This document shows positions 1-64,000 of a stretch of 64,000 bases of DNA, piece after piece. The translations under genes were made by a program, and so were the position numbers. Origin of the DNA: a bacterium (GTDB lineage: Bacteria > Electryoneota > AABM5-125-24 > Hatepunaeales > Hatepunaeaceae); assembly GCA_025774605.1 (NCBI GenBank), contig JALGVR010000001.1, forward strand, positions 2,634 through 66,633. Reading direction: 5' to 3'. How positions within the stretch are numbered: the stretch's first letter is position 1; every line of letters begins with the position of its first letter. The notes beneath the pieces are model-generated. The model was given only the letters and a program-made list of their open reading frames with translations, had not been told where the DNA came from and made no database searches.

Positions 1-224
1 CTGCGGGATAACCATTACCGCAATGATCTTTATCGGCAGGTGGACGCAAAATTGCTCTTTCTCGAGACAGCCGGAAATTATGCCTTTGAAATCCAGCAGA
101 CACGCCGCTTTAAGAAGAATTACTTCCTTTACGGAACCGACCTTTACGATGCTTTGAACCATGTGCATACGGCGCCGAGATCGTAGCCAACGCCTCCAAC
201 GCCATCGACCAGGAACGCCTGCGC

Positions 225-920
225 GTGCATACCTGGATGAGCACATCCCTTGTCGTGGCCGTAATGCTGCTGATTCTCACAATGCTGTTGGAAGCCTACC
301 TGGCGACGTTCATCACCCGGCAGATTATCCAGCCGTTCGGACGATTTGAGAAATATACCCAGCGGACAGCCGCCGGTGATTTCTCGCTGATAACACCCAC
401 CCGTAAATACCGTGATGAGTTCACCAACCTGGCCATTGCCATCAATCGCATGCTAAAGGAATTGAAGGAGCACGGAGAGCAGCTCATTCAATCACGCAGG
501 ATGGCGGCGATCGGAACCCTCACCGCCGGTATCGCCCACGAGCTCAACAATCCGCTGAACAACATCAGCATTACGACCGAGGCCCTTCTCGAGGAGTTCG
601 ATGAATGGGAGCGGGACGAGAAACTGAAGATGCTGAAGGATATCCACACCCGGGTTGAGCGGGCAAGCGGTACTGTCGCCAACCTGCTGGATTTCACCCA
701 CCGGGACGAAATATCATTTGAGCCGCTCACGATCAACAGCGTTCTGAGATCAACCGTCCGGCTGGTGGAGAATGAATTGGCGATTAATAACATCAAGCTG
801 GATATGGACCTGAAGGAAAATCTTCGCGGGAATGACGGGATGAGTTATAGACTAAAGAGAGAAAGCCCGGACTTGAGGAAAGCCGGGCGCCCGCTGATCA
901 GACAATATTGTCATAGATAA
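225..920 (+). CDS. Sensor histidine-kinase fragment: one TM, HAMP, then HisKA (H-box AGIAHELNNPL). It ends where the HATPase_c domain should begin. GTG start.
   Basis: H-box and dimerisation/phosphoacceptor motif are readable. No N/G1/G2 ATPase boxes before the stop at 920, which abuts convergent speB. A hairpin-like sequence sits at about 880-900. Confidence 0.5.
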   Translation: MHTWMSTSLVVAVMLLILTMLLEAYLATFITRQIIQPFGRFEKYTQRTAAGDFSLITPTRKYRDEFTNLAIAINRMLKELKEHGEQLIQSRRMAAIGTLTAGIAHELNNPLNNISITTEALLEEFDEWERDEKLKMLKDIHTRVERASGTVANLLDFTHRDEISFEPLTINSVLRSTVRLVENELAINNIKLDMDLKENLRGNDGMSYRLKRESPDLRKAGRPLIRQYCHR

Positions 921-926
921 ACCTGA

Positions 927-1772
927 TCACATCATACACAACATAAGATCCCTGACCGCCGTTGCTGCGACTATCGCCGATTCACCGCTCGGATCGTACT
1001 GCGGCGCAAGCTCCACCACGTCGAATCCAACCAGCTTGTGCCAGATCAGCCCATGCACCAGGTGAATGAACTCCCGGTAGGTCAAACCGTTGGGCTCAGG
1101 ATTGCCGACACCCGACATCAGGGAAGGATCGAATACGTCCAGATCGAGCGTCATGTAGAGCGGCGCATTCCGGGGGATCGACTTCAACAGCCTGTCAACA
1201 TCGAGCACACCGCCCTCGTGATCCAGAGGCAGTTCTATACCCGTTTTAATAAATTCGTCGCGCGTTCCCGATCTCACGCCAAGACGGTACAGCCGGTCGG
1301 GTGATATGAAGTCGGTCACGCGGCGCATGGTTGTCGCATGACTGATGCTCTCCCCGAGATATTCATCCCTGTAGTCGGCATGGGCATCCAGTTGCAGAAC
1401 GACCAGATCGGGATAATACTCGACCATCTTCATCACGGCGCCGATGGATATTGTGTGTTCACCCCCCAACAATATCGGTCGCATCTCCCGGTCGTGGATC
1501 TCGGCAACCACTTCAGCAACGCCCTCTATCATACGTTCGACCGAGCCGGGCGCGACGTCAAGATCGCCCAGATCGATATAATCCATATTGGTCAGGTCCC
1601 TGTCCAGGTATGGGCCGAAGGTCTCCAGGCTGTGCGATCCCTCTCGGATGGCCATCGGACCGAATCTTGATCCCGGTCGGTAGGACGCGGTTCCATCGAA
1701 CGGGACACCCACCAGGGCGGCTTCGCCGCGTTCCTGTGCCGGTCGGGCGCCCAAAAACAGACCTGTATTCAT
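927..1772 (-). CDS. speB: Agmatinase (ureohydrolase/arginase family).
   Basis: 281 aa. Mn-binding ureohydrolase motifs (GGDHS-like 'GGEHTISIG', DAHADY, SLDLDVFDP). Operon context with speE, pdaD and speH. Confidence 0.8.
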   Translation of the reverse strand: MNTGLFLGARPAQERGEAALVGVPFDGTASYRPGSRFGPMAIREGSHSLETFGPYLDRDLTNMDYIDLGDLDVAPGSVERMIEGVAEVVAEIHDREMRPILLGGEHTISIGAVMKMVEYYPDLVVLQLDAHADYRDEYLGESISHATTMRRVTDFISPDRLYRLGVRSGTRDEFIKTGIELPLDHEGGVLDVDRLLKSIPRNAPLYMTLDLDVFDPSLMSGVGNPEPNGLTYREFIHLVHGLIWHKLVGFDVVELAPQYDPSGESAIVAATAVRDLMLCMM

Positions 1773-2645
1773 TCATTTCCCCGTTCTGTAAACCACGCGG
1801 CGCAAGTACTCGGGCAGTAAAAACGATCCGCGATGAACATCAGGATTATAATACCTGAGAGTACCTGAAAGTGTGTCGTATCTCACTTTATCCGGTTCAT
1901 GGAAATTTTTTCTCGATTTTGATGCGATGCCCAGTCCCCAGACGCCTGATGGATAGCTTGGCACTTGAGTCAGGTATAGACCGGCATCGTGGAATATGTC
2001 TCGCAAGGTGTCCATTATCATCCCGATCCGCCGGCTGCCGTAGAATGGAGAATCGATCTGGCAGGTCATCAATCCATCGGCGGTCAGGGCGTCGTATACA
2101 TCGCTGTAGAAGGGAGAGCCGAACAGGTCTATCGCTGGACCGACCGGATCAGTGGAGTCGACTATAACCAGGTCGAATTCATTTCGGACGGTTTTAATAT
2201 ACTTGAGGGCGTCGTCAATAACCAACTCAACCCTCGGATTATCGTACGTCTCAGCCGCCCAGGGGAAAAATTCCCGGCAGACGTCTACCACTTCGCGGTC
2301 GATTTCAACCTGAACCGCCCGCTCGACGGTGCCGTGTTTGATGACTTCGCGTAACACACCGCCATCTCCACCGCCGACCACCAGGACTTGCCTCGGTTGA
2401 GGATGAAGCAGAAGCGGCACGTGCGTCAGCATCTCGTGATAGGAAAACTCATCACGCTCGGTCAGCATGATCAGGTTGTCCAATGTCATGACACGACCGT
2501 AGTCCGCGGTGTCGAAGAGCTGGATCGTCTGATATCGGCTACGCCGGCATGCCAGCAGCTCGCCGACCTTCAACATAATGCCCGCGGTGGGAACATGCTT
2601 CTCGTAGAACCAGAACTCGCCGGGGGATACGTCGTCCGTCGTCAT
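1773..2645 (-). CDS. speE: Spermidine synthase (aminopropyltransferase).
   Basis: 290 aa. VLVVGGGDGGVLREV SAM/dcSAM-binding motif and DSTDP motif typical of SpeE. Confidence 0.85.
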   Translation of the reverse strand: MTTDDVSPGEFWFYEKHVPTAGIMLKVGELLACRRSRYQTIQLFDTADYGRVMTLDNLIMLTERDEFSYHEMLTHVPLLLHPQPRQVLVVGGGDGGVLREVIKHGTVERAVQVEIDREVVDVCREFFPWAAETYDNPRVELVIDDALKYIKTVRNEFDLVIVDSTDPVGPAIDLFGSPFYSDVYDALTADGLMTCQIDSPFYGSRRIGMIMDTLRDIFHDAGLYLTQVPSYPSGVWGLGIASKSRKNFHEPDKVRYDTLSGTLRYYNPDVHRGSFLLPEYLRRVVYRTGK

Positions 2646-2662
2646 TCAGCGCCTCATAATCA

Positions 2663-3187
2663 TCACCATAACAGCACGGCCGCCAAGGCTGCGCCGGCAA
2701 CCTGCACCCTGTGCTGCACGGATACACTCTTAAGCTCAGCCATCACCTGACCGCGGTCGGCCAACGCCTGACGAGCCATGTCGCGCACCTTCTCTTCGAG
2801 AATGTCGGCGGGATCATCCGAGCCGCCCTCCATGATCACTCCCGGAGCCGTCCAATCCGCGGGAATTCCCACCGCCACGGCAGCGGAAAGCAGTTCGCTT
2901 TTCCTTGTTGAAACTTTTGAACCAATAGCCGCATAGACAACCGCGCCACCGGGCAGTTCAGCCCTGACGCCGGGCTTTACACCGGGTGGAAGTATGCTGG
3001 TTACCTTCACCAGGTTCAGATCGCCGACGCCGGCGGATCGCAGCGCACGGTCGAATGCATTGAGCGGATGGGTGGCATCCCCGACACCGCTGACAAGCAG
3101 AAAGGACCTGGGAACGCACACCCGGCAAAGAGGATTGACAGAGGTTTCTGCGCGGTTCAGGTTGTCACTTACGAGATCGGTGGTCAT
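2663..3187 (-). CDS. pdaD: Pyruvoyl-dependent arginine decarboxylase.
   Basis: 174 aa. PdaD/AaxB family features (LVKVTSILPPG, small pyruvoyl enzyme). It sits between speH and speE. Confidence 0.7.
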   Translation of the reverse strand: MTTDLVSDNLNRAETSVNPLCRVCVPRSFLLVSGVGDATHPLNAFDRALRSAGVGDLNLVKVTSILPPGVKPGVRAELPGGAVVYAAIGSKVSTRKSELLSAAVAVGIPADWTAPGVIMEGGSDDPADILEEKVRDMARQALADRGQVMAELKSVSVQHRVQVAGAALAAVLLW

Positions 3188-3655
3188 TTACTCTTCCACG
3201 ATCGAGGGTTTGTGCCTGATCCGTCCGCTCAACGGCTTCAGGCGACCGCGGAAGAATTCCCGCACTTCGAAGCGCACGGCACCCAATTCACGGCGCAGAA
3301 GATCGAACCCCTTGTATGGATCGACAACATCGCCGCAGGTGAACAGGTCAAGCGCTGCGTAGCCGTATTCCGGCCAGGTATGAATGGCGAGGTGGGATTC
3401 CGCAATCACCACCACACCGCTGATACCGTGAGGACTGAAGCCGTGGAATACCTCACCTACAACCGTCGCGCCGGTTGCGCTGGCCGCTTCGAGCATCGCG
3501 CCGCGTATGTGCGCTTTATCGTTCAGCAACTCCGGCGAACAACTATAATATTCCACCATCAACTGATGTCCGAGCGCGTTACTGTCGGAGTGGTTCTGTT
3601 CAAGGCCCCGATCCGCGGCCGGCGTATTGTGAAAGATATATTTATTCTCAACCAT
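3188..3655 (-). CDS. speH: S-adenosylmethionine decarboxylase proenzyme (pyruvoyl, SpeH/SpeD type). The start was chosen at the third in-frame Met, MVENKYIF; the ORF extends to 3718.
   Basis: The core aligns to Bacillus SpeH (GHQLMVEYYSC..ISGVVVIAESHLAIHTWPEYGYAALDLFTCGD). The start choice is uncertain. Confidence 0.7.
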   Translation of the reverse strand: MVENKYIFHNTPAADRGLEQNHSDSNALGHQLMVEYYSCSPELLNDKAHIRGAMLEAASATGATVVGEVFHGFSPHGISGVVVIAESHLAIHTWPEYGYAALDLFTCGDVVDPYKGFDLLRRELGAVRFEVREFFRGRLKPLSGRIRHKPSIVEE

Positions 3656-3690
3656 ATGACTACCCTGACGAAGATTGTACATAATCCCGG

Positions 3691-4233
3691 TTAGAAGTAT
3701 GGGGGAGAGGTAATCCATAAAACCGCGGCATGGCCGCGGCCCGGGTTGCTGATTTTGTGCTCTCGATCAGCAGTGAAATAAAAGCTCTGTTCTGCTTTGA
3801 TGCGATAGATCTCACTGCCGTATTGCAGTTGAATCCTGCCGCGAAGTACGTAGCCGTAGTTGTCTCCATTAAACGAGGAACGAAGCGAGGTTGCTTCACC
3901 AGGCGCCAGCTTCAATATCGCAGGCTCCATCTCGCGATTGGTCGCTCCCGGAACCAGGAGCAGCAATTTCCCCGTTCCACCCTCGTCGAGCTCGACCTGA
4001 TTATCGGACGTGAACACTACCTGTTCGCGCGGACCCTCGCTGAAAAAATCCGCCAGGGAGACGTTGAGGGCATCGAGGATCTGCTTCAGACTGTCAATGG
4101 AAATGGAGGTCAAGCCGCGTTCGATCTGCGAGATAAACCCGTCAGTCAGACCGGAGCGGAGCGCGAGCTCGCCCTGTGTCAGTTCGGCCGACTTGCGTAG
4201 ATCCCTGATTTTCCTGCCTATCTCATCGATCAT
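3691..4233 (-). CDS. XRE-family HTH transcriptional regulator with a C-terminal cupin domain. It is the likely regulator of the adjacent polyamine operon.
   Basis: The N-terminus has a HTH_3 pattern (IGRKIRDLRKSAELTQGELALRSGLTDGFISQIERG). A cupin-like C-terminus follows. It is divergent from the AT-rich promoter region at 4240-4640. Confidence 0.75.
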   Translation of the reverse strand: MIDEIGRKIRDLRKSAELTQGELALRSGLTDGFISQIERGLTSISIDSLKQILDALNVSLADFFSEGPREQVVFTSDNQVELDEGGTGKLLLLVPGATNREMEPAILKLAPGEATSLRSSFNGDNYGYVLRGRIQLQYGSEIYRIKAEQSFYFTADREHKISNPGRGHAAVLWITSPPYF

Positions 4234-4642
4234 TTGAAAGAATCATAAGATTAGTTCTTAATATAGGACTAATCCAATATAGCAAACGGGTGTTTTACTG
4301 TCAAGTACTTTCTTCCTTTTCCTGTGATACAAGTCCCAATAAGACTCATCTCGAAGCTTAGCCGTGTAATATCAACATCTTATAATAAATTTCAGATTAA
4401 CAATTAATTAAGAATTAATTTTATTAAAGTCACATCCTGTTTCACGGATTTGTCCCCTTATTTAAAATTTCCATGGTATATTTCGGTATGGATCCCGGTT
4501 CAGCTCTTGCCAGATGATGTATCAATGGTTATATTACCCTCAGGTGGAGACTGGGATTCCCGCTTATGATCGATAACTTGGACTGTAAATCGTATTCCAT
4601 CTCTCACCATTTCAAACCATCACATCAAACTCAGGAGGAGAC

Positions 4643-5716
4643 ATGTCCAGCGCTATTGACATGATAGTCGAGCTGTTGGGCGATAGTTCCGATAACCTGC
4701 TAAATTACAAGTGCACGGCTGTCAAAAAGGAGGACCTCTACCTGCCGGGCCCCGACTATGTTCAGCGGGTTTTTGCAGAGAGTGACCGTCCACCGGCTGT
4801 GTTGCGCAACCTCCAGACCATATATGACCATGGTCGGCTGGCGGGCACGGGTTATCTCTCGATTCTGCCCGTGGATCAGGGGATCGAGCATTCGGGCGGG
4901 GCTTCGTTCGCGCCGAACCCGAGCTATTTCGACCCGGACAAGATCTGCGAACTCGCGCATGAGGGCGGCTGCAACGGTGTGGCTTCGACACTGGGTGTAC
5001 TGGGTGCAGTGTCCCGCAAGTGGGCTCACAGACTGCCCTTCATCGTGAAGCTCAACCACAACGAACTGCTCTCATACCCGAACACCTATGACCAGATAAT
5101 GTTCGCCGACGTCGAGCAAGCCTTCGATCTCGGCGCGGTGGCGGTCGGTGCGACGATATACTTTGGATCGGAGGAATCAAACCGGCAGATCCAGGAGGTT
5201 TCGGAGGCGTTCGCCTACGCCCATGAACTTGGCATGGTCTGCATCCTCTGGTGCTACCTGCGCAATCCCGCCTTCAAGGTTGACGGGGTGGACTACCACT
5301 CATCGGCAGACCTGACCGGTCAGGCGAATCATCTCGGCGCCACCATCCAGGCGGACATCGTCAAGCAGAAGCTGCCCGACTCCAGGCGGGGCTACGAGGC
5401 GTTGAACGACAAGAGCAGTTTCGGCAAGTACAGCGCCAGGATGTACACCGACCTGATGACCGACCACCCGATCGATCTGGTGCGTTACCAGGTGGTGAAT
5501 GGTTACATGGGGCGGGTCGGATTGATCAACTCCGGCGGCGCTTCTGGTGCGAACGACCTGGCGGATGCCTGCATGACGGCGGTACTGAACAAGCGCGGCG
5601 GAGGTATGGGGCTCATCTCCGGGCGCAAGGCGTTCCAGCGCCCGATGGCGGACGGCGTCAAGCTGCTCAACACGATCCAGGACGTCTATGATTGTGAGGA
5701 AGTAACAGTGGCTTAA
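4643..5716 (+). CDS. fbaB: Class I fructose-bisphosphate aldolase (FbaB/DhnA type).
   Basis: 357 aa. Near-collinear with E. coli FbaB ([27 protein letters not shown]..; VKLNHNE; LINSGGA). Confidence 0.9.
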
Positions 5717-5738
5717 AGTCATTCGGCGTGCTCTTCAA

Positions 5739-5768
5739 CCCCCTGCCTGCACCGGCGGGGGGTTTTGA
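5739..5768 (+). terminator. Rho-independent terminator downstream of fbaB.
   Basis: ccccctgcc-tgcacc-ggcgggggg followed by TTTT. Confidence 0.6.
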
Positions 5769-5984
5769 TTCGGAAACTAATCCGCCGGATCACCTTAGCC
5801 TTGCATTTTGATAGATGAATCCGCTATCCTTGCATGTCAGTATGTCAGATGATAACATTTTCGCTGTTCCCGATGGTTTAGCATGAGTTTAAGTCTCAAA
5901 TCGATTTTAAATTGCAGGGTGGACCGGGATGGGGGGATCCGGGACGGCACGGGCTGTTCAGATTTAATAGCGGGGGTGTTTTGT

Positions 5985-6118
5985 TGTCATCCTGAACGCG
6001 TTATAATGTCACCCTGAACGCAGTGAAGGGTCTCAAGCCTGATAAACGAGATTCTTCACTTCGTTCAGAATGACGCATTGCCCTGTTCGGAATGACGCAT
6101 TGCCCTGTTCGGAACGAC
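5985..6118. repeat. Palindromic dispersed repeat (family A). An inverted pair gtcaccctgaacgcagtgaagggtctc / gagattcttcacttcgttcagaatgac is followed by a 22-bp tandem (aatgacgcattgccctgttcgg x2.4).
   Basis: Seen directly. The same 'gtcattctgaacgaagtgaagaatctc' unit recurs at 40093-40226, and degenerate copies recur at 12455-12890. Confidence 0.7.
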
Positions 6119-6157
6119 ATGGAGAAATGCAATTATAAGTTGCCCCGTAACAGGTAG

Positions 6158-7060
6158 ATGAGTCCGGAAGAGAAAATATCTTTGATGACTGAGCGGCTGC
6201 CGGCGGTAAAGGAGCTTGCTGCGGTCTGCAGGCTCTGCCCGCGTGAATGCCTGACCAGGCGCGGCGAGGGGGAACTCGGCGAATGCCGCATCGGATCCGC
6301 GCCTGTCTATTCCAGCGCCGGCCTGCATCACGGCGAGGAACCCCCCATTTCAGGTCAGCGCGGTTCGGGAACCATCTTTCTGACCGGCTGCAACCTCCAC
6401 TGCAGGTTCTGCCAGAACTACCCGATCAGTCAAATGCGCCACGGCAATGAGATTACCGTCGATATCCTCGCCGCGCTGATGCTGGACCTGCAGAACCAGG
6501 GCGCACACAACATAAACTTCGTAACACCCACGCATCAGGCGGCAGCCATATACGAAGCGCTGATAACAGCCTTCAGGAAAGGACTGAATATCCCGCTCGT
6601 CTATAACAGCGGCGGATATGATTCCCTGGAAATGCTGAAGCTCTGGGACGGAATCATCGATATCTACATGCCGGATGCCAAGTATGGCGGGGACGAGCCT
6701 GCCCTGAAGATCTCGAAAGTAAAAGAATATACAAGATTCAACAGAATCGCGCTTAAAGAGATGCAACGGCAGGTCGGTGTGCTTAAATTAGACGATCACG
6801 GCGTCGCAAGGAGAGGTCTCCTGGTCCGGCACCTCGTTCTGCCCGGATCACTCGCCGAATCGAGGGAGGTGCTGCGCTTCATCGCCGAACAGATTTCAAA
6901 GGAAACCTATGTCAGCCTGATGAGCCAGTATTTCCCCGCTTACAAGGCGCTTGATCATGAAGCGCTCAAGCGGCGGGTTTCACGATCTGAATATCTTGAA
7001 GCCAAAACCGCGCTGGAGGAATTCGGTTTGACGAACGGATGGATTCAACCGATATGGTAG
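6158..7060 (+). CDS. Radical SAM protein, PflX-like (pyruvate formate-lyase activating enzyme-like).
   Basis: CNLHCRFCQN radical-SAM CxxxCxxC. An N-terminal extra Cys cluster (CRLCPRECLTRRGEGELGEC) is typical of the PflX/YjjW-like family. Confidence 0.7.
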   Translation: MSPEEKISLMTERLPAVKELAAVCRLCPRECLTRRGEGELGECRIGSAPVYSSAGLHHGEEPPISGQRGSGTIFLTGCNLHCRFCQNYPISQMRHGNEITVDILAALMLDLQNQGAHNINFVTPTHQAAAIYEALITAFRKGLNIPLVYNSGGYDSLEMLKLWDGIIDIYMPDAKYGGDEPALKISKVKEYTRFNRIALKEMQRQVGVLKLDDHGVARRGLLVRHLVLPGSLAESREVLRFIAEQISKETYVSLMSQYFPAYKALDHEALKRRVSRSEYLEAKTALEEFGLTNGWIQPIW

Positions 7061-7141
7061 GCGACCGATCCATGGAAGCCTGACGGGCTGCGGGGACGAA
7101 CAGAAGTGATTTATTGGATGGCGTACTTCATAGTTGGTCTT

Positions 7142-7245
7142 GGCGGGCGGACGTTCCTGTCCGCCCGGGTGGTTGCGGGTGGTAGTTTTTACGGGCAGGA
7201 ATTTCCGCCCTCCAGGTTGCGCCCGGAATATTAATTGCACTCCTT
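7142..7245. repeat. Repeat family C: two GC-rich hairpins (ggcgggcggacgttcctgtccgcccgg; cgggcaggaatttccgccctccagg) followed by ATTAATTGCACTCCTT.
   Basis: A second copy lies at 50236-50300 (perfect palindrome cctggagggcggacaggaatgtccgccctccagg plus an identical 16-mer). Confidence 0.55.
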
Positions 7246-7250
7246 AACAA

Positions 7251-7739
7251 GTGGAACTGAAGATCATTACAATCGAGACCCCCATCGGCAGAATGGGATT
7301 ATTTGCCCGGTCCGGCAAGCTGGAACGGGTTGTATTTCCCAATGACTGCCCGGATATAGGCCAGGACGATGTTAAACGTTCCGGCTTGCGCAGCGATCCC
7401 GCTTTCAGGGACGCGGTGGACCATATCGAACGCTATTTCAGGGGGGAGCATGTCAGTTGGGCAGGCAGGCCGGTTCCGGTGGGCGGCGCTTTTTATTCCA
7501 GGGTATGGGCTGCCGCGGCGACCATTCCGTTCGGCAACACGGTTTCGTACGGTGAACTTGCCGGAATGGCGGGCAATGGACGCGCTGCCCGTGCTGCCGG
7601 GATGGCCATGAAACATAATCCTCTGCCGATCCTGATACCCTGCCACAGGGTTATCGGCTCGGACGGCGGGCTTCATGGATTCGGCGGCGGACTCGACCTG
7701 AAGCGCTGGTTGCTCCGTCACGAAGGTGTGGAGATTTAA
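7251..7739 (+). CDS. ogt: Methylated-DNA-protein-cysteine methyltransferase (GTG start).
   Basis: PCHRV active-site motif. 162 aa. HTH-like DNA-binding C-terminal half. Confidence 0.85.
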   Translation: MELKIITIETPIGRMGLFARSGKLERVVFPNDCPDIGQDDVKRSGLRSDPAFRDAVDHIERYFRGEHVSWAGRPVPVGGAFYSRVWAAAATIPFGNTVSYGELAGMAGNGRAARAAGMAMKHNPLPILIPCHRVIGSDGGLHGFGGGLDLKRWLLRHEGVEI

Positions 7740-7765
7740 GAATGAACAACTCAACATGGTAAAAG

Positions 7766-8614
7766 ATGTTCACCGGAAACATGATGTCACCTAAACGAGC
7801 CTCGATATGGGTGTTGTTCTGGGTGCTGTCAGCCATCGGCTTTTCATGGCTGCTTTTCTATTACTACGACCGCCAGCACCAGCTCGAGTTCCTGACCTGC
7901 TACGTGATCGAATGGTCGCTCTCGCTTGACAACCTGTTCGTCTTCCTGATGATATTCGAAGCGTTCGGTGTCGATGCCCACAAGCAGCTGCGGGTGCTGC
8001 ACTGGGGAATCATCGGCGCCATGGTCTTGAGGATGATCTTCATCATGTTGGGCGTGACCCTGGTAAAGATGTTTGAACCGATACTTTACCTGTTCGGCGC
8101 TTTCCTGATCTTCAGCGCGTACAAGATGGCTTTCAGGAACAAGGGCGAAAAGGAGGTCGGTGACAATATAATGGTCAGGCTGGTGAGGAAACGATTCCCG
8201 GTGACCAAAAACTTTGTGGGCGACGCATTCTTCGTGCGTCGACAGGGATTGACGCTTGCCACGCCGATGCTGCTGGTACTGGTGGCCATCGAGAGCTCGG
8301 ACGTGATATTCGCCGTCGATTCCATCCCCGCCGCCTTCGCTATAACCCGAAAGCCGTTCATCATTTACAGCGCGAACATCTTTGCCATCCTCGGGCTTAG
8401 GTCGCTCTATTTCCTTCTCGCCCACGCCGACAGGATGTTTCGCTATCTGAAGTACGGTGTGTCCATTGTGCTCGCCTTCGTCGGCTTCAAGATGCTCGCC
8501 GGACATTACGTTCATGTAGACCAGTATCTCTCGCTGGGAGTGGTTGTATTCTGTCTCGCCGGCTCCATTATAGCATCCTCGCTGTTTGGACGCGAGTGCG
8601 ACGGGCCTTCCTGA
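7766..8614 (+). CDS. TerC-family integral membrane protein.
   Basis: Multiple TM helices. Conserved TerC motifs (EWSLSLDNLFVF..., AVDSIPAAFAIT). Confidence 0.75.
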   Translation: MFTGNMMSPKRASIWVLFWVLSAIGFSWLLFYYYDRQHQLEFLTCYVIEWSLSLDNLFVFLMIFEAFGVDAHKQLRVLHWGIIGAMVLRMIFIMLGVTLVKMFEPILYLFGAFLIFSAYKMAFRNKGEKEVGDNIMVRLVRKRFPVTKNFVGDAFFVRRQGLTLATPMLLVLVAIESSDVIFAVDSIPAAFAITRKPFIIYSANIFAILGLRSLYFLLAHADRMFRYLKYGVSIVLAFVGFKMLAGHYVHVDQYLSLGVVVFCLAGSIIASSLFGRECDGPS

Positions 8615-8750
8615 TTTCACGCCCCTGTTTAGCAAGAATAATCTCATTTAATTCTTGACTTGATCTGATGAGATGTTTAACTTTCAATTAATTCCGGGCG
8701 GCTTCGTGAACTGCATCCAATCCGTTGTTTTACCCTTTTTGGGAGGATCT

Positions 8751-11700
8751 ATGAAATCTTACCTTTCGTTAACTTTTTACCTGGTGTTGGTCGCCTTCCT
8801 GGTTTTCCAGCCGCCACAGGCGGGATCGACACCTGAAGGAAGCGCAATCAGTTACGATCTGATCAAACATAAGGTTATGAGCGGCATTTCCCTGCAACCA
8901 GCCGAGCAGGAATTTTGGCGGAAAGTACAGAGCGAGGGAAAACCGGCAAAGCCTGCTCAACGGGGACCCCGCCGCGATGACCGGGGCGGTCCCGACGACT
9001 TTGGTTACCGTTGGGTTGATTCCGATGAAAATGGCGGTCCGGAATATGAGTGGATCGACATCAGTGATTTCGACGACGTCGTCAACATCAATGGCGTCGG
9101 CGATGACACCAACCACGGTCCCTATGAGCTGGGTTTTGATTTTCCTTACTATGACAACGAGTTCGATCGGATCCGGTACTGCTCGAACGGGTGGGCTTCC
9201 TTCACCAACTCCACTTCAATTTACAACTTTCAGAACTTTGATTTACCCTCGAGGAATCTTCCCGAGAATCTGCTCGCCGTATGTTTGACCGACTGGAATC
9301 CCAATAACGGCGGCGGCACATACATGTTCTGGACGGACGAGGACATGGCGGTGCTGACCTGGGAGAACATCCCCCACATCGACCAGGGGCATGCCCGCTG
9401 GACCTTCCAGATCATACTGACGCCCAACGGGATGATCAAGTATCAGTACGCCCAGATCAATCAGCTCCAGAGAAACACCCTGATCGGATTTCAGAATGAC
9501 GACCAGAACGACGGACTTACCATATATCAGGGCAACGGGGGCAATCTCGACGAGGAGTACGCCATCCGGATCAGCGCCGCGATGGGCTGGCTGACCGGAA
9601 CGGTTACCGATCTGGAAACCGACGAGCCGATCGAGGGCGCGGCGATCACCCTTTCCGACGGTAACCAGGCGGAAACAGACGAAGACGGCGTCTATTGGTT
9701 TGACGAAATCCAGGCTGATCCCTATACCGCCACAGCCAGCATGTACGGCTATAACCCGGTAACCAGCGATGAATTCGAGATTGCCGATCAGGAGACCACC
9801 CTGGTCGATTTCAGCCTGCCGCATCCGGAGATCAGGCTTGACGTGGATGAGTATATAGTTGAGCTCGATCCCCAGCAGACTCAGGAGAACGAGTTTAATA
9901 TCATCAACGAGGGGAATGGTGAACTGACATTCGACTCGTATTTCACCGTCCCGCGTGAAGAGAGACGCGATCCTGCCGGAGACATCCATTTCGATTTGCC
10001 TGTCAGCCAGATAACCGAAGAGATGAACTTCCGGGGTTTGACAAGCGACGGTAACAACCTCTATCTCAGCGGTTCCAACAACCTGGATGATCCCAACTAC
10101 ATCTATGTTTTCGACCGGGAGGGCGAGTATATCCGGCGGTTCGAGCAGCCGGTCGAAGACCCGTCTTCGATCGGAATGCGCGGTCTTGCCTGTGACGGCA
10201 ACTACCTCTACGGTTCCGACGGTCCGACCATAACCCAGTTCACAACCGACGGTGAAGTGGTGGCTCAGATACAGAGCCCCTACGATCCCTCTCGCTACAT
10301 CAACTATGATCCGGAGACCGGTCATTTGTGGATAGGTGAACGTATCGGCGATATAACCGAGATCGACCGCGAGGGCAATGTTCTGACGGAGCTCGACATC
10401 GACATGCGCATCTACGGCATGGCTTGGCATCCGGCGGATCTGGACGGATACAACATATACGTTATCAACAGGCTGGAGGATAACGAGGAGTGCCAGCATT
10501 CGATCTTCAAGGTCAACCCCGAAAACGGAGATGTCCGGCATGTGATGGATCTGCACACGGGCGAGGGTGATCAATCGCTCGACCTGGAGATCACCAATGC
10601 CTATAATCCACTGATCTGGCTGGGCATCGGTCTGGTTGAGAACGATCGCGCCGATCGTGCGGTCGGCTTTGAGATCGAGCTCAATACGACCTGGGTGGAG
10701 ATCGACCCGATGGCGGGCACGGTCGATCCCGATTCCGAACAGCCGGTCTCAGCGACCTTCCGCTCCGGAAACTGGATGCCCGGCACCTATGACCTGGTCC
10801 TCATCATCGAACACAACGCGGCGGGTGATGACCTGGAGCTGCCGCTGACCATGTCGGTTACGGACGCGGGGCTTGAACCGGAGCACTTTGAATTCGCGGT
10901 AACCGGCATCGAGCACAGGTTCACGATCAACGCGGTGCAGCTGCGGGGTCAGCGCGCCTCCTATGGCGACGAGATCGGCATCTTCACTCCCGATGGTCTA
11001 TGCGTCGGCGCCTCGCGCTGGTTCGACCAGGTCACCACTGTCACCGCCTACGGTGATGATCCGGAAACAGGCGAGACTGACGGCTTCGAAGATGGGGAAG
11101 AGCCGGCCTTCAAGGTTTATGACGTCAGCGCCGGTTTGGAGTTCGACGCCGAGTTTACAAGATCATCCGGTGACGAAACCTTCCAGCCGGACGGTTTCAC
11201 GAGGGGAACGCTGTCGGTCGCCGGTCATGCCGTGGAGCAGGTGTTCGACCTGCCGATCGGCTGGAGCCTGATCTCCTCGTACCTGATTCTCGACCGCCAC
11301 GACATCGATTTTATATTCGCCGACCTGGTTGAACGGGACGTTCTGATCATGCTGAAGGATGGCGAGGGTCATTTCTACCGTCCGGATTACGGCTTCGACA
11401 ACATCGAGGAGTGGCGGGAAACTCAAGGCTACCAGATCAAACTCCGGCAGAATGACAGCTTCAGCCTGAGCGGTGAGAGGCAGGAGGCGGACGCGCCGAT
11501 CGACCTCGTCCAGGGCTGGAACCTCATCACCTACTTCCCTGACTGGGAGATGCCGGCGCCGACGGCATTCGCCGGATTGGGTGACAACCTGATTATCGCC
11601 AAGGATGGACACGGTAATTTCTACATACCTGCATGGGATTTTTCCAACATGGGCAACCTTTCAGAGGATAACGGTTACTATATCAAGGTTGATGAAGGCG

Positions 11701-12371
11701 TGGAATTCCACTATCCTCAGGAGGAAGAGGCCGCCGCCTTATCAATGCCCGCTCGGCGGCTTAATCGTCTTAATCCGGTTGCGCCGACGGACAACAATAT
11801 GTCATTGCTCGTTCTTTCAGCCGGCGAATACGGCGGGTGCGACCTTGCCGTGGTGGACGCTTCAGGTCGGATCTGCGGCGCGGCGTGTCTGAACGAAAAC
11901 AGCCCGACCGGTCTGGCTGTCTGGGGCGACGACCCGACCACGTCTGAGCTCGAGGGGCCCGTTGAAGGAGACCGCCTGCATCTGGTTATCCATAGGGATA
12001 ACGGGAAGCCGGAAAACGTCTTCTTCAATCCGGTTTCCGGTGAGCTCGTTTACCGGATTGACGGCTTCACGGCGATTGAAGCCTCCGCGCCGCGATCGGC
12101 CGTTCCCGGTGATTTTTACCTCGACGGCGCATATCCCAATCCGTTCAACGATCAGACCGTGGTGAAGTTCGGTCTGGCGGAGTCGGGCGATGTGAAACTG
12201 ACGATGTATGACCTTGCCGGAAGACTGGTTGATGTGCTGATTTCGGGTCGGATGTCGGCCGGTCATCATGCGGTCACATGGCATCCGCGGGGGCTGACTT
12301 CGGGCATGTATCTCCTGAAACTCGAAGCATCCAACCACACAGGAATCGTCAAGGTCCTGCTGCTCAGATAA
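8751..12371 (+). CDS. Large (about 1200 aa) acidic secreted protein. It has a signal peptide, a carboxypeptidase-regulatory-like beta-sandwich, NHL/beta-propeller-like repeats and a C-terminal T9SS (Por) sorting domain.
   Basis: The start was moved to MKSYLSLTFYLVLVAFLV (SD gggagga upstream). It contains GTVTDLETDEPIEGAAITLSDG..DGVYWF (CarbopepD_reg-like). The C-terminal 80 aa (YPNPFNDQTVVKFGL...MYLLKLEASNHTGIVKVLLLR) match the T9SS CTD pattern. Confidence 0.65.
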   Translation: MKSYLSLTFYLVLVAFLVFQPPQAGSTPEGSAISYDLIKHKVMSGISLQPAEQEFWRKVQSEGKPAKPAQRGPRRDDRGGPDDFGYRWVDSDENGGPEYEWIDISDFDDVVNINGVGDDTNHGPYELGFDFPYYDNEFDRIRYCSNGWASFTNSTSIYNFQNFDLPSRNLPENLLAVCLTDWNPNNGGGTYMFWTDEDMAVLTWENIPHIDQGHARWTFQIILTPNGMIKYQYAQINQLQRNTLIGFQNDDQNDGLTIYQGNGGNLDEEYAIRISAAMGWLTGTVTDLETDEPIEGAAITLSDGNQAETDEDGVYWFDEIQADPYTATASMYGYNPVTSDEFEIADQETTLVDFSLPHPEIRLDVDEYIVELDPQQTQENEFNIINEGNGELTFDSYFTVPREERRDPAGDIHFDLPVSQITEEMNFRGLTSDGNNLYLSGSNNLDDPNYIYVFDREGEYIRRFEQPVEDPSSIGMRGLACDGNYLYGSDGPTITQFTTDGEVVAQIQSPYDPSRYINYDPETGHLWIGERIGDITEIDREGNVLTELDIDMRIYGMAWHPADLDGYNIYVINRLEDNEECQHSIFKVNPENGDVRHVMDLHTGEGDQSLDLEITNAYNPLIWLGIGLVENDRADRAVGFEIELNTTWVEIDPMAGTVDPDSEQPVSATFRSGNWMPGTYDLVLIIEHNAAGDDLELPLTMSVTDAGLEPEHFEFAVTGIEHRFTINAVQLRGQRASYGDEIGIFTPDGLCVGASRWFDQVTTVTAYGDDPETGETDGFEDGEEPAFKVYDVSAGLEFDAEFTRSSGDETFQPDGFTRGTLSVAGHAVEQVFDLPIGWSLISSYLILDRHDIDFIFADLVERDVLIMLKDGEGHFYRPDYGFDNIEEWRETQGYQIKLRQNDSFSLSGERQEADAPIDLVQGWNLITYFPDWEMPAPTAFAGLGDNLIIAKDGHGNFYIPAWDFSNMGNLSEDNGYYIKVDEGVEFHYPQEEEAAALSMPARRLNRLNPVAPTDNNMSLLVLSAGEYGGCDLAVVDASGRICGAACLNENSPTGLAVWGDDPTTSELEGPVEGDRLHLVIHRDNGKPENVFFNPVSGELVYRIDGFTAIEASAPRSAVPGDFYLDGAYPNPFNDQTVVKFGLAESGDVKLTMYDLAGRLVDVLISGRMSAGHHAVTWHPRGLTSGMYLLKLEASNHTGIVKVLLLR

Positions 12372-12397
12372 AGTGACGTGAACCCCCGGTACGAAAA

Positions 12398-12425
12398 GCC
12401 CCGGTTTTCAGCCGGGGCTTTTTTC
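12398..12425 (+). terminator. Rho-independent terminator after the T9SS-protein gene.
   Basis: gccccgg-ttttcag-ccggggc followed by TTTTTT. Confidence 0.7.
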
Positions 12426-12454
12426 TCAAGGCGCTTCATTTTAATATCATATCT

Positions 12455-12890
12455 CACATTGTCATTCCTGTGAAGGCAGTCTGTCCGAGAATGAGAAAAA
12501 CGCACCAAACCTCATCATTCCATCGAAAGATGGAATCCAGTAACACACGTAATATCAGCAACATCACTGGATTCCAACCCCCGCGTCCGCGAGGGCATGC
12601 TTCCGTTGGAATGATGAATCCCGAGACAATTTGCTATTCTCAGACAGGCCGGCAGGCAGGAATCCACTGTTTGCAGGTATATACTTCTTTCCGGATAACT
12701 GCTTCCGCAGGTGCGACACGTTACATGAGGACGCCGACTGAAGTCGGCGCTCCCCGTTCAACTGCTTCCGCATGTATGACGTTTGACCGACCTCTTCAAC
12801 AGGAACGTCCGCTCCCCGGGCTCGACCATAGGGAGCCCCGCTTAACAACTGATAATGACAACGTGAATAGTCAGAATGACAGCCTGGATG
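12455..12890. repeat. Non-coding, repeat-rich spacer of about 450 bp with several short inverted repeats. It includes degenerate family-A units (gtcattcctgtgaaggcag..., gtcagaatgac) and one family-B half-site (ggacgccgactgaagtcggcgctcccc at 12729-12755).
   Basis: Seen directly. No credible ORF. AT-rich promoter-like sequence follows (12900-13200). Confidence 0.5.
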
Positions 12891-13205
12891 AATCTGCGTT
12901 TCAATAATACTTACCGAAATGTTAATCGCGTAATAAAATGTTTTATTAATCAAACAATATGATTTTTAAGAATTTTCTAACAGTATAAAGAATTTAATTG
13001 AATTAATCTTGACATCCTTGAAAGTGTATTATATATTGCTTTGTGCTTTAAGGAACTTGTAGTGCATATTTTTCTTATGCGCCGATTGTCCGTCGGAAAC
13101 TCCGTCCTTGTTGATTGTTTTCAATATCGGAATAAAGCGGCAATCTGCGCGTTTTTATACTTGATACTATTGAAATTAGCGAAACATAAATCGGGATAGG
13201 GTAGA

Positions 13206-15320
13206 TTGGATCAATATCTTTTAATCACACTGATAGCTGGTGTACTGGCGTTGCTCTTCGCCCTTTTCAAGGCCGGACTGGTCAAACGTCAGGATGTTGG
13301 CGATGCCAGGATGGCGGAGATAGCGAAGAATATCCATGAGGGGGCGATGGCCTTTCTGGGTAAAGAATACTCGGTTCTCGTCATCTTCGTGATAGCAGTA
13401 GCGATCCTGCTGGCGATCGCCAACGCGGGCAACCCGGAATCACACGCGCTCGTCGCCCTGTCGTTCGTTCTCGGCGCGATCTGCAGCGGCCTGGCGGGTT
13501 TTTTCGGGATGACCGTCGCCACCAAAGCCAACGTCCGTACGACTCAGGCGGCGCGCACCGGATTATCCAAGGCGTTGTCCGTCGCGTTCTCCGGTGGAAC
13601 CGTAATGGGGATGTCGGTGGTCGGGCTGGCGGTATGCGGTCTGGTGATACTGTTTCTCGTTTATACCAGGCTGATGGGTTTTGACGCACATACGCACATC
13701 GGGCTTAAGAAGCTCCTGGCCACCATATCCGGTTTTTCTCTGGGCGCTTCATCAATCGCCCTGTTCGCCCGTGTCGGCGGCGGTATTTACACGAAAGCCG
13801 CTGACGTCGGCGCCGACCTGGTCGGGAAGGTGGAAGCCGGCATTCCGGAAGACGACCCGCGCAATCCCGCGGTTATCGCTGACAACGTCGGGGATAATGT
13901 CGGCGACGTCGCCGGTATGGGAGCCGATCTGTTCGAGTCATACGTCGGAGCGATCGTCGGTTCGATGGTCATCGGCGGCTCGAGCTGGTATGTGTTGTCT
14001 GCAGGTGCGGAGAAGGCGTTGATGCCGGTGATGCTGCCGCTTGTGCTGGCAGCGGCGGGGATCATCGTCTCCATAATCGGCACCTTCTTCGTTCGGTCGG
14101 GAGAGAAATCGAATCCACAGACCGCGCTGAACATCGGCACGTTCGGCGCCGGGATTTTGATGGTGATCGCTTCCTGGTTCATCATACATGCCTTTATCGA
14201 GAGGCCGGTGCGGGTCACCGATTTCTTCGGTGTTATGCACACCTATACGGCGACCGGCGTCTTTCTCGCCACGATCTACGGATTGCTCGCCGGAATTGCC
14301 ATCGGGCTGATCACCGAATATTTCACATCCGAAAGCCGCGGTCCTGCGCATGCTGTCGCCCGCGAGAGCCTGACCGGCGCGGCAACCAACATCATCGCGG
14401 GGTTGGCGACCGGCATGCGGTCCACAGCCCTTCCGCTGATAGTGCTCGGCGCCGCAATCATCCTGGCCTATCATTCAGCCGGTCTCTACGGGATCGCCAT
14501 CGCTGCAGTCGGAATGTTGTCTACAACCGGAATTCAGCTCGCCGTCGATGCCTATGGCCCGATTGCCGACAATGCCGGTGGGATAGCGGAGATGGCCGAG
14601 CTCGGCCCTGATATCCGCAGGCGAACGGATAAACTCGACGCGGTCGGAAACACAACTGCCGCGATCGGCAAGGGCTTCGCCATCGGGTCGGCCGCACTGA
14701 CCGCGCTGGCGCTGTTCTCGGCGTTCATGACTGTAGTGCAGATCAAGCATCCTGACGTCAGGATAGACGTTATGAATCCGAACGTGATGGCCGGTGTACT
14801 GGTCGGCGCCATGCTCCCGTTCCTGTTCAGTTCATTCGCCATGCGCGCTGTCGGGCGCGCGGCCGGGAAGATGATCGAAGAGGTGCGCCGCCAGTTCAAG
14901 GAAATACCCGGTTTGCTGGAGGGCAAGGAAGGCGTCAAGGCGGATCACAGCCGCTGTGTCACCATCGCCACCGCCGGCGCCATCAAGCAGATGGTTGCAC
15001 CGGGGTTGTTGGCTGTCCTGACACCGGTGGTGGTCGGCTTTGCATTCACCGACAAGTCGGTATTGGGTGGACTGCTTGTCGGCGTTACATCGTCCGGCGT
15101 GCTGATGGCGATCTTCATGTCAAACACCGGCGGCGTGTGGGACAACGCCAAAAAGCATATCGAAGGCGGAGCGTATGGCGGCAAGGGTTCCGATGCCCAT
15201 AAAGCCGCCGTGGTAGGCGACACGGTTGGCGATCCGTTCAAGGATACCGCAGGCCCATCGCTGAATATTCTCATCAAGTTAATGAGTGTCGTTTCGTTGG
15301 TTATTGCGCCCCTGTTGTGA
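13206..15320 (+). CDS. hppA: Membrane-bound proton/sodium-translocating pyrophosphatase (TTG start).
   Basis: 704 aa with about 16 [11 protein letters not shown] and [10 protein letters not shown] signature motifs of H+-PPase. Confidence 0.9.
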
Positions 15321-15423
15321 GGAGGAATTACTGCAGGACGGGATGATGAGAATGGGATTCCATCACCCTCTGCACATTTCCGGGTGGCGATTTGTTAAAG
15401 TCATTTCAAAAGCGAGGTGTTAA

Positions 15424-16656
15424 ATGGGTAAATTGATAAGACCCCACGGCTCCGACAATCTGATCACGCTCCTGTTGCAGGGTGAGGAACTGGCGGCAGA
15501 ACGGCGGAGAGCGGAAACGCTCCCCCAGGCGCGCATTACCTCCCGCGAGGTCGGTGATTTGATCATGATGGGCATCGGCGGATTCACGCCGCTGAAGGGA
15601 TTCATGGGTCACGACGATTGGAAGGGTGTCTGCGCGGAGATGAAGATGACCGACGGCACCTTCTGGCCGATACCGATCACCGTATCGGTCGACAAGGAAT
15701 TCGCTGATTCGATCAGGGAAGGCGACGAGATAACCCTCGTCAACGACGAAGACGGGGATCTCATGGCGACCATGAAAGTCGGCGATAAATATACGATCGA
15801 CAAATCATTCGAATGTAAACACGTTTTCACCACTGACGATCTTGAGCATCCCGGCGTCAAGATGGTGATGAGCCAGAAGGAGGTCAACCTCGGGGGTGAG
15901 GTCAAGGTTCTGTCGGAGAGCTATTTTCCAAAGGAGTTCGCCGGTATCTACCAGCGTCCGGCGGAAAGCCGCAGGATCTTCGAGGAGAAGGGCTGGCGGA
16001 CGATAGCCGCACTGCAGCTCCGCAACCCCATGCACCGTTCGCACGAATATCTGGCGAAGATCGCCATTGAAGTCTCGGACGGTCTGTACATTCACCAGTT
16101 GGTCGGCAAGCTGAAGCCGGGAGACATTCCGGCCGACGTTCGCGTGAAATGTATCAACACCCTGGTGGAGAATTATTTCAACAAGGAGCGGGTGGTCATG
16201 GGCGGCTATCCGCTCGACATGCGTTATGCCGGTCCGCGCGAAGCCTTGCTGCACGGCGTCTTCCGCCAGAACTTCGGCTGCACGCACATGATCATCGGAC
16301 GCGATCATGCCGGTGTCGGCGAATATTACGGCCCGTTCGACGCTCAGACCGCATACTACGACCTGTGGGAAGGCGCCCTGGAATGCAAGATGCTGCCGAT
16401 CGACTGGACGTTCTGGGACTACGGTCAGGGCGGCATGGCGTCGATGAAGACCTCACCGGATAAGAACAAGGACAAGCGGCTGTTCCTTTCGGGCACCAAG
16501 CTGCGCAAACTGCTCAGCGAAGGCAAGCTGGACGAGATTCCACCGGAGTTCAGTCGTCCGGAAGTCCTTACCATTCTCAAGGAGTACTACGCCGGGTTGA
16601 CCGAGAAGGTCGAGATCAAGATGCACGGCTACGCCACCGGTGAAGGAAAGAAATAG
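15424..16656 (+). CDS. sat: Sulfate adenylyltransferase (ATP sulfurylase), dissimilatory type.
   Basis: 410 aa. [12 protein letters not shown] and GRDHAGVG motifs. It lies 100 bp after hppA and just upstream of aprBA. Confidence 0.9.
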
Positions 16657-16710
16657 AATCATATAAACATGAAGCCAAAATAACTAATACCAATTAATTC
16701 TGGAGGGAGA

Positions 16711-17151
16711 ATGCCAAGCTATGTAAATCCAGAAAAGTGCGATGGGTGCAAGGCGCTGGACAAGACCGCTTGCCAGTATATCTGCCCCAACGACTTGATG
16801 GTCCTGGACAAGGCGACCGAGAAGGCTTACAACCAGGATGTCGCCATGTGCTGGGAATGCTATAACTGCGTGAAGATATGCCCCGTGGATGCGATCGAAA
16901 TGCGCGGTTATGCTGACTTTGTGCCACTCGGTGCAACTGTCACACCGATGCGCGGTTCAGATGCCATTATGTGGACCGTGAAGTTTCGCAACGGGATGTT
17001 GAAACGGTTCAAGTTCCCGATCCGTACAACTCCTGAAGGTTCCGCGGTTCCTGACGGCGGTTGGGATACCGGGACGGATGATTTGGGCGATGCCACCCTG
17101 TTCACCGAACCGGGATCAATCGGGCTGCCTGAAGTTCCAACCCTGAAGTAG
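16711..17151 (+). CDS. aprB: Adenylylsulfate reductase beta subunit.
   Basis: The MPSYVNPEKCDGCKA N-terminus is characteristic of AprB. Two [4Fe-4S] Cys clusters. Confidence 0.9.
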   Translation: MPSYVNPEKCDGCKALDKTACQYICPNDLMVLDKATEKAYNQDVAMCWECYNCVKICPVDAIEMRGYADFVPLGATVTPMRGSDAIMWTVKFRNGMLKRFKFPIRTTPEGSAVPDGGWDTGTDDLGDATLFTEPGSIGLPEVPTLK

Positions 17152-17164
17152 AGGAGTCGTCACA

Positions 17165-19051
17165 ATGGCAAATTTTGAAACTGTTACAGTAAACACCGAT
17201 CTGCTGATTGTCGGCGGCGGCATGGCTGCCTGCGGCGCAGCGGTGGAAGCGGCGTACTGGGCCAAGAAGAACGGCCTGAACGCCGTTATCGTCGACAAGG
17301 CTGCCCTGGATCGTTCCGGCGCGGTGGCGATGGGGCTTTCGGCGATCAACCAGTACGTCGGTCTCAAAGATGGTGATAACACCCTGACCGACTATGTCAA
17401 TTACGTGCGCAACGACCTGATGGGTATCACACGTGAAGACCTGGTCGCCAGCATTGCCCGCCACGTCGACGGGACAGTTCACCTGTTCGAGAAATGGGGT
17501 CTCCCGATCTGGAAGGATGAGGACGGCAAGTACGTGCATGAAGGCCGCTGGCAGCTCATGATCAACGGCGAATCCTACAAGGTTGTCGTCGCCGAAGCAG
17601 CCAAGAATGCAATCGGGATCGACAACCTCTACGAGCGCGTGTTCATCGTCGGTCCGCTGATGGATGGCGACCGCGTTGCCGGCGCAGTCGGTTTCTCGGT
17701 TCGCGAGGAGAAGTTCTACGTGTTCAAGGCAAAGGCTGTCCTGGTTGCCATGGGCGGCGCCGTGCACGTCTTCAAGCCGCGTTCGGCCGGTGAAGGTCTC
17801 GGTCGCGCCTGGTATCCACCCTGGAACTCCGGCTCATCCGCCTACTTTACGCTGAAAGCCGGCGCCGAGATGACCTGCCAGGAGGTCCGGTTCATCCCGG
17901 TGCGCTTCAAGGACGCCTACGGCCCTGTCGGCGCCTGGTTCCTGCTGTTCAAATCCCGCGCCACCAATGGCTTCGGAGAAAACTACATGCAGACCAACGC
18001 CAGTGAGCTCGAGAAATGGGTTCCGTACGGCAAGGTTAAGCCTGTACCCGCCAACCTGCGCAACTGGCTCATGATGCTCGATGTGATGGACGGCAAGGGC
18101 CCCATCTACATGCGTACCGAGGAAGCCATCGCCAACATCGCCGAGCAGTACAAGGACGATCCGAAGGCTTACAAGAAGAAGATGAAGGAGCTCGAGTCCG
18201 AAGCCTGGGAAGATTTCCTTGACATGACCATCTCACAGGCTTTCCTCTGGGCGGCGACAAACGTTGCTCCCGAGGAGAGGTCTTCCGAGATCGCCGCCGC
18301 CGAGCCGTACTTCATCGGCTCACACTCCGGCGCTTCGGGAGCATGGGTCTCCGGACCTGAAGACCTTCAAACCGACGAGACCAGAGGTGAGTACTTCTGG
18401 GGATACGCTCACATGTCCACCGTCAAGGGCCTGTTCTGTGCCGGTGACGCATCAGGCGCATCATCTCACAAGTTCTCGTCAGGTTCTCACGCTGAGGGGC
18501 GCATCGCGGCAAAGGCGGCCGTCAAGTTCATCATTGACAACAACACAATGCCGAATGTCAGCGACGAGACGATCGAAGGGTTGAAGAAGGAGATACTTGC
18601 CCCGCTCGACCGCTTCGCCCAATTCAGCAAGAACACCACCGATCCGGACGTCAACCCGGATTACATCCGTCCCAAGATGTTCATGTTCAGACTGCAGAAG
18701 ATCATGGACGAGTACGCCGGTGGTGTGACTTCCCAGTTTATGACCTCCAAGGTCATGCTGGATAAGGGGCTTGAGCTGTTGGCTTTCCTCAAGGAAGACT
18801 CGGAAAAGCTGGCCGCCGAGAACCTTCATGAACTGATGCGCTGCTGGGAGAACATCCATCGCATGTGGCAGGCTGAAGCCCACGTCCGCACCATCCTCTT
18901 CCGCGAGGAGACCCGTTGGCCCGGTTACTACTTCCGTGCCGACTGTCCCGAGATGAAGGATGACTGGAAGGTCTTCGCCAACTGCCGGTGGGATCCCGCC
19001 AGCGGCGAATGGGAGATGAAGAAAAGACCGGTTTACCAGATATTTGACTAA
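17165..19051 (+). CDS. aprA: Adenylylsulfate reductase alpha subunit (FAD flavoprotein).
   Basis: 628 aa. DLLIVGGGMAACGAA FAD motif. VDKAALDRSGAVAMGLSAINQY is typical of AprA. Confidence 0.9.
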   Translation: MANFETVTVNTDLLIVGGGMAACGAAVEAAYWAKKNGLNAVIVDKAALDRSGAVAMGLSAINQYVGLKDGDNTLTDYVNYVRNDLMGITREDLVASIARHVDGTVHLFEKWGLPIWKDEDGKYVHEGRWQLMINGESYKVVVAEAAKNAIGIDNLYERVFIVGPLMDGDRVAGAVGFSVREEKFYVFKAKAVLVAMGGAVHVFKPRSAGEGLGRAWYPPWNSGSSAYFTLKAGAEMTCQEVRFIPVRFKDAYGPVGAWFLLFKSRATNGFGENYMQTNASELEKWVPYGKVKPVPANLRNWLMMLDVMDGKGPIYMRTEEAIANIAEQYKDDPKAYKKKMKELESEAWEDFLDMTISQAFLWAATNVAPEERSSEIAAAEPYFIGSHSGASGAWVSGPEDLQTDETRGEYFWGYAHMSTVKGLFCAGDASGASSHKFSSGSHAEGRIAAKAAVKFIIDNNTMPNVSDETIEGLKKEILAPLDRFAQFSKNTTDPDVNPDYIRPKMFMFRLQKIMDEYAGGVTSQFMTSKVMLDKGLELLAFLKEDSEKLAAENLHELMRCWENIHRMWQAEAHVRTILFREETRWPGYYFRADCPEMKDDWKVFANCRWDPASGEWEMKKRPVYQIFD

Positions 19052-19063
19052 TCGGTCGCCCGA

Positions 19064-19102
19064 ATTCGGAGGCTCCCCGAAGGGAGCCTCCGAATGTGAT
19101 TT
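19064..19102 (+). terminator. Strong hairpin downstream of aprA (13-bp perfect stem, GNRA-like loop cgaa). Probably a terminator or transcript-stabilising element.
   Basis: attcggaggctccc-cgaa-gggagcctccgaat. It has only a weak downstream T-tract. Confidence 0.5.
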
Positions 19103-19152
19103 TCAACGTTGAACGTCAAGCCGAATGAAGAAAGGATTTCTGTAATATCAGA

Positions 19153-19422
19153 ATGTTGAAGATAATCGAACCACCAGTATGTCTTCACTGTGGCGGGTTG
19201 ATGGACAAAATGGAGATGCCCGCCGAGGCGGGTTATCCGAGTTCATTCGTCTGGGTTTGTTTCAACGATGATTGCCCCTACTATGTTCGAGGATGGCAAT
19301 GGATGAAGGAGAAATATGAGGTTAAGTCATCATACCGGTATAAGATAAATCCTGTCACGGGCTTAGCCAGTCCTCTGCCTGTGTGGTCTGAAACCGCCAT
19401 GAAAGACCGCATCGTTAGCTGA
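19153..19422 (+). CDS. Small (89 aa) Cys4 zinc-ribbon-like protein of unknown function.
   Basis: CLHC...x22...CFNDDC arrangement. It sits between aprA and the qmo genes. Confidence 0.4.
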   Translation: MLKIIEPPVCLHCGGLMDKMEMPAEAGYPSSFVWVCFNDDCPYYVRGWQWMKEKYEVKSSYRYKINPVTGLASPLPVWSETAMKDRIVS

Positions 19423-19441
19423 AAGGAACATAAATCCGCAG

Positions 19442-20272
19442 ATGAAAGAGTTTGAAGATCTTAAGAAGAAAATACTGACTGAATATCCCCGTTTGAGCCC
19501 CAGGGATCGGTTCCGATTCGAGTGCGGTCCGGACCTCGAGTGCTTTAATGTTTGTTGTTCCGATGTGAATATCTTCCTGACGCCCTATGATGTGCTGATG
19601 ATGCGCAAAGCCCTGGATATGGACTCCACCCGCTTCCTCGCCGAATATACGATTGTTCCCTTCGACAAGAATCAGAAACTGCCCGTACCGCTGCTGAAGA
19701 TGCGCGATACCGAGCGGAAGGAATGCCGATTCGTGGATACCAGGAAGGGCTGCAAAATCTACGAGCACCGTCCCTGGCCCTGCCGCATATATCCGCTGGG
19801 CGCCGCGTCGCCCGGTGAGACCGAAGTTAACGCCGAGCCGTTTTATTTCCTGATCCAGGAGGGACACTGCAAGGGTCACGAACGCGCCAGGGAATGGACG
19901 GTGGATGAATGGCTCGAGGACCAGGGGATCAGCGAATATGCCGAGTTCGGTGAGCTGTTCAAGAAGGTCACGCTGCACCCGGCGTTCACGCGGGGAAGGG
20001 AGCTGGCGCCGCAACAGATCGATATGTACTGGACGGCGCTTTACGATCTCGATAAGTTCAGACGCTTCATCTTTGAAAGCAGTTTTCTCAAACGTTTCGA
20101 AATCACGGAGCCGAAACTCGACGAGCTGAAGGTCGACGATGTCTCGCTGCTTCGTTTCGGTTTCGATTGGATCAGGTTTGCCATGTTTGGAGAGAAACGG
20201 GTAAAAGTCAGACCGGACGCCGAGAAGTGGATAAAGGGCGAGGGGGTCAAACCGGGGGTTGCCAATGCCTGA
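19442..20272 (+). CDS. YkgJ/UPF0153-family Fe-S/Zn-binding protein (CxxCxxCC-type 'putative zinc- or iron-chelating domain').
   Basis: ECGPDLECFNVCC cluster. The downstream C..IY.HRPWPCRIYP signature is typical of YkgJ-like proteins. Its end overlaps the qmoC start by 14 bp. Confidence 0.55.
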   Translation: MKEFEDLKKKILTEYPRLSPRDRFRFECGPDLECFNVCCSDVNIFLTPYDVLMMRKALDMDSTRFLAEYTIVPFDKNQKLPVPLLKMRDTERKECRFVDTRKGCKIYEHRPWPCRIYPLGAASPGETEVNAEPFYFLIQEGHCKGHERAREWTVDEWLEDQGISEYAEFGELFKKVTLHPAFTRGRELAPQQIDMYWTALYDLDKFRRFIFESSFLKRFEITEPKLDELKVDDVSLLRFGFDWIRFAMFGEKRVKVRPDAEKWIKGEGVKPGVANA

Positions 20273-21434
20273 GGCGCTGATTGCCCGGCCGGACCGGGAT
20301 TTCATTCGCAGGGTCAAGGCCGCCGGCGGCGAATCGGTACAGAAGTGCTACCAGTGCGCGACCTGCTCGGTCGTCTGCGATCTGTCGCCGGTCGATTGTC
20401 CCTTCCCACGCAAGGAGATGATCTGGACGCAGTGGGGGATGGGCGATAAACTGATGACTGATCCGGACGTCTGGCTCTGTCACCAGTGCAACGACTGTTC
20501 GGTCAATTGTCCGAGGAATGCCAAGCCCAGCGAGGTGTTGGCGGCCATCCGCACGGTGGCTTTCGGTCACTTCGCCTTCCCCGGTTTCATGGGGAGGCTG
20601 CTCGCCAATCCATGGGGGTTGATCCCACTTTTGCTGCTGCCGATTATCCTCATCGGAGCGGTGATATGGCAGGAGACAGGCGGTAACCTGGCGCCGCTGT
20701 TTCATGCGTCGGTCGTGGATTTCAACCTCTTCATACCGCACGGCGTTTCCGATATGATGTTCATCATCGGTAACATTATCATCTTCACTTTTGCGGCTGT
20801 CGGACTGTTCCGATTCTGGCGGGGGATGCATAACTCCTGGGGCGTTCAGCCGAAGAGGGGTTTCATATCCGCGCTGATCTCGATCGTCCTTGAAATACTG
20901 CGGCACAACCGGTTCGGGAAGTGTACCGCCGGTCGTTATAGACAGACGGCTCATCTGCTGGTGCTCTTCGGTTTTATCGGGGCGGCGATCGCCACGGCCG
21001 GAGCGTTGGTCGAGATGATAGTCTTGCACGAGTTTCTCGGGCTCGAGGGGCACTATCCGCCCTTTCCGCTCTATCACCCGATCAAGATATTCGGCAACCT
21101 GGGCGGCTTTGCCATCCTCGTCGGACTGGCGATAATGATTGTCCAGCGGCTGACGAACCGGGAGAAGGTGGGTGTGGTCGGGTATTCAAACTGGCTGTTC
21201 ATCTGGATGGTCGGCCTGGTTACGCTCTCGGGCCTGCTGTGCCAGTTCATGCGGATCGCCGTGGTCCCTGAAGCGGCTTATCCCCTTTATTTTCTGCATC
21301 TCGTCACGGTCTTTTTCCTGCTCTGGTACGCGCCCTACAGCCAGTTCGGGCACATGTTCTACCGGACGCTGGCGATGATCTTTGCGCGGAGCGTGGGCAG
21401 GGAGGCGAGAGAACTAAAAAATAATAATTATTAA
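20259..21434 (+). CDS. qmoC: QmoC-like membrane subunit: an N-terminal HdrC-like di-[4Fe-4S] domain fused to an HdrE/NarI-like cytochrome b membrane domain.
   Basis: CYQCATCSVVCD and CHQCNDCSVNCP motifs are followed by about 6 TM helices. It is unusually placed upstream of qmoA. Confidence 0.7.
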   Translation: MPMPEALIARPDRDFIRRVKAAGGESVQKCYQCATCSVVCDLSPVDCPFPRKEMIWTQWGMGDKLMTDPDVWLCHQCNDCSVNCPRNAKPSEVLAAIRTVAFGHFAFPGFMGRLLANPWGLIPLLLLPIILIGAVIWQETGGNLAPLFHASVVDFNLFIPHGVSDMMFIIGNIIIFTFAAVGLFRFWRGMHNSWGVQPKRGFISALISIVLEILRHNRFGKCTAGRYRQTAHLLVLFGFIGAAIATAGALVEMIVLHEFLGLEGHYPPFPLYHPIKIFGNLGGFAILVGLAIMIVQRLTNREKVGVVGYSNWLFIWMVGLVTLSGLLCQFMRIAVVPEAAYPLYFLHLVTVFFLLWYAPYSQFGHMFYRTLAMIFARSVGREARELKNNNY

Positions 21435-21485
21435 ATTGGGAATTTAAATAATTTTGGAAACGATACATTCCATATTGGAGATGCT

Positions 21486-22730
21486 TTGAACACCGACCTT
21501 TTAGTGATCGGCGGAGGGATCGCCGGCATTACGGCTGCCGTCGAAGCGGCGGAAACCGGCAGGGAGGTCGTACTGGTGGAGAAGCAGCACCAACTCGGCG
21601 GACGCGTGCTGCAGATGCACAAGTACTTCCCCAAGCTGTGCCCACCGGTGTGCGGTCTCGAGATCAACTTCCGCCGCATCAGGCAGAATCCGAAGATCAA
21701 GGTTTTAACCGGCGCCAAACCGACCAGTATCGAAGGCGTTCCCGGCGATCTGACCGCGATCATCCACGTCGAACCGAGCTATGTAAAGGCTGATTTCACG
21801 AGCGGCAAAGGTGTTGAAAATGACTGTCCGGTGGAAATCGCCGATCGGTTCAATTTCGGCATGAACAGGACCAAGGCGTTCAGACTGCCGCACGAACTCG
21901 CCTACCCCTATCGGTATGTCATCGATGAGGAATCGGCTCACGACCCGGCGATGAAGCAATTTATCGAATCGTCCGGCATCGAGGGCGTTGACCTCGACAT
22001 GCAGCCCGAAGACGTCGAGGTCAAAGCCAAGGCGGTTATCTGGGCGACCGGCTGGGAACCCTACGACGCGAACAAGCTTGATCACCTCGCCTACGGCAGA
22101 CTGCCGAACGTCGTCACGAACATGGAGATGGAACGGATCGCCGCGGTCAACGGCCCCACGAAGGGCAAAATCCTCCGACCGTCCGATCAGCAGCCGATCA
22201 CCAGAGCCGCCTTCGTTCAGTGCGCCGGCTCACGTGACGAGAACCATCTGCCGTACTGCTCGGCGGTATGCTGCATGGCTTCACTGAAACAGAGCCGTTA
22301 CATCAGGGAGCAGTACCCGGACGCGGAGATCCACATTTTCTTTATCGACGCCCGCACTCCCGGTCGGTGGGAGGATTTTTACCAGGAAGTTCAGGACGAT
22401 GAGAAGACCGTCATCCACCGCGGCAAGGTGGCTCGCATCGAGGAAGCCGGGAACGGCATGGTGACGCTGACCGCCGAGAATACCTTGACGGGCAAGTTGG
22501 AACAGGTGAGCGTCGACATGGCGATCCTTGCCACAGGCATGGTTCCGACGGTCGCCGTGGACGCGCCACCGATCAAAATCAACGTGGATGAATTCGGTTT
22601 CATACAGAATAACGGGACTTCCGTTGTTGTCGGCGCCGGCGTAGCCACCGGCCCCAAGGACGTCGCCTCGACCAATGAGGAAGCGACCGGCGCGGTCGTG
22701 AGGGCGCTGCAGATGATGACGGGGAAATAG
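21486..22730 (+). CDS. qmoA: QmoA (HdrA-like flavoprotein).
   Basis: 414 aa. LVIGGGIAGITAA FAD motif. HdrA-family CAGSRD...YCS.VCC motif. Confidence 0.85.
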   Translation: MNTDLLVIGGGIAGITAAVEAAETGREVVLVEKQHQLGGRVLQMHKYFPKLCPPVCGLEINFRRIRQNPKIKVLTGAKPTSIEGVPGDLTAIIHVEPSYVKADFTSGKGVENDCPVEIADRFNFGMNRTKAFRLPHELAYPYRYVIDEESAHDPAMKQFIESSGIEGVDLDMQPEDVEVKAKAVIWATGWEPYDANKLDHLAYGRLPNVVTNMEMERIAAVNGPTKGKILRPSDQQPITRAAFVQCAGSRDENHLPYCSAVCCMASLKQSRYIREQYPDAEIHIFFIDARTPGRWEDFYQEVQDDEKTVIHRGKVARIEEAGNGMVTLTAENTLTGKLEQVSVDMAILATGMVPTVAVDAPPIKINVDEFGFIQNNGTSVVVGAGVATGPKDVASTNEEATGAVVRALQMMTGK

Positions 22731-22733
22731 AAC

Positions 22734-25001
22734 ATGGAAGCTAAAACAGGCGTATATATCTGTTCCGGCTGCGGCATCAAGGATTCTTGTAACGTTGAAG
22801 CCATCGCCAAGATGGTGGAAGACGAGCTCGATGTGGAGCTCTGCAAGGTTGATCCGCTGGTCTGCGGCGATGAATGTGTGGCGGGTATCAAAGCCGACAT
22901 CGAAGCCGCGGGGTTGGATCATGTGGTGATCGCCGGCTGTTCCGGCCGTTATTTTTCCGATCGATTCAAGTTCGGCGACAATGTGCTGATCGACCGGGTG
23001 GCTCTGCGTGAGTTCGTCGCCTGGACGAGCGATCCGCAGGCCGATATCGACGACATCGAAGAGGTTATACAGGAGCAGGCTGAAGACTACCTGCGCATGA
23101 GCGCAGCGCGGATGAAATACAGCGAAGCCCCCGTGCCGATGGATGTGGAGGAGACATCCAGGGATATCATGGTGGTCGGTGCGGGCGTGGCGGGGCTTAA
23201 CGCCGCGCTGGCCGCCGCTGATGCCGGTTACAAGGTTACACTTGTCGAAAAGGAAGCCGAGCTCGGCGGCTGGTCGAGGAAATTCAAGACGGTCATTCCC
23301 CAGGCCGCGCCCTATCGCGAACCTCAGGCTCCGCCTCACACCGAGCTCGTTAAAGCTGTGAACGATCACGAACTGATAAAGGTCCTTACTTCATCGACAG
23401 TGACCAGGACCAGCGGTCAGCCCGGTCAGTTCGACGTGACCATCCAGAACGGTTCGGGCGAAGAGAAACTTCGCATCGGCGCCATCGTCCAGGCGACCGG
23501 CTGGCTGCCTTACGATCCGACCAGGCTCGCGGACAAGTACGGTTACGGCAGGCTCCCCAACGTCATCACCAACGTCATGATGGAGGAGATGGCGGCGGCG
23601 GGCAGGATCGCCAGGCCGTCCGACGGCGCGGCGCCTAAGGCCGTGGCGATCATTCACTGCGCCGGATCGCGTGACAGGGAATTCCTGCCCTACTGTTCGG
23701 CGGTCTGCTGCCGGGTGGCCATGAAGCAGGCTCTGTATATCCGCGAGCAGATGCCGGATACCGATGTTTACCTGCTGTACAAGGACATCCGCAGCCCGGG
23801 CGTCTTTGAGCAGTTCTATGCCAGGGTTCAGGATGAGGAGGGCATCTACCTGACAAAGGGTGAGGTCGTCGAGGTTGTCGAAGACGGTAACGGCGGCGTT
23901 TCGGTGACCCTGGATGACACGCTGCTGGGTGAGAATATAACCGTTCAGGCGGATATGCTGGTGCTGGCGACCGGCATGGTTCCGACGACGCTTGTCGAAA
24001 CCGACGAGACGGACGGGGCGGAGACCGAAGAGAAACCCGCCGAAGAGTCCCCGGGTGACGGGGATGAGAAATCGAGGGCCGCCGGCGCTGAAACAGGCGC
24101 CAATATCCTGGCGCTGACCTACCGCCAGGGAACGGACCTGCCCACACTGAAATACGGATTTCCGGATTCTCATTTCATCTGTTTTCCCTACGAAACCAGA
24201 CGCACCGGCATCTATGCCGCCGGCGCCGTGCGCGCGCCGATGGATATGGGTATGGCGAGGAATGACGGACTGGGCGCGGCGCTGAAGGCGATCCAGGCGG
24301 TGGAAGCATTTCCGCTGGGGCGTGCGCTTCACCCGCGGTCCGGTGATATCAGCTTTCCGGAATTCTTCCTTCAACGCTGCACGCAATGCAAACGCTGTAC
24401 CGAGGAGTGTCCGTTCGGCAGCCTGGACGAGGACGACAAGGGCACACCGGAGCCGAACCTGCTGCGCTGCCGCCGCTGCGGCATCTGTATGGGCGCCTGC
24501 CCGGAGCGGATCATCTCGTTCAAGGACTACTCGCCGAATATGATCTCGCAGATGATCAAGGTCATTTCGATGCCCGAAGAGGACGACGAAAGACCGCGTT
24601 ACCTGGTGTTCATGTGCGAAAACGACGCGCTGCCGGCGTTTGACATCGCGGCCTGGCACAGGCACAAGATCTCTCCGTGGGTGCGCATCATTCCGGTGCG
24701 CTGCATCGGTTCGGTAAATACGGTGTTCATTGCCGACGCGCTGAACGGAGGCTTCGACGGCATCCTGCTGTTGGGTTGCAAGCGCGGTGACGATTATCAG
24801 TGTCACTTCGTGCGCGGCAGCGAACTCGCCAACACCAGGATGGAAAACGTCCAGGAGAAACTGCTGCAACTGTCGCTCGAAGAGGAGCGCGTCCAGATTC
24901 ATGAGGTCGAGCTGTCGGATTGGGATCGGATCCCGGAGATCATCAATGACTTCGTCGAGGAGATCAACGACATCGGGCCGAATCCGTTCAAGGATTTTTA
25001 G
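22734..25001 (+). CDS. qmoB: QmoB (HdrA-like flavoprotein with ferredoxin and a MvhD-like C-terminal domain).
   Basis: 755 aa. Two HdrA-like FAD halves, a di-cluster ferredoxin (CTQCKRCTEECP; CRRCGICMGACP), and a C-terminal MvhD-like domain. Confidence 0.85.
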   Translation: MEAKTGVYICSGCGIKDSCNVEAIAKMVEDELDVELCKVDPLVCGDECVAGIKADIEAAGLDHVVIAGCSGRYFSDRFKFGDNVLIDRVALREFVAWTSDPQADIDDIEEVIQEQAEDYLRMSAARMKYSEAPVPMDVEETSRDIMVVGAGVAGLNAALAAADAGYKVTLVEKEAELGGWSRKFKTVIPQAAPYREPQAPPHTELVKAVNDHELIKVLTSSTVTRTSGQPGQFDVTIQNGSGEEKLRIGAIVQATGWLPYDPTRLADKYGYGRLPNVITNVMMEEMAAAGRIARPSDGAAPKAVAIIHCAGSRDREFLPYCSAVCCRVAMKQALYIREQMPDTDVYLLYKDIRSPGVFEQFYARVQDEEGIYLTKGEVVEVVEDGNGGVSVTLDDTLLGENITVQADMLVLATGMVPTTLVETDETDGAETEEKPAEESPGDGDEKSRAAGAETGANILALTYRQGTDLPTLKYGFPDSHFICFPYETRRTGIYAAGAVRAPMDMGMARNDGLGAALKAIQAVEAFPLGRALHPRSGDISFPEFFLQRCTQCKRCTEECPFGSLDEDDKGTPEPNLLRCRRCGICMGACPERIISFKDYSPNMISQMIKVISMPEEDDERPRYLVFMCENDALPAFDIAAWHRHKISPWVRIIPVRCIGSVNTVFIADALNGGFDGILLLGCKRGDDYQCHFVRGSELANTRMENVQEKLLQLSLEEERVQIHEVELSDWDRIPEIINDFVEEINDIGPNPFKDF

Positions 25002-25046
25002 TCAATAAACAGCAATTACATACATTAACGATTTTGAGGAGAAATT

Positions 25047-26273
25047 ATGGCGGACAAAACCAAAGCCTCGGGAAAACTCGACGAGCTGAAAAAGGGTCCG
25101 TATCCGAGCTTCGTGAAGGAGATCGAGGCCGCCGCGGAAACCAACAAGATGGCGCATGACCTGATCGGTCAGCTTGAGCTTTCCTACGATGAAAAACTTT
25201 GCCACTGGAAACACGGCGGCATTGTAGGTGTGATGGGGTACGGCGGAGGCGTTATCGGTCGTTACAGCGATGTTCCGGAGAAATTTCCCAACGTGTCACA
25301 TTTTCACACCTTGCGCGTCAATCAGCCCGCTGCCTGGTTTTACAAGACGGATGCGTTGCGGAAGATATGCGACATGTGGGAGAAGCGTGGGTCTTCAGTA
25401 TTGAACGTTCACGGCTCAACCGGCGATATCGTTCTGCTGGGCACCACGACACCGCAATTGGAGCCCGTCTTCAATGAACTCACATCGCTGGGATTCGATC
25501 TGGGGGGATCGGGATCGGTACTCAGAACCCCGTCCTGCTGCGTGGGACCGGCGCGCTGCGAATGGGCGATGTACGACACCCTGAAATACGCTTACGAAAT
25601 GACAATGCGCTATCAGGATGAGCTGCACAGGCCGTACTTCCCCTACAAGTTCAAGTTCAAGTTTGCCGGCTGCCCCAATGACTGCGTGGCCTCGGTGGCG
25701 CGCGCCGACATGTCGTTCATCGGCACGTGGAAGGACGACATTCAGATCGACCAGGACAAGGTTCGCTGGTATGCTGAAGAGCGGAAGGTCGATATCGAAG
25801 ACGTGGTTGTGGAGCGCTGCCCGACCAAATGCATGGCTTGGGACGGCAAGGAGCTCTTCATCGACAACCGCAACTGCGCCAGGTGCATGCACTGCATCAA
25901 CGTCCTGCACCTCGCTCTCAAGCCCGGCAAGGACCGCGGCTGCACCATCATGCTCGGCGCGAAAGCCCCGATCCTTGAAGGCGCTCAGTTGTCGAGTGTC
26001 CTGGTGCCGTTCATGCGGATGGCGCCGCCTTATGGAGAGGACGAAGCCACCGCCGAAGACCTTCCGGAACTGATCGACAACATCTGGGAGCTGTGGGGCG
26101 AAGAGGGCAAGAACCGGGAACGTGTCGGCGAATTTATCCAGAGGATAGGCATGGGCAACTTCCTGGACGCCATCGGTCTCGAACCGCAGGCCGAGATGGT
26201 TGCGCATCCCCGCACAAACCCGTACGTCTTCTACGACCTGGGTAAGGATGAAGAAGAGGAAGAGGATGAGTAA
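25047..26273 (+). CDS. dsrA: Dissimilatory sulfite reductase alpha subunit.
   Basis: Collinear with Desulfovibrio DsrA ([27 protein letters not shown]; [19 protein letters not shown]; [11 protein letters not shown]). Confidence 0.9.
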
Positions 26274-26352
26274 TACTGCTTCTCAGCTTGAGAAGTACAT
26301 CCTCGATCGCTCATTTAGGCAATTAATGATATAAAGATACAGGAGATCAACA

Positions 26353-27435
26353 ATGACAGCAGAACCAGCTGAAAGGTTGACTGATATAGGTCCACCGCAT
26401 TATGAGAGATTCCTGCCGCCGGTGGTGAAGGCAAACTATGGCAAGTGGGTGAGCCATGAAATCCTTCAACCGGGCGTACTGGTTCATACTGCGGAGTCCG
26501 GTGACAAGATCTATTCGATCAGGGCGGCAACCGCGCGCTTGATATCGGTGCCCAAGATACGTCAATTCTGTGATATTGCGGATAAATACTGCGACGGGCA
26601 CATTCGCTGGACGAGCCGCAACAACGTGGAATTTCTGACCACCAAGAAGGAGAATGTAGAACCCATCAAGCAGGCGGTTGAAGCGCTGGGTCATCCGGTG
26701 GGCGGCACCGGCAACAGTATAACCAACATCGTTCATACCCAGGGATGGGTTCATTGTCACTCGGCCGCCACCGATGCCTCCGGCATAGTCAAGGCGGTAA
26801 TGGATGAACTGATGGACGAATTCACCAACATGCGCCTGCCCGGCAAACTCCGCATCGCGCTGGCTTGCTGCCTTAACATGTGCGGCGCGGTTCACTGCTC
26901 GGACATCGCCATCCTTGGCATCCACCGCCGTCCGCCGACCATCGATCACGATCGGCTGCGCAAGATGTGCGAGATCCCGAACACCGTGGCAGCATGTCCG
27001 ACGGCGGCGGTCCGTCCGGTGACCATTGACGGCAACCCGTCGGTCGAGGTTATCGAAGAGCAGTGCATGTTCTGCGCCAACTGCTTCACGGTCTGTCCCT
27101 CCATGCCGCTCAACGATCCCGAATATGACGGCGTCTCAATCTGGGTCGGCGGCAAGGTGTCCAACGCGAGGCATGAGCCGACGTTCTCGAAGCTGGCGGT
27201 GCCATACATTCCCAACAATCCGCCGCGCTGGCCCGAAGTGGTCAGCGCCGTAAAGAACCTCGTCACCATCTGGACTGACAACGCCAGACCGTATGAACGG
27301 ATGGGCGAATGGATCGAACGGATCGGATGGCCGCGCTTCTTCGAGATGGCTGGAATTGACTTCCAGAAGGAACATATTGATGACTTCAAGCATGCAGTAA
27401 CAACCTACAAGACGTCTGCACACTTGAGGTTCTAA
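26353..27435 (+). CDS. dsrB: Dissimilatory sulfite reductase beta subunit.
   Basis: 360 aa. Siroheme/[4Fe-4S] Cys motifs ([20 protein letters not shown]). Follows dsrA. Confidence 0.9.
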
Positions 27436-27454
27436 ACTGCGAAGGGAGAAGATT

Positions 27455-27721
27455 ATGGCTGATATGGTACCAGTCGAAGAGATTGCCGATGCTATGTTCA
27501 AGATGATTAAGGACGCTGCCGGCAAGAAGCAGTACAAATCAATGGATCTGCAGAAGGCGATGAAGGAGCTCTATCCGGGTCGAGTGGATAAACAGCTCTG
27601 CAAGGCGGCGATCAAGCAGCTTATCAATTCAGGACGCTGCATTTACACCTATTTCGGAGGCAGCTACATCGAGCTTCCTCACGTCGAAGGTGCGGCGAAT
27701 CCTGAACAGACGGAAACGTAG
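27455..27721 (+). CDS. dsrD: DsrD (small winged-helix protein, a marker of reductive-type Dsr).
   Basis: 88 aa. The position after dsrB and the C-terminal pattern (INSGRCIYTYFGGSYIEL) resemble Desulfovibrio DsrD. Confidence 0.7.
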   Translation: MADMVPVEEIADAMFKMIKDAAGKKQYKSMDLQKAMKELYPGRVDKQLCKAAIKQLINSGRCIYTYFGGSYIELPHVEGAANPEQTET

Positions 27722-29107
27722 TTGAACCCACCCCGGCTGCTCATAGCCGGATGCGGTGGAGACAGCGGAAAGACCTTGGTGACGCTGGGTCTGATCCGGA
27801 CCTGGCGTCACAAGGACATTAAAATAGTCCCTTTCAAGAAGGGACCCGATTATATCGATCCTGCCTGGCTTACCCTGGCATCCGGTGTTGAAACCCATAA
27901 TCTCGACACCTGGATGATGGGGCGGGAAGGAGTATTGCGCTCTTTTACACGATATTCGCGCCCGGATGCGTTGAACCTGATCGAGGGCAACCGCGGGCTG
28001 CACGACGGCGGGGACGCCCGGGGAACGCACTCCTCGGCGGTCATCGCCAGACTGCTGAAGACGCCGGTTGTCCTGGTTCTGCCCGTGAACAAGGTTACCC
28101 GAACGGCGGCGGCGTTTGTCCTGGGGGTTAAGCTTCTCGACGAAAATGTCCGTATCGCCGGTGTTGTTCTGAATCTTGTCGGCGGCGAACGGCATGAAGC
28201 CGTGGTCAGGAGGGCTGTTGAGGATGAGACCGGTGTGCCGGTGCTGGGGGCGGTGCCGCGCCGCAGGCGTGAGATCCTGCCCGACCGGCACCTGGGGCTG
28301 GTGACGCCGTCCGAACACGCGCAGGCCGACCAGGCGATCGAGGTCGCCTGCAGTATGGTTCGCGATACAATCGACACCGATCGGTTGCTGCGGATAGCCC
28401 ACGATACGGATGATTTGACCGGCACGGTCTCGGCTGAACCGGTGCACGAGATACACGACCGCAACATCAGGATCGGTTATTTCGCCGGTTCGGCGTTTAC
28501 CTTTTACTATCCCGAGAACCTGGAGGACTTGAAAGCCTCCGGGAGCTCGCTGGTGAAAATCAATCCGCTTGAAGCCCCGGCAATGCCTGAAATCGACGCT
28601 CTTTATATCGGCGGCGGGTTTCCTGAAACGCACGCCGCTTCGTTGAGCGGAAATCAACGGTTTATGCAAAGCGTGGCTGAGGCGGCGGCACGGGGACTGC
28701 CGGTCTGGGCCGAATGCGGTGGCTTGATGTTTCTGGCGCGGCGGCTTGAGTGGCGGGGGAGGAGCTACCCGATGGCCGGTGTTCTGCCGGTTGATGTCAA
28801 GGTTCAAGAACGTCCCCAGGGGCACGGCTACCAGGAGATCGAGGTCGACGCCGACAATCCGTTCCTCAGGATCGGAACACGTATACGCGGTCATGAGTTT
28901 CACTATTCGCGGGTGATTTCTCATGCTGAACCGCCGACCGTGTTCCGGGTGCGGCGGGGAACCGGGATCGGCGGCAATCGCGATGGTATCAGGATAAATA
29001 ACACACTCGCTTCGTATCTGCATGTGCATTCGTCTGCTGCACCGGAATGGTGTGATGGAATGATAAAAGCGGCAATGAATTACAACGTATCACATTTTCA
29101 GAAATAG
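27722..29107 (+). CDS. dsrN: Siroheme amidase DsrN (cobyrinic acid a,c-diamide synthase homolog). TTG start.
   Basis: CbiA-family P-loop (GCGGDSGKT). A C-terminal glutamine amidotransferase domain with the catalytic Cys (WAECGGLMFL). Confidence 0.8.
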   Translation: MNPPRLLIAGCGGDSGKTLVTLGLIRTWRHKDIKIVPFKKGPDYIDPAWLTLASGVETHNLDTWMMGREGVLRSFTRYSRPDALNLIEGNRGLHDGGDARGTHSSAVIARLLKTPVVLVLPVNKVTRTAAAFVLGVKLLDENVRIAGVVLNLVGGERHEAVVRRAVEDETGVPVLGAVPRRRREILPDRHLGLVTPSEHAQADQAIEVACSMVRDTIDTDRLLRIAHDTDDLTGTVSAEPVHEIHDRNIRIGYFAGSAFTFYYPENLEDLKASGSSLVKINPLEAPAMPEIDALYIGGGFPETHAASLSGNQRFMQSVAEAAARGLPVWAECGGLMFLARRLEWRGRSYPMAGVLPVDVKVQERPQGHGYQEIEVDADNPFLRIGTRIRGHEFHYSRVISHAEPPTVFRVRRGTGIGGNRDGIRINNTLASYLHVHSSAAPEWCDGMIKAAMNYNVSHFQK

Positions 29108-29164
29108 GTTCCGGAATTCCGGCGTTACAATTTGAACTGAAATGCACCCTGGAAGGAAACAGTA

Positions 29165-30862
29165 ATGGCTTTAGTAAAGAAGAAGAAGAAACTCACCATA
29201 AAAAGTGTCGGCGCTTCCGGCGCTTCCGGAGTGGAACACAGCCCGCGCCGGCCCTATCAGATCGAGAAACTTGCACCGTGTATGGGCGGCTGCCCGCAGG
29301 GGACGGATATCCGCGGTTTCCTGATGAAGATCGCCCAGGCGGAGAAATACGGACAACCGCAGGAGGAAGCCTTCAGGGAGGCCTGGGAAATACTCACTGC
29401 AACCAACCCGCTTCCGGCGATCTGCGGTCGCGTCTGTCCCCACCCGTGCGAGGACGGCTGCAACCGCAAGGAGAAGGACGGCGCGCTGGCGATAAACAAC
29501 GTCGAACGTTTCCTGGGCGACTGGGGGATCAAGCAGGAACTGAAGTTGAAAAAATCGACCGACGAATCCTATCCCGAGAAGGTCGCCATCATCGGCGCCG
29601 GACCGGCCGGTCTTTCGGCCGCCTATCATCTGGCGAAGCGCGGCTACGGGGTCACGATCTTCGAGTCGTTCCCCAAGGTCGGCGGAATGCTGCGTTACGG
29701 CATTCCCCGGTACCGGCTGCCGCGCGGGATCATAGACGCGGAAGCGCAGAAGATATTCGATATGGGCGTGGAGATTAAAACCAACGTCACCGTCGGCAAA
29801 GATATACCCTACGAGAAGTTGCAGCAGGACTTTGACGCCGTATTCGTCGGTATCGGCGCCCATGGCGGCAAGAAGCTCCACGCACCCGGTGAAGATGCGC
29901 CGAACGTTTACAGCGGAGTCGAATACCTTCGCCTGGTGAACAGCGGGAAGCCACCGGAGGTTGGAGATAAGGTGGTCGTCGTCGGCGGCGGTGATACGGC
30001 GATCGACGCCGCACGGGTCGCCCTGAGGCTCGGCGCCAAGGTCACCCTGCTCTATCGCCGCACGCGCAACGAGATGCCGGCCATCGAGGAGGAGATCGTT
30101 GGCGCCGAAGAGGAGAACATCGAGTTTCACTTCCTTGCCGCCCCGATTGAGATTATCCAGAAGGATGGTTTGGCTGTCGAAATGCGCTGCCAGAACATGG
30201 AGCTCGGCGAACCGGATGAATCCGGCAGACGCCGCCCGGTGCCGATCGAGGGAGATGAATTCACCATTCCTGTCACCGCGGTCATCTCGGCGATCTCCCA
30301 GGAGCCTGACTGGGGCGGATTGGATCACCTGCACGAGGGCAGGGACTGGGTCAAGGTGGACGAATACGGTCAGACCAAATACGAAGGGACATACGCCGGC
30401 GGCGATGTCCTGGATCTGGGACTGGTGACGATTGCAATCTATCAGGGTCGCCGAGCCGCCGACACGATTCATAATCGGTTCCGCGGGATTGAACTGAAGC
30501 CGGAGGAGATGAAGAAGGTTATCAGCGCCGACAAGCTTCTGCTCGACTGGTACGAGAACGCCCAACGTCATGAGGCGACGAAGATCCCCCCCGATGAGCG
30601 GTTCAAGGATCCGTGGTCGGAGATAACAGAAACGCTGCCTGACAGCGACATTATCGCTGAAGCCAGACGCTGTATGAGCTGCGGTATATGCTTCGACTGC
30701 GGCAATTGCTGGAGCTACTGCGGCGAGAACGTGGTTGTCAAACCGCTCGTACCCGGCGATCCGTACAAGTTCAAACTCGAACTGTGCAACGGTTGCGATA
30801 AATGCGCTGAAAACTGCCCTTGCGGATACCTCGAGATGAAAGATCCAGCAAGTCTACCATAA
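29165..30862 (+). CDS. dsrL: DsrL-like NAD(P)H:acceptor oxidoreductase (GltD-like Fe-S flavoprotein with a C-terminal ferredoxin domain).
   Basis: GltD-type N-terminus (CMGGCPQG...CGRVCPHPCE). FAD and NAD Rossmann motifs (IIGAGPAGL; VVVVGGGDTA). C-terminal Cys clusters (CMSCGICFDCGNC; CNGCDKCAENCPC). Located between dsrN and dsrC. Confidence 0.7.
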   Translation: MALVKKKKKLTIKSVGASGASGVEHSPRRPYQIEKLAPCMGGCPQGTDIRGFLMKIAQAEKYGQPQEEAFREAWEILTATNPLPAICGRVCPHPCEDGCNRKEKDGALAINNVERFLGDWGIKQELKLKKSTDESYPEKVAIIGAGPAGLSAAYHLAKRGYGVTIFESFPKVGGMLRYGIPRYRLPRGIIDAEAQKIFDMGVEIKTNVTVGKDIPYEKLQQDFDAVFVGIGAHGGKKLHAPGEDAPNVYSGVEYLRLVNSGKPPEVGDKVVVVGGGDTAIDAARVALRLGAKVTLLYRRTRNEMPAIEEEIVGAEEENIEFHFLAAPIEIIQKDGLAVEMRCQNMELGEPDESGRRRPVPIEGDEFTIPVTAVISAISQEPDWGGLDHLHEGRDWVKVDEYGQTKYEGTYAGGDVLDLGLVTIAIYQGRRAADTIHNRFRGIELKPEEMKKVISADKLLLDWYENAQRHEATKIPPDERFKDPWSEITETLPDSDIIAEARRCMSCGICFDCGNCWSYCGENVVVKPLVPGDPYKFKLELCNGCDKCAENCPCGYLEMKDPASLP

Positions 30863-30890
30863 ACATATCTAACTCTTAGGAGGAGTTCAA

Positions 30891-31205
30891 ATGATCTTCG
30901 AATGGGAAGATATCAAAATCGAAGTTGATGAAGACGGTTTTATGCAGGAACCGGATCAGTGGAACGAACGCGTTGCGCTGGCTCTGGCGAGCACCGAGGG
31001 TGTTTCCGAGCTGACCGATGAGCATTGGAAGCTCGTCAACTACCTTCGTGAGTATTACCAGAAATTCGGCATTGCGCCGATGATTCGCAAGCTTTGCAAG
31101 GAAACCGGGTTTCCACTGAAAAAGGTCTACGAACTGTTTCCGTCAGGACCGGCAAAGGGCGCCTGCAAGGTCGCAGGTCTCGCCAAACCGACCGGTTGTG
31201 TCTGA
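30891..31205 (+). CDS. dsrC: DsrC (TusE/DsrC family) with the two conserved C-terminal cysteines.
   Basis: 104 aa. The C-terminus ...KGACKVAGLAKPTGCV has CysA at the penultimate position and CysB 11 residues upstream. Confidence 0.9.
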   Translation: MIFEWEDIKIEVDEDGFMQEPDQWNERVALALASTEGVSELTDEHWKLVNYLREYYQKFGIAPMIRKLCKETGFPLKKVYELFPSGPAKGACKVAGLAKPTGCV

Positions 31206-31218
31206 TCGGTTTATAAAT

Positions 31219-31260
31219 ATGCGGGATTTTCGAGGTGCTTAAGCCTTGAAAATCCCGCAT
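31219..31260 (+). terminator. 13-bp perfect-stem hairpin immediately after dsrC. Possibly a terminator or mRNA-stabilising stem-loop.
   Basis: atgcgggattttc-[16 nt loop]-gaaaatcccgcat. No T-tract follows. Confidence 0.4.
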
Positions 31261-31303
31261 GATATATGCGTCATCTCTATTCCATTTGGTTGTAATACCG
31301 AGT

Positions 31304-31831
31304 ATGCGGTTCGATGACATCCTGAAGAGGAGAGAGAAGGCCGTCAAAACCAGATGGCTGAATCTCACCCTGGATACATATCCCGCCGATTCGTCCGGAT
31401 TCCTGAAAAATCAGAAGAATCAGTTCCTTAATCCTGTTGGAAACACTATTTCCCGGGAGATCGGTGTATTATACCGGTCGTTTCTGACCGAGACTGATCC
31501 TGAAACCATCGCCAATTCCCTTGACAGCATCATCAGGATCAGGTCCGTGCAGGAGTTCTCACCCTCTCAGGCGACCGGTTTCATCCTTCTCCTTAAACGC
31601 GCGGTCAGGGAGGAGCTTGCCGATGAGATACGATCCGCAGACTGTTTCGATGAACTGCAGCGTTTCGAGTTGAAGGTTGACGAGATGGCGCTGGCGGGGT
31701 TTGACGCATACGCGAGGTGCCGGGAGAGGCTGTTCGAGGTGAAGCTGAATGAGCTTAGACGCCAGACGAGCATCTCCCTGGCGCGATACAATCGTACCGG
31801 TCAACAGTCGGAGCAGTTAAATGATTCCTGA
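31304..31831 (+). CDS. dsrT: Candidate DsrT (RsbRD_N-like small protein upstream of dsrMKJOP).
   Basis: The N-terminal pattern W.NL.LDTYPADSSGFL...F.NPVGNT matches my recollection of the DsrT/RsbRD_N family. Position immediately before dsrM. The start was moved to MRFDD. Confidence 0.45.
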   Translation: MRFDDILKRREKAVKTRWLNLTLDTYPADSSGFLKNQKNQFLNPVGNTISREIGVLYRSFLTETDPETIANSLDSIIRIRSVQEFSPSQATGFILLLKRAVREELADEIRSADCFDELQRFELKVDEMALAGFDAYARCRERLFEVKLNELRRQTSISLARYNRTGQQSEQLNDS

Positions 31832-31876
31832 ATCAGCGGGCATCCATAACATTGAAAGGCGGGGAGGTGTCGTCAC

Positions 31877-32869
31877 ATGAACGCCCTGTTTTCCCTGGTT
31901 GCAGTCGTCGTCCTGATGTTGCTGGCGCTGTTCGGAACATATGGCGCCGGTCTGCAGTACCTTTTCGGTGTTATTATTCCCTACATTGCCATCGTTACCT
32001 TCCTGGTCGGATTTGTCCTGCGCGTTGTCAGGTGGGCGCGGTCACCGGTTCCTTTTCGGATTCCGACCACGTGCGGGCAGCAGAAGTCCCTGCCTTGGAT
32101 AAAACACCATGAGCTCGAAAATCCGAGTAACGGCTTCAGTGCATTTCTGCGCATGGCGCTGGAGATACTGTTTTTCCGCTCCCTGTTCCGCAACACGAAA
32201 GCCGATCTCAAGAGCGGGCCCAAGCTGGTTTACGGCTCCAACAAGTGGCTCTGGCTGGGTGGTCTGGTCTTTCATTGGTCTTTGCTGGTTGTATTCATCA
32301 GGCATTTCAGATTTTTTACCGAGCCGGTCCCGTTCGGCATCAACCTGCTCGAAGAACTGGATTCATTCTTCCAGGTGGGACTGCCGATAATCTACATCAC
32401 CGATATTCTGCTGCTGGGTGCGCTGACCTACCTGGTGGGACGCAGGCTGCTTGACGCCAGGCTCCGATACATCTCGCTCAACGCGGATTACTTTCCCCTG
32501 TTCCTGATCCTGGGCATCGGTTGCACCGGCGCCTGGATGCGGTACTTCGCCAAGGTCGACATCGTCGGAGTCAAACAGCTCAGCCTGGGGCTGTTCAACC
32601 TTCATCCGGTGGTTCCGGAGGGGATAGGCGCCTTCTTCTACATCCACCTGTTTCTGGTGAGCGTTCTGATCGCCTATTTCCCGTTCAGCAAGCTGATGCA
32701 CATGGGAGGGATATTCCTCAGCCCGACCCGCAACCTGGCTAACAACAACCGCGTGAAACGACATGTCAATCCCTGGAATCCCGTGGTAAAGATACACACC
32801 TACGAGGAATACGAGGATGAGTTCAGGGAGGTCATGAAGGAAGCGGGCATGCCGTTGGAAAAGGAGTAA
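31877..32869 (+). CDS. dsrM: DsrM (NarI/HdrE-like membrane cytochrome b).
   Basis: 330 aa, 5-6 TM helices with conserved His. Precedes dsrK. Confidence 0.85.
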   Translation: MNALFSLVAVVVLMLLALFGTYGAGLQYLFGVIIPYIAIVTFLVGFVLRVVRWARSPVPFRIPTTCGQQKSLPWIKHHELENPSNGFSAFLRMALEILFFRSLFRNTKADLKSGPKLVYGSNKWLWLGGLVFHWSLLVVFIRHFRFFTEPVPFGINLLEELDSFFQVGLPIIYITDILLLGALTYLVGRRLLDARLRYISLNADYFPLFLILGIGCTGAWMRYFAKVDIVGVKQLSLGLFNLHPVVPEGIGAFFYIHLFLVSVLIAYFPFSKLMHMGGIFLSPTRNLANNNRVKRHVNPWNPVVKIHTYEEYEDEFREVMKEAGMPLEKE

Positions 32870-32871
32870 CG

Positions 32872-34488
32872 ATGTCTGAAACACCAACACCGGAAGAACT
32901 GGTCAAAGTGGACTACAAACCGCCTCGCAAGGCTTGGATGGACAGCAAGCCGGAGATGCGCCGGGGTGTTATCAACTGGTCGGCAGTGCCCAAGAACGTG
33001 GAATATCTGGATCTTCCCTTTCCCCGCAAATGGCAGCCGACCGATGATGACTGGAAGCTTCCGGAGAACTGGAAGGAGATTATCCTCGAAGGGATGAGGG
33101 ATCGACTCAAGCGGTTCCGCACCTTCCAGATCTTCATGGATATCTGTGTCCGATGCGGCGCCTGTGCCGATAAATGCCACTTCTTCATCGGCTCCGGCGA
33201 TCCGAAGAACATGCCGGTCCTCCGGGCTGAACTGCTGAGGGCCGTGTACAGGAGGGAGTTCAATCTTGCCGGTAAGCTGATGGGCAGGATGGCGGGGGCG
33301 CGGGAATTGACGGTTCCGGTGCTCAAGGAATGGTTTTACTACTTCTTCCAGTGCACCGAATGCCGCCGCTGTTCGGTCTTCTGTCCCTACGGCATCGACA
33401 CCGCCGAGATCACCATGATGGCGAGGGAGCTAATGAACCTCATCGGTGTCAGCATCGACTGGATAGTAACCCCCGCCGCCAACTGCTTCCGCACCGGAAA
33501 TCACCTCGGTATCCAGCCGCACGGCTTCCAGGACAGCGTCAATTTTGCGATAGACGACCTCGAGGACATCACCGGCATCAGGGTTGACGCGCCGGTCAAC
33601 CGGAAGGGCGCGGAGATTCTGTTCGTCGTGCCCTCGGCGGACTACTTCGCCGACCCCCACTACTACGGCTTTCTCGGTTATATGGCGCTGTTTCATGAGA
33701 TCGGTCTTGACTACACGTTCAGCTCGTTCGCCTCGGAGGGCGGCAACTTCGGCCTGTTTCACTCCAACGAGATGATGAAACGGTTGAACTCCAAGATCTA
33801 CATGGAAGCCAAACGACTGGGCGTCAGGTGGATACTCGGCGGCGAGTGCGGTCACATGTGGCGCGTGCTGAACCAGTACATGGACACGATGAACGGCCCC
33901 GCCGACTTCCTCGAGGTGCCGAAATCGCCGCTGACCGGCACGGTGTTCGAGAATGCGAAATCCACCAGGATGGTGCATATCTGCGAGTTCACCGCCGACC
34001 TGATCAAACACGACAAGTTGAAGCTGGACAAGAGCCGCAATGATCGCTGGCGGGTGACATTCCACGATTCGTGCAACCCGGCGCGGGCGATGGGCATACT
34101 GGAGGAGCCGCGTTACATCATCAATAACGTCTGCAACAACTTCTTTGAGATGCCTGAGGGCACGACGCGCGAGCAGACCTTCTGCTGTGGCGCCGGTGCC
34201 GGGCTGGGCACCGAGGAGAACATGGAGATGAGGATGCGCGGCGGTCTGCCGCGAGCCAACGCGGTCAAATACGTACACGACAAGTACGACGTAAACCTGC
34301 TGACCTGCATGTGCGCCATCGACAAGGCGGTGCTGCCGGCGCTGATGGATTACTGGGTGCCCGGTGTACAGATCGGCAGTGTTCACGAACTGGTCGGGAA
34401 TGCACTGATTATGAAAGGGGAAAAGAAGAGATCGAATGACCTGCGCGGCGAACCGATACCGGGAAAGGAGGCGGCTGAAGATGTTTGA
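32872..34488 (+). CDS. dsrK: DsrK (HdrD-like catalytic Fe-S subunit with CCG domain).
   Basis: CVRCGACADKC and CTECRRCSVFCP ferredoxin motifs. CCG-type Cys (CCGAGAG; C..CNPARAMG). Confidence 0.9.
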   Translation: MSETPTPEELVKVDYKPPRKAWMDSKPEMRRGVINWSAVPKNVEYLDLPFPRKWQPTDDDWKLPENWKEIILEGMRDRLKRFRTFQIFMDICVRCGACADKCHFFIGSGDPKNMPVLRAELLRAVYRREFNLAGKLMGRMAGARELTVPVLKEWFYYFFQCTECRRCSVFCPYGIDTAEITMMARELMNLIGVSIDWIVTPAANCFRTGNHLGIQPHGFQDSVNFAIDDLEDITGIRVDAPVNRKGAEILFVVPSADYFADPHYYGFLGYMALFHEIGLDYTFSSFASEGGNFGLFHSNEMMKRLNSKIYMEAKRLGVRWILGGECGHMWRVLNQYMDTMNGPADFLEVPKSPLTGTVFENAKSTRMVHICEFTADLIKHDKLKLDKSRNDRWRVTFHDSCNPARAMGILEEPRYIINNVCNNFFEMPEGTTREQTFCCGAGAGLGTEENMEMRMRGGLPRANAVKYVHDKYDVNLLTCMCAIDKAVLPALMDYWVPGVQIGSVHELVGNALIMKGEKKRSNDLRGEPIPGKEAAEDV

Positions 34489-34876
34489 CGGCTGGAAGAT
34501 CATCGTCGGGCTGATCATATTCATCACTCTGGCGACTGTTCCTTTCTGGTATGATGCGGCTGCGGGGAAGGGGACGGATGCGCCGGACATCCGGATTGAG
34601 ACGAAGGACGTTCCGGGCAGGGATCAGTGTGTGATGCCGGCGGAATACATGAGGTCTGATCACATGGAGCTGCTGAACGAGTGGCGCGACCAGGTGGTCA
34701 GGGGCAACCAGAGGGTTCATGTAACAGCTGATGGCCGAAAATACAGCCGCAGCCTTACCAATACCTGCCTGGATTGCCATTCCAACAAGGATACGTTCTG
34801 TGACAGGTGTCACGATTACATGTCAGTCAAGCCGTATTGCTGGGAATGCCATCTCGAACCGGAGGTGATGAAATAA
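34481..34876 (+). CDS. dsrJ: DsrJ (periplasmic triheme cytochrome c). The start was moved to MFDGWKII, which has an SD aggagg.
   Basis: Three CxxCH motifs (CLDCH, CDRCH, CWECH). An N-terminal TM/signal anchor. Confidence 0.8.
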   Translation: MFDGWKIIVGLIIFITLATVPFWYDAAAGKGTDAPDIRIETKDVPGRDQCVMPAEYMRSDHMELLNEWRDQVVRGNQRVHVTADGRKYSRSLTNTCLDCHSNKDTFCDRCHDYMSVKPYCWECHLEPEVMK

Positions 34877-35643
34877 TGGGTCTCGACAGAAGAAATTTCA
34901 TAAAGATCGCCGGCTTGTCAACCCTGGGACTGGCAGGGAAACCCGCCGTTGATGCCATTGCCCGCATCAGGCTGCCGGAGGAGGCCCCCCTGACGGCGAA
35001 ACGTTGGGCGATGGTCATCGATTTGAGGAAGTGCAGGGAAAATCCGGACTGCAACGAAGCCTGTATTCATGCCTGTCACAAGGTTCACAACGTCCCGGAT
35101 TTCAAGAACCCGAAGGATGAGATCAAGTGGATATGGGAGGAGCGGTTCGAGCACGCCTTCCATGACCAGTCACAGGAGTATGCTGACGAGAGCCACAGGG
35201 AGTTGCCGGCGCTGGTACTCTGCAATCACTGCGACGATCCGCCCTGCGTCAGGGTATGCCCGACCGAGGCGACCTGGAAGCGTGATGAGGACGGCGTTGT
35301 GATGATGGACTGGCACCGCTGCATCGGCTGTCGTTACTGTCTGGCGGCTTGTCCTTACGGCGCGCGCAGCTTCAACTGGCGCGATCCCAGACCCTTCATC
35401 GAGGAGATTGAACCCGATTTCCCCACCCGCATGAGGGGTGTGGTTGAGAAATGCACGTTCTGCGAAGAGCGTCTGGCGAGGGGTGAAATGCCCGCCTGCG
35501 TGGAAGCCTGCGACGCCGGGGCCTTGACGTTCGGCGACCTCGAAGATCCCGAATCCAGGGTCAGGGAACTGCTTCGGACACACTTCACCATCCGTCGCAA
35601 GCCCGGCCTGGGTACGCAACCGTCTGTTTACTACATAATATGA
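34876..35643 (+). CDS. dsrO: DsrO (periplasmic Fe-S ferredoxin-like subunit with Tat signal).
   Basis: Twin-arginine motif (RRNFIKIAGL). Four Cys clusters of HybA/DmsB-type. Its ATG overlaps the dsrJ stop. Confidence 0.85.
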   Translation: MGLDRRNFIKIAGLSTLGLAGKPAVDAIARIRLPEEAPLTAKRWAMVIDLRKCRENPDCNEACIHACHKVHNVPDFKNPKDEIKWIWEERFEHAFHDQSQEYADESHRELPALVLCNHCDDPPCVRVCPTEATWKRDEDGVVMMDWHRCIGCRYCLAACPYGARSFNWRDPRPFIEEIEPDFPTRMRGVVEKCTFCEERLARGEMPACVEACDAGALTFGDLEDPESRVRELLRTHFTIRRKPGLGTQPSVYYII

Positions 35644-35650
35644 GGGAGGC

Positions 35651-36805
35651 ATGTTAGAGAAAGCGTTAAGCGGCAGCAGGGGATACTGGATATGGCTCGC
35701 CGTCCTGGTCGGCATTATCTTCATCGGCTTCCTCTTCTGGCTCAAGCAGTTCCACCAGGGGTTGATGATCACCGGGCTGAGCCGCGATGTCAGTTGGGGG
35801 TTCTACATCGCCCAGTTTACCTTTCTGGTCGGCGTGGCCGCTTCGGCCGTGATGGTTGTGCTTCCTTACTATCTTCACAATTACAGGGCATTCGGCAAGG
35901 TAGTCATACTGGGTGAGTTTCTGGCCATCCCGTCCGTGATCATGTGCATGACGTTCATCTTCGTTGACATGGGGCAGCCGTTCAGGATCCTCAATGTATT
36001 CATTCACCCGACGCCGCACTCGATGATGTTCTGGGATACGGTTGCTCTGGGTGGTTATCTGCTGCTTAACCTGTTGATAGGCTGGACGACGCTGGGCGCC
36101 GAACGCAAGTCGATCCCGCCGCCCAAATGGATAAAGCCATTCATCATTATTTCCATCCCCTGGGCGGTCAGCATCCACACGGTGACGGCTTTTCTGTACG
36201 CGGGGCTCGCCGCGCGTCCCTTCTGGATGACCGCTGTCCTGGCGCCGCGCTTCCTGGCATCGGCGTTCTCGTCCGGCCCCGCGCTGCTGATCCTCCTCAT
36301 TCTTCTGCTCAGAAAGCTGACGGATTTCGACGCCGGCAGGGAACCGGTGCAGAAGCTGGCGGTGATAGCCGCGTACGCCATGAGCGTAAACGTGTTCCTG
36401 ATCCTGATGGAGGTGTTTACCGCACTTTACAGCGGCATACCGGAGCATTCGATACATCTTAAGTATATGTTCGTCGGAATCGAGGGAAATATGGCATTGG
36501 TGCCGTGGATGTGGTTGTCGTCGATCCTGGCGGTTTTCACTCTTCTCCTGATCATTCCCCCGAAAACCAGGCGCAACGAAGCCGTACTTGCCGTTGCCTG
36601 CGTCACGCTGTTTCTCTCTATCTGGATCGACAAGGGCATGGGAATGATCGTCGCCGGATATGTCCCCAACCCGTTGGGCGAGGTTACCCAATATTTCCCG
36701 ACCGTGCCCGAGCTGCTCATCTCGCTGATGGTCTATGCTGTCGGGGCGCTTATCATTACGGTTCTGTACAAGGTTGCGTTGTCTGTCAGGGCGAGCGTTG
36801 CGTAG
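35651..36805 (+). CDS. dsrP: DsrP (NrfD/PsrC-family integral membrane quinone-interacting subunit).
   Basis: 384 aa, about 10 TM. NrfD-like. Completes the dsrMKJOP module. Confidence 0.85.
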   Translation: MLEKALSGSRGYWIWLAVLVGIIFIGFLFWLKQFHQGLMITGLSRDVSWGFYIAQFTFLVGVAASAVMVVLPYYLHNYRAFGKVVILGEFLAIPSVIMCMTFIFVDMGQPFRILNVFIHPTPHSMMFWDTVALGGYLLLNLLIGWTTLGAERKSIPPPKWIKPFIIISIPWAVSIHTVTAFLYAGLAARPFWMTAVLAPRFLASAFSSGPALLILLILLLRKLTDFDAGREPVQKLAVIAAYAMSVNVFLILMEVFTALYSGIPEHSIHLKYMFVGIEGNMALVPWMWLSSILAVFTLLLIIPPKTRRNEAVLAVACVTLFLSIWIDKGMGMIVAGYVPNPLGEVTQYFPTVPELLISLMVYAVGALIITVLYKVALSVRASVA

Positions 36806-36950
36806 ATCGAACCACATGATGAAGAACCGGGTTTGGGCGGCTGCAGGAATGAGGCGGTGTAGCGCGGAAGGCGGATATGGCGCGTTATCCGGCGTTATCC
36901 GGAATCTCATTAAGCCCCATATTGAAACTTGGAAAGGCGGAGTGTTATAA

Positions 36951-38633
36951 GTGGAGGTGGTTGTCATAGGCGGATCCGCCGCCGGACTTAAGGCGGCCTG
37001 CCGTATCAGCAGACTGCAGCCGGACGCAGGGGTCAGAGTCCTCGTCAAGGACAGGCGCTTCGCGTATTCCAACTGTGGACTGCCCTATTACCTGTCCGGC
37101 GACATCGAGAGCTTTGACGCGCTCATCACCGCTCCCAACGGCACGATCAAGGATGAGAGATACTTTCGTGATGTGAAGAATGTCGAAGTTTTCACCGGGC
37201 GTGAGGTTGTCAAGATTGACCGCGACGCCAGGTTGATCCGCTGCCATGATTCCGAAAGGAATCGGGAGGAGACGTATCCATTCGACAGGCTGGTGCTCTC
37301 AACGGGATCAAGCCCGATTATACCGGCGATCCCGGGTGTGAATGCGCCTGGTGTGCTCACCTTCACCAAGGCCGATGACGCGATCGCGCTGAGAACTGAT
37401 CTTGAAGCCAATCGCATAAGCAGGATCACCATAATCGGGGCGGGATTCATCGGGCTTGAACTCTGCGAGGCGTTCAGGGCGATGTGGGGGGTTGACGTTG
37501 ACCTCGTTGAGCTGCAGAATCAGGTTCTCTCCGGCCTGGTCGATACGGAACTCTCCGAAATCATTGAGGACGAAATACGCAGCCATGGCGTTAATATCCG
37601 GCTTGGGTGCGGTTGTCATGAGATTGTCAGGGAAGGTGAGAGGTTCTGTATCTTCGATCATGCCGGCGAGATGTTCGAATCGGACCGGATAATCATTGCC
37701 GCCGGTGTTCGTCCGAATGTCGAGCTGGCGAGGGAGGCCGGCCTGGAGATCGGGGTGACGGGGGGAATTAAGGTCAACAGTCACCTGCGGACATCGGATC
37801 CTGATATTTATGCGGCGGGTGATTGCGTCGAACTGCCCGACGCGGTGGATGGACGGGCCGGGTCATGGACGCTCGGATCGCTGGCGTCGCGCATGGGACG
37901 CGTGGTCGGCGACAACATCTGCAACGGCGACTCCCGTTTCGGCCCGGTGGTCGGTACGACCGTGCTTAAGATATTCGACATCACCATCGGTTCGGCGGGG
38001 CTTACCAGAGCGGACTGTAAGGATCGGGGTTACGAGATAAATGAGTGCTGGGGAACCTTTCACGATCGCCTGCATTATTTTCCTGAAGCCGGACCCACCA
38101 GAGCCAAGATAATATATGATCCGACCGATGGCAGGATTCTCGGCTTCCAGGCGGTCTCGCACGGCAATATCGTGCACACCCTGAATATTGCGTCGCAGAT
38201 CATGCGCAACAGCGGGACGCTGGATGACCTGAACGATATAGAGCATGCATATTCTCCGCCGTTTGCACAGCAGTTCGAGACCCTTCACTACCTTGCATTT
38301 ATTGCGGAGAACAGCCGCGTCGCCGGTGTGAAGCTTGTATCGCCGGCCGAGTTCACCAGCCTGCCCGATGAGACGCTGATTCTCGACGTACGGACAAAGG
38401 CTGAGATCGAAGGACGGCCACTCAATGGTGGAACGCGGCGTGTAATCGAGATACCGGTCGAAGAGCTGAGGGCGCGTTTGAACGAAATACCCAGTGCCGG
38501 CAAGGTTGTAACTGTCTGTCAAATGGGGGGACGCGGCTGGGACGCGGCGCTGATGCTGAGACGCGCCGGATTCACGGACGTCGGGATTCTCGCCGGAGGG
38601 GCTCTATTTTTGCCAACCGGTACTGCAGCTTGA
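36951..38633 (+). CDS. CoA-disulfide reductase / NADH oxidase-family flavoprotein fused to a C-terminal rhodanese domain (NADH-dependent persulfide/polysulfide reductase-like). GTG start.
   Basis: Single redox Cys in the SNCGLPYY motif (Cdr/Nox family). FAD/NAD Rossmann folds. A C-terminal rhodanese with active Cys in VCQMGGRG. Confidence 0.7.
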   Translation: MEVVVIGGSAAGLKAACRISRLQPDAGVRVLVKDRRFAYSNCGLPYYLSGDIESFDALITAPNGTIKDERYFRDVKNVEVFTGREVVKIDRDARLIRCHDSERNREETYPFDRLVLSTGSSPIIPAIPGVNAPGVLTFTKADDAIALRTDLEANRISRITIIGAGFIGLELCEAFRAMWGVDVDLVELQNQVLSGLVDTELSEIIEDEIRSHGVNIRLGCGCHEIVREGERFCIFDHAGEMFESDRIIIAAGVRPNVELAREAGLEIGVTGGIKVNSHLRTSDPDIYAAGDCVELPDAVDGRAGSWTLGSLASRMGRVVGDNICNGDSRFGPVVGTTVLKIFDITIGSAGLTRADCKDRGYEINECWGTFHDRLHYFPEAGPTRAKIIYDPTDGRILGFQAVSHGNIVHTLNIASQIMRNSGTLDDLNDIEHAYSPPFAQQFETLHYLAFIAENSRVAGVKLVSPAEFTSLPDETLILDVRTKAEIEGRPLNGGTRRVIEIPVEELRARLNEIPSAGKVVTVCQMGGRGWDAALMLRRAGFTDVGILAGGALFLPTGTAA

Positions 38634-38664
38634 GATGAATATAAAATGAATATGGAACAGCGCT

Positions 38665-39843
38665 ATGCCCCTGACCTGCTGTGGCATTAACCATCGTACA
38701 GGCTCCCTCGCAGACAGGGAGCCTTTTCAGCTTCAACGCGGCGAACTGGCTCAGGCGACGCTTGACTTCAAACGGATCTCCGGCGTGGAGGAGCTGGTCG
38801 TCCTGGCGACATGCAACCGCGTCGAGTTCTACTGCCGCGGCGCCGAAAAGCCCGACCCGAGGAATTCAATCATCGAGTTCTTTCGGCGGCGCGGCGTCGG
38901 GCAGCCGGAGCGGCTGCGACAGCATTGGTTCTTCCGTCAGGGAACGAGTGTAGCGCGGCATCTGTTCAAGGTGGCGTCAGGGCTCGACTCGCCGCTGCTT
39001 GGCGAGTATCAGGTTCTCGGTCAGGTCAGGGACGCTTACAGCCTTGGTTGTTCAGTCAGCGGTCCGGGCAAGTTTCTGCACAAGCTCTTTCACCATGCCT
39101 TCCAGATCGCCAAGCGGGTTCATTCAGAAACCGGGATAGGCGCAGGAGTTCAGGGTTTGGCGGGCGCTTCCCTGGAGCTGGTCAGGAAGCGGTTCGATGG
39201 TGAGCTTGCCGGCAGGCGGGCTCTGATCGTCGGCGTCAACAGCTCCACGGAGATGCTGTTGTCGCGGCTCGTGCGAGAGGGAGTTGATGTCACCGTCGCC
39301 AACAGGACCGTGTACAGCGCCGAGAAGATTGTCCGACCGTTCAACTCGACGGCAATCGCTCTTGATGATATGGATGAAGCGCTCAATACGGTTGACATGC
39401 TGTTCAGCGCCACATCCACCCCCGATTTCATGGTCGAGCCGGAGAGACTTTTACAGCGGGATCCCGGGCGTATGCTGGTCGCGGTGGACCTGGCGATTCC
39501 ACGCGACATAGACCCGCGTGTCGGGGATAACGAGCGTGTATTTCTGCTTGACCTCGACGACCTGAAGCATTACCTTGATTCCGTGCGGGAGGAGCGTGCG
39601 ACTGATCTGCCCTACGCGTTGGAACTGATCGAGGAGCAGGTCAAGGCTTACGAATTCTGGCGACGCAACACCGTTAAGGGTGGAAACAGCGCGCTGAGAC
39701 AGATACTGGAGCAGGACCGCCGGGACATCCTGTCCAAGTTCAGGGAAGGCTTCCGCCGCGGTGACCTGAAGGCGCTCGACGCGCTCACCAAGAACCTCTA
39801 CCGGCAATTCCTCCGCAGGATGAACAACTCCAGCGCTGATTGA
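38665..39843 (+). CDS. hemA: Glutamyl-tRNA reductase.
   Basis: LATCNRVEFY active-site Cys region, GEYQVLGQVRDAY, and an NADPH-binding domain. Confidence 0.85.
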   Translation: MPLTCCGINHRTGSLADREPFQLQRGELAQATLDFKRISGVEELVVLATCNRVEFYCRGAEKPDPRNSIIEFFRRRGVGQPERLRQHWFFRQGTSVARHLFKVASGLDSPLLGEYQVLGQVRDAYSLGCSVSGPGKFLHKLFHHAFQIAKRVHSETGIGAGVQGLAGASLELVRKRFDGELAGRRALIVGVNSSTEMLLSRLVREGVDVTVANRTVYSAEKIVRPFNSTAIALDDMDEALNTVDMLFSATSTPDFMVEPERLLQRDPGRMLVAVDLAIPRDIDPRVGDNERVFLLDLDDLKHYLDSVREERATDLPYALELIEEQVKAYEFWRRNTVKGGNSALRQILEQDRRDILSKFREGFRRGDLKALDALTKNLYRQFLRRMNNSSAD

Positions 39844-40092
39844 GATCCGTCCGATGCCCTGTGTGTCCGGAGGTGGTTTTTCAGCGTTTTATTTATGGGG
39901 CGGCACTCGGGGTGATTATATCGAACGGGGCGCTTGACATCGCATTTCGCACTTACCAAGGGATTGCAGTTAACGGTGAACTTTGACGATCCCCCGCATT
40001 CTCCCTTACGTCAATGGGGGGGGGGTGTACAAATGCAGAGAACAATCTGCCCCCATTAATATTTCGGGGGCAACTTATGGTTCCATTTCCAC

Positions 40093-40226
40093 ATGTCATT
40101 CTGAACTAAGTCATAACATTCTGAACGAAATCATAACATTCTGAATTAATCGTGTCATTCTGAACGAAGTGAAGAATCTCATTTCCTTCCATCGGGAAGA
40201 TCCTTCGCTGCGTTCAGGGCGACAAT
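40093..40226. repeat. Family-A repeat cluster: about 19-bp tandem units (cattctgaac-Naa-Ntcataa x3), then an inverted pair gtcattctgaacgaagtgaagaatctc ... ccttcgctgcgttcagggcgac with an internal palindromic loop.
   Basis: Seen directly. Homologous to 5985-6118. Confidence 0.7.
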
Positions 40227-40274
40227 ACAGTCAACCGCCCCCATTATTAACAATATAACTTATAGAAGCGAGTC

Positions 40275-40916
40275 ATGTACCTTCCTCTCTTTTTTAATGC
40301 CGACCTGACGAACTGCCTGGTTATCGGCGGAGGTGATGTGGCTCTCCGCAAGATAGAAGTATTGCTGAAAGCCGGCTGTAATCTCCTGGTCATCTCACCG
40401 CGGACTGTCGCCGGGATATCGGAACTCATCAGGGACGGGAAGGTCGCCCATCTGCGCCGGAAATACGAATATGGCGACTGTATGGGTAATCAGTTGATAA
40501 TTTCGGCAACAAGCGACAGTGAAGTAAATACGCAGGTTTCTGAGGAGGCGCGCGCCCTGGGCATACCGGTAAACGTTGTGGACGAACCTGATCTCTGCAG
40601 CGTGATTTTCCCGGCGATCGAACGGGATGAACCGCTGACGATCGCGGTCAGCACCGGTGGCAGGGCTCCGTTCATGGCTGCTGAACTGCGTGACAGGCTG
40701 AGGGGGACGGTTAAGGGGTGGGGCAGATGGGTCGAGATCGCCGGGGAGTTCAGGGAGTCGGTCAGAAAAGCCGTTACGGAACCGGCTGAGCGCGGCGGAT
40801 TGTACCGCAGGTTCGTTGCCGCGGGGATGCCTCCCGATGAGGTAGCGCCCCCCGAAGATCCCGACCTTGACAGGTGGATGGACTGGCTGCAAAGACTTGA
40901 GGACATGAACAGATGA
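40275..40916 (+). CDS. sirC: Precorrin-2 dehydrogenase / sirohydrochlorin ferrochelatase (CysG N-terminal domain type; SirC/Met8-like).
   Basis: NAD-binding LVIGGGDVALRKIEVLLKAGC plus the CysG_N dimerisation region. 213 aa. Confidence 0.75.
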   Translation: MYLPLFFNADLTNCLVIGGGDVALRKIEVLLKAGCNLLVISPRTVAGISELIRDGKVAHLRRKYEYGDCMGNQLIISATSDSEVNTQVSEEARALGIPVNVVDEPDLCSVIFPAIERDEPLTIAVSTGGRAPFMAAELRDRLRGTVKGWGRWVEIAGEFRESVRKAVTEPAERGGLYRRFVAAGMPPDEVAPPEDPDLDRWMDWLQRLEDMNR

Positions 40917-42460
40917 GCCGTGACACCTCGGAAACTGGAACCATTTACCTGGTGGGCGCAGGCCCGGGACATCCCGGCTTGATAACCAGGCTCGGTCACC
41001 AACTGTTGCAGGATTGCGACGCGGTGGTTTACGACGACCTGGCTCCGTATGAGCTGGTCGCCGAGCTGCCGCCGAATATCGTCAGGTATTACGTGGGTAA
41101 ACGCGCCGGCAGGCATTCCCAGCCGCAGAAGGAGACCAACAGCCTGCTGATCAGCCTGGCGGAAAAGGGGCTGAACGTGGTCAGGTTGAAGGGCGGCGAT
41201 CCGTTCATCTTCGGCAGGGGCGGTGAGGAGGTAACCAGGCTCAAGGAGGCGGGGGTGCCCTTCCGGATCGTTCCCGGCGTGACGGCGGTCACAGCTGTCG
41301 CTGCGGGCGCCGGCATTCCGCTGACCGACCGGCGGGATGCAGCATGGCTGCTGATGGCGACAGGTCATGAAGCTGCTTCTGCGTCGCTGCCGGTACCGTG
41401 GGAGGAGATCGCCGCACTCAGGGGGGGGACAGTGGTGATTTACATGGGTGTCGGCGCATTGCCGGAGATTGTGAAACGGTTGATATCGGGTGGAGCGGCG
41501 CCGGATACTCATGCGGCGGTGGTCGTCAGCGGTTATACGGGCGCTCAGCGGATTGTTACTGCGGAGCTCGCCGATCTGCCGCGATCCTGCGCGGAGCAGG
41601 ATGTGCAACCGCCGGCGCTGGTGATACTTGGTGACGTGGTGAAGCGGATGGATGGGGTGGGCTGGATGCAGCCGGGTGTGCTGGCCGGCAGGAGGATACT
41701 GATTACTCGACCATACGAGGCTTCCGCCGAAATCTGCGGCATACTGCGCAAGTATGGCGCCGAGCCGCTGCCGTTGCCGACCATTGAAATCCGACCGTTT
41801 GAGGATGTTCCGGGCTGGGACGGCTTTGAACGGTCGTCGGGGCGTCACGGCTGGATTGTTTTCACCAGCCGCGCCGGCGTCCAACATTTCCTGGATGGTT
41901 TATCACGGCGCGGTCATGATCTGCGCTCCCTGCATGATCTTGAGATTGCCGCGGTCGGACCGGGAACCGCTGGTGCTTTGTGGGAGAGGGGACTGAAAGC
42001 CGGTTTGGTCCCGACTGTCGCCACGGTGGAGCGGTTGGCCGAGGAGTTAACCGCGGAAAAGAACCTGCGTGGAGCGGTTGTCGTAAGGGTTCGCGGCGAT
42101 CTAAGCGATGATACGATCGAGAAAGCCGTCGCTTCGAAGGGGGCAGGGATTGTCCGGTTGACGGTCTATCGCACCATGACCCCCGAATGGGAGCCGCACT
42201 GGGTGGAGAACGTCAAGGAATATCCCCCGGATTACATCACTTTCACGAGTGGCTCGACGGTTGACGGGTTCGTCAAAATCCTCGGTCGGGGAGAGGCGTT
42301 GTCGGTGGCTGCGCGGTCGAAGGTCGTATCAATCGGTCCCGTGACGACAAAGGTGATCGAGGATTATGGTATGGAAGTCGCGGCGGAAGCCGCATTGCAC
42401 ACTCAGGAAGGGGTGGTGAAGGCGATTCTTCTTCTGGGGAGGCCGGTCACTCCTGTCTGA
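40913..42460 (+). CDS. cobA/hemD: Bifunctional uroporphyrinogen-III C-methyltransferase / uroporphyrinogen-III synthase (CobA-HemD fusion).
   Basis: The N-terminal SUMT shows VYLVGAGPGHPGLITR and GGDPFIFGRGGEE. The C-terminal roughly 250 aa are HemD-like. 4-bp overlap with sirC. Confidence 0.85.
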   Translation: MSRDTSETGTIYLVGAGPGHPGLITRLGHQLLQDCDAVVYDDLAPYELVAELPPNIVRYYVGKRAGRHSQPQKETNSLLISLAEKGLNVVRLKGGDPFIFGRGGEEVTRLKEAGVPFRIVPGVTAVTAVAAGAGIPLTDRRDAAWLLMATGHEAASASLPVPWEEIAALRGGTVVIYMGVGALPEIVKRLISGGAAPDTHAAVVVSGYTGAQRIVTAELADLPRSCAEQDVQPPALVILGDVVKRMDGVGWMQPGVLAGRRILITRPYEASAEICGILRKYGAEPLPLPTIEIRPFEDVPGWDGFERSSGRHGWIVFTSRAGVQHFLDGLSRRGHDLRSLHDLEIAAVGPGTAGALWERGLKAGLVPTVATVERLAEELTAEKNLRGAVVVRVRGDLSDDTIEKAVASKGAGIVRLTVYRTMTPEWEPHWVENVKEYPPDYITFTSGSTVDGFVKILGRGEALSVAARSKVVSIGPVTTKVIEDYGMEVAAEAALHTQEGVVKAILLLGRPVTPV

Positions 42461-42503
42461 CCAATGCACAGACATCAGATCCCGTTGGGCATGGGGGGAA
42501 AGT

Positions 42504-42701
42504 TCAAGCTTCACTAAGAAATTCCTTCTTGAACTTTTCCCATGATACCGTTTGCCTTTCCCGAAACTCCTTGCGCGCCTTTTCAACGTCGCGCTTAAGT
42601 GTGGGATCTGAGAGTATCTCGAGTGTGTCCAACAAGTCCTGGTATTCGTCCAAGGGAACACCCACGACCGGCTTGTCGCATTTGATGGTTAATGTGGGCA
42701 T
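42504..42701 (-). CDS. Phd/YefM-like type II antitoxin (copy 1; orphan, with only a remnant of its toxin downstream).
   Basis: 65 aa, MPTLTIKCDKPVVGV...LEILSDPTLKRDVEKA. A paralog of 43512-43709. The degenerate relE-like start (VKLEL...) lies at 42440-42500 with no intact ORF. Confidence 0.55.
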   Translation of the reverse strand: MPTLTIKCDKPVVGVPLDEYQDLLDTLEILSDPTLKRDVEKARKEFRERQTVSWEKFKKEFLSEA

Positions 42702-42715
42702 TGAGCCTCCAGGTC

Positions 42716-42937
42716 TTAATGTTCTAACAACCGCAATAAATCATCCCTTGTCAGTCCCGCCTGGTGCAAAATCCCAAGTAAGGTGCCCGGCGAGAGATCT
42801 TTATGTAAAGGAATGACGACTCGGAATCCGCCTTTACGCAAGCTCACATGACTGCCCTTCTGACGCACTTTCTTGAAACCGTCATTGGTCAAAGCGCGTA
42901 TCAGATCATCGCCGGAAAGAACCGGCAGCTTAGGCAT
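42716..42937 (-). CDS. hicA: HicA-family toxin (mRNA interferase, YcfA-like).
   Basis: MPKLPVLSGDDLIRALTNDGFKKVRQKGSHVSLRK...GTLLGILHQAGL is the typical HicA pattern. Overlaps the hicB end. Confidence 0.65.
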   Translation of the reverse strand: MPKLPVLSGDDLIRALTNDGFKKVRQKGSHVSLRKGGFRVVIPLHKDLSPGTLLGILHQAGLTRDDLLRLLEH

Positions 42938-43154
42938 GAGCGGGAACTCTAATGGGATAGAGAGCCACAACGGACTCCGTCACCGGCAGGTCCTCGTCGC
43001 CGAAGCTCTCAAGATAGAGCTCCACCGCCTCTTGGAGGTTGGCTTGCGCCTCCTCGATGGTTTTCCCCTGGCTCACCACCCCCAGCTCAAGACATCGCGC
43101 CACGAACCAACGTTTCTCCTTAGTGATGATTGATGTAAGTTCATTGCTCTTCAT
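42930..43154 (-). CDS. hicB: HicB-family antitoxin (UPF0150).
   Basis: 74 aa. EEAQANLQEAVELYLE motif of HicB N-domain-only antitoxins. Gene order hicB-hicA with an 8-bp overlap. Confidence 0.6.
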   Translation of the reverse strand: MKSNELTSIITKEKRWFVARCLELGVVSQGKTIEEAQANLQEAVELYLESFGDEDLPVTESVVALYPIRVPAHA

Positions 43155-43191
43155 TTTGATCCCTTGTCGGATTTAATGGTTATTGTGGGCA
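43150..43191 (-). other. 13-codon remnant/leader ORF (MPTITIKSDKGSK*) identical to the N-terminus of the phd-like antitoxins. Its stop overlaps the hicB ATG (ATGA).
   Basis: Seen directly. It shares the promoter/RBS block with antitoxin copy 2 (about 75 bp near-identical, A vs C copies). Confidence 0.5.
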
Positions 43192-43241
43192 TTGAGCCTC
43201 CAAATTTGGTGGGACGGGTATTACTGGCTTTCGTTTATGGC

Positions 43242-43268
43242 GCTGTTAAAGATCTCATTTGACAGCAC
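43242..43268. promoter_or_regulatory. Palindromic putative operator (gctgtTaaagAtctcAtttgacagcac) upstream of the leader/hicBA transcription unit.
   Basis: A near-identical perfect palindrome GCTGTCAAAGG-TCTC-CTTTGACAGC lies at 43761-43787 upstream of antitoxin copy 2. This placement is typical of antitoxin autorepression sites. Confidence 0.5.
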
Positions 43269-43270
43269 TA

Positions 43271-43522
43271 TTAATATATATCCTTACGATCACCTATTTC
43301 CAAGACCAGCACTTCCGGTTTTTTACGGTAAATGCGGTACAGAATGCGCCAATCACCCACCCGCCAGGATCGAACGCCGAGGTAAACACCATCCAGAGCT
43401 TTCCCTTGATAAGGATCTGCAGCGATTTCAAGAAGAGCGGCGCGAAGCCTCTGGGCGAGTGCAGGATTGTTCTTCATCTTCTTTAGCTGGCGCGCCACCT
43501 TGGAGGAAATTTTAAGCTTCAC
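43271..43522 (-). CDS. RelE/ParE-family toxin.
   Basis: 83 aa. ...GDWRILYRIYRKKPEVLVLEIGDRKDIY C-terminus typical of the RelE/ParE superfamily. Overlaps the upstream antitoxin by 11 bp. Confidence 0.7.
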   Translation of the reverse strand: MKLKISSKVARQLKKMKNNPALAQRLRAALLEIAADPYQGKALDGVYLGVRSWRVGDWRILYRIYRKKPEVLVLEIGDRKDIY

Positions 43523-43709
43523 TCATCTCCCTGCGCCAGAATTCCTCAAAGTCGATGCTTTTCCCATCCTCGTGCTCTTTGATAGCCGCGCGGATGTCGC
43601 TCATGAGCCGGCGGTTGGAGAGAACCTCGATGGTCTCCCTGAGAGCGTCATACTCATCTGAGGGGATAACCACAACCGGCTTGTCGGATTTGATGGTTAT
43701 TGTGGGCAT
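43512..43709 (-). CDS. Phd/YefM-like antitoxin (copy 2, paired with the RelE/ParE toxin). The start was moved to MPTITIKSDK.
   Basis: 65 aa, paralogous to 42504-42701. Confidence 0.65.
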   Translation of the reverse strand: MPTITIKSDKPVVVIPSDEYDALRETIEVLSNRRLMSDIRAAIKEHEDGKSIDFEEFWRREMSEA

Positions 43710-43760
43710 TGAGCCTCCAAATTCAAGTGGGACGGGCATTCCTGGCTGTCGCCTTATTGT

Positions 43761-43787
43761 GCTGTCAAAGGTCTCCTTTGACAGCAC
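43761..43787. promoter_or_regulatory. Perfect palindromic putative operator GCTGTCAAAGG-TCTC-CTTTGACAGC upstream of the phd-relE pair.
   Basis: Seen directly. A second copy is at 43242-43268. Confidence 0.5.
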
Positions 43788-43809
43788 TTTTAGAAGGCGT
43801 TTGACGCCA

Positions 43810-44802
43810 TTACATATGGTAACCTGTGAGTTCCTTCAGGTACAGAGCCCTCTCGTATGCCGCCGGTTCGGCAACCGATTTCTGACTCATCGAACCTTTG
43901 ACCTGGCTGATTGAGACATAATCGTGCTTCTTAAACCAGGTTGTAATATAGTCCAGCACCGTCTCCAGGTAATCGATACCGTTCTTTATCAGTGCGCTGC
44001 ACATCATGGTAGCGTCAGCCCCCGCCATCAAAAGTTTGATTGCGTCGGCAGCGGTGTGAACGCCACCGGTGGCTGCCATCGATAAGTTCACCCGGCCGTA
44101 TAGAATCGAGATCCAGCGCTGCGCCAGATGACTTGTACCGGTGTGGCTGAGGGAGATGCCTGATTTAACCCTCAGGTTTTCGATGTCGATGTCCGGCTGG
44201 TAGAAGCGGTTGAACATCACCAGACCGTTGGCGCCCGCCTCCAGGAAACGGCTTGCCATGGCGGGAATCGAGGTGAAGAACGGGTGAATCTTAACCGCCA
44301 CGGGTATTTTAACCTCAGGCTTCACTGCCTTCAGAACGTCGATGTAGTCGTCCTCCAACCGCGCGCCCTCGACATCGGGGTCGGTGGCGATGTAGTAGAG
44401 ATTGAGCTCGACTGCATCAGCACCAGCCTCTTCGATCTTGCCTGCATATTTGATCCAGCCTCCGGTCGATACGCCGTTGAGACTGCCGATCACGGGAATA
44501 TCAACCGCACCCTTAACCCTCTGTAGATGCTCGAGATATTCCTCACCGTCCAAACGGTAGCTTTCCGGTTCGGGGAAGTAACTGAGCGCTTCAGCGAAGC
44601 TGTCGGTGCCCTGGGTTGTGTGATAGTGGTGCTCCAGCGCCTCGTTGGTGATCTGCTCCTTAAAACAGTGAATGAAGAACAACAGCCGCTGCGCCCGCAT
44701 CCTCCATACGCTTGATGTTGTCCAGCGAGGTCATCAGCGGCGAAGCTGAAGGTACCAGGGGATTTTTTGCGGCAAGCCAAGATATTCTGTTGAAAGATCC
44801 AT
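43810..44802 (-). pseudogene. Dihydroorotate dehydrogenase-like (PyrD-family, TIM-barrel) gene. It is interrupted by two frameshifts at homopolymer runs (A6 at about 44765, T4 at about 44690) near the 5' end.
   Basis: The body (43810-44700) is an intact DHOD-like ORF. The expected N-terminus [54 protein letters not shown] is recovered only by switching frames twice. Confidence 0.5.
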
Positions 44803-44940
44803 TTGAATCCTGTGTAAGTTTTGAAAGTATAGGATTGCGAAGTCATTACAGATTATTTCATAGAACTCGGGTGTGTCCATGCTACCCGAAGGTGAGACAC
44901 GGGCAGCAGAGCTACCCGTGCCACACTGTCGGATATATCT

Positions 44941-45016
44941 GGACGACTGAAGTCGTCCCTCCCCTTATAATGGGGAACAACTATGCAATGGGGAGCGCCG
45001 ACTTCAGTCGGCGTCC
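44941..45016. repeat. Family-B MITE-like element: 24-27-bp inverted repeats ggacgactgaagtcgtccctcccc ... ggggagcgccgacttcagtcggcgtcc, each itself palindromic, separated by about 25 bp.
   Basis: A second full copy lies at 57610-57682 in inverted order. A half-copy lies at 12729-12755. Confidence 0.65.
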
Positions 45017-45043
45017 TTGGGGCGTCGCATAAACTCTGTTTCC

Positions 45044-48000
45044 CTACTCCTTTTCAGCGGCGGTTTCGTTGCTGAAGTCGAGCTTCGAAAGCTGTTCGTA
45101 GTATCTCCAGCGCGCCAGCGTATCCTTCTGGAAATAGTCGGATAGTTCCTTTGCCCGTTCGGGTTTGAACCTGGTCAGCATTTTGAAGCGCGTCTCGCTG
45201 TAAGCGAAATCCTTGACCGGAATTGATGGCGGCTTGGAGTCCAGCTTCAGCGGATTCTTGCCTTCCTTTGCCAGGTCGGGATTGTAGCGGTACAGCGGCC
45301 AGACGCCACTGTTGACAGCCAAAACCTGGTGCTCCATCCCTTTCCCCATGTCGATGCCGTGGGCGATGCAGTGGCTGTATGCGATGATCAGCGAGGGACC
45401 GTCGTAGTTCTCCGCTTCGATTAACGCCCGGACGCACTGCCCGTCATTGGCGCCCATTGCGACCTGCGCGACATAGACATGCCCGTAGTTGATGGCCATC
45501 ATGCCCAGGTCCTTGCGCGGGATGGGCTTGCCTGATGCGGCAAATTTTGCCACTGCGCTGAGTGGTGTTGCCTTCGAACATTGACCGCCGGTGTTGGAGT
45601 AGACGCCGGTGTCGAGCACCAGGAGATTCACGTTCCTGCCCATCGCCAGAACGTGGTCGAGACCGCCGTAGCCGATATCGTAAGCCCAGCCGTCACCACC
45701 CATCCCCCAGACGCTCTTCCTGACAAGTGCATCACAGACCTCGAGCAGATGTTTCGCCTCCCAGCTATCGATCTTCTGAAGTTTCTTCTTCAGAATCGCC
45801 ACACGATTGCGCTGTTCGTTGATCTCCGCTTCATCAACCTGCCTGCACTCGCGCAGAGCATCTGCAAGCTCACCGCCGATCTCGTCGCGCAGCCTGTCCA
45901 TCAGCTCAAATGAAAACTCGCGGTGTTTGTCGATGGTCAGGCGCAGACCGAGAGCAAACTCCGCCGTATCCTCGAAGAGCGAATTGTTCCAGGTCGGGCC
46001 AAGTCCGTCCTTATTGACCGCCCAGGGGGTTGTCGGCAGGTTGCCGCCGTATATCGATGAGCAGCCGGTGGCGTTGCCGATTATGGCGCGGTCACCGAAG
46101 AGCTGACTGACCAGCTTGACGTAGGGAGTTTCGCCGCAGCCGGCGCAGGCGCCGGAGAATTCAAACAACGGCTCGAGAAACTGCGAACCCTTAACCGAAT
46201 TGATCCTGACCTTGGTGCGGTCGACAACCGGCAGGCTGAGGTAAAACTTGAAATTCTCACGCTCCGTCTCCCTGAGCGGCGGCTGAGGCGCCATGTTCAA
46301 AGCCTTGCGCTTCGGTTCCTTCTTGTCCTTGACCGGACAGACTTCAACGCAGATGGTGCAGCCGGTGCAGTCTTCCGGCGCGACCTGTACGGTGTATTTC
46401 ATTCCCTTGAAGTCCTTCGCCTTGTAATCGGCCGACTTGAATGTCGGGGGGGCGTCTCTGAGCAATTCCGGATCATAGACCTTGTGCCTGATCGCCGCAT
46501 GGGGACAGGCGATGATGCACTTGCCGCACTGCGTGCAGAGATCCGCTTCCCAGACCGGGATTTCAAGGGCAATGTTGCGCTTCTCCCACTGCGTCGAAGC
46601 TGTCTGAAAGATCCCGTCCACCGGAAAGGCGCTGACCGGCAGGGTGTCACCATTGTTGGATATGATCGTGCCCAGGACATCCCGCACGTATTGCGGGGCT
46701 TCATCGGATACCGGTGGCGGCTGCTCGAAATCGGACGTTACGTGATCCGGCACGGGAACTTCATGCATGTGCGCCACAGCCTGGTCGACGGCGTTGAAGT
46801 TCATCTGCACGATCTTATCGCCCTTGGCGCCGTAAGTCTTCTTGATCGATTCCTTAATGTGTTCGATTGCTTCATCACGGGGAAGAATTCCAGAGATGGC
46901 GAAGAAACAGGTCTGCATGATCGTGTTGACACGTTCACCCATGCCGGTCTCGCGTGCAACCTTGTAAGCGTCGATCACGTAGAATTTCATCTTTTTGTCG
47001 ATAATCGTCCGCTGGAACGAGCGCGGCAGCGTATCCCAGACCTTGTCCGGCGGCGCGTAGCTGTTCAGCAGGAAGGTTGCTCCGTCCACCGCCGTTGACA
47101 GCATGTCGTATTTCTCGAGAAACACGGTCTGGTGACAGGCGATGAAGTTGGCTTTGTGCACCAGATAAGTTGAACGAATCGGAGCCGGTCCGAAACGGAG
47201 ATGCGATACGGTGATCGCGCCGGACTTCTTCGAATCATAGACAAAGTAGCCTTGGGCGAAGTTATCAGTTCCTTCGCCGATTATCTTGATCGAGTTTTTA
47301 TTTGCCCCGACAGTACCATCAGCGCCCAGACCATAGAACAGGCATCGTTTAACGTCGTCACCCTCGACGGAGAAGTCGTGGTCATAATCGAGGCTGAGGT
47401 GTGTAACGTCGTCCTCGATGCCGACGGTAAAGCGACGTTTCGGGTTGTCCTTCTTAAGTTCGTCGAAGACCGCCTTGACCATTGCCGGAGTGAACTCCTT
47501 GGATGAGAGCCCGTACCGCCCGCCGATGATCTTGGGGAAGGTCTTCCAGGGGGGCGTGTCAGACATCGATTCGGATATTGCGGTGACCACGTCCTTATAG
47601 AGCGGTTCACCGTCGGCGCCCGGCTCCTTGGTGCGGTCGAGAACCGCGATGGACTGCGTTGTCACGGGCAGCGCACCGATGAAGTGTTTCACTGAAAACG
47701 GTCTGAACAGCCTGACCTTGATGACGCCGACCTTCTCGCCTGTGCCGACAAGGTAGTCTACGGTTTCATGGGCGGCTTCGACGCCGGAACCCATCAGCAC
47801 GATGATCCTCTCGGCTTCAGGGTGCCCCACGTAATCGAACAGGTTATAGCGGCGACCGACGACCTTATGGAAGCGGTCCATGACCTTCTGGACGATGTCC
47901 GGAGCCGCTTCATAGAAAGGATTGATACGCTCGCGCGCCTGGAAGAACACATCCGGGTTCTGGGAAGATCCCCGCAATTCCGGCTTTTCGGGTCTCATGC

Positions 48001-48619
48001 CGCGCTGGTGATGTTCATGCACTTTCTTCTCGTCGATCATCGCGCGCATGTCATCTTCGGTCAATGCTTCGATCTTCTGCACCTCGTGCGAGCTGCGGAA
48101 ACCGTCGAAGAAATGAATGAACGGGACGCGGGTTTCGAGTGTCGCCGCGGTTCCGACAAGCGCCAGATCCATTATTTCCTGGATCGATCCGGAGGAGAGC
48201 AATCCCCAGCCGGTGGAACGCACTGCCATGATGTCGCTGTGATCGCCGAAGATCGAGAGCGCATGGGTGGCGATCGTACGAGCCGAGACATGGAAGCAGG
48301 TCGGGGTCAGCTCGCCGGCTATTTTGAACATGCTCGGGATCATCAGCAGCAGACCCTGCGAGGCGGTGAAGGTGGTGGTCAGGGCGCCCGATTGCAGCGC
48401 GCCGTGAACGGCTGCCGAGGCGCCGCCTTCGCTCTGCATTTCGATAACCTGTGGTATGGTGCCCCAGATGTTGCGTTTTCCTTCCGCCGACCATTGGTCA
48501 GCCCATTCGCCCATGTTCGACGACGGGGTGATGGGGTATATGGCGATCACCTCGTTCAGGTGATGCGCTACGTATGCGGCGGCTTCGTTGCCGTCGATGG
48601 TTACCTTGTGTCTATTCAC
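45044..48619 (-). CDS. por: Pyruvate:ferredoxin (flavodoxin) oxidoreductase, single-polypeptide type.
   Basis: 1191 aa. Collinear PFOR domains, including the ferredoxin domain (CTQCGKCIIACP; CTGCTICVEVCP) and the TPP-binding GDGW motif. Confidence 0.9.
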   Translation of the reverse strand: MNRHKVTIDGNEAAAYVAHHLNEVIAIYPITPSSNMGEWADQWSAEGKRNIWGTIPQVIEMQSEGGASAAVHGALQSGALTTTFTASQGLLLMIPSMFKIAGELTPTCFHVSARTIATHALSIFGDHSDIMAVRSTGWGLLSSGSIQEIMDLALVGTAATLETRVPFIHFFDGFRSSHEVQKIEALTEDDMRAMIDEKKVHEHHQRGMRPEKPELRGSSQNPDVFFQARERINPFYEAAPDIVQKVMDRFHKVVGRRYNLFDYVGHPEAERIIVLMGSGVEAAHETVDYLVGTGEKVGVIKVRLFRPFSVKHFIGALPVTTQSIAVLDRTKEPGADGEPLYKDVVTAISESMSDTPPWKTFPKIIGGRYGLSSKEFTPAMVKAVFDELKKDNPKRRFTVGIEDDVTHLSLDYDHDFSVEGDDVKRCLFYGLGADGTVGANKNSIKIIGEGTDNFAQGYFVYDSKKSGAITVSHLRFGPAPIRSTYLVHKANFIACHQTVFLEKYDMLSTAVDGATFLLNSYAPPDKVWDTLPRSFQRTIIDKKMKFYVIDAYKVARETGMGERVNTIMQTCFFAISGILPRDEAIEHIKESIKKTYGAKGDKIVQMNFNAVDQAVAHMHEVPVPDHVTSDFEQPPPVSDEAPQYVRDVLGTIISNNGDTLPVSAFPVDGIFQTASTQWEKRNIALEIPVWEADLCTQCGKCIIACPHAAIRHKVYDPELLRDAPPTFKSADYKAKDFKGMKYTVQVAPEDCTGCTICVEVCPVKDKKEPKRKALNMAPQPPLRETERENFKFYLSLPVVDRTKVRINSVKGSQFLEPLFEFSGACAGCGETPYVKLVSQLFGDRAIIGNATGCSSIYGGNLPTTPWAVNKDGLGPTWNNSLFEDTAEFALGLRLTIDKHREFSFELMDRLRDEIGGELADALRECRQVDEAEINEQRNRVAILKKKLQKIDSWEAKHLLEVCDALVRKSVWGMGGDGWAYDIGYGGLDHVLAMGRNVNLLVLDTGVYSNTGGQCSKATPLSAVAKFAASGKPIPRKDLGMMAINYGHVYVAQVAMGANDGQCVRALIEAENYDGPSLIIAYSHCIAHGIDMGKGMEHQVLAVNSGVWPLYRYNPDLAKEGKNPLKLDSKPPSIPVKDFAYSETRFKMLTRFKPERAKELSDYFQKDTLARWRYYEQLSKLDFSNETAAEKE

Positions 48620-48850
48620 TGTATCTCCTTAATTAAGGGATGGTTAATCGTTCAGGTTGTATGCAATGTAAGATAGTTGTTCTCATTTATTGGCGCCCCT
48701 GGCGCGGGCACGGAGACCCGCGCCGCTGTGTCGGTTAAAACCTGCATTGTCAATCACACCTTGACCAAGTATGCCTTTTGAATGATAGACTGACATTGTA
48801 ATTGATCAATCTCTTTCAGTGGGGCGGGACTCCGCGCCTGCCCGGATCTG

Positions 48851-49471
48851 CTATCTGATTTCCGTTCGACCATCCAGCGACTGTTGCAGCGTGCTGTCAT
48901 CGACCAATTCAAGATCGCTCCCCATCGGTATGCCGCGCGCGATGCGGGTGACCCGGACCTTGAACGGCTGGCAGGCACGGGCGATGTACAGCGCGGTGGT
49001 CTCACCCTCTGAAGTTGGATTTGTGGCGATGACGACCTCGCGGACTTCAGCGCCCTTAAGACGTTCTAACAGCGGTCCTATCCTGATCTCATCGGGACCC
49101 ATGCCGTCAAGCGGGGAGATCGCGCCTCCCAGCACATGATAGACGCCCCGCCAACCGCCGGTGCGCTCGATGGCGATGACGTCACCAGGCTCTTCAACCA
49201 CGCAGATTTTGCTGTGATCGCGGTTGGTGTCGGCGCATATCGGGCAGGGGTCTTCTTCGGACAGTGTCCAGCAGGTGCGGCAAAATGAGACGCGGTCCTT
49301 GACCGCGATGAGCGCCTCGGCAAGCGAAAGGGCGAAATCGCGTGGTGATTTAAGAACGTGAAGCGCCATTCTCATGGCGGATTTACGTCCGACACCGGGA
49401 AATCCGGAGAGTCTCTCAGCCAGGGACAAAACTGCCGGCGGCAGTCCGGAAGGGGCAGGTTTATCGTTCAT
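48851..49471 (-). CDS. recR: Recombination protein RecR.
   Basis: Zn-finger CRTCWTLSEEDPCPIC, Toprim domain, and GFPGVGRKSAMRMA HhH motif. Confidence 0.85.
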   Translation of the reverse strand: MNDKPAPSGLPPAVLSLAERLSGFPGVGRKSAMRMALHVLKSPRDFALSLAEALIAVKDRVSFCRTCWTLSEEDPCPICADTNRDHSKICVVEEPGDVIAIERTGGWRGVYHVLGGAISPLDGMGPDEIRIGPLLERLKGAEVREVVIATNPTSEGETTALYIARACQPFKVRVTRIARGIPMGSDLELVDDSTLQQSLDGRTEIR

Positions 49472-49681
49472 CAGGTCTATCGTTGGTAAGTATGAACATT
49501 AACATACAGCAATGTAAAAAAATTATCAAGCTCGATCAAGAATATCGCCTGTTATATGGCTTGAATGATCAGTAAAGGTATTACATCTTTACCGTATCGA
49601 TCCGGTGTGGACCGGTATACTTCGTTTGAAGATGATAAGTTCCGGGATTGTAAGCATGACGGAGCCCCAATACACTTCGCG

Positions 49682-49713
49682 AAAAAAAACCCGCCCAGTC
49701 ATGCTGGGCGGGT
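49682..49713 (-). terminator. Rho-independent terminator of the csp gene (minus strand).
   Basis: Minus strand: cccgcccag-catgac-tgggcggg followed by T8. Confidence 0.7.
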
Positions 49714-49765
49714 TGCGGGTGGGTCGTAAGACCACCAAACGGATTAGCGGTAAGGTCTGTTAACC

Positions 49766-49981
49766 TTATGATACACGCTTGACCGCACGGGCAGCTTTCC
49801 CTTTCGGACCTTCTTCGACCTCGAATTCGACTTCATCACCCTCGTTGAGGGTTCTGAATCCTTCGCTCAGAATCGCGCTCTGATGGACAAAGACGTCCGG
49901 ACCGCCTTCGATTCCGATAAAACCAAAGCCCTTCTGGTCGTTAAACCATTTGACCTTGCCTTTTATCCGTTGTTCTTCCAT
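49766..49981 (-). CDS. cspA: Cold-shock protein (CspA family).
   Basis: [19 protein letters not shown]1 and [11 protein letters not shown]2 motifs. 71 aa. Confidence 0.85.
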
Positions 49982-50235
49982 TACTACAATCCTTCCTAAC
50001 TTGGGGATAATTGGTTACCCGTTTCCCCAACCCTGCCGTAAAGCAAAAAAATTCCGCTCAATATAAGAACTGACCGGACCCATACTGTTTTGACTCCCCA
50101 CATCGGGAATCAATTTAATTTAACCCTAAATATATGTATAGTCAAGCAAAAAGGAGTCTATCATGCAAAAAAGATCTCAAAAAGCTGAGAATCCCGAAAG
50201 AAACGGTCTGTTGGGAGGAATATTTTCTGTTTGAG

Positions 50236-50300
50236 CCTGGAGGGCGGACAGGAATGTCCGCCCTCCAGGCTGTGATCCGAGAGCATTAATTGCACTCCTT
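50236..50300. repeat. Family-C repeat: a perfect 15-bp-stem palindrome cctggagggcggaca-ggaa-tgtccgccctccagg followed by ATTAATTGCACTCCTT. It lies immediately downstream of the PAS-HisKA gene.
   Basis: Homologous to 7142-7245. Confidence 0.55.
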
Positions 50301-50342
50301 GAAGGTGATGAAGTCCATGTTCGCGCTGGCGGGGCGCGGGAA

Positions 50343-51428
50343 CTATTTCACTTCGTCATCGCCCGTCGACCTGCTGATATCGGCTATATCGCTTTCGTCG
50401 GTGTAGGATTTGGTCTCAAAGCGGACAATGCGCAGCATCTGTCTTAAGAGTGTATCCATTCTGTTTACCAGCATCGGGATATTCGACACGAGCTCCTTCA
50501 CCCTTTTATTATCGACTTCTTCGTGATCGATAATGTCCGCAATCGACATCAACGCCTGCAGCGGCTGGTTGGCTTCATGGGCGATTCCACCGGCTATCTT
50601 GCGCACCGCGTCAAGCCTGGCTGTCTTCAGTCTCTCCTTCTCGATCTCCCTCTGTTGCGATATATCCCGAAAGCTGGAAATGATAACGATTCTGCCTGAC
50701 AGGTGTGCCAGCGCCATGCTGATCTGGACGGGAATTTCTGCCTTGTCCTTCCTGATATATGTCTCCTCGAAGATGATACTGCCATCGGCGTAGAGTTTCG
50801 TGATTCCCTCGCTCTCCAGATAGTGCTTGGATGGCGGCGTCAGATCCGCAAGGGTCTTCCCGATCAGCTCATCTCGTTTGTATCCCGTCTGCGTTTCCGC
50901 AGCCCGGTTGACCTCGATGATCTCTTCGGTCTTGATGTCAGCCACAATTATCGCGTCATTTGACTGGTCGAACAACAGGCGGTACCGCGATTCAAGCTCC
51001 GCCAGTGATTGATCCCGGTTGACCTGTTGAGTTACATCAGATACTATTAACAGCAGTGCGCCGTTCTCGTCGGCTTCATTGTCGGCGATCCGCCCAAGTT
51101 TCAACAGAACGGGAAACCGGGTGCCGTCATCGCGCCGCATATCCGCTTCAAACCGGATGATTTCAGCTTTGGAAAGCTTCCTGTGTGAGTCGATCAGCCT
51201 CGTCCGGAACACCCTCTGGTCATGGGACAGGTCAAAGATGGTCTTGCCCTTGAGCTCGGCCGATGATTTTTCGAAGATGCGCTCGAAGGCTTTATTCACG
51301 ACCCTGACAGTGTACCCGCTTCCGTCCAGGATGCAGATACCATCCTCGATGGCGTTGAACAGGGTGTTCAGGGTTGCCGACAGAACCGGTTGATCGTTAC
51401 TGATTGCTCCATCCATGGCATTTATCAT
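50343..51428 (-). CDS. PAS/PAS-HisKA sensor protein that ends after the dimerisation/phosphoacceptor domain (no HATPase_c).
   Basis: Two PAS-like blocks, then an H-box (AGGIAHEANQPL). The ORF stops about 60 aa after the H-box. No N/G-box. Confidence 0.55.
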   Translation of the reverse strand: MINAMDGAISNDQPVLSATLNTLFNAIEDGICILDGSGYTVRVVNKAFERIFEKSSAELKGKTIFDLSHDQRVFRTRLIDSHRKLSKAEIIRFEADMRRDDGTRFPVLLKLGRIADNEADENGALLLIVSDVTQQVNRDQSLAELESRYRLLFDQSNDAIIVADIKTEEIIEVNRAAETQTGYKRDELIGKTLADLTPPSKHYLESEGITKLYADGSIIFEETYIRKDKAEIPVQISMALAHLSGRIVIISSFRDISQQREIEKERLKTARLDAVRKIAGGIAHEANQPLQALMSIADIIDHEEVDNKRVKELVSNIPMLVNRMDTLLRQMLRIVRFETKSYTDESDIADISRSTGDDEVK

Positions 51429-51617
51429 TTTCCGCCCGCTTGTGAGTTATCCGGATATCCAGGCGTTCAAACCTGCATTTTAACACGAATAGTGGAATTA
51501 TGCAACCGACCTTGACAGTTGAGCCGGATTATCGGCTCTCCCGTGAGGTTTTTACCGTGTCAATACCATCATTACACGATAAACTGCACCGGGTTACAGC
51601 GGCGCATTCAGCGGCGG

Positions 51618-53549
51618 TCAAATAAGTGTCTTAAGCCTGCGCCGTGTCCGGTCTATCAGCGGACTGTCAGGATACTCAACCAGCAGTCGTTCGTAAAATT
51701 CGGCTGCCATCTGTTGATTTCCGGTATTCTCTTCGCAAATCTGACCGGCGTGGAACAGGGCGAGGTCTGCGCGCAGTGCCGCTCCGCCGAGGTCAATGAT
51801 CCGGTTCAGAAGACCCAGGGCGGATTCAAAGCGACGCCGGTTCAATTCAATCCGGTACATTCTCCACAGGGCTTCCTCCATCAGGCGCGGTGAACCGGAT
51901 ATCGCCAGGCTGTCGAGGATGTGAATTGCGGTTTCACTGTCGCTCATGAAGTCCGCCAGGTCGGCCTTTCCCAGCGCGCGGACGGCATCGGGGCTGTCCT
52001 TCAGATCGGTCAACAGGGCGGCGAGGGCGATGGCGTCGTTGGCGTACTCGCTTGACGGATCGGAGATCAGCAGGGCGTTTATCTGGTTGCGCATCTCCTC
52101 CAGGTCTCCCTGCTGGAAGGCGATTCGAATCAGTTCCGAGCGCGCCGCGGACGCGGCTCTGGAGCTGCGGCGCTTTGGCTTGATAATCGCCTCGAGTTCC
52201 CGCCGGGCGCGGTCAAGGTCGCCTTCCTTGGCCCAGCTTAGTGCAGCAATGACCGCTATTTCATCACGACTGTCGCGCGGGATTCGGGCTTTCACCGCGA
52301 TCTTCAGCGCGGATTTGAGGAGTTCTCGAACCTTCCCGGGTGAACCGCCGTTATCAAACTCGAGCAGACCAAGGCTCCTGTAAGCTTCGAACAGGGCGTC
52401 TGGAGGGCTCTCGGGCTTCAACACCGAACTGAAGGCCGATCGGGCGCTGTCGATTTCACCCTCCGCCTTTGCAGCTTGTCCCTTTCCCAGCAATGCGTGG
52501 GCTGTGGACCCGGCGGAAAGCTGCGCGGCGACAAGCTCGTTGTATGCTTCCCAGGCAAGTGCATATTCATTTTCGGTCATCAATTGATCGGCGAACTGCA
52601 GCAGTTCCCTGCCGGGTTCCCGGCCCATCCTGTCAAGAAGCTTGTACTGAGCGAGAGCCTGACCGTACCGTTTCGCCTTGAAGTGAAGCGAAGCCAGGAG
52701 CCGCCGCAACACGATGGAGAAATCCGGGTCGGTATCTTCGATTCGTTCGGAAATGAGCTTGACGGCGATGCTGTCGGCGCCGCTTTCAGCGGGCATGTCC
52801 CCTATCGCTCCGGTGATGTAGTTCAGTCGGCTGGAGCGCTCCTCGAGGTAGAGGATATATTCCCTGATCGCCTCTTCCCAGTTCATGTGGGCTTCGTGCC
52901 AGCGAGCCATTTCACGGGCGAACAGATGTGGATTGCCGCTTTCCGACCGTCCCCGTTTGATGACTGCGAAGGCTTCGTCGTCATGCCGTTGACCGAAAAG
53001 CACCGATGCGATCTCGCTGTAAATCCTGTCCTGACCTTTGAAATCGGTCAGTGCGGACTCAATCTCATTCTCCGCGTCATCAGGTCTGCCCGCCATGTAA
53101 AGCACTTCAATGCGATCGGCGGTCAGGGAGATCAGGTCGCGCAGATTTCCGCCGCTGCCGGTTGATGCGGCCAATGAGCCGAGGAATTCGAGCGCTTCGT
53201 CGTAACGTTCCAGTCCGATGAGCGTGCGCTGAATGCCGCGGCGTGCCGAGTAATCGTCCGGTCGAAGCGCGATGACAGCACGCCACAGATCGAGTGCCCG
53301 TTCCAGTTTGCCGGCGGTCTCGGCGCTGCGTGCCAGCCGTGAGATGCGGTATATCTCCTTCTGCCTGCCCTGGTCTTGTTCCTGTATATTTAACGGTTTT
53401 GGTATCGGAACCGGCTGCTGACCGAAGCAGATCAAAGCTGGTGTGAACAGGGCGAGGAAAAACAGACCAGTGGAAAGGGCAATGGCTGATCCTCCGGCAG
53501 ATGAAGAACCATGAAGTCCATGATTCTCGGTTTTGTTTTTTATTATCAA
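51618..53549 (-). CDS. Tetratricopeptide-repeat protein with an N-terminal signal/TM segment.
   Basis: Repeated A/L/Y-rich 34-aa helical repeats throughout. An N-terminal hydrophobic segment. No catalytic motif recognised. Confidence 0.55.
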   Translation of the reverse strand: MIIKNKTENHGLHGSSSAGGSAIALSTGLFFLALFTPALICFGQQPVPIPKPLNIQEQDQGRQKEIYRISRLARSAETAGKLERALDLWRAVIALRPDDYSARRGIQRTLIGLERYDEALEFLGSLAASTGSGGNLRDLISLTADRIEVLYMAGRPDDAENEIESALTDFKGQDRIYSEIASVLFGQRHDDEAFAVIKRGRSESGNPHLFAREMARWHEAHMNWEEAIREYILYLEERSSRLNYITGAIGDMPAESGADSIAVKLISERIEDTDPDFSIVLRRLLASLHFKAKRYGQALAQYKLLDRMGREPGRELLQFADQLMTENEYALAWEAYNELVAAQLSAGSTAHALLGKGQAAKAEGEIDSARSAFSSVLKPESPPDALFEAYRSLGLLEFDNGGSPGKVRELLKSALKIAVKARIPRDSRDEIAVIAALSWAKEGDLDRARRELEAIIKPKRRSSRAASAARSELIRIAFQQGDLEEMRNQINALLISDPSSEYANDAIALAALLTDLKDSPDAVRALGKADLADFMSDSETAIHILDSLAISGSPRLMEEALWRMYRIELNRRRFESALGLLNRIIDLGGAALRADLALFHAGQICEENTGNQQMAAEFYERLLVEYPDSPLIDRTRRRLKTLI

Positions 53550-53579
53550 AAGATTTTTAATTCCCTGCTTAACGTCGTG

Positions 53580-54461
53580 TCAATTTTTACCAATCTTATA
53601 CACCTCTGCGGCTTCTTCGGCACGGTACGAGCTGCGAACGAGCGGTCCGGCGGTGACGTGGTCGAAGCCGATCACGCGGGCGAAATCCTCCAACTCCCTG
53701 AATTCGGATTTATCCAGGAAACGTACGACCGGCAGGTTGTCCTTCGTCGCCTGCAGGTATTGACCGATGGTGAGGCTGCGGCAGCCTGCGTCGCGGAGCC
53801 GGTAGATGACCGCCCGCAGTTCCGCGAAGGATTCACCCAATCCCACGATCAGCCCGGACTTGGTCACCAGGCCGCGGTCGGCGAAAGACCTGATCAGATC
53901 CAGCGATCGCTTGAAATCCGCCCCCGGGCGCACTTCGGGATAGAGGCTCGGAACGGTTTCAACATTGTGGTTCAGGATGTCCGGCGGATGCTCCATGATG
54001 GCGTCCACCGCGTCGGGCTTGCCGCGGAAGTCGGGCACCAGTATCTCGATGCCCGCTTCAGGCAGCATTTCATGCAGCTCGCCGACCACCGCCGCGAAAT
54101 GCGACGCTCCGCCGTCCGGCAGGTCGTCACGGGTGACGGATGTGATCACGACCCAGTTCAGCTTCATCTCACGGGCGGCTTCAGCCAGCCGGCGCGGCTC
54201 ATCGGGATCGAGCGGCAACGGTCTGCCGTGTCCGACGGCGCAGAAACGGCAGTTGCGGGTGCAGATGTTACCCATGATCATGAACGTCGCCGTGCCGCGT
54301 CCCCAGCATTCGCCGAGGTTCGGACAGCGGGCGCTGTGGCAGACCGTATGCAGCCTCTGCCTGACCAGCAAGCCCTTGACGTGAGTGTATTTTTCACCCC
54401 CGCCCAGTTTGATCTTCAACCACGATGGAAGCCGGGGACGGGGTTGGTTGGATGGTTGCAT
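53580..54461 (-). CDS. lipA: Lipoyl synthase.
   Basis: CPNLGECW auxiliary cluster and CTRNCRFC radical-SAM cluster. 293 aa. Confidence 0.85.
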   Translation of the reverse strand: MQPSNQPRPRLPSWLKIKLGGGEKYTHVKGLLVRQRLHTVCHSARCPNLGECWGRGTATFMIMGNICTRNCRFCAVGHGRPLPLDPDEPRRLAEAAREMKLNWVVITSVTRDDLPDGGASHFAAVVGELHEMLPEAGIEILVPDFRGKPDAVDAIMEHPPDILNHNVETVPSLYPEVRPGADFKRSLDLIRSFADRGLVTKSGLIVGLGESFAELRAVIYRLRDAGCRSLTIGQYLQATKDNLPVVRFLDKSEFRELEDFARVIGFDHVTAGPLVRSSYRAEEAAEVYKIGKN

Positions 54462-54519
54462 TTATACCTTGATAAATCCGCTTTTCTATTTGGTAATTGT
54501 GGCAATTTACAATCACGCC

Positions 54520-55986
54520 CTACCCGAACACCGATTTCCCCGTCACCGCGTTGGCTGCTTCGGTGAAGGCTTCAGACAGGGATGGATGCGGCTGTGATGT
54601 GCCGGCGAGAACCCCCGCGGTCATGTCCAGCTTGCGTCCGATCACGATCTGACCGATCAGCTCCGGCGCGCCGGTTCCGACGACGTGTGCCCCCAGAATC
54701 CTCTCGGTGTCGCGGTTGACGATCAGCTTGACCAGTCCGTCCTTCATACCCCGCGCCACGGCGCGATCGTTGGCGCTGAAATAACTCTTGCCGATCTTGA
54801 AATCATACCCGCTTTCGGCTGCGGTCTCCTCCGATATCCCGACCGTGGCTACTTCGGGATGACAGTAAATGCAGGAGGGCATGTTTTCGTAACTTATACC
54901 TGAGGATTCCTGCCCCGCCATGGTCTCGGCCGCGCAGGCGCCCTCCAGTAAAGCCGCCTGTGCCAATAACGGAGGTCCGGCGCAGTCCCCGACGGCGTAA
55001 ATTCCCGGGATGCTTGTCCGCATGTGATCGTCGACCGCGATGAACCCCTCGTCCAACTCCATGCCCAGCGATTCAAGTCCAAGATGTTTTACGCTTGCCA
55101 CCCGCCCGATGTTGACGATGCAGATATCGGCGTAAAGATCGGCAGGTCCTTCGCCGGTGTCGATGAAGTAATGCCATACATCCCGGCTGCGGTCTATTCC
55201 GGTCAGCCTGCTCGACGTCTGGATGCGAATCCCCCTCTGCTTGAATATCCGGCTGATCGTCCGGATGATGTCCTCATCCATCGCCTCAAGTATACCGCTC
55301 CGGCTTTCGACGATGGTAACCTGGCTGTCCATGGCCTGGAAGACGTAAGCGAACTCGAGGCTGATGGCGTTGCCACCGATGATCAGCACCCGGCGGGGTA
55401 TCCGGTCGAGATCGATCACTTCCCGGGGGCTGATGATCTTTCCCCTCTCGAATTCCACGCCCGGATAAGGTTTGGGTTCCGCCCCCGTGGCGATTACGAC
55501 GTTTTCCGCCTCGACCGTCAGATCCTCTCCGTCCGCGGTGGCTATCTTTACATGGTTGGCGTCCTTCAGTGAGGCTGATCCCTTGATCACCGCCGCCTTC
55601 CACTTGGCGAGGGTTATCTCCCCGCCCTTGGAGATCAGATTGGAAACGGTTCTGGCGCGCTTGACGACCGCCGGCCAGTCGGGCTTCGGTTCCGCCTGCT
55701 TCAAGCCGAACGCCGATGCCTGACGGGAGATGTCGATGACATGCGCCGATTCGATCAGCGACATCGTCGGCAGACGACTCCGGCGCAATGATATGCCGGC
55801 AAGGTCCTTGCGGGCGATCAGAACGGTTTTCATCCCCAGTTGAGCCGACCTGACCGCCGCCGCGAAACCGCCGGGACCACCGCCGATCACGGCCACCTCG
55901 CAGGAATCCGTATGTTTGAGTTTTATGATCTCGATCTCCCGTTCAGTCTTTTTATAATTATAGTGCATCCGCACCTGTTCAGGCAA
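54520..55986 (-). CDS. Dihydrolipoyl dehydrogenase-like flavoprotein (pyridine nucleotide-disulfide oxidoreductase class I). Both redox-active cysteines are substituted.
   Basis: FAD motif VIGGGPGG. The C-terminal HPSLSE His-Glu dyad is conserved. Where GTCLNVGCIPSK is expected, the sequence reads GISLRRSRLPTM (Cys to Ser and Cys to Arg, by substitution not frameshift). Confidence 0.65.
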   Translation of the reverse strand: MPEQVRMHYNYKKTEREIEIIKLKHTDSCEVAVIGGGPGGFAAAVRSAQLGMKTVLIARKDLAGISLRRSRLPTMSLIESAHVIDISRQASAFGLKQAEPKPDWPAVVKRARTVSNLISKGGEITLAKWKAAVIKGSASLKDANHVKIATADGEDLTVEAENVVIATGAEPKPYPGVEFERGKIISPREVIDLDRIPRRVLIIGGNAISLEFAYVFQAMDSQVTIVESRSGILEAMDEDIIRTISRIFKQRGIRIQTSSRLTGIDRSRDVWHYFIDTGEGPADLYADICIVNIGRVASVKHLGLESLGMELDEGFIAVDDHMRTSIPGIYAVGDCAGPPLLAQAALLEGACAAETMAGQESSGISYENMPSCIYCHPEVATVGISEETAAESGYDFKIGKSYFSANDRAVARGMKDGLVKLIVNRDTERILGAHVVGTGAPELIGQIVIGRKLDMTAGVLAGTSQPHPSLSEAFTEAANAVTGKSVFG

Positions 55987-56108
55987 ATAAATCCTCGCCG
56001 CAGTTGGAGCGGGGTTGAAAATAGTGTTCGTGAAACCGGTAAATTTTGCCCCAACGGGGTTGAAACTGTTGACATGCGCCGGGTAAACCCTTATTTTTAA
56101 GGAAATGT

Positions 56109-57530
56109 TTGTACGGAGTTGGTTTGTCTGAGAATCTGTTGAACGGCATGCGCCTCCTGGTTGTTGACGATGAAGAGATCATACGCGATTTCTTTTTCGA
56201 GGCATTGACGCGGCGTAACGTGGACGTCACGACCTGCAGCGACGGCGTCGAGGCGCGCGATCTGCTTGAGAGACATCAGTTCGACCTGGTCATCACCGAC
56301 TATAAGATGCCCAACATGAATGGTATGGAGTTGCTGGAATACATACTCGGTTCTCATCCAACCATTCCGGTTATCATGTTCACCGCCTACGGGACAATTG
56401 AAGGTGCGGTCGAAGCGATGCGCGCCGGTGCGTTCGACTACCTGAAAAAGCCGCTGGACAGGGATCTGAACGTACTGGTTGAAATAGTGCTCAAACGGGC
56501 GTTTCAACATCGGCGGTTGTTGGTTGAGATCGCGCGGCTGCAGAACGAGCTCATCGACAATAACACCTTCGACAACCTGGTCGGACCGGGTCCTGAGATG
56601 CAGCGGATACGCAAGCTGCTCTCTACGGTAGCGCCCACACAGGCGACGGTCCTCATTCAGGGTGAAAGCGGAACCGGCAAGGAGCTGGTCGCCAGAGCCA
56701 TCCACTATAACAGCCCGCGCGCCAAAGGTCCCTTCATCAAGGTGAACTGTGCGGCGCTGCCGGAAGGGCTGATCGAAAGCGAGCTGTTCGGTCACGAAAA
56801 GGGCGCGTTCACCGGGGCGATCAAGACCACGCGCGGTAAATTTGAGGCGGCAAACGGCGGAACCCTGCTGCTCGATGAGATTGGCGAGATGCCCAAGGGA
56901 TTACAAGCCAAACTGCTGCGCATACTCCAGGAACGGGAGTTCCAGCGCGTCGGCTCGAACGAAAACGTGAAGATCGACATCAGGATACTTGCCACCACCA
57001 ACATCGATCTCGATCTGGCGATCAGGGAGAAGCGATTCCGCAAAGATCTCTTCTATCGTCTCAACGTCATCCCGATCAAGCTTCCGTCGTTGTCGCAGCG
57101 CAGGGGTGACATTCCAGCGCTTGCATACCATTTCCTGCGCAAGTATTGCCGCATGCACAAGCGAAACATCAAGCGCATCTCCAACCAGGCGCTGAGCTAC
57201 CTTTCCAACTCAACCTGGTCGGGAAACGTCCGCGAGCTCGAGAACGCAATCGAGCGTGCGGTTATCCTGTGCCGCGGAGGTCAGCTTGAGCCCGCGGACT
57301 TCTTCGTCTATGAAGACAGACCGGAATCAGTCGTAGCCTCACCTTTCAGCGACATCGAGTCCGCCCCGGAGGGTTCGATGACTATTGCCGAACTCGAAAA
57401 ACAGCACATCCTCAGAACACTCAAAGCCAAAGATGGTCATCGTGCCCACACCGCTGAGGCACTCGGCATCTCCATCCGTACGCTCAGAAACAAGCTCAAC
57501 GAATATCGTCAGGTGGGAGAGAATATCTGA
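56109..57530 (+). CDS. Sigma-54-dependent response regulator (REC - AAA+ sigma54-activator - Fis-type HTH). Probably the flagellar class regulator (FleR/FlgR/FlrC-like). TTG start, or ATG at 56148.
   Basis: LVVDDE...D receiver. GESGTGKE Walker A. GAFTGA sigma54-contact motif. C-terminal HTH. It lies directly upstream of a consensus sigma54 promoter and flgB. Confidence 0.8.
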   Translation: MYGVGLSENLLNGMRLLVVDDEEIIRDFFFEALTRRNVDVTTCSDGVEARDLLERHQFDLVITDYKMPNMNGMELLEYILGSHPTIPVIMFTAYGTIEGAVEAMRAGAFDYLKKPLDRDLNVLVEIVLKRAFQHRRLLVEIARLQNELIDNNTFDNLVGPGPEMQRIRKLLSTVAPTQATVLIQGESGTGKELVARAIHYNSPRAKGPFIKVNCAALPEGLIESELFGHEKGAFTGAIKTTRGKFEAANGGTLLLDEIGEMPKGLQAKLLRILQEREFQRVGSNENVKIDIRILATTNIDLDLAIREKRFRKDLFYRLNVIPIKLPSLSQRRGDIPALAYHFLRKYCRMHKRNIKRISNQALSYLSNSTWSGNVRELENAIERAVILCRGGQLEPADFFVYEDRPESVVASPFSDIESAPEGSMTIAELEKQHILRTLKAKDGHRAHTAEALGISIRTLRNKLNEYRQVGENI

Positions 57531-57609
57531 CCTGAAGGCATATTTTGCCGATTGGATCTTTATTGCTTGACTTGTTACTCAACGCGGTCCATTTCCATAT
57601 CGACTGCCC

Positions 57610-57682
57610 GGGGAGCGACGACTTCAGTCGTAGTAATATAAAATCGAAAGCCATTTGTGGACGACTGAAGTCGTCCCTCCCC
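57610..57682. repeat. Family-B MITE-like element (ggggagcgacgacttcagtcgtag ... ggacgactgaagtcgtccctcccc).
   Basis: Identical 24-mer to 44941-44964. Confidence 0.65.
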
Positions 57683-57792
57683 GCAAAAAATGAGCTCGAT
57701 GTCAATCGTAAACAGCACCCTTGATAAAGACTGTTCTTCGGGCGGCGTGGAGGCCGTGTCAAACCGGGGATATCCGGTGGTCATTGTTACTC

Positions 57793-57808
57793 TGGCACAG
57801 GTATTGCT
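57793..57808 (+). promoter_or_regulatory. Sigma-54 (-24/-12) promoter TGGCAC-aggta-TTGC, about 33 bp upstream of flgB.
   Basis: Exact match to the TGGCAC-N5-TTGC consensus. The cognate bEBP gene is immediately upstream. Confidence 0.7.
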
Positions 57809-57840
57809 CAGATCTTCATGTCATCTCATTGGGGAAATTT

Positions 57841-58248
57841 ATGCTTAAAGACAGGCTTTTCGGTGCGACGGAACTGCCGCTGCTGCGATTGGGGCTGGAC
57901 GCCTACGCGCTCCGCCAGCGGGCGATCTCTGACAATGTAGCCAATGCAGAGACCTTCGGCTACCAGCGTAAACAGGTGAAGTTCGAGGAGAAGCTGGAGA
58001 AGTTATTAAACGCCCGGGATCTTCGACGTACACACGAACAACACCTGTTTAATCTGGTCAATGATATGAGAGAACTGGTGCCGGAGCTGGAGATCGATCC
58101 CACCCTCTCGGACGTCAACGACCTGAGCAATGTGGATATAGACCGGGAGATGTCCGATATGGCGAAGAACCATCTCCAGTTCACTTATGCCGGACACATG
58201 GCGAGGATGTTTTACGAGTTGCTGAACACCAGTATAAAGGGCGTCTGA
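57841..58248 (+). CDS. flgB: Flagellar basal-body rod protein FlgB.
   Basis: 135 aa. N-terminal rod motif (LRQRAISDNVANAET.GY). It starts the flgB-flgC-fliE array. Confidence 0.85.
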   Translation: MLKDRLFGATELPLLRLGLDAYALRQRAISDNVANAETFGYQRKQVKFEEKLEKLLNARDLRRTHEQHLFNLVNDMRELVPELEIDPTLSDVNDLSNVDIDREMSDMAKNHLQFTYAGHMARMFYELLNTSIKGV

Positions 58249-58249
58249 C

Positions 58250-58750
58250 ATGTACGATAACCGGATCAGGGGACTGTTTGACGCTCTGAAGATCAGCGCC
58301 AGCGGACTGGCGGCACAGCGTCGCAGGCTTAACGCCGTCGCCGAGAACCTCGCCAACATACACACGACAAACACTCCCGAAGGTGGGCCCTACCGACGCA
58401 AGATCACCCGTTTGACGGAGATAAACAGGCGGACCGCCTTCTCGAACAGCCTGGCGCGGGAGCGGCTGATGCTCGCCACGCCGCGCATCGGTCATCTGGA
58501 GCCTCAAGCGGAAGTCAAGGGCTGGCGCTTCTCCGGGGTGGAAGCCGCTCAAGTCCGGGACAATTCCGATCCGATAACGGTCTATGACCCCACCCATCCG
58601 GACGCCGACGAGTTCGGGTATGTCAGGATGCCGAATATCAACGTGGTCACGGAAATGGTCGACATGATCGCCGCACAGCGCGCCTATGAGGCGAACGTGA
58701 CCGCGATCAAGACCACCAAGGATATGGCGCTTAAAGCGCTGGAGATCTGA
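58250..58750 (+). CDS. flgC: Flagellar basal-body rod protein FlgC.
   Basis: SASGLAAQRRRLNAVAENLANIHTT...GPYRRK and the C-terminal rod-family motif (MVDMIAAQRAYEAN). Confidence 0.85.
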   Translation: MYDNRIRGLFDALKISASGLAAQRRRLNAVAENLANIHTTNTPEGGPYRRKITRLTEINRRTAFSNSLARERLMLATPRIGHLEPQAEVKGWRFSGVEAAQVRDNSDPITVYDPTHPDADEFGYVRMPNINVVTEMVDMIAAQRAYEANVTAIKTTKDMALKALEI

Positions 58751-58751
58751 C

Positions 58752-58946
58752 ATGAGTGAAGCTGTTGAAGGTGTCAATCATATCTCGCAGGGCGTGAGCA
58801 ATCCCCGGCGCCTCCTGCTCGAAAAACAACTCGACCTGGCGATCCAGAACGCCCAGAAACGTTACCTGAAGGTGGAGGGGCTTAAGTTTGAGAAGAAACA
58901 CCCCAGCCCGCCTCACCTCGGTGGCAGGGTGGATATTTTAGCCTGA
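58752..58946 (+). CDS. Small hypothetical ORF (64 aa) wedged between flgC and fliE.
   Basis: Its ATG is 2 nt after the flgC stop, with a GGAG SD. No recognisable family. Coding status is uncertain. Confidence 0.3.
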   Translation: MSEAVEGVNHISQGVSNPRRLLLEKQLDLAIQNAQKRYLKVEGLKFEKKHPSPPHLGGRVDILA

Positions 58947-59009
58947 ATTTACCGCAGGAGCGCTGTACTTTTTCCAAAATAATATGGCAACACAACCAAT
59001 TGATTTACT

Positions 59010-59333
59010 ATGAATAACGGAATAGACAAACTCCCTGACGGGCTTAAACTCCCTGATGGGCTCAGACCGTCAACGGAGCCGTTTCGCACCCCGCCGGGGC
59101 GTCCGGTCGAGCGGCCATCGTTCAAGAAGGTAATAGGAGAACTGGTCAAGGATGTGGACAGCCTCCACAAGAGCGCGGAAAAAGCCACCGAAATGCTGGT
59201 TACCGGAGAACTGGAGGACGTTCACCAGGTGGTGGTGGCTATGGAAGAGGCGCAGATCAGTTTTCGCCTGATGATGGAGATGCGCAACAAGATGGTCGAG
59301 GCGTATAAGGAACTAATGAAGATGCAGGTTTAA
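59010..59333 (+). CDS. fliE: Flagellar hook-basal body complex protein FliE.
   Basis: 107 aa. The C-terminal FliE motif (...VVVAMEEAQISFRLMMEMRNKMVEAYKELM). Confidence 0.8.
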   Translation: MNNGIDKLPDGLKLPDGLRPSTEPFRTPPGRPVERPSFKKVIGELVKDVDSLHKSAEKATEMLVTGELEDVHQVVVAMEEAQISFRLMMEMRNKMVEAYKELMKMQV

Positions 59334-59335
59334 TC

Positions 59336-60883
59336 ATGCTGGGGCTCCTTCGCCAGATCACGGGATATCTCGGTGACCTGTTCAACCGCTTTACGCCTGA
59401 GCGCCGCATGGCCATGGTGATGCTTTTCCTGGCTGTCATGGGCGTCAGCGCTGCCCTGTTGTACTGGGCTTTCAAACCGCAGTACAAGGTTCTTTATTCT
59501 GATCTGTCGCTGGACGACTCCGCCGAGATCGTCAAGGTTCTCGACGAGGAGAATATCCCCTACCGCGTCGAGCTGGAAGGCAGGCGGATACTGGTTACGG
59601 CCGGCAAGGTTTACGATGCCCGTTTGAAGCTTGCCGCGGAGCAACTCCCCGCTAAAAAGGGAACCGGTTGGGAGATCTTCGATAAACCCAGCCTCGGCGT
59701 TACGGATTTCGTACAGAAGCTTAACTTCAGACGCGGGCTGGAAGGGGAGCTCGCCAGAACGATTCTGCAGCTCGAACCGGTTGAAGCCGTGAGGGTTCAC
59801 CTTGCCATACCGGAGGAGAGCCTGTTCCGCGAAACGCAGAAGGAGGCGATGGCTTCCGTGACCCTGCGCCTTAAAAGGAACAAGGAGTTGGCGCCGGCTC
59901 AGGTGGAGGGCATCACCTACATGGTCGCCTCTTCAGTGGAGGGACTGAAGACCAGCAACGTGACGGTGATCGACAACAACGGCTACGTGTTGTCGGAGCA
60001 AAAGGAATCCAACCGGTTGATGCGGCTGACCGCAAATCAACTTCAACTGCAGAACCAGCTTGAGGAGAAGCTGAGGAAAAAGGGTCAGGACCTGCTTGAT
60101 AAACAGTTCGGACCGGGCAGATCCGCCGTCCAGGTATCAACCGCGCTCGATTTCCAGACGGAGGAGAAGACGCGCGAACTCTATGACGCGGACAATCCCG
60201 CTGTCAGGTCGGAGGAGATCACCTCCTCAACCTCCGTGGGCAGTGATACGTCCTCCAACAGTTCCGAAACCAACGTGACGAACTATGAATTGAACATGAC
60301 CCGGGAACATATCGTCAGACCGGTTGGTGAAATAAAACGGATGACGGTGGCCGTTATGGTCGACGGGAAATATGTGGAAGCGACCAATCCCGAGTCGGGT
60401 GAGACATCACGCCAGTTTGAACCGCTTTCCGCGGACAAACTCGATGAGATCGGCTCCACCATAAAGATGGCGCTCGGCTTTGATGAGCAGCGGGGCGATG
60501 AGATTACTGTTGTCTCCGTGCCGTTCCAGGAGGTGGAGATGATAGGGGAGGAGATGGTTGCCCCCGATCGCTGGGAGCTCTTCTATCGCTATGGTCAGAA
60601 GATTATAACCCTGATCGCGATACTGTTTCTCCTGTTGCTGGTGCGCAACTTTCTCCGTAAGGCGGAGGAAACGGCGGGGGTGGGGTTCGGCGGGGTGCGC
60701 GCACAGCTTGAACCAGGCATGGAAGGTGAGCTGAGGGAAGCCTTGCCCTCGCACATTGATATTGAAAGGGAACTGACGCCTGAGGCGAAAGAGGATCTGA
60801 TGCTTCAGGAACAGGTTGCCAAATATTCCGCCGAAAACCCGGAAATGGCCGCCAACCTGATCAGGTCATGGTTGATTGATTGA
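59336..60883 (+). CDS. fliF: Flagellar MS-ring protein FliF.
   Basis: 515 aa. An N-terminal TM, YscJ/FliF ring-building motifs, and a second TM near the C-terminus. Confidence 0.85.
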   Translation: MLGLLRQITGYLGDLFNRFTPERRMAMVMLFLAVMGVSAALLYWAFKPQYKVLYSDLSLDDSAEIVKVLDEENIPYRVELEGRRILVTAGKVYDARLKLAAEQLPAKKGTGWEIFDKPSLGVTDFVQKLNFRRGLEGELARTILQLEPVEAVRVHLAIPEESLFRETQKEAMASVTLRLKRNKELAPAQVEGITYMVASSVEGLKTSNVTVIDNNGYVLSEQKESNRLMRLTANQLQLQNQLEEKLRKKGQDLLDKQFGPGRSAVQVSTALDFQTEEKTRELYDADNPAVRSEEITSSTSVGSDTSSNSSETNVTNYELNMTREHIVRPVGEIKRMTVAVMVDGKYVEATNPESGETSRQFEPLSADKLDEIGSTIKMALGFDEQRGDEITVVSVPFQEVEMIGEEMVAPDRWELFYRYGQKIITLIAILFLLLLVRNFLRKAEETAGVGFGGVRAQLEPGMEGELREALPSHIDIERELTPEAKEDLMLQEQVAKYSAENPEMAANLIRSWLID

Positions 60884-60997
60884 ACAGGAGTCCGTTCGGG
60901 AACCTCGTGAAGACCGGGTAATGATCCTCACGGACATCTGATCAGCCGTTGTCGAGGTTGAGGGGACCTCGAAAGGTGAGGAATACAGGACGCCCAA

Positions 60998-62011
60998 ATG
61001 CCCAGACTTACCGTTAAAGAACGTTTAAGCAACCTGCGCAAAGCCGCGATATTCATGATATCGATAGGGCCCGAGGCCGCGGCGCAGATATATAAGCACC
61101 TGTCGGAACAGGATATCGAGAAATTGTCCGGTGAGATCGCCAGGCTCGAGAACGTCGCTGCCAGCGAACTGAGCAATGTAAACGACGAATTTCACAACAT
61201 GATACTGGCGCAACAGTACATTTCAGCCGGTGGACTGAACTATGCTCAGGACATCCTCGTGACGGCGCTCGGCGAAAAGAAGGCCATGGAAATCATCAAA
61301 CGGGTGCAGATGACGCTTGAGGTCAAGGGTTTCAGTGTGCTGGAGGATGTGGACGTCACTCAGCTGCTCGCCTTTCTTCAGAAGGAGCATCCGCAGACCA
61401 TAGCTCTGGTGCTCTCCCAGCTCACGCCTATTCAGGCGGCAAATGTGCTGGCTGAACTGTCGCCGAATATTCAAATTGATGTCATGCACCGAATTGCCCG
61501 CATGGAACGGGTGACGCCGGAGACATTGAATGCGGTCGAGAAGGTGCTGGAAAGCCACATAGACTTCACCCAGGCGACGTCCAAGTTCGGAGGGGTGAAG
61601 CCCGCCGCTGAAATTCTCAACATGGTCGGTCAGCGTTTCGAGAAGAACATACTCTCCGGTATATCCAAGGAGGACGCTGAACTCGCCGGTGAAATCAAGA
61701 ACCTGATGTTTGTCTTCGAGGACATGATCAAGCTGGATGACAGGTCAATCCAGAAGGTGTTGAAGGAGGTCGACAATAAAGAGCTGGCGATGGCGCTGAA
61801 AGCATGCAGCAACGAGCTGAAGGATAAAATCCTGAGGAATATGTCAAAGCGGGCCTCGGAGATGATCCAGGAGGAGATCGAATACATGGGACCGGTTCGC
61901 CTGCGTGAAGTCGAAACTGTTCAACAGCATGTGGTGGATATAATCCGCCGGCTCGAGGAGGAGGGTGAAATCTACGTTTCAGCCGGTTCCGAAGAGGATA
62001 CGCTGGTATGA
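60998..62011 (+). CDS. fliG: Flagellar motor switch protein FliG.
   Basis: 337 aa. FliG N-terminal, middle and C-terminal domains, including charged-ridge helices. Confidence 0.85.
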   Translation: MPRLTVKERLSNLRKAAIFMISIGPEAAAQIYKHLSEQDIEKLSGEIARLENVAASELSNVNDEFHNMILAQQYISAGGLNYAQDILVTALGEKKAMEIIKRVQMTLEVKGFSVLEDVDVTQLLAFLQKEHPQTIALVLSQLTPIQAANVLAELSPNIQIDVMHRIARMERVTPETLNAVEKVLESHIDFTQATSKFGGVKPAAEILNMVGQRFEKNILSGISKEDAELAGEIKNLMFVFEDMIKLDDRSIQKVLKEVDNKELAMALKACSNELKDKILRNMSKRASEMIQEEIEYMGPVRLREVETVQQHVVDIIRRLEEEGEIYVSAGSEEDTLV

Positions 62012-62745
62012 TGAAACCCTCTGTCAGGTCGGCGCGTATTATGCGGGGCGGGTACGTGGCGGATCTCAGGGAAGCGGCAGCGGTGCATGTCGTGGCGGAT
62101 CAACGCGTTAAAGCGATGGAAGCGGAGATCAGAAGCCTGAAGACGACGCTGGAAGAATTCCAGCGGGCGGCGGATCTTAAAACTGCTGAAATTGTCGAGT
62201 CAGAGGTTAAGGTGCGCGCCAAAGCCGCTTATGAAAAGGGATTTGAGGAGGGCAGGAGGCAGGGATTCGACGAGGGGCTGTCCACGGTGAAGGAAGCGGT
62301 GGAAACCGTCCGGAAATTGATCGTTGATATAGAATCGGGGTTGGATGTCGTCTGGAAAAACTGCCGCGATGAAGCGATCAGGCTCACGCTGGCGATCGCG
62401 CGCAAGATAGTCGGGAATGTGTCGGAGCAGAATGATGTGCTGGCCAGGGAGCTGGCGTCGCGCTGCATGGCGCTGGCGAGGGACCAGACGAAAGTCAAGA
62501 TACTCGTCAATCCCCGGGATGTGGAAGTGGTGAGCGCGGCAAAGGCTGAGCTGATGTCGACGGCTGAAGGGGTTAAATCGATAGAGATCGCCGAGCGTGC
62601 ATCGGTCGAACGGGGCGGAGTGATCATTGAGACCGAAGGCGGACAGGTTGACGGACGTCTCAGCGAACAGCTTGACGTGGTGGAAGCCTCACTTAATCCC
62701 GGCTGGAGTCGACCCGATGAGAACGGAAACGGAAATGGAGATTAA
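62008..62745 (+). CDS. fliH: Flagellar assembly protein FliH.
   Basis: Its position between fliG and fliI. The coiled-coil N-terminal half and the FliH/YscL-like C-terminus ([11 protein letters not shown]...[21 protein letters not shown]). Confidence 0.7.
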
Positions 62746-64000
62746 GATGCCGACCGCGATCGGCCGGAATAATCTGCGGGAATGAAGTGCCGCTGAAACC
62801 GCCAGACGTGTCCGGTTGGTTCGCCGATTGTTTCAGGCGGTTGGACAAACTTCAAACCATCCAACTGCGCGGCAAAGTCCATCAGGTTATCGGGCTGGTT
62901 ATCGAATCGATCGGACCGCAGGTGTCGATGGGCGACAGGTGTGTCATCACAAGCCGCCGCAACGGGGATATCCAGGCTGAAGTGGTCGGTTTCCGCGGCA
63001 ACCGCGTCCTGCTCATGCCGCTGGGTGAAATGGAGGGCGTCGGACCCGGAAGTGTTGTAACGGCATCGGACGAACCGTTCACCGTTGGTGTCGGTCAGGG
63101 CTTGCTGGGACGGGTGATAAACGGATTGGGGCAGCCGATCGACGGCAAGGGCGATCTCGAGGGAATCGAGACGCGCCGTCCGATCATCAACAGTCCACCC
63201 GATCCCCTCAGACGAAGTCGCATAAGCCGTTACATGGCGACCGGAATCCGTTCCATCGATTCACTCCTGACATGCGGCAAGGGTCAGAGGTTCGGGATAT
63301 TTTCCGGCAGCGGCATCGGCAAGAGCATCTTGATGGGAATGGTCGCCCGCCATACCGCCGCGGATGTGAACGTCATCGCCCTGATCGGCGAGCGCGGCAG
63401 GGAGGTTCGGGAGTTTCTCGAGAAGGACCTGGGTGAAGCGGGACTCAGGCGTTCGGTGGTCGTCACGGTGACATCCGAACAACCGGCTCTGATCAGGATA
63501 AAGGGCGCATTGGCGGCGACGACGATAGCCGAATACTTCCGCGACCAGGGGTTGGACGTCATGCTGATGATGGATTCTGTGACCAGGTTTGCGATGGCGC
63601 TGCGCGAGGTGGGGCTGGCTGTCGGTGAACCGCCCACCAGCCGCGGTTATACGCCCTCCCTTTTCGCCACACTGCCCAGGCTCCTTGAACGCGCCGGAAC
63701 TTCCGTGCGCGGCAGCATTACCGGGTTGTACACCGTGCTGGTCGAGGGGGACGACATGGCCGAACCGGTGGCGGACGCCGTGCGCTCGATCCTCGATGGG
63801 CATATCGTCCTCTCACGCAAACTGGCGGCTCAGGGTCAATATCCGGCGGTGGATGTTCTGGACAGCGTCAGCCGGGTCATGGTTGACGTGGTGAGCGAGG
63901 ATCATCGCCGGGCGGCGCAAATATTCAAGAGACTTCTGGCAACCTACACCGAAGCTGAAGATCTGATCAATATCGGCGCCTACGAAGAGGGATCCAATCC
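62736..64000 (+). CDS. fliI: Flagellum-specific ATPase FliI (3' end beyond the window). The start overlaps the fliH end.
   Basis: Walker A GSGIGKS, Walker [10 protein letters not shown], and T3SS-ATPase-family collinearity. The ORF is open to the window end. Confidence 0.85.

Follow-up and report, generated by a model that had tools for sequence, protein, structure and literature searches.

The short palindromic units at two loci of the window, by which we mean the whole 64-kb stretch of DNA analysed here, are, on the strength of sequence comparison, best filed as a tandem-G.A subtype of the Ssn-related motif (SRM)/Ssn system, one that the published search string misses. The system was first described in 2025, with the Neisseria Transformation Sequence (NTS), CGTCATTCCCGCGMAVGCGGGAATCYRG, and, as the broader class, the SRMs (Chenal et al. 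2025, Nat Commun 16:2388, PMC11893778). We consider it very likely that the units are SRMs, i.e. oriented hairpins that would fold only in single-stranded DNA and act as binding and cleavage sites of ~95-aa single-domain GIY-YIG Ssn nucleases. The basis for this is fourfold: covariation within the hairpin, the distribution of the unit across phyla, a linkage with GIY-YIG genes that is seen in both directions, and the homology of the linked genes to NTS-flanked genes. The elements would thus move from the category of regulatory RNAs to a recently discovered system operating at the level of DNA.

SRMs are imperfect palindromes of 20-50 nt that form a hairpin, and they flank ssnA, a 94-aa single-domain GIY-YIG gene (cd10448) (PMC11893778). 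The enzyme SsnA binds the hairpin as ssDNA only, and on one strand only, but not as RNA or dsDNA, and its cut site is located a few nucleotides upstream; cleavage is determined by the three nucleotides 5' of the palindrome (GTC in Neisseria), and binding depends most on the C directly 3' of it (PMC11893778). Removal, replacement or extension of the loop is tolerated, and the halves of the hairpin may also be provided in trans (PMC11893778). One effect of the system in N. meningitidis is to lower transformation with DNA that contains the NTS (PMC11893778). NTSs and SRMs are mostly intergenic, about half of the dRS3 copies are NTSs, and the NTS-ssnA-NTS layout is IS-like, for which the authors draw an analogy to REP/RAYT (PMC11893778).

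The repeat reported in the earlier note is real. There are exactly two occurrences of the 27-mer GTCATTCTGAACGAAGTGAAGAATCTC, one at 6048-6074(-) and one at 40154-40180(+), where 0 are expected from shuffled sequences, and its 12-nt head GTCAYYCTGAAC has 10 matches with at most one mismatch in the window, compared to 1.2 expected. Each copy of the 27-mer represents one half of a tail-to-tail inverted doublet and carries tail-less "head" copies on its 5' side. At locus 1, the plus-strand unit GTCACCCTGAACGCAGTGAAGGGTCTC (6008-6034; covariance model score 45.4 bits, E 5e-9), a CC/GG stem variant with a GCA loop, is separated by a spacer of 13 nt (6035-6047) from the minus-strand unit GTCATTCTGAACGAAGTGAAGAATCTC (6048-6074; 46.4 bits), a TT/AA stem variant with a GAA loop. 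A partial head, GTCATCCTGAAC (5986-5997, plus strand), is located 22 nt upstream of the former, and two others, GTCATTCCGAAC (6085-6096) and GTCGTTCCGAAC (6107-6118), form a minus-strand tandem array with a period of 22 nt 5' of the latter (repeat family D1, 95% identity). At locus 2, three plus-strand partial heads at 40095-40106, 40110-40126 and 40130-40146 (repeat family D1, 4 copies, spacing 20, 20 and 19), with a period of approximately 20 nt, precede the exact copy of the 27-mer (40154-40180(+); 48.5 bits, E 9e-10), which is followed after a 16-nt spacer by the second unit of this doublet, GTCGCCCTGAACGCAGCGAAGGATCTT (40197-40223(-)). This last unit contains two stem mismatches and one wobble and is decaying (26.5 bits, E 2e-4), so that selection does not act on every copy; in the other three units, all internal pairs are intact. 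With a covariance model derived from the family and all filters switched off, these four are the full units detected in the 64 kb, everything else having an E-value above 1. Three of them start with GTCA and the decayed one with GTCG, and AT-C is present at the 3' edge of all four. All four are of the G.A type described below. A 43-aa ORF at 6001-6132(-), MHFSMSFRTGQCVIPNRAMRHSERSEESRLSGLRPFTAFRVTL, which contains the peptide ...HSERSEESR..., is translated repeat.

The unit can be written as 5'-(T)GTC / A-YYCT / G-A / R-C / G-N-A / G-Y / G-A / AGRR-T / C(TC) and folds into a hairpin in which two tandem sheared G.A pairs separate a lower stem of 5 bp from an upper stem of 2 bp, capped by a GNA triloop, with GTC 5' and C 3' of the palindrome in each unit frame. 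The pattern GTCAYYCTGARCGNAGYGAAGRRTC, in which the stem positions are free (Y/R), was scanned on one representative genome per species, and 149 copies were drawn from the matches listed for it, which represent at least 120 stretches. In these 149 copies the GTCA and TC flanks are invariant by virtue of the search pattern, which is not independent evidence; a T at position -1 is present in 119 of them. The pairs 8-26, 9-25 and 14-20 covary among these copies, with UA 129/CG 18, CG 80/UA 65 and GC 114/AU 30 as their states. As many as 99.4% of the variable-pair cells are paired, compared to 17-54% in slid registers, and changes on both sides of a pair are found in 113 cells versus 37.9+/-8.7 in shuffles, none of 500 shuffles reaching 113. 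Among the 447 variable cells there are 5 wobbles versus 6 mismatches; wobbles are thus no commoner than mismatches, and there is no sign that one transcribed strand alone matters.

The two arms of locus 1 differ in a similar way, the left unit having CC...GG and the right unit TT...AA, so that all pairs within the units are kept, while pairs between the arms become C.A and G.T. The earlier note had described a long inverted pair forming an extended stem-loop. The inverted doublet is indeed present, but the stem between its arms is only 78-81% complementary; the structure preserved by evolution is the mini-hairpin within the unit and not the long stem between the arms. Both locus regions fold more stably than shuffled sequences (z -3.6 and -2.0), and a nearest-neighbour fold credits the unit with little stability.

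The earlier note regarded the repeats as specific to this genome, which is wrong for the core unit. In the scan of one representative genome per species, its 25-nt frame is found in at least 120 genomic stretches, and the matches listed include Nitrospirota, Chloroflexota, Acidobacteriota, Planctomycetota, Gemmatimonadota, Omnitrophota, Proteobacteria and Firmicutes as well as Bacteroidota, Ignavibacteria, Saccharibacteria, Gracilibacteria, other CPR lineages and Ca. Electryonea. What does look genome-specific is a longer module of approximately 190 nt common to both loci, which is treated below. Convergent (tail-to-tail) doublets are the dominant arrangement in the same set of at least 120 stretches: of the doublets with units 10-40 nt apart among the matches listed, 61 are convergent, 15 divergent and 7 direct. 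At one metagenomic locus (L130, ~485-950) an ssn-like gene is surrounded by units that are densely arrayed on the same strand, at a period of 38 nt; tandem arrays of full units thus exist, too.

All-against-all clustering of the ORFs at the 120 loci listed yielded one small family located directly on the units, and no cluster of Y1 transposases. Its four members, of 93-109 aa, consist of a single GIY-YIG domain (PF01541) and are encoded between units, at a distance of 7-24 nt from a unit. Among the 150 ORFs nearest to units at the loci listed, GIY-YIG is the only recurrent Pfam family, with 3 members where no other has more than 2, and the other nearest ORFs are unrelated housekeeping genes; no transposase family and no Y1_Tnp is found among the 25 families listed for these 150 ORFs, each of which has at most 3 members. 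The linkage holds in the reverse direction as well. When 80 metagenomic relatives were retrieved by protein similarity alone, a GTC-hairpin-C unit was present within 200 nt upstream of 52, downstream of 57 and on both sides of 41 of the 80 genes, and the density of units was 4.8 per kb beside the gene versus 0.21 per kb farther off. In the usual layout, the start codon follows one unit at a distance of 35-65 nt, and the stop codon overlaps with a second, inverted one. At these 80 loci the distal hairpin is highly variable and the unit length ranges from 25 to 70 nt, with the frame GTCAYYCTGAG...CGAAGRRTC being kept. As the peptide pattern with which the linked proteins were retrieved itself imposed their KGW signature, this signature was not used as evidence.

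A connection between these proteins and the enzymes of the NTS is provided by viral contigs, which we scanned for the canonical NTS, GTCATTCCCGCGMAVGCGGGAATC. Five NTS-flanked GIY-YIG ORFs were found, and all five align with the entire profile of the unit-linked proteins (E 1e-33 to 1e-36); in one pair, a unit-linked and an NTS-linked protein share 42% identity over 86 aa (E 5e-26). The unit-linked proteins nevertheless form a separate group, with a mean identity of 47.5% to the NTS-linked ones versus 59-66% within groups. By their homology to NTS-flanked genes and by their architecture, the unit-linked proteins are assigned to Ssn as putative members. An identity as UPF0213/YhbQ-type proteins, which we also considered, turned out to be wrong, the UPF0213 entries in the PDB being only distant matches (E 6e-6).

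With respect to the hallmarks of SRMs, the window units have GTC(A) 5' of the palindrome, a hairpin and a 3' C, and units of this subtype flank small GIY-YIG genes in other genomes. The published string HGTCWYN(0-2)YYVSBRHN(0-5)WNVSBRGN(0-2)RNCYNB has 0 matches in the window, while the canonical NTS, used as a control, is matched; among the 80 GIY-YIG loci it matches 1, which is chance level. As the tandem G.A breaks the V-S-B positions of the string, the window units fall outside the operational SRM definition of the paper. A full-text literature search with 13-mers of the unit matched only unrelated primers.

Related elements are found elsewhere in the window, among them a third cluster of the same superfamily. 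The earlier note had placed degenerate copies in the 12.4-12.9 kb spacer, and related material does occur there (12454-12880), but it belongs to a different subtype, ATCATTCC...GGAATC. Inside the outer hairpin of this third cluster, GTC-ATTCCTG...CAGGAAT-CC (12461-12668), there are a middle stem and, innermost, a doublet of ATCATTCC...GGAATC units (12514-12537(+) and 12570-12615(-)). These three nested hairpin layers have a minimum free energy of -37.7 kcal/mol versus -24.9+/-3.3 kcal/mol in shuffles (z -3.9), and the arrangement gives the impression of units that were inserted into the loop of another unit or grew within it. Degenerate minus-strand heads follow at 12700-12716 and 12763-12779, and inverted heads (12854-12866 and 12871-12880) bracket the block. 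Between 12697 and 12780 there is a direct repeat with a period of 63 nt, AACTGCTTCCGCAGGTGCGAC / AACTGCTTCCGCATGTATGAC, which is reminiscent of degenerate heads of the second subtype on the minus strand. An isolated head remnant, GTCATTCCCGCGAAGAT (820-836, minus strand), lies where a histidine-kinase-like ORF ends prematurely. This ORF (225-920(+); HisKA motif AHELNNPL) stops where the ATP-binding/catalytic domain would be expected, and its last residues, ...LRGNDG..., are encoded by the inverted SRM head; it may represent a gene truncated at the repeat.

An alternative that we regard as unlikely is that the units are orphan relics, the decaying leftovers of a past SRM/Ssn invasion in a genome without ssn, with no activity beyond incidental hairpin effects. 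The cluster at 12.5 kb is heavily degenerate, two pairs are lost in the unit at 40197-40223, the 64-kb window contains neither an ssn gene nor a remnant of one, and 19% of SRM-rich genomes are without a detectable Ssn homologue (PMC11893778). However, 64 kb is a small sample for a gene that is usually present in one or few copies, and all but one of the four units form perfect hairpins. In addition, two of the units are identical over 27 nt, including all seven positions that vary in the family, which argues for recent copying or ongoing constraint.

Both loci are situated in co-directional intergenic regions, 40-100 nt upstream of the start codons of a radical-SAM gene and of sirC, respectively, and the earlier note had suggested a regulatory role from their place in 5' regions, as well as a small RNA. 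This location, together with the stable folding of both regions, is what a cis-regulatory RNA, a small RNA or a terminator/attenuator acting on these two genes might show, but we consider such a role very improbable. A scan of the window against Rfam gave 0 matches at the gathering threshold and only noise at E-values up to 10. The module runs in opposite directions at the two genes (antisense at the radical-SAM gene, sense at sirC), and no terminator-like site overlaps either locus, there being no T-tract after a G+C-rich stem. In other phyla the unit adjoins unrelated genes, the rarity of wobbles in the family gives no RNA-strand signature, and the characterised partner enzyme acts on ssDNA only (PMC11893778). 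Moreover, no unit is present at the radical-SAM loci of five relatives (65-79% protein identity; 76 kb in all), and with the elements missing at corresponding sites a conserved gene-specific regulatory role is unlikely. Neither the regulatory nor the small-RNA suggestion is thus supported, and that the repeats lie upstream of these two genes is most likely incidental.

The nearest named relatives of the radical-SAM protein belong to Ca. Hatepunaea meridiana (Ca. Electryoneota, FCB group) and to Calditrichota, and three of the five relatives examined are syntenic with the window (rSAM-ogt-(DUF362)-TerC-T9SS protein-H+-PPase). The 338 nt of intergenic DNA that precede the PPase gene in these three can be aligned only to positions ~12885-13205 of the window; the remaining ~510 nt, to which the entire 12.46-12.88 kb cluster belongs, are specific to the window. 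The upstream regions of the radical-SAM orthologues do not align with the window, and no clean empty site is definable. In the aligned part upstream of the H+-pyrophosphatase gene (~12885-13205), blocks (among them CTTGTGC, GTGCATAT and TGCGC) are conserved with the three relatives (L323 7048-7384, L324 5679-6015 and L327 19881-20218; 65-72% protein identity), and they may represent a promoter or 5' leader.

Pairwise alignment revealed that the two loci are copies of one module of ~190 nt in opposite orientation, at ~5958-6146(-) and ~40067-40251(+). The similarity runs ~30 nt further on each side than the loci delimited in the earlier note (5985-6118 and 40093-40226). The leader of the module is GGGGCAACTTATAATTGCATTTCTCCAT in copy 1 (6119-6146, minus strand) and GGGGCAACTTATGGTTCCATTTCCACAT in copy 2 (40067-40094, plus strand); both include the exact 12-mer GGGGCAACTTAT, which occurs in the window only in the 6119-6146 leader and at 40067-40078. 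The trailer, CCCCCGCTATTAA... in copy 1 (5958-5985, minus strand), is homologous to ...CCGCCCCCATTATTAA in copy 2 (40224-40251, plus strand). Neither the shared leader (GGGGCAACTTAT..CATTTC..CAT) nor the shared trailer (CCCCC..TATTAA) is part of the unit found across phyla, and the leader, and likewise the trailer, is absent from all 327 of the 327 loci fetched. A direct repeat of 13 nt, GCCCCCATTAWTA, flanks locus 2, its left copy being at 40049-40061 and its right copy inside the trailer (40237-40249); an 11-nt direct repeat, CAAATTATTGA, flanks a doublet in Ca. Electryonea clarkiae (L065, 4829-4839 and 4950-4960). These repeats at two independent doublets look like target-site duplications.

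A module in two copies and flanking direct repeats would be expected of a classical MITE, derived from an insertion sequence with a DDE transposase and having the units as its terminal inverted repeats. Yet no flanking direct repeat was found at locus 1, no transposase gene is tied to the units in the 120 loci listed, and the units are internally structured and covarying, unlike terminal inverted repeats bound by a protein; this origin seems to us a remote prospect. The partial heads are not peculiar to the window. In the genome and metagenome sets, which together comprise 478 full units, a tail-less head is found on the same strand within 30 nt upstream of 36 units and downstream of none (0/478), with a start-to-start distance between head and unit of 18-28 nt. 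Heads are thus confined to the 5' side across phyla, as illustrated by nine loci besides the window (L007, L025, L044, L048, L050, L052, L151, L153 and L161), and the head arrays of the window are unusually long. Taken together, the heads, the shared module and the direct repeats hint at composite modules that are copied as units.

Least credible of all are REP/REPIN-type elements mobilised by a RAYT, an IS200/IS605-like Y1 transposase, since the inverted doublets of short hairpins, the conserved 5' tetranucleotide and the intergenic mosaics do resemble REPINs and BIMEs, but the 5' motif is GTCA (in three of the four window units, the decayed one having GTCG) and not the GTAG of REP sequences, GIY-YIG and not Y1_Tnp is the family that recurs among the unit-adjacent ORFs listed, and the frame is common to many phyla, whereas REP sequences are species-specific. 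Integron attC sites were rejected by eye, as R''/R' (RYYYAAC/GTTRRRY) do not fit the sequence; hammerhead and K-turn motifs were rejected for want of a CUGAUGA core and of a 3-nt bulge.

If the units are indeed SRMs, the window would hold the gene-less form of an SRM-ssn-SRM cassette, consisting of two tail-to-tail units embedded in a ~190-nt module that is present twice. Owing to the tail-to-tail arrangement, each DNA strand would carry one correctly oriented unit. By analogy with Neisseria, the hairpins could form when the region becomes single-stranded during replication or repair, or in DNA that enters by transformation or conjugation; they would be bound by a cognate Ssn, whose gene would lie elsewhere in the genome, and the enzyme would then nick the DNA a few nucleotides upstream, with an effect on recombination and on the spread of the repeat. 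The presence of an ssn gene in the genome, cleavage at the units and any biological consequence thereof are all three points that we infer. More tentatively still, and with more doubt than conviction, we suggest that the tandem-G.A/GNA units represent a separate Ssn specificity class, present in many phyla and invisible to the published SRM string, and that the strictly 5' head arrays and the oppositely oriented module are footprints of Ssn-dependent nicking, repair or copying. If true, the sequences themselves would be direct evidence for a spread of SRM-ssn cassettes and their gene-less doublets as an ssDNA mobile element driven by GIY-YIG, and not merely as domesticated restriction sites.

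The Ssn system appears to be broader than its published operational definition. The G.A subtype is common in Chloroflexota, Acidobacteriota, Nitrospirota, CPR, Bacteroidota, Firmicutes and lineages of the FCB group, and as it escapes the SRM string, genome-wide SRM counts and calls of "Ssn without SRM" are probably underestimates. For genome annotation, the units account for a class of small, spurious ORFs, their peptides being nothing but translated units, the 43-aa ORF at locus 1 being an example. For enzymology, each subtype represents a candidate new pair of sequence and enzyme for site-specific cutting of ssDNA.

Several known systems share features with the units. Neisserial intergenic mosaic elements (NIMEs) consist, according to the N. 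meningitidis genome papers, of RS blocks bounded by dRS3. Similar to the repeats described here, dRS3 is a short palindromic repeat (ATTCCC-N8-GGGAAT) joined with other short repeats in intergenic mosaics, but its core sequence differs, and in the window there is a ~190-nt module with head arrays in place of dRS3-bounded RS blocks. The REP/BIME/REPIN-RAYT and IS200/IS605 systems likewise combine inverted doublets with a small nuclease that reads hairpins in ssDNA and whose gene is located between copies of its own repeat; here, however, the enzyme is of the GIY-YIG type and not an HUH/Y1 transposase, and no Y1 gene is linked among the families listed. The earlier description of the repeats as REP/MITE-like is a fair functional analogy, and the authors of the SRM/Ssn study likewise compare their system with REP/RAYT and IS elements, but the units themselves are best read as SRMs.

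At the level of structure, the unit recalls the d(GCGAAGC)-type DNA mini-hairpins and the 5'-Py-GA-Pu-3' tandem sheared G.A motifs reportedly described by Hirao and colleagues and by Chou, Reid and colleagues. A Py-GA-Pu context stabilises sheared G.A pairs in DNA, and the tandem GA of the unit is found in this context, too; in other genomes the commonest upper part of the unit is GCGNAGC, with a closing C-G pair and a G-N-A loop. Those mini-hairpins, though, are model sequences of physical chemistry and not a repeat family.

The closest counterpart is the SRM/NTS itself. The stem of the unit, CTGAR-C-GNA-G-YGAAG, contains the tandem G.A and a GNA triloop, whereas the NTS has a continuous G+C stem, CCCGCG-MAV-GCGGG; the units are accompanied by 5' arrays of partial heads, which are not mentioned for SRMs (PMC11893778), and no ssn gene is seen in the 64-kb window. 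Common to both are an oriented hairpin repeat with GTCAT at its 5' edge and ATC at its 3' edge, a variable distal loop, a mostly intergenic and often clustered location, a wide phylogenetic spread and, in other genomes in the case of the units, a ~95-aa single-domain GIY-YIG gene between inward-pointing copies.

Follow-up and report, generated by a model that had tools for sequence, protein, structure and literature searches.

What does a large acidic protein with a type IX secretion system (T9SS) sorting domain do in a flagellated sulfate reducer? The question is raised by the gene at positions 8751-12371 of the forward strand (+) of the window, by which we mean the whole stretch of 64,000 nucleotides that was analyzed. 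A first-pass annotation, made from the letters of this stretch, had considered it odd that such a tail should occur next to a dsr system and a sigma54-driven flagellum. The genomic context is as that annotation described it: the window carries sat, aprBA, qmoABC, dsrAB, dsrN, dsrC, and dsrMK..OP; a sigma54 activator, flgC, fliE, and fliFGH are present as well.

The gene is real and encodes a large acidic secreted surface protein. Its coding sequence (8751..12371, stop codon 12369-12371), which is supported by the ORF list, the homologs, and the pI, specifies a product of 1206 aa with a pI of 4.16, a D+E content of 17.4%, and a K content of 1.5%, in keeping with the earlier description of a 1.2-kaa acidic protein. 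All domains are acidic, the C-terminal sorting domain (CTD) being the sole exception. The longest frame spans 8673-12371 and offers an alternative upstream ATG at 8673, but the ATG at 8751 is preferred because a Shine-Dalgarno site (GGGAGGA, 8741-8747, read directly from the sequence) lies 3 nt 5′ of it. About 13 full-length homologs with 40-75% identity are found, and homologs align with their own residue 1 at this position, which backs the start chosen in the first-pass annotation. Since the homologs are taken as limited to the long sense ORF, the antisense ORF at 9243-10574 (443 aa) and the other overlapping ORFs are taken to be by-products of that ORF. All features discussed below lie on the forward strand.

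The C-terminus (residues 1126-1206, 12126..12368) is a true T9SS sorting domain of type A, as illustrated by both curated HMMs, its motifs, and its predicted fold. Por_Secre_tail (PF18962) matches residues 1128-1202 with 35.0 bits (cut-off 27), and TIGR04183 scores 37.3 bits (cut-off 23); the match stops 4 residues short of the C-terminal end. The motifs YDLAGR (G1157), SGMY (G1185, Y1187), and KVLLLR (K1201) are invariant in 19 aligned relatives. In RgpB and PorU, the Gly of the D-x-x-G-R (beta3-beta4) loop and the C-terminal Lys strand are functionally required (PMC11285876). The CTD is predicted to take on a seven-stranded Ig-like β-sandwich that matches the solved T9SS CTDs, so that both the profile searches and the structure prediction bear out the original assignment.

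The 64-kb window and 11 related loci contain no T9SS machinery (SprA/Sov, PorV, PorU, GldK/L/M/N, and others were looked for). T9SS genes are usually scattered through a genome, and their absence from ~0.3 Mb of sampled DNA is therefore weakly informative. In one related locus (L007), a DUF6588 protein adjoining the C25 genes was considered as a PorV-like component and rejected by NCBIfam and PDB sequence searches, and the gldA/F/G-like genes of the same locus fall below the equivalog cut-offs; gldA/F/G are in any case not core T9SS genes. Two unannotated genes in the cargo cluster of another locus (L009) gave merely a sub-threshold BamG match. Within the literature library covered, no paper links Calditrich* to T9SS, type IX, or Por secretion, and, to our knowledge, the secretion machinery of this non-Bacteroidota FCB lineage has never been examined experimentally.

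Judged by its protein sequences, the organism is a member of a Calditrichota-like (FCB) lineage. The full-length orthologs that have a source name come from MAGs labeled Calditrichaeota or Calditrichota, and the best named matches of the housekeeping protein RecR carry the same two labels (68-73% identity), followed by KSB1 and Zixibacteria; in both cases these are source labels and not a phylogeny. Calditrichaeota belong to the FCB superphylum and possess TIGR04183 domains as well as complete flagellar gene sets, and TIGR04183 has been reported to be confined to FCB phyla, Calditrichaeota included (PMC5317091). Calditrichaeota bins with Sat/Qmo/AprAB/DsrAB have likewise been published (PMC7887784). 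The supposed oddity thereby dissolves: the T9SS tail is ordinary here because tails, flagella, and sulfate-reduction genes were already known together in this lineage. The cargo protein adds to an already known kind, the type-A CTD cargo, and confirms that an FCB lineage other than Bacteroidota, one that is flagellated and reduces sulfate, regularly uses type-A tails. The closest annotated counterparts are the T9SS type A sorting domain-containing proteins P0005 (GCA_018644935.1) and P0011, which are 44-46% identical over 99% of the query, have a length of ~1200 aa, and share the CarboxypepD_reg and Por_Secre_tail domains. They differ from the target merely by sequence divergence and copy number, and their annotation is automatic, with a name derived from the CTD alone. 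An exact-sequence search with the protein gave no match, and a contig search additionally returned a partial ortholog that is 76% identical and an unrelated Ignavibacteriaceae CTD protein. For RecR, a fragment 100% identical to the window is located on a contig of 80.6 kb.

The N-terminal half starts with a Sec-type signal peptide (residues 1-24, 8751..8822) that was assigned by inspection and consists of MKS, a hydrophobic core, and the putative cleavage site PQA|GS. A hydrophobic signal-like N-terminal segment is visible by inspection in all full-length homologs, and none of them exposes a Gln after the likely cleavage site. Residues 25-72 (8823..8966) form a short helical segment of two helices followed by a basic linker (K+R > D+E), where the pLDDT of AF2 model 1 drops below 50. 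This is followed by module A (residues 73-280, 8967..9590), a NIDO-like β-domain. The target itself gives no PF06119 NIDO or other Pfam match in module A (E<=1), and the assignment stems from its relatives: PF06119 matches homologous segments of P0020 (80.1 bits), P0050 (31.1), and P0022 (28.0), which coincide in part with the regions that align to query residues 56-282. In P0020 and P0023, module A is present three to four times over. The next domain is a prealbumin-like β-sandwich of the CarboxypepD_reg type (residues 281-356, 9591..9818), for which PF13620 scores 58.9 bits (cut-off 32.3, E 6.5e-16) and PF13715 39.3 bits, and the CarbopepD-like character noted in the first-pass annotation is thus substantiated. 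An NCBIfam match to an anammox S-layer glycoprotein was discarded as an identification of the protein, being confined to this same domain with 38.7 bits versus a cut-off of 1400. The propeller that follows is flanked by Ig-like strands on both sides. On its 5′ side, residues ~357-411 (9819..9983) are assigned to Ig-like strands of the ASH/HYDIN type by AF2 secondary structure and by a GNG.L.F motif, which we take to be typical of this Ig class; PF22544/PF07610 are found in relatives. On its 3′ side, residues 637-705 (10659..10865) form an Ig-like β-sandwich according to AF2 strands and weak Pfam matches to Ig_CFAP65_4th (638-689) and Cep192_D6; the two Ig-like stretches may belong to a single domain.

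Residues ~412-636 (9984..10658) are predicted to fold into a five-bladed β-propeller. Reading this region as NHL-like repeats was reasonable as a guess at the class of fold, but membership of the NHL family does not hold: no NHL profile matches the propeller, and five blades are predicted where the NHL criterion is six. The predicted propeller is closer to the propellers of type-I glutaminyl cyclase (3mbr, 3nok) and of the E. coli YjiK/SdiA-regulated domain (3qqz), both of which are five-bladed. The identity to these propellers is 13-15% and no family HMM is significant; the target propeller also differs from the glutaminyl cyclase/YjiK setting in that it sits inside a multidomain secreted protein.

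The C-terminal half is dominated by a cassette of ~420 residues (706-1125) with the order X-GW-GW-X, for which there is no Pfam or NCBIfam model. Its first unit, the β-sandwich X1 (residues 706-830, 10866..11240, pLDDT ~90 in AF2 model 2), likewise finds no match among Pfam or NCBIfam models. Two GW repeats follow (residues 831-917 and 918-1005, 11241..11765), which were delimited by repeat alignment and AF2 model 2. They share the pattern GW(S/N)LI ... KDG.G.FY.P ... GY.IK and are 37% identical to each other (E 1e-11); the family-invariant residues are G138, W139, K170, G174, W224, K252, and D253 in the numbering of model 2, i.e., protein residue minus 699. A linker and the last unit, the β-sandwich X2, complete the cassette (residues 1006-1125, 11766..12125, AF2 model 2). 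X1 and X2 are related to each other (28% identity, E 4e-6) and have the WGDDPTT motif in common. The predicted fold of the C-terminal half resembles the strings of Ig-like domains in adhesins and surface layers, among them Bap, Lap, Haloferax csg, and GhpA.

The cassette is very widespread: a search with it hit 7,299 representative protein clusters, of which 4,168 have E<=1e-10. A CTD occupies the extreme C-terminus in 134 of the 147 best matches, whose proteins are 315 to 7,635 aa long. In 106 of these 147, the aligned region runs to the cassette's end, and 105 of the 106 have the terminal CTD next; the median number of residues remaining past the cassette in the 106 is 84. It is conceivable, though doubtful, that the cassette is an undescribed conserved extension of the type-A secretion/anchoring apparatus in non-Bacteroidota FCB (e.g., a stalk or docking unit working with the CTD), coupled with a divergent, uncharacterized T9SS on which flagellated, non-gliding Calditrichota that reduce sulfate would rely for CTD-dependent export. 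For annotation, the practical value lies in the cassette being a very widespread unmodeled module; in the target, four module types covering ~70% of the protein are without a curated model.

With this architecture, the function of the protein can be approached through the company its modules keep. No catalytic domain is recognizable in the cargo protein. Peptidase_C25 (PF01364) and Propeptide_C25 (PF08126) give no match in the target at E<=1, but both are carried by module-sharing relatives. Query residues 73-705 and 820-1206 align behind the peptidase domain of the C25 proteins P0022 and P0028, while module A aligns with the PPAD protein P0050 and with the S8 proteins P0023 and P0048. Because the modules extend C25 gingipain-like peptidases in an unchanged order, and module A also follows the catalytic domains of a PPAD and of subtilases, we infer from the architecture alone that the target is an adhesin-only binding or surface-coat protein. 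The gene probably encodes a non-catalytic type IX secretion cargo of a Calditrichota-like (FCB) sulfate reducer that serves as an enzyme-less adhesin or surface coat.

The comparison with P0022 and P0028 is instructive in this respect. Both are C25 peptidases of the gingipain type that carry a long adhesin extension and belong to the same class of type-A CTD cargo, and modules A and B as well as the pre-CTD cassette of the target align behind their catalytic domain. RgpA and Kgp of Porphyromonas gingivalis are gingipains with adhesin extensions, and HagA is an adhesin-only protein. By analogy, the target may relate to its C25 relatives as HagA does to the gingipains, i.e., as an enzyme-less paralog derived from the accessory modules of a protease. 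The building blocks differ, since the target uses NIDO-like, propeller, and X/GW modules where P. gingivalis uses Cleaved_Adhesin domains, and the host of the target is not a member of Bacteroidota. The gene would offer a clean case of an enzyme-less cargo built from gingipain-like peptidase accessory modules, and may help to find the ligands of these modules in degraders that live on particles or in sediment.

In the proposed route, the protein would cross the inner membrane by Sec via its N-terminal signal peptide and subsequently fold in the periplasm. The type-A CTD would then be recognized and the protein moved across the outer membrane. The CTD is probably removed, as in other type-A cargo, leaving the protein attached to the surface or released. 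By sequence and predicted fold, the mature protein is a β-rich chain composed of the NIDO-like domain, the CarboxypepD_reg sandwich, the propeller with its Ig-like strands, and the X-GW-GW-X cassette. The propeller, perhaps together with the NIDO-like domain, would form the ligand-binding part, and the cassette may be a stalk or a unit for presentation beside the CTD.

Other readings have to be weighed against this one. Instead of a ligand-specific adhesin, the protein could be a structural component of a surface layer or coat, in analogy to TfsA/TfsB of Tannerella forsythia, which we consider unlikely. In T. forsythia, the genes of TfsA and TfsB are adjacent, and the relatives of the target comprise comparable tandem pairs (P0008 and P0009, 81% identical). 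The S-layer pair of T. forsythia is secreted via the T9SS, on which it depends (PMC4175972). A length of ~1200 aa, a pI of 4.2, a terminal type-A CTD, and the conservation of the family in the same place on the chromosome in 7 of 9 loci would all suit such a role, and high expression is suggested by the Shine-Dalgarno site, the strong terminator, and a CAI of 0.65 (upper third relative to sat/apr/dsr), although this codon signal is weak. TfsA/TfsB and the target have in common that they are large β-rich surface proteins with a T9SS CTD, but no sequence homology is detectable between them. No solved or named S-layer protein resembles the target in sequence either, and the low-scoring anammox match from NCBIfam described above is confined to the CarboxypepD_reg domain. 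The appending of the same modules to peptidases favors an accessory or binding role over a lattice-forming one. A cryptic enzyme is quite improbable as well. In structure, the propeller is indeed best matched by an enzyme, glutaminyl cyclase, and it could be imagined as a working glutaminyl cyclase of type I (plant/bacterial) or as some other propeller hydrolase displayed on the surface. Against this speak the low identity to these enzymes and the lack of Glu_cyclase_2 or glycoside-hydrolase Pfam matches among 12 family propellers (E<=10). In a PDB profile search, papaya QC reached E 0.35 over 18 residues versus E 0.006 for the nonenzymatic YjiK, and the family-invariant residues are chiefly Gly, Asp, and Pro at the turns of the blade repeats.

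It is also improbable that no canonical T9SS acts on the CTD-like domain in this lineage, with the protein taking a divergent or other outer-membrane route or staying in the periplasm. The missing T9SS components in the ~64 kb window and the flanks of the 11 related loci could be read this way, as could a weak match of the CTD to FlgD_ig and the statement in the Caldithrix abyssi genome paper that no gliding machinery of the Bacteroidetes type was found (PMC5317091). The critical CTD positions are, however, invariant in the family and in its C25 relatives, which argues for selection by a cognate recognition machine, and related loci show the same tail on many different cargoes, C25, S8, β-helix, and LVIVD proteins among them. 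The C25 cargo in L007 is moreover adjoined by the gldA/F/G-like genes, and the sampled ~0.3 Mb says little about scattered genes. A functional tie to the neighboring genes, in which the TerC protein encoded upstream metalates the cargo during Sec export or the cargo serves the sulfate-reduction locus (surface metals or sulfide), is highly improbable. TerC adjoins the target family in 7 of 9 loci, even though the flanking proteins are just 47-83% identical, the 3′ genes are hppA-sat-aprBA or dsrC-dsrMK-like in five lineages, and the cargo protein is strongly acidic; TerC proteins of B. subtilis metalate exoenzymes during Sec export (PMC10550928). P0005 sits in the same context as the target, rSAM-MGMT-TerC-[gene]-hppA-sat-aprBA. 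Yet this block also holds MGMT, an unrelated gene for DNA repair, and a radical-SAM gene, which fits inherited synteny, and the orthologs P0003 and P0002 occur in other contexts, while the 3′ genes of a further locus (L011) are unrelated. A metal site was not identified in the cargo protein, and the gene has its own terminator without cotranscription with hppA.

This terminator closes the cargo gene as its own transcription unit in the target and its relatives. It lies at 12394..12425 (inverted repeat I8) and consists of an 11-bp perfect stem, a 7-nt loop, and a T run (AAAAGCCCCGG-TTTTCAG-CCGGGGC, followed by six T). The RNA fold has an energy of -23.7 kcal/mol (z -4.4), and none of 200 shuffles folds equally well, so the strong terminator proposed earlier is upheld; equivalent hairpins are found 3′ of the gene in six related loci. 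The spacer at 12372-13205 was also considered as a decayed second copy of the gene, which was rejected as tblastn with six family proteins gave chance matches only. Its description as repeat-rich proved apt: the 3′ spacer harbors inverted repeats of short length, and a palindromic element in it is found again at other places in the window.

The 1206-residue protein encoded at 8751-12371 is an uncharacterised type-A cargo of the T9SS (type IX secretion system) of an FCB bacterium and newly added to a known kind of protein. The longest plus-strand frame at this place runs from 8673 to 12371. The ATG at 8751 is the likely start, because a strong Shine-Dalgarno site (GGGAGGA, 8741-8747, plus strand) ends 3 nt before it and homologues align from their own residue 1, which bears out the ORF of about 1.2 kaa in the first-pass annotation. 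The product is acidic as described there (pI 4.16; Asp plus Glu 17.4%, Lys just 1.5%), and the acidity extends over all modules except the last 80 residues. The strong terminator that had been noticed takes the form of a perfect 11-bp hairpin with a T run behind it, immediately past the stop codon (12394-12425, plus strand; -23.7 kcal/mol, z -4.4 against shuffles). Hairpin terminators close the gene here and at six related loci; hence its transcription is separate from that of the sulfate-reduction genes.

Just two Pfam domains match the protein, and its structure was therefore predicted from family alignments in two halves, each with high confidence (mean pLDDT 85.1 and 86.1). Module borders were set by combining the two models with BLAST mapping onto relatives. 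A signal peptide recognised by inspection (residues 1-24) is followed by short helices and a basic disordered linker in the model (25-72). Module A (73-280) has no direct Pfam match in the target and is called NIDO-like from BLAST mapping, as the segments aligned to it in three relatives (P0020, P0050, and P0022) match PF06119. A CarboxypepD_reg sandwich (281-356, 58.9 bits; cut-off 32.3) precedes modelled Ig-like strands (about 357-411), a predicted five-bladed β-propeller (about 412-636), and further Ig-like strands (637-705, Pfam search and model). The next 420 residues form a cassette of four units: a modelled sandwich X1 (706-830), two “GW” repeats delimited by repeat comparison (831-917 and 918-1005; 37% identity, E 1e-11), and a linker with a second sandwich X2 (1006-1125), which is defined by the model and by its likeness to X1 (E 4e-6). 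The C-terminal sorting domain (CTD) occupies residues 1126-1206 according to profiles, motifs, and predicted fold.

The NHL-like repeats proposed earlier hold as far as a β-propeller is predicted, and the NHL label falls away: Pfam yields neither an NHL nor a glutaminyl-cyclase match, and a few sub-threshold matches to SdiA-regulated and phage receptor-binding propellers. The family profile of the propeller matches WD40-type repeats, YjiK (E 0.006), and papaya glutaminyl cyclase at just E 0.35; judged by sequence the propeller is generic. Fold matches of the C-terminal half are exclusively strings of Ig-like sandwiches, among them complement C3, alpha-2-macroglobulin, the Bap and Lap adhesins, an archaeal S-layer protein, and GhpA. 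None of the searches found a catalytic domain in the target, in keeping with the initial view of a cargo without assignable function.

The CTD is genuine, since profiles, motifs, and fold concur. Both curated models exceed their cut-offs (Por_Secre_tail PF18962 at residues 1128-1202, 35.0 bits against 27; NCBIfam TIGR04183, 37.3 against 23). The domain opens with PNPFN; it also has the YDLAGR glycine, SGMY, and the lysine of its last strand, KVLLLR. None of these varies among 19 aligned relatives, C25 peptidases among them. In Porphyromonas gingivalis, both the corresponding glycine (RgpB G699) and the motif at the C-terminus are needed for secretion (PMC11285876). The predicted fold belongs to a common class and taken alone is weak evidence; it counts as support because it accords with the profile matches and motifs. 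The target is the one CTD-bearing ORF in the window.

The cassette before the CTD (706-1125, window 10866-12125) has no Pfam or NCBIfam model. Searched on its own, with the CTD left off, against 1.84 billion representative proteins, it gives 7,299 matches at E≤1e-3, 4,168 at E≤1e-10, and 1,014 at E≤1e-30. Among the best 147 of the 7,299, a sample biased towards the best matches, a family-built CTD profile matches 137 proteins, 134 of them at the extreme C-terminus. The cassette end is reached by 106 of these 147, with a median of 84 residues remaining (10-90% range 82-98), and in 105 of the 106 a terminal CTD follows directly. The best-matching proteins range from 315 to 7,635 aa in length, and cassette proteins share contigs with orthologues of the target at two related loci (P0223 at L007, P0301 at L004). 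In this sample the cassette is thus a common unit that precedes the CTD in many kinds of cargo from these organisms.

About 13 full-length homologues are found (40-75% identity, about 1200 aa), each from metagenomes; those with names come from Calditrichaeota or Calditrichota MAGs and are annotated as “T9SS type A sorting domain-containing protein”. Other relatives attach the same blocks to enzymes. P0022 and P0028 carry Propeptide_C25 and Peptidase_C25 followed by regions like residues 73-705 and 820-1206 of the target, a Porphyromonas-type peptidylarginine deiminase precedes module A in P0050, and module A stands behind the enzyme in the subtilases P0023 and P0048. P0020 and P0023 hold three or four copies of it. 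The target is thus composed wholly of modules that act elsewhere as non-catalytic extensions of secreted enzymes. Its most likely role, which we hold with moderate confidence, would be that of an enzyme-less adhesin, binding, or surface-coat protein. In P. gingivalis, HagA is the enzyme-less counterpart of the gingipain peptidases, and the target parallels HagA in its relation to the C25 relatives, as an analogy and with no claim of homology.

The gene order (rSAM)-MGMT-(DUF362)-TerC-target is kept in seven of the nine loci examined (window, L001, L003/L004, L006, L008, L010, and L011), and the flanking proteins are merely 47-83% identical. In the window, this block and the downstream genes take up 6158-8614 and 13206-19051. 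The target gene is followed by hppA-sat-aprBA in the window, L003/L004, L006, and L010, by dsrC and dsrMK-like genes in L008, and by unrelated genes in L011. Tandem duplicates occur in two lineages (P0008/P0009 of L003/L004, 81% identical, and two copies in L010). The orthologues P0003 and P0002 lie outside the block, P0002 within a CTD-cargo cluster of C25, S8, and LVIVD proteins. A functional tie to TerC is conceivable, as TerC proteins of Bacillus load exoenzymes with metal while these are exported through Sec (PMC10550928), but such a link is supported no better than one to MGMT, an equally conserved neighbour. The adjacency is read as inherited synteny.

The interpretation in the first-pass annotation was half right: its CTD holds, the cargo shows no recognisable enzyme domain, and its taxonomic surprise falls away. 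The neighbouring dsr and sigma54/flagellar genes are present as described; the oddity seen in their union with a T9SS CTD dissolves, as the combination is already known in the Calditrichota lineage. TIGR04183 has been described from FCB members only, Calditrichaeota included (PMC5317091), Sat, Qmo, AprAB, and DsrAB are reported in Calditrichaeota bins (PMC7887784), and DsrABC also occurs in related FCB groups such as AABM5 (PMC9727166). Given these published contents of the phylum, a genome that unites a type-A CTD with a flagellum and dsr genes is to be expected. RecR of the window (48854-49471, minus strand) has its closest named hits in Calditrichaeota/Calditrichota MAGs (68-73% identity), followed by KSB1 and Zixibacteria (about 57%). 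Bacteroidetes signal peptides obey a “Q-rule” (PMC5837995); in the target and its homologues (N-termini of P0001-P0019), predicted cleavage exposes no Gln, which together with the Shine-Dalgarno site fits a non-Bacteroidota host.

No T9SS machinery genes occur in the 64-kb window, none were seen in the related loci examined, and a literature search found no paper linking T9SS to Calditrichota. That the functional positions of the CTD are so strictly conserved argues for a cognate machine that would recognise the domain. In L007 (16294-21951), genes for a DUF6588 protein without PorV signal, gldA/gldF/gldG-like ABC transporter genes that do not reach the equivalog cut-offs of NCBIfam, and a gene with DUF4340 adjoin two C25 CTD-cargo genes; a link of these neighbours to gliding or T9SS accessory functions is possible and unproven. 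L005 (4919-8005, minus strand) encodes an unusual peptidase/outer-membrane barrel fusion of 1,028 aa that joins Peptidase_MA_2, PD40/Tricorn-like propellers, and a C-terminal Omp85 barrel.

The genes for dissimilatory sulfate reduction form a compact locus at 13206-36805 in this Calditrichota-labelled genome. Its order is H+-PPase (hppA), sat, aprBA, qmoABC, dsrAB, dsrN, a DsrL-like NAD(P)H oxidoreductase (29165-30862), dsrC, dsrMK, dsrOP, and sirohaem genes. It also holds a CxxCxxCC protein after aprBA and an RsbRD_N (DsrT-like) protein between dsrC and dsrMK, and an Npsr-like CoA-disulfide reductase-rhodanese fusion accompanies the sirohaem genes after dsrOP. The gap 34488-34807 contains no dsrJ-sized ORF. 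Beyond the locus, a sigma54 activator gene is accompanied by flgC, fliE, and fliFGH. ORFs 3068-3694 (208 aa), 3730-4200 (156 aa), and 57721-58248 (175 aa) match no Pfam family; the last, just upstream of flgC, may be a flgB that has diverged or some other flagellar gene. Neither a tRNA gene nor an Rfam match at gathering thresholds is present in the window. The spacer 3′ of the target contains a short intergenic palindrome (core GACGCCGACTGAAGTCGGCGCTCC) that looks like a REP-type repeat. Copies lie at 12728-12758, 44944-44964, 44987-45017, 57609-57630, and 57662-57683, those that follow the PFOR and sigma54 activator genes as inverted pairs, and two are exact over 24 nt against 0 expected by chance.

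Follow-up and report, generated by a model that had tools for sequence, protein, structure and literature searches.

Gene content of the block

A block of 25 genes was found at 13206-42460 of the window (the whole 64,000-nucleotide stretch of DNA analysed). Over ~29 kb it carries a complete sulfate-respiration set, contiguous and co-directional on the forward strand. Genes were called from NCBIfam matches against curated cut-offs, with Pfam added. A membrane pyrophosphatase (PPase) gene is followed by sat, aprBA, two conserved uncharacterised genes, qmoC-A-B, dsrAB, dsrD and dsrN, then by dsrL, dsrC, dsrT, dsrMKJOP, a CoA-disulfide-reductase/rhodanese gene, hemA, sirC and cobA/hemD. A first-pass annotation had described contiguous, co-directional pathway genes at these coordinates, compacted with siroheme supply into a single block, and the family searches bore this out. 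The genes for sulfate activation, APS reduction and electron transfer are:

13206-15320, + strand: HppA, membrane-integral ion-translocating pyrophosphatase (NF001960, 951 bits, cut-off 546; TIGR01104, 903 bits)
15424-16656, + strand: Sat, sulfate adenylyltransferase (NF003166, 475 bits, cut-off 387)
16711-17151, + strand: AprB, APS reductase (TIGR02060, 199 bits, cut-off 136)
17165-19051, + strand: AprA, APS reductase (TIGR02061, 937 bits, cut-off 642)
19153-19422, + strand: 89-aa Cys-rich conserved ORF, function unassigned (synteny with relatives)
19442-20272, + strand: 276-aa CxxCxxCC (YkgJ-like) putative metal or Fe-S protein (PF03692, E = 1e-9)
20259-21434, + strand: qmoC (NF038018, 391 bits, cut-off 300)
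21486-22730, + strand: qmoA, HdrA-like
22734-25001, + strand: qmoB, HdrA-like, with a C-terminal MvhD (VhuD)/FlpD domain

HppA removes the PPi produced by Sat, and the linkage of the two genes recurs in related loci L007, L067, L068 and L069. The enzyme had been labelled an H+-PPase; it is a membrane PPase, but the ion may be H+ or Na+, the NCBIfam name being sodium-translocating. The 89-aa ORF matched no family in Pfam or NCBIfam searches, and its homologues (47-69% identity) occupy the equivalent position in FCB and Acidobacteriota loci. The 276-aa gene overlaps the start of qmoC by 14 nt and is syntenic in related loci. These two genes, which separate aprA from qmoC, were missing from the earlier gene list. 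The QmoABC complex listed there is present, but in the order qmoC-qmoA-qmoB, which is common to L003-L007, L037 and L051.

The genes for sulfite reduction follow:

25047-26273, + strand: DsrA, dissimilatory sulfite reductase (TIGR02064, 559 bits, cut-off 393)
26353-27435, + strand: DsrB, dissimilatory sulfite reductase (TIGR02066, 513 bits, cut-off 342)
27455-27721, + strand: divergent DsrD, 88 aa, winged-helix activator of DsrAB (hhalign)
27722-29107, + strand: dsrN/cobB-type amidase (TIGR00379, 428 bits)
29165-30862, + strand: DsrL type 2, NADP(H)-type NAD(P)-binding Fe-S flavoprotein (NF009410, 590 bits, cut-off 516)
30891-31205, + strand: DsrC (TIGR03342, 118 bits)
31259-31831, + strand: DsrT, RsbRD_N domain protein (PF14361, E = 5e-18)
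31877-32869, + strand: DsrM (NCBIfam equivalog, 549 bits, above cut-off)
32872-34488, + strand: DsrK (NCBIfam equivalog, 732 bits, above cut-off)
34436-34876, + strand: DsrJ (NCBIfam equivalog, 168 bits, above cut-off), tri-haem, with three CxxCH motifs
34807-35643, + strand: DsrO (NCBIfam equivalog, 320 bits, above cut-off)
35651-36805, + strand: DsrP (NCBIfam equivalog, 472 bits, above cut-off)

The earlier DsrD call was right in identity, though recognisable through profile-profile comparison only. The 88-aa sequence alone had no Pfam DsrD match and no PDB match; when its family (A1) was compared with Pfam-positive DsrD sequences (A2), hhalign gave 98.3% (E = 1.5e-14). The gene lies directly 3' of dsrB in every related locus compared. 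A single-sequence structure model shows three helices (pLDDT 66), and its fold matches, which were non-significant, are winged-helix domains. The place of dsrN within the dsr cluster is conserved among related loci. DsrL was typed by the YRR criterion of PMC7596348 (residues 297-299) and has a two-cluster ferredoxin domain at its C-terminus. DsrC ends in ...GACKVAGLAKPTGCV, with both C-terminal cysteines present. That dsrT adjoins dsrM matches the published description (PMC10504309).

The block ends with a flavoprotein and the genes for siroheme supply:

36951-38633, + strand: CoA-disulfide-reductase-family flavoprotein with C-terminal rhodanese (CoADR-Rhd), Npsr/CoA-persulfide-reductase-like (NCBIfam, Pfam, PDB)
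38665-39843, + strand: HemA, glutamyl-tRNA reductase (TIGR01035, 266 bits, cut-off 210)
40275-40916, + strand: SirC, CysG N-terminal domain (TIGR01470, 161 bits)
40913-42460, + strand: CobA/HemD fusion (TIGR01469, 260 bits; uroporphyrinogen-III synthase at residues 259-506)

The persulfide-reductase-like flavoprotein previously placed here, with hemA, sirC and cobA/hemD behind it, was thus recovered. CoADR-Rhd matches PDB entries 6pfz (E = 9e-110), Shewanella Npsr 3nta (E = 8.5e-94) and the CoA-persulfide reductase 8a56. Its redox cysteine lies within SNCGLPY and its rhodanese cysteine within VCQMGGRG.

Hairpins, promoter and repeats

The following non-coding elements were found in and around the block:

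12393-12427, + strand: intrinsic-terminator-like hairpin with T-run, 3' of the T9SS cargo gene (GAAAAGCCCCGGTTTTCAGCCGGGGCTTTTTTCTC, -24 kcal/mol)
13009-13037, + strand: sigma-70-like match, TTGACA-17-TATATT (11/12; pattern match in an AT-rich 834-nt spacer)
19064-19095, + strand: GC-rich hairpin directly 3' of aprA, 14-bp stem (intergenic fold z = -4.5)
31218-31261, + strand: 19-bp hairpin in the dsrC-dsrT gap (-31.6 kcal/mol)
40004-40227, unstranded: copy of a short dispersed repeat with core GTCATTCTGAACGAAGTGAAGAATC, part of the 431-nt hemA-sirC spacer

The T9SS sorting domain noted earlier outside the block was confirmed in a 1232-aa protein (8673-12371). The hairpin at 12393-12427 marks where the upstream transcription unit stops, and the match at 13009-13037 is a candidate promoter of the block. 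Promoter and co-transcription alike are read from pattern matches. In the same 834-nt spacer before the PPase gene, orf145 had no family match and is not called at this position in L067 or L068.

The hairpin after aprA had been described as the only strong break in the block; a second, equally strong one lies between dsrC and dsrT. A hairpin follows aprA in 14 of 14 related loci (12 distinct contigs), at -27 to -42 kcal/mol and with unrelated sequences, and in the window it probably either stops part of the transcription or stabilises the 3' end of the message. The 3' arm of the dsrC-dsrT hairpin spans the dsrT ATG (31259). A homologue is found in L001, and most related loci have hairpins 3' of dsrC.

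Host lineage and origin of the block

Proteins of the block are close to those of Ca. Hatepunaea meridiana (DsrA 86%, Sat 88%, AprA 88%, PPase 76%), and the flanks have the same nearest named taxon (TerC 70%, PFOR 81%). Judged by these identities, the host is a not yet cultured member of the FCB group whose closest named relative is Ca. Hatepunaea meridiana (Ca. Electryoneota), in keeping with the earlier remark that the lineage is not classically regarded as sulfate-reducing. The same block order is seen in L005, L006, L007, L037/L068 and L051/L069, while Ca. Hatepunaea shows it piecewise (L002, L067). The upstream junction is also kept: L067 reads MGMT-TerC-PPase-sat, and L068 has rSAM-MGMT-TerC-T9SS-PPase-sat, the window's own order. 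Towards the other end, dsrP-CoADR/Rhd-hemA-sirC runs on in L063 and L064, with the contig ending at hemA in L065 and at CoADR-Rhd in L066. The same block occupies the same chromosomal place in related uncultured Ca. Electryoneota/Calditrichota-like bacteria, which had been described before as likely sulfate reducers, and is thus an ordinary inherited feature of the lineage. We consider it very probable that this is the chromosomal dissimilatory sulfate/sulfite cluster of an FCB-group bacterium near Ca. Hatepunaea meridiana, inherited within that lineage.

The downstream edge is different in kind. Outside the pathway lies a spacer of lower GC (~0.52):

42504-43787, - strand: toxin-antitoxin genes (PhD-like, HicA, HicB-like, ParE, PhD; HicA E = 4e-18, ParE E = 4e-11)

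A DHOD-like gene by this junction contains two compensating frameshifts. The junction (42.5-43.8 kb) was in no other assembly compared, and in three relatives (L059-L061) the PFOR-RecR neighbourhood does not adjoin a dsr block.

The first-pass annotation had read the block as a laterally transferable island. Recent gain of a mobilisable segment of 29-32 kb, able to move again, would fit the toxin-antitoxin genes with their GC dip, the missing synteny of the PFOR side to L059-L061, an identical 27-nt palindrome on either side (12729-12755 and 44990-45016) and the presence of a dsr operon in just 12 of 28 Electryoneota MAGs (PMC10439189). Composition also gave it a point, as the split at the block borders had the largest tetranucleotide distance among 64 circular splits; a small compositional shift therefore exists, which codon bias of highly expressed genes could equally explain. 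Overall, however, block and rest of the window correlate at r = 0.964, with GC ~0.57 against ~0.55. The upstream junction persists in two relatives though PPase identity is only 76-78%, and cluster and flank genes overlap in identity range. No integrase, transposase or relaxase was annotated among the ORFs of the window, which also contains no tRNA and no Rfam element. The palindrome is REP-like: variants were located at 44934-44964 and 57610-57682, all copies sitting immediately 3' of a gene. The GTCATTCTGAACGAAGTGAAGAATC-core repeat, another host family, occurs both inside the block (40.1-40.2 kb) and outside it (inverted, at 6004-6146), as well as in the dsrA-dsrB spacer of L001 and the dsrP-CoADR spacer of L063. 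With the arrangement shared by close relatives and markers congruent, recent acquisition is highly improbable and has largely been refuted already.

The unmatched downstream junction and the frameshifted gene beside it could also suggest a chimeric assembly joining a dsr block and flanks from different organisms. We regard this as scarcely credible: L067 and L068 reproduce the upstream junction, L062 reproduces the PFOR-DHOD adjacency, composition is uniform and one repeat family is common to both sides of the border. Moreover, an independently assembled, fragmented MAG (HHE46...) shares 90%-identity clusters with the window for cluster proteins (DsrB, AprA, CoADR, CobA) and flank proteins (RecR, which is identical, and a PFOR fragment) alike.

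An older exchange is a different matter. An ancestor of the FCB sub-lineage may have received, or given, the whole apr-qmo-dsr cluster, for example from or to Acidobacteriota, with vertical descent since. Acidobacteriota loci L021, L027, L030 and L032 follow almost the same order, down to the pair of uncharacterised genes that separates aprA from qmo; the order dsrABD(N)LCTMKJOP also appears in NC10-, Methylomirabilota- and Chloroflexi-labelled MAGs; presence within Electryoneota is patchy (PMC10439189); and the history of dsr includes lateral transfer (PMC10504309). Against this, phyla differ in order (qmoCAB versus qmoABC, position of dsrN), and in a neighbour-joining DsrAB tree the window grouped with Hatepunaea, then with Calditrichota-labelled MAGs, then with other FCB lineages. 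The FCB-labelled sequences (Electryoneota, Calditrichota, Zixibacteria, Ignavibacteriales, GN15, LCP-89, Kryptoniota) stood apart from Acidobacteriota, mirroring the organisms, in what is a weak test, being neighbour-joining with taxa taken from MAG labels. The tree also speaks against the island reading. Ancient transfer between phyla is a possibility of some substance, albeit on the unlikely side.

Direction of the pathway

Sequence alone cannot tell in which direction the pathway runs, and the DsrAB tree contained no oxidative-type reference; we infer the reductive one. From established knowledge of the protein families, Sat would convert sulfate to APS, and the membrane PPase would hydrolyse PPi, conserving some of the energy in an ion gradient. 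AprBA would reduce APS to sulfite with electrons from the quinone pool through QmoCAB. DsrAB, activated by DsrD, would then reduce sulfite onto DsrC, using siroheme that HemA, SirC and CobA/HemD provide and DsrN amidates, and DsrMKJOP would reduce the resulting DsrC trisulfide, releasing sulfide. DsrL-2 may pass NADPH electrons to DsrAB, and CoADR-Rhd probably handles persulfide or polysulfide sulfur. The hairpins after aprA and dsrC probably divide the long transcription unit into segments that differ in mRNA abundance.

The cluster could instead work mainly in reverse or in disproportionation, oxidising sulfide, sulfur or thiosulfate as far as sulfate by way of DsrMKJOP, DsrC, DsrAB-DsrL, AprBA-Qmo and Sat while the PPase provides PPi. 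DsrL-2 is known from reducers and disproportionators and also from some oxidisers (PMC7596348), an enzyme that handles persulfide lies within the block, Desulfurivibrio alkaliphilus is documented to run a reductive-type pathway backwards (discussed in PMC6018796), and the gene set of Ca. Hatepunaea includes SoeABC as well as a high-affinity oxidase (PMC9324843). We nevertheless think this rather unlikely. DsrD, encoded directly after dsrB, activates DsrAB of the reductive kind and serves as a marker for that mode (PMC8794893, PMC10591310); Diao et al. count DsrL-2 beside reductive DsrAB and DsrD as a reductive indicator (PMC10591310); and family searches of the window returned no dsrEFH, sox, sqr or aprM.

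Comparison with known systems

The best solved relatives of the window's DsrA are those of A. fulgidus and Desulfovibrio. Sulfate-reduction potential and dsr operon structure in Electryoneota were already published in 2022-2023: a full DSR suite in Ca. Hatepunaea (PMC9324843), dsr operon structures, NSR-type gene included, in 12 Electryoneota MAGs (PMC10439189), and a complete Dsr set along with dsrD and dsrL-2 in Electryoneota/AABM5-125-24 (PMC10591310). Acidobacteriota are already known to have comparable consolidated clusters. The conserved uncharacterised genes and the hairpins are the remaining points of interest in the block.

Gene content and order of the block

The block (window 13206-42460) was found by six-frame ORF listing and family scans to hold 25 genes in an unbroken run, all on the + strand.

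Genes of the block, in order
Block 5' end, + strand: membrane pyrophosphatase (PPase), sat, aprB, aprA
19153-20272, + strand: 89-aa Cys-rich ORF and 276-aa CxxCxxCC (PF03692) protein, between aprA and the qmo genes
Following, + strand: qmoC, qmoA, qmoB
Following, + strand: dsrA, dsrB, an 88-aa gene (27455-27721), dsrN, dsrL-like flavoprotein, dsrC, dsrT, dsrM, dsrK, dsrJ, dsrO, dsrP
Block 3' end, + strand: CoA-disulfide-reductase flavoprotein with C-terminal rhodanese (CoADR-Rhd, 36951-38633), hemA, sirC, cobA/hemD fusion

Curated NCBIfam cut-offs were exceeded by Sat, AprB, AprA, QmoC, DsrA, DsrB, the DsrC family and DsrM/K/J/O/P, and the gene list and coordinates of the first-pass annotation are therefore correct. 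It had, however, passed over the two genes between aprA and qmoC. The Qmo module that it named is present in the order C-A-B, not ABC; QmoA and QmoB were assigned through their HdrA-like architecture, an MvhD/FlpD domain and synteny. DsrC ends in ...GACKVAGLAKPTGCV and keeps both conserved cysteines, 11 residues apart, the second being the penultimate residue. Three haem motifs were found in DsrJ. DsrL (565 aa) has Fe-S motifs at its N- and C-terminal ends and a YRR motif at residues 297-299; this motif in the NAD(P)-binding domain is the defining mark of DsrL-2 (PMC7596348), and places the predicted protein in type 2.

The gene directly downstream of dsrB needed a more sensitive comparison. 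A direct Pfam scan gave no DsrD match for the 88-aa product, and PDB sequence searches with the protein and with its family profile gave no DsrD identification. In a fold search with a single-sequence AlphaFold model (pLDDT 66.5) only non-significant winged-helix matches were returned, DsrD (1ucr) being at rank 8 with E = 1. We then aligned the family of this gene (22 positional homologues) with the genes that follow dsrB in the fetched Pfam-positive loci, five out of six of which match PF08679 (best E = 1e-30). The two families aligned by hhalign with a probability of 98.3% (E = 1.5e-14, 76 columns), which settles the identity of the predicted protein as a divergent DsrD. The earlier assignment of dsrD thus stands for a protein that neither Pfam nor PDB searches recognise.

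Predicted pathway and its direction

A working scheme was drawn from established knowledge of the protein families. Sat would form APS and PPi, and the ion-pumping PPase would pull this reaction forward and conserve energy. AprBA would reduce APS with electrons from Qmo, DsrAB would reduce sulfite onto DsrC with DsrD as allosteric activator (PMC8794893), and the DsrC trisulfide would be reduced by DsrMKJOP. Siroheme would be amidated by DsrN, its branch being fed by HemA, SirC and CobA/HemD. DsrL-2 could couple NADPH to DsrAB (PMC7596348), and CoADR-Rhd probably acts on sulfur in persulfide or polysulfide form, as PMC10439189 suggests for the NSR gene of the Tariuqbacter operon.

The reductive direction appears more likely, because dsrD follows dsrB and DsrL-2 is encoded beside reductive DsrAB/DsrD, a combination treated as a reductive indicator in PMC10591310. 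In a DsrAB NJ tree built without an oxidative reference sequence, the window was placed among MAG lineages called reductive-type in the literature. Operation towards oxidation or disproportionation (PMC7596348, PMC6018796) would be possible with such a gene set; within the 64-kb window, dsrEFH and other sulfur-oxidation markers were absent.

Conserved accessory genes and hairpins

The 89-aa Cys-rich ORF had no match in the family scans. Both it and the CxxCxxCC gene keep their position between aprA and qmo in related loci L004-L007, L021, L027, L030, L032, L037, L051, L055 and L067-L069, which span the FCB group and Acidobacteriota; in L041 the two genes lie at another place. The CxxCxxCC gene and qmoC share 14 nt, an overlap that suggests their translational coupling. 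The 89-aa ORF and the CxxCxxCC gene are probably the syntenic genes without assigned function that Hausmann et al. 2018 show. Our literature search found no paper tying CxxCxxCC proteins to aprBA.

CoADR-Rhd lies directly after dsrP, a position kept in four further metagenome contigs (L063-L066) at 56-71% identity. Its Pfam domains are Pyr_redox_2, Pyr_redox_dim and Rhodanese, and it matched PDB entries 6pfz, 3nta and 8a56 over its full length (E = 9e-110 to 1e-76). Both catalytic cysteines are kept, the redox Cys in SNCGLPY and the rhodanese Cys in VCQMGGRG. The CoADR fold with C-terminal rhodanese is shared with the Npsr/CoA-persulfide reductase family (Shewanella loihica Npsr, 3nta/3ntd; A. 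fulgidus NoxA-3, 6pfz; CoAPR, 8a56), whereas the window's gene is embedded directly 3' of dsrP and its substrate is putative. Distant CoADR-family homologues (31-36% identity) adjoin dsrAB in loci L035, L036 and L043-L045, labelled Syntrophobacterales, Thermodesulfobacteriota, Bacteroidales and Syntrophomonas, with L035 labelled only 'uncultured bacterium'. There are hints here of a wider association of the CoADR family with dsr genes.

The run dsrP, CoADR-Rhd, hemA, sirC recurs in L063 and L064; L065 extends to hemA and L066 to CoADR-Rhd, where each contig ends. The block thus includes the cofactor genes as a stable component.

A single strong hairpin break, after aprA, had been described. 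This hairpin was found at 19064-19095 (intergenic fold z = -4.5), and a second of equal strength between dsrC and dsrT at 31218-31261 (19 bp, -31.6 kcal/mol), where the 3' arm covers the dsrT start codon. Each of the 14 related loci examined, which represent 12 contigs (L037/L068 and L051/L069 are each one contig) and include Acidobacteriota and Thermodesulfobacteriota, has a hairpin of comparable strength and unrelated sequence 3' of aprA, and most loci have one 3' of dsrC; the energies in related loci are values without a shuffled control and are inflated in GC-rich genomes. Hairpins at both positions would be consistent with partial termination or 3'-end stabilisation, through which the sat-aprBA and dsrAB...C segments would become more abundant. 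Upstream, a terminator-like hairpin closes the T9SS gene (12393-12427), and a near-consensus sigma-70-like promoter match lies at 13009-13037, within an AT-rich intergenic spacer; the transcription pattern of the block, promoter and terminators alike, is only inferred from such features. We regard the intervening orf145 (12470-12907) as spurious, since it lacks both a family assignment and conservation in L067/L068, and the 27-nt palindrome described below lies within it.

The two aprA-qmo genes, CoADR-Rhd after dsrP and the conserved hairpins are the best residual leads. It is conceivable, though we consider it rather unlikely, that the 89-aa, CxxCxxCC and CoADR-rhodanese proteins are unrecognised working parts of Apr-Qmo/Dsr and that the aprA and dsrC hairpins are a general device for setting subunit stoichiometry in a long operon.

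Chromosomal position and composition of the block

The first-pass annotation had proposed a laterally transferable sulfate-reduction island. This proposal is not supported: the upstream junction recurs in L067 and L068, composition differs little, mobility genes are absent from the window, and block and flanks have the same nearest named taxon. The order sat-aprBA-orf-CxxC-qmoCAB-dsrABDNLCTMKJO was found in L005, L006, L007, L037/L068 and L051/L069, and in pieces in L001-L004.

Gene order at the upstream junction
Window: radical-SAM, MGMT, TerC, one T9SS cargo gene, PPase, sat...
Ca. Hatepunaea (L067, contig JAVCDD010000215): MGMT, DUF362, TerC, PPase, sat, aprBA, orf, CxxC, qmoC
274-kb contig (L068, PPase 78%): radical-SAM, MGMT, TerC, two T9SS cargo genes, PPase, sat...

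The chromosomal position of the block is therefore shared by genomes whose divergence has reached ~76-78% PPase identity; a relative with the block absent from this site was not seen in the synteny check, in which both L067 (Hatepunaea) and L068 kept the junction.

When the block was compared with the rest of the window, an island-like difference was not found: the tetranucleotide correlation was 0.964, and GC was ~0.57 in the block and 0.55 outside it, without a step at either border. The split at the block borders gave the largest tetranucleotide distance among 64 circular splits, but the shift is small and compatible with the codon bias of highly expressed genes. Whole-window tRNA and Rfam scans found nothing, and no integrase, transposase or relaxase was present among the annotated window ORFs. 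The only elements at or near the borders were toxin-antitoxin genes and REP-like palindromes.

Block and flanks also have a common affiliation. DsrA came closest to MAGs carrying the labels Calditrichaeota and Ca. Hatepunaea meridiana (86%), with Zixibacteria and Ignavibacteriales as the next relatives; Ca. Hatepunaea is a member of Ca. Electryoneota, within the FCB group. The nearest named taxon was identical for DsrA, AprA, Sat, PPase, TerC and PFOR, the last of which lies outside the block. Block genes are 66-88% identical to Hatepunaea (Sat 88, AprA 88, DsrA 86, PPase 76, QmoB 75, DsrN 66) and flank genes 52-81% (PFOR 81, TerC 70, MGMT 52); the ranges overlap, which is what joint divergence of block and backbone would predict. 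In a separately assembled, fragmented MAG (HHE46... proteins), DsrB, AprA, CoADR and CobA, together with the flank gene RecR (identical) and a PFOR fragment, fell into the window's 90%-identity clusters.

In the DsrAB NJ tree the window grouped with L001, L003 and Hatepunaea, next to Calditrichota-labelled MAGs. Zixibacteria, Ignavibacteriales, GN15, LCP-89 and Kryptoniota followed, and only then Methylomirabilota, Chloroflexi and Acidobacteriota. Within the FCB group, this order broadly matches how the organisms are related. Incongruence was not found, given the same nearest taxon and the FCB grouping, in a phylogeny check limited by a window without ribosomal markers.

One locus from a MAG labelled Hyphomicrobiales (L055) carries an FCB-type sat-aprBA-orf-CxxC-qmoC-dsrABDNLC block and groups with Kryptoniota and Ignavibacteria in the same tree; either the contig was mis-binned or the block was truly transferred between phyla.

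Repeats and the downstream junction

A type II toxin-antitoxin cluster (42504-43787) follows the block directly, and GC dips to ~0.52 there.

Toxin-antitoxin genes downstream of the block
42504-42701, - strand: PhD-like
42716-42970, - strand: HicA
42930-43154, - strand: HicB-like
43271-43522, - strand: ParE
43512-43787, - strand: PhD

The two PhD-like genes are paralogous (124-nt direct repeat, 73%). A DUF433/DUF5615 pair was seen upstream of the block in L069. Next to PFOR lies a DHOD-like gene (43810-44802, - strand), whose full-length alignment to the homologue in L062 needs two compensating frameshifts within about its first 47 codons; it is therefore either a pseudogene or locally mis-assembled.

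Two families of short repeats were identified.

Short repeats
REP-like palindromes (GGGGAGCGCCGACTTCAGTCGGCGTCC and variants): 12729-12755, 44934-44964, 44990-45016, 57610-57640, 57653-57682
Dispersed repeat (core GTCATTCTGAACGAAGTGAAGAATC): 6004-6146 and 40067-40227; in L001, 1-25 and 1407-1488; in L063, 1671-1700 and 1857-1888

The copies at 12729-12755 and 44990-45016 are identical at 27/27 positions and bracket the block, the toxin-antitoxin genes and the DHOD-like gene. Together with the HicAB, ParE/PhD and extra PhD-like genes, the GC dip at the downstream edge, and a RecR-PFOR neighbourhood that in three relatives does not adjoin a dsr block, this identical pair on either side makes a weak case that the block is mobile or was moved laterally. 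Palindromes of this family nevertheless lie elsewhere in the window too, in every case immediately downstream of a gene (T9SS cargo gene, PFOR, sigma-54 regulator), which fits REP-like elements, and the PFOR-DHOD adjacency is common to the window and L062. We rejected the inverted 27-nt copies as transposon ends, as the sequence is itself palindromic and has such variant copies; none of the 70 fetched loci contained its core motif. That the 32-kb segment between the identical copies once moved as a unit is a weaker alternative to the accessory-gene and hairpin reading.

The GTCATTCTGAACGAAGTGAAGAATC repeat occurs both inside the block, in the hemA-sirC spacer, where it explains much of an unusually long 431-nt gap, and outside it, upstream of the radical-SAM gene. 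In relatives L001 and L063 it lies in different dsr-cluster spacers. Evidently, repeats native to the lineage have spread into the block.

A rearrangement at the downstream junction (42.5-43.8 kb) is possible, because this junction, known from the window's assembly alone, was seen in no other assembly (relatives' loci extend ±10 kb and the metagenome contigs end at sirC).

Farther out, at 56109-62745, flagellar genes (rod proteins, fliE, fliF, fliG, fliH) come after the gene for a sigma-54-dependent response regulator, and the genome therefore combines a flagellum with T9SS cargo proteins. A polyamine biosynthesis operon lies at 927-4233 (- strand): agmatinase-family protein, spermidine synthase, pyruvoyl arginine decarboxylase, SAM decarboxylase and an HTH-cupin regulator.

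Comparison with known systems

That the pathway occurs in a lineage not classically regarded as sulfate-reducing is correct, though already published in three papers (PMC9324843, PMC10439189, PMC10591310). Ca. Electryoneota (AABM5-125-24) were reported there as potential sulfate reducers, Ca. Hatepunaea with a full DSR suite (PMC9324843); the dsr operon was found in 12 of 28 Electryoneota MAGs and its structure figured (PMC10439189); and a census of 950 genomes placed AABM5-125-24 among the phyla with a full Dsr set, dsrD and dsrL-2 (PMC10591310). The gene set of Ca. Electryoneota, with Ca. Hatepunaea meridiana and Ca. Tariuqbacter arcticus as examples, shares sat, aprBA, qmo, dsrABCD, dsrL-2 and dsrMKJOP with the window according to these sources. 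The Tariuqbacter dsr operon, as described in PMC10439189, also includes an NAD(P)H sulfur/persulfide oxidoreductase gene, as in the window. In Tariuqbacter and two other MAGs, however, cytochrome b6f genes are described as replacing dsrJOP, whereas the window has full dsrMKJOP. The Hatepunaea contig shares the MGMT-TerC-PPase-sat-aprBA-orf-CxxC-qmoC junction, while the window has a T9SS cargo gene inserted between TerC and PPase. In the Hatepunaea MAG the set is spread over several short contigs; in the window it lies on one uninterrupted contig.

Similar consolidated clusters are described for peatland Acidobacteriota (SbA2 and relatives; PMC6018796), with one MAG holding the full pathway, including dsrD, dsrL, dsrN, dsrT and dsrMKJOP, on one scaffold, and with syntenic conserved genes without assigned function inside the clusters. 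DsrABDNCTMKJOP is also described as one consecutive cluster in several bacterial lineages (PMC10504309). Four Acidobacteriota loci (L021, L027, L030, L032) have the order aprBA-orf89-CxxC-qmo-dsrABD-L-C-T-MKJOP. They belong to another phylum, with DsrA only 64-68% identical, qmo in the order ABC instead of CAB and dsrN at another place. These loci span ±10 kb and end before the positions of the PPase, CoADR-rhodanese and siroheme genes; Hausmann's MAGs do encode hppA (PMC6018796). A consolidated block may have passed between phyla long ago, a reading favoured by this almost identical order, including the two aprA-qmo genes.

In the portions of the literature available, the qmoCAB permutation common to the sub-lineage, the linkage of PPase and hemA-sirC-cobA/hemD to the block, and the conserved hairpin positions were not found stated. 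The window offers one uninterrupted view of the whole Electryoneota-like sulfate-respiration set, including PPase, persulfide-type reductase and siroheme supply, which published MAGs of the lineage contain in fragments only. Its main value is as an annotation reference for the qmoCAB order, the DsrD missed by Pfam, the DsrL-2 YRR motif, the two conserved aprA-qmo genes and the two conserved hairpin positions. The picture of who reduces sulfate, and of how the trait spreads, is unchanged.

In the canonical Desulfovibrio type, dsrABD, dsrMKJOP, dsrC, sat and aprBA-qmoABC lie at separate loci. The enzymes and inferred chemistry are the same, and among solved structures the window's DsrA is best matched by the enzymes from A. 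fulgidus and Desulfovibrio, but the modules dispersed there form one block in the window. To our knowledge, classical Desulfovibrio-type genomes lack dsrL; the window has dsrL, and its DsrD is too divergent for the Pfam model. With the published Electryoneota and Acidobacteriota clusters, the window is thus a further, unusually complete example of an already known cluster type.

Follow-up and report, generated by a model that had tools for sequence, protein, structure and literature searches.

Gene content of the apr–qmo locus

The window, which is the whole analysed stretch of 64,000 nucleotides from a bacterium of the Electryoneota (assembly GCA_025774605.1, contig JALGVR010000001.1, positions 2,634 to 66,633), carries a co-directional cluster of sulfate-reduction genes. 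The upstream part of this apr–qmo cluster is formed by hppA and sat (13206–16656, + strand), and two open reading frames, ORF89 and ORF276, are located behind the APS reductase genes. The features of the locus are as follows:

13206–15320, + strand: hppA, recognised from its own translation and from 66–77% tblastn matches adjoining sat-aprBA in related loci
15424–16656, + strand: sat, with ATP-sulfurylase and PUA_2 domains (Pfam scan)
16711–17151, + strand: aprB, APS reductase beta subunit, with PF12139 (APS-reductase_C, 1.9e-35) and Fer4 domains
17165–19051, + strand: aprA, APS reductase alpha subunit, with PF00890 (FAD_binding_2)
19064–19095, + strand: GC-rich hairpin with a 14-bp stem, just 3′ of the aprA stop codon
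19153–19422, + strand: ORF89, an acidic C4 zinc-ribbon protein of 89 aa
19442–20272, + strand: ORF276, a long-form YkgJ-family protein of 276 aa (PF03692)
20265–21434, + strand: qmoC, Qmo membrane haem-b/Fe-S subunit (equivalog NF038018, 391 bits against a cut-off of 300)
21486–22730, + strand: qmoA, with HdrA-like FAD/Fe-S domains
22734–25001, + strand: qmoB, with HdrA-like FAD/Fe-S domains and FlpD

The qmo genes are thus arranged in the order qmoC-qmoA-qmoB, which places the pair between aprA and qmoC. The first-pass annotation had correctly located it between aprA and the qmo genes but had taken the next gene for qmoA, which the NF038018 match identifies as qmoC. Translation of qmoC probably starts at ATG 20265, so that the gene overlaps the stop codon of ORF276, TGA at 20270–20272 (ATGCCTGA), while a mechanical listing of open reading frames puts the start at TTG 20259.

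The 101-nt spacer between aprA and ORF89 is largely characterised by the hairpin, in which 9 of the 14 stem pairs are G-C and which is followed by a T-rich tract (GTGATTTTCA). The region 19049–19155 has a folding energy of -41.5 kcal/mol (z = -5.5), and a similarly strong hairpin, defined as -20.5 kcal/mol or stronger within a 60-nt window, is found in the same spacer of 67 out of 67 related loci, with no conservation of its sequence. No Rfam family matched the spacer hairpin. It resembles a terminator, an attenuator or an mRNA-stabilising element, and looks most like a terminator or a stabiliser. A promoter region of its own had been ascribed to ORF276; the spacer yielded this terminator-like hairpin instead, and no sigma-70-like site with a search model that excludes promoters of the Bacteroidota type, whose TAnnTTTG motif was not seen by eye in the spacer either.

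Two families of cysteine-rich proteins

ORF276 consists of an N-terminal cysteine-rich domain and a C-terminal helical domain. Its residues 33–120 match PF03692 (CxxCxxCC) with 39.5 bits against a gathering score of 23 (E = 9.7e-10), and the same family is precomputed on 240 of 240 homologues among the matches listed; in total, 1701 database homologues were found. The protein is 100% identical to HHE46241.1 of a Bacteroidota MAG, which is annotated as a “YkgJ family cysteine cluster protein”. Eight cysteines are arranged as C28-x5-C34-x3-C38-C39 (CX5CX3CC), followed by C95, C104, C114 and C143, the second group sitting around the sequence RPWPCRxYP. All eight are invariant in 81 of 81 apr-linked homologues and in 21 of 21 sequences sampled over three clades. 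The Pfam match and the C...C...CC motif are common to ORF276 and the YkgJ family (UPF0153, COG0727; putative zinc- or iron-chelating proteins), whereas ORF276 differs in having the CX5CX3CC spacing instead of the eponymous CxxCxxCC, the additional invariant Cys143 and a helical C-terminal domain of about 130 aa. In length it exceeds E. coli YkgJ, a protein of roughly 110 aa, about 2.5-fold. A further difference from the YkgJ family at large is that the genes of this long subfamily lie within apr, qmo and dsr clusters. The AlphaFold2 model of ORF276 has a pLDDT of 87 and a pTM of 0.84, and the median pI of the family is 5.2.

The only biochemically characterised PF03692 protein is FliB, the flagellin lysine N-methyltransferase of Salmonella, in which a CX4CX3CC motif binds one redox-active [4Fe-4S] cluster and four of the eight conserved cysteines are ligands (PMC8598068). 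Eight cysteines are conserved also in ORF276, with CX5CX3CC in place of CX4CX3CC, and by analogy with FliB one or more [4Fe-4S] clusters are most likely held by this motif and the four further cysteines. What the two proteins share is the cysteine domain only, as compared by family models (via PF03692), and their contexts differ: FliB belongs to flagella, whereas ORF276 is found in energy metabolism without flagellin. No NCBIfam family matched ORF276 at E<=0.01, and therefore no FliB-type model matched, if the library has one. A Pfam scan of the protein revealed no recognisable SAM-binding domain and no PF02754. Homology to the latter, the CCG domain of HdrB, HdrD and DsrK, was considered and rejected, the ORF276 family profile giving an hhalign probability of 0.14% (E = 0.42) against DsrK/HdrD-like proteins. 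There are nevertheless likenesses: like the CCG-domain subunits HdrB and DsrK, ORF276 is cysteine-rich, has adjacent cysteines and is encoded beside HdrA-like genes (qmoA and qmoB). Because Qmo seems to have no HdrB-type partner, ORF276 could in principle fill an HdrB-analogous place.

ORF89 has the cysteine pattern C10-x2-C13-x22-C36-x4-C41, followed by a beta-rich, conserved C-terminal half with the motifs GWxWM, SYR and PLPVWS. A word-indexed database search gave 27 homologues, and 273 cluster representatives were matched in a profile search. C36, C41, G47, W48, M51, S60, Y61 and R62 are invariant in 80 of 80 sequences; accordingly the second cysteine pair is kept in all of them and the first in 73, the seven sequences without it being ascribed to start-codon miscalls in extraction. 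The model of ORF89 is confident (AlphaFold2 pLDDT 94.7), and the family is acidic, with a median pI of 5.5 and a net charge of -2. The coordinates, the cysteine patterns and the PF03692 match bear out the first-pass description of the two products as an 89-aa Cys4 ribbon and a 276-aa YkgJ/CxxCxxCC protein. The profile searches that it had proposed placed ORF276 in its family above the gathering score, whereas ORF89 of the window matched no Pfam or NCBIfam model at E<=0.01.

The closest likeness of ORF89 is to the phage P2 Ogr and P4 Delta proteins (PF04606). The window protein reaches 13.8 bits against a gathering score of 26.3, over residues 35–52, which cover only the second cysteine knuckle. 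In the family, 24 of the 27 members match PF04606 at E<=1 (best 7.5e-12), and orthologues in five loci (L081, L082, L089, L090 and L092) carry precomputed matches to it. The spacing CX2C-X22-CX4C is the same as that of P2 Ogr. On the other hand, the conserved C-terminal half presumably has no counterpart in Ogr, and the ORF89 model showed no structural similarity to viral protein models (every E>1). Ogr is presumably basic (computed pI about 8.8), and the ORF89 family, acidic and with no viral structural match, is set apart from an Ogr-like basic activator. In addition, the ORF89 genes, unlike those of phage Ogr and Delta, are chromosomal, lie in a respiratory operon and always have a YkgJ partner.

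Searches of PDB chains with both families, by sequence and by profile, gave nothing below E = 0.25. The two proteins are of structural interest, having confident predicted folds and no solved homologue.

Conservation and gene contexts of the pair

A genome scan found ORF276 relatives at no fewer than 594 loci (at least 594) in species-level genomes. The 82 loci examined carry labels of more than 10 phyla, and the pair loci include those labelled Zixibacteria, Ignavibacteria, Calditrichota, Gemmatimonadota, Planctomycetota, Acidobacteriota, Elusimicrobiota, Abyssobacteria, Krumholzibacteria and Deltaproteobacteria/Polyangia MAGs. ORF89 is found directly 5′ of ORF276 in 81 of the 82, and the remaining locus is a truncated contig. 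The gap between the two genes has a median of 9 nt, and 4-nt overlaps occur in many loci. Directly upstream of the pair, aprA is found in 69 of 82 loci and hppA in 6 of 82, with aprBA just 5′ of hppA in four of these six, where the contig reaches far enough. Taken over the 77 informative loci, the pair stands directly behind aprBA or aprBA-hppA in 75, with two exceptions. One locus (L063) has the pair but no apr gene, over 9.6 kb on its upstream and about 10 kb on its downstream side. The conservation of the two genes next to apr and qmo, on which the first-pass annotation had made its proposal depend, is therefore found.

In contrast to the upstream side, the downstream side is variable. The gene 3′ of ORF276 is qmoA in 27 loci, qmoC in 20, dsrA in three and another gene in 28, and the location of the qmo genes with respect to the pair takes at least six forms. 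In an Elusimicrobiota locus, qmo is replaced after the pair by a MerR gene together with DsrM-like and DsrK-like genes, and MerR-family genes are found 3′ of the pair in two loci. The linkage of the pair is thus with aprBA, and more broadly with the genes of sulfate reduction, and not with the Apr-Qmo junction as such. Compared with the window, the median identity is 51% for ORF276, 48% for ORF89, 51% for QmoA, 54% for QmoB and 43% for QmoC, so that the pair is about as well conserved as the Qmo subunits. In the 69 loci with aprA immediately 5′ of the pair, this AprA shares 69–88% identity with that of the window.

The two genes had been regarded as unexpected and as inserted, but the arrangement is normal across many phyla, and it has been noted in passing before. 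In Thermonerobacter thiotrophicus the order “sat-aprBA-hyp-hyp-qmoC” was reported with “two conserved hypothetical genes”, whose presence in four related MAGs was noted with no family, distribution or function given (Thiel et al., 2019; PMC6338057). This order equals that of the Ignavibacteria-type loci found here, and judging from position the hypothetical genes are almost certainly members of the ORF89 and ORF276 families. The pair appears to be absent from canonical sulfate reducers, as seen from the published operons: the aprBA-qmoABC-DVU0851 operon of Desulfovibrio has six genes (PMC3125180), and green sulfur bacteria have sat-aprBA-qmoABC (PMC6338057). DVU0851, or “QmoD” (Dde_1114), is likewise a small uncharacterised gene co-transcribed with apr and qmo (PMC3125180; PMC4045070), whereas it sits after qmoC and the pair after aprA. 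As DVU0851 is reportedly confined to Desulfovibrio (PMC3125180), homology with the pair was set aside on this published description.

There are more distant cases. Full-length relatives of ORF276 that keep the same eight cysteines are found after aprBA in Thermodesulfovibrionia, 3′ of qmoABC in a Syntrophorhabdales-type locus, and within dsr clusters together with an ORF89 orthologue. In the sulfate reducers Desulfofundulus, Ammonifex degensii and Desulfothermobacter the relatives are not adjacent to apr: they adjoin NuoE/NuoF-like genes in the first and ferredoxin-AOR in the other two. All of these contexts adjoin flavin/Fe-S oxidoreductase modules. Tandem pairs of ORF276 paralogues are common. 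In one locus (L092), a Methyltransf_11 gene lies between a YkgJ tandem and the ORF89 orthologue. Furthermore, at least six representative proteins combine an ORF89-like domain, at one terminus or the other, with a class I SAM methyltransferase. When the methyltransferase of L092 was compared by blastp with the corresponding parts of three such fusions, nothing matched at E<=1e-3, and the link of the ORF89 family to methyltransferases is a weak lead.

Possible roles in sulfate reduction

Neither protein has an assigned role in sulfate reduction in the literature that we searched, in agreement with the first-pass annotation. Indeed, we found no functional, genetic or proteomic study of either one, and no relevant paper joining YkgJ, PF03692, UPF0153 or COG0727 to sulfate reduction. 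ORF89 and ORF276 are genuine genes, and from the contexts described above they are very probably co-translated and encode a cytoplasmic metalloprotein pair that belongs functionally to the sulfate-reduction set and is anchored to aprBA. Constant adjacency and the 4-nt start/stop overlaps suggest that ORF89 is most likely a small binding partner of ORF276, with a structural or docking function.

Our best reading of the role, with a maturation factor as a close rival, is an electron relay. We tentatively suggest, with less than even confidence, that the pair is a soluble Fe-S/Zn redox accessory of AprBA acting as relay or adaptor in the path from Qmo to Apr. As a soluble, acidic Fe-S redox partner, it would dock on AprBA and would carry or gate low-potential electrons between an electron-input module and AprB; this module would be QmoABC here, and DsrMK-like or NuoEF/ferredoxin-type modules in other lineages. 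An adaptor of this kind may thus act within the Qmo-to-Apr electron path. The acidity of both families, as in soluble redox carriers, and the redox-active cluster bound by the related motif of FliB would be consistent with a carrier. Several observations argue against it. Canonical sulfate reducers appear to do without the pair, so that such a relay would not be universally required; the pair remains beside aprBA even where the qmo genes have moved away, which an enzyme-specific maturation factor fits equally well; the sole characterised PF03692 protein is a methyltransferase enzyme and not an electron carrier; and ORF89-like domains are fused to SAM methyltransferases, while the pair of L063 has no apr gene nearby.

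Much of the same evidence bears on a second possible role, to which we give somewhat less credence than to the relay: a factor dedicated to the maturation, repair or modification of AprBA, or of Fe-S/flavin oxidoreductases generally. The cluster of ORF276 would then be catalytic or a cluster donor and ORF89 a client-recognition subunit, in the manner of the cysteine-rich FdhE, NapF or NarJ-type genes beside respiratory enzymes or of a FliB-type [4Fe-4S] methyltransferase. That the tightest synteny is with the catalytic aprBA and not with electron-donor genes points in this direction, as do the adjacency of relatives to different Fe-S enzymes (NuoEF-like, AOR, Qmo and Dsr), the methyltransferase fusions and the Methyltransf_11 gene of L092; FliB, too, modifies a protein (PMC8598068). 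ORF276 has no similarity to FliB outside the cysteine domain, however, and the L092 methyltransferase is not matched to the three fusion proteins compared. AprA binds FAD non-covalently, and we know of no modification specific to AprBA, both of which count against a maturation factor. In our judgement, Qmo-subunit-like conservation and the common tandem paralogues would also be unusual for a chaperone-type factor.

It is improbable that the pair is a regulatory module tuning apr, qmo and dsr expression, with ORF89 as an Ogr/Delta-type transcription factor and ORF276 as an Fe-S redox or sulfur sensor. The PF04606 matches in the family and the Ogr-like cysteine spacing speak for such a module. 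So do the MerR-family genes after the pair and the terminator-like hairpin 5′ of it, behind which the pair could be expressed at a low, regulator-like level. Against these stand the acidity of the ORF89 family compared with the presumably basic Ogr, the score of the window protein far below the PF04606 gathering score, a model unlike any viral one, and the conserved C-terminal half, which presumably lacks an Ogr counterpart. Eight invariant cysteines and about 50% identity over more than 10 phyla, in lock-step with the enzymes, are in our judgement rare for regulators. It is hardly credible that the genes are unrelated passengers or mis-called open reading frames hitch-hiking on a horizontally transferred apr cassette: the AprA identity over nominally distant phyla does suggest block-wise cassette transfer that could carry passengers, but the pair has stayed together while qmo, sat, hppA and dsr were rearranged around it in at least six ways, its catalytic-looking residues are invariant, its paralogous clades occur again inside qmo and dsr clusters, and both proteins give confident models.

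Returning to the electron relay, a broader form of it can be proposed, which we consider unlikely though worth stating. The eight-cysteine long-form YkgJ proteins, with an Ogr-like ribbon partner or a second YkgJ paralogue, may be an unrecognised class of soluble Fe-S redox proteins that would supply or gate a second low-potential input to Qmo-AprBA. A second electron input of this kind has been proposed, as in electron-confurcation models, and is not known to have been identified. If this is true, the class would link NADH- or ferredoxin-dependent modules (NuoEF-like, ferredoxin-AOR) to APS reduction in a large part of the environmental sulfate reducers.

The electron route to APS reductase is a long-standing open point of sulfate-respiration bioenergetics. 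QmoABC interacts with AprAB; to our knowledge, the passage of electrons from quinol via Qmo to APS has never been reconstituted with purified components, and a further partner has been proposed. The pair is real, travels with the sulfate-respiration genes and has no assigned function, and is therefore a good candidate for an overlooked part of sulfate reduction. Its carriers include lineages of the FCB group, Gemmatimonadota, Planctomycetota and Acidobacteriota newly added to the sulfur cycle by metagenomics, and relatives exist in the cultured Gram-positive sulfate reducers Ammonifex degensii, Desulfofundulus and Desulfothermobacter. In genome data the pair may also mark a particular kind of Apr system, and two uncharacterised metalloprotein families wired into apr, qmo and dsr clusters are concrete, testable candidates.

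The gene pair within the sulfate-reduction cluster

On the + strand of the window, an unbroken co-directional cluster runs from hppA through dsrP.

Genes of the cluster (coordinates in the window, strand, product)
13206-15320, +, hppA
15424-16656, +, sat
16711-17151, +, aprB
17165-19051, +, aprA
19153-19422, +, ORF89, 89-aa C4 zinc-ribbon protein
19442-20272, +, ORF276, 276-aa long-form YkgJ/PF03692 protein
20259/20265-21434, +, qmoC (NCBIfam qmoC equivalog, 391 bits)
21486-22730, +, qmoA
22734-25001, +, qmoB
25047-26273, +, dsrA
26353-27435, +, dsrB
29165-30862, +, DsrL-like GltD-type Fe-S flavoprotein, between dsrB and dsrC
30891-31205, +, dsrC
31259-31831, +, dsrT
31877-36805, +, dsrM, dsrK, dsrJ, dsrO and dsrP (dsrJ without a Pfam hit)

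ORF89 and ORF276, spaced by 19 nt, have exactly the coordinates given in the first-pass annotation; the gene following them, a point missed there, is qmoC. The qmo order is therefore C-A-B (20259-25001) as against the canonical qmoABC; the same order is found in the nearest relatives (loci L001, L003, L004 and L005), and L002, whose contig stops within qmoC, is compatible with it. The probable start of qmoC shares bases with the stop codon of ORF276 (ATGCCTGA). On the - strand, a 300-aa ORF (19415-20317) overlaps ORF276 fully; this is most likely a non-coding shadow of ORF276, because the + frame has a Pfam domain and thousands of homologues. The DsrL-like flavoprotein, dsrT and dsrMKJOP are found in one cluster here (25047-36805), and dsrL in such clusters was treated as unusual by Thiel et al. 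(2019; PMC6338057). The gene after dsrP (36951-38633) codes for a flavoprotein that resembles CoA-disulfide reductase and ends in a rhodanese domain, and a similar gene comes after qmoC in a related locus, L081.

In the 101-nt spacer between aprA and ORF89, no sigma-70-like promoter was found, and the separate promoter region of the first-pass annotation is not supported. The spacer harbors a hairpin of 14 bp, 9 of them G-C (19064-19095), followed by GTGATTTTCA. The folding energy of the region is -41.5 kcal/mol (z = -5.5), and no Rfam family matches it. All 67 related loci among L002-L080 that have such a spacer show an equally strong hairpin behind aprA (at least as stable as -20.5 kcal/mol in windows of 60 nt): the sequences differ and the stability is kept. 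Probably, the hairpin is a terminator, attenuator or mRNA stabiliser that sets aprBA, as highly expressed genes, apart from those further downstream.

Conservation of the pair beside aprBA

With each GTDB species represented by one genome, a scan gave at least 594 loci encoding an ORF276 relative; the best 80 of them and two Mb-scale contigs, 82 loci in all, were examined. An ORF89 orthologue is located directly 5′ of ORF276 in 81, the remaining one being a contig that begins 85 nt before ORF276, and the median distance between the two genes is 9 nt, many of them overlapping by 4 nt. A lack of conservation near apr/qmo in other genomes had been named among the findings that would count against the pair; aprA is directly upstream of it in 69 of the 82 loci. 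In six others the upstream gene is hppA (aprBA-hppA is visible in four of these), in one the pair is divergent from sat-aprBA, and four are too short for the upstream gene to be determined. L063 (9587-10756), a Krumholzibacteriia MAG, is the only one of the 82 loci in which the pair has no apr, qmo, sat or dsr match within about 10 kb on either side (9.6 kb upstream). The records are labelled Zixibacteria, Ignavibacteria, Calditrichota, Ca. Hatepunaea, Gemmatimonadota, Planctomycetota, Acidobacteriota, Elusimicrobiota, Abyssobacteria, Krumholzibacteria, Kryptoniota and Deltaproteobacteria/Polyangia MAGs. In many lineages, then, the pair accompanies aprBA and, in a broader sense, the genes of sulfate reduction. 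The earlier observation is confirmed and its interpretation supported in part.

The qmo genes take at least six different positions relative to the pair in the 82 loci: qmoABC or qmoCAB follows it, qmoCAB precedes sat, qmoAB comes before the pair and qmoC after it, a lone qmoC is on the other strand, or the locus has no qmo. In an Elusimicrobiota MAG (L046, 10934-13931), aprBA-ORF89-ORF276 is followed by genes for a MerR regulator, a membrane protein of the NarI/DsrM type and a DsrK/HdrD-like protein with a CCG domain, and no qmo gene was found within 10 kb; these genes may serve Apr as another module for electron input. Median identities to the window proteins are 77% for AprA, 75% for AprB, 72% for Sat, 54% for QmoB, 51% for QmoA and 43% for QmoC; with 51% for ORF276 and 48% for ORF89, the pair is therefore conserved like the Qmo subunits.

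An arrangement sat-aprBA-hyp-hyp-qmoC, with two conserved hypothetical genes, was described in Thermonerobacter and set against green sulfur bacteria (Thiel et al., 2019; PMC6338057), and neither further mention of the pair nor a functional proposal was found in the literature beyond it. The extra gene of the Desulfovibrio aprBA-qmoABC operon, DVU0851 or "qmoD", is reported to be genus-specific (PMC3125180; PMC4045070); with it the operon has six genes, and therefore the pair has no room there.

Protein families and their wider contexts

Residues 33-120 of ORF276 match PF03692 (CxxCxxCC, YkgJ/UPF0153), and a Bacteroidota MAG encodes a protein 100% identical to it, annotated "YkgJ family cysteine cluster protein". 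Eight cysteines (C28, C34, C38, C39, C95, C104, C114 and C143) are invariant in 81 out of 81 apr-linked homologues, and also in 21 out of 21 sequences from three clades mutually 34-44% identical. In a confident AlphaFold model (pLDDT 87, pTM 0.84), the N-terminal domain is Cys-rich with an alpha/beta fold, and the C-terminal one is helical. The sole characterized PF03692 protein is FliB, the Salmonella flagellin lysine N-methyltransferase, which has eight conserved cysteines and whose CX4CX3CC motif holds a redox-active [4Fe-4S] cluster (PMC8598068). The motif type is common to FliB and ORF276, with nothing further detectable; by this analogy, ORF276 would bind at least one [4Fe-4S] cluster. 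No relationship to the DsrK/HdrB CCG domain is detectable.

The cysteines of ORF89 are spaced as CX2C-X22-CX4C, and its second half is highly conserved (GWxWM, SYR, NPxTG, PLPVWS). An Ogr/Delta zinc-finger model is matched by 24 of 27 family members, the window copy falling under the Pfam threshold, and the very confident predicted model (pLDDT 94.7) has no structural neighbours in the PDB and viral models. ORF89 presumably binds zinc and ORF276. Both are real genes of these families, carrying invariant metal-ligand residues, and both families are acidic. Among 1.84 billion cluster representatives, the ORF89 profile has 273 matches, 169 of them at E<=1e-10. In several of these, the ORF89-like domain is joined, at either terminus, to a class I SAM methyltransferase (fusion proteins P0190, P0195, P0208, P0234, P0277 and P0206), and in some distant ones to a HEAT/zinc-ribbon protein or a lipocalin-like domain. 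A HEAT-repeat gene is also carried by 10 of the loci; in some labelled Zixibacteria or Ignavibacteria, it codes for about 220 aa downstream of ORF276 (L011 10872-11549, L022 10998-11741, L029 14897-15550; also L020, L021, L025, L031, L049 and L059), for the most part directly convergent to it. These fusions and neighbours are leads rather than functional evidence.

A full-length ORF276 relative (42% identical) was found by tblastn of plasmid records in L083, a 27-kb record (NZ_CP061968.1, "Klebsiella pneumoniae strain LZK001 plasmid unnamed3"). Its gene comes after NuoE-like and NuoF-like genes, and the protein is 100% identical to one of Desulfofundulus sp. TPOSR; the record also codes for a spore-germination permease and almost certainly represents Firmicutes DNA, either wrongly labelled or present as a contaminant. 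A search seeded with this protein gave relatives in a range of lineages, among them Gram-positive sulfate reducers in culture. The YkgJ gene is the first of a YkgJ-ferredoxin-AOR cluster in Ammonifex degensii KC4 and Desulfothermobacter acidiphilus (adjoined by a similar HEAT-repeat protein; L084 13754-14419, L085 12953-13618). Two YkgJ paralogues are in tandem between aprA and qmoA in a Thermodesulfovibrionia MAG (with a DUF6955 gene between sat and aprB; L086 7014-7319), follow aprBA-qmoABC in Syntrophorhabdales-type and other contigs, and in two further contigs are within the dsr cluster, adjoining a 50%-identical ORF89 orthologue. L086-L088 have no ORF89 orthologue within the locus. In L092, an ORF89 orthologue with as much as 66% identity to the FCB type is 1.7 kb from the tandem, separated by a DUF5663 gene and a Methyltransf_11 (class I) gene (9005-9715); the product of the latter had no blastp match when compared with the methyltransferase portions of three fusion proteins. 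DUF5663 genes, like DUF6955 small and uncharacterised, follow the tandem in three loci (L087 8733-9086, L088 8929-9246, L092 8594-8947). Thus, the association of long-form YkgJ, ORF89-type ribbon and apr/qmo/dsr recurs in several independent arrangements, and YkgJ genes sited elsewhere in sulfate reducers adjoin other flavin/Fe-S oxidoreductase modules. Tandem duplicates or paralogue pairs of the ORF276 type, found in several lineages (L024 3170-4871, L038 10001-11705, L086-L090 and L092), suggest heterodimers.

Possible roles of the pair

The linkage suggests that the pair acts on or with AprBA. Tentatively, we favor a soluble Fe-S relay or gate, in which electrons would pass from an input module via the pair to AprB, because eight cysteines are invariant, both proteins are acidic and conserved like the Qmo subunits, the pair is translationally coupled to qmoC, differing electron-input modules come directly after it, and relatives adjoin NADH- or ferredoxin-linked modules. 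A close rival, somewhat less likely, is a maturation or modification factor; in its favor are the closer link with the catalytic genes, the precedent of FliB and the fusions of ORF89-like domains to methyltransferases. A regulatory module is improbable, given acidic proteins and the absence of an Ogr-like fold, and mere hitch-hiking genes are very unlikely.

The pair is not peculiar to the window: as an accessory of gene clusters for dissimilatory sulfate reduction it is widespread, and it has hardly been studied.
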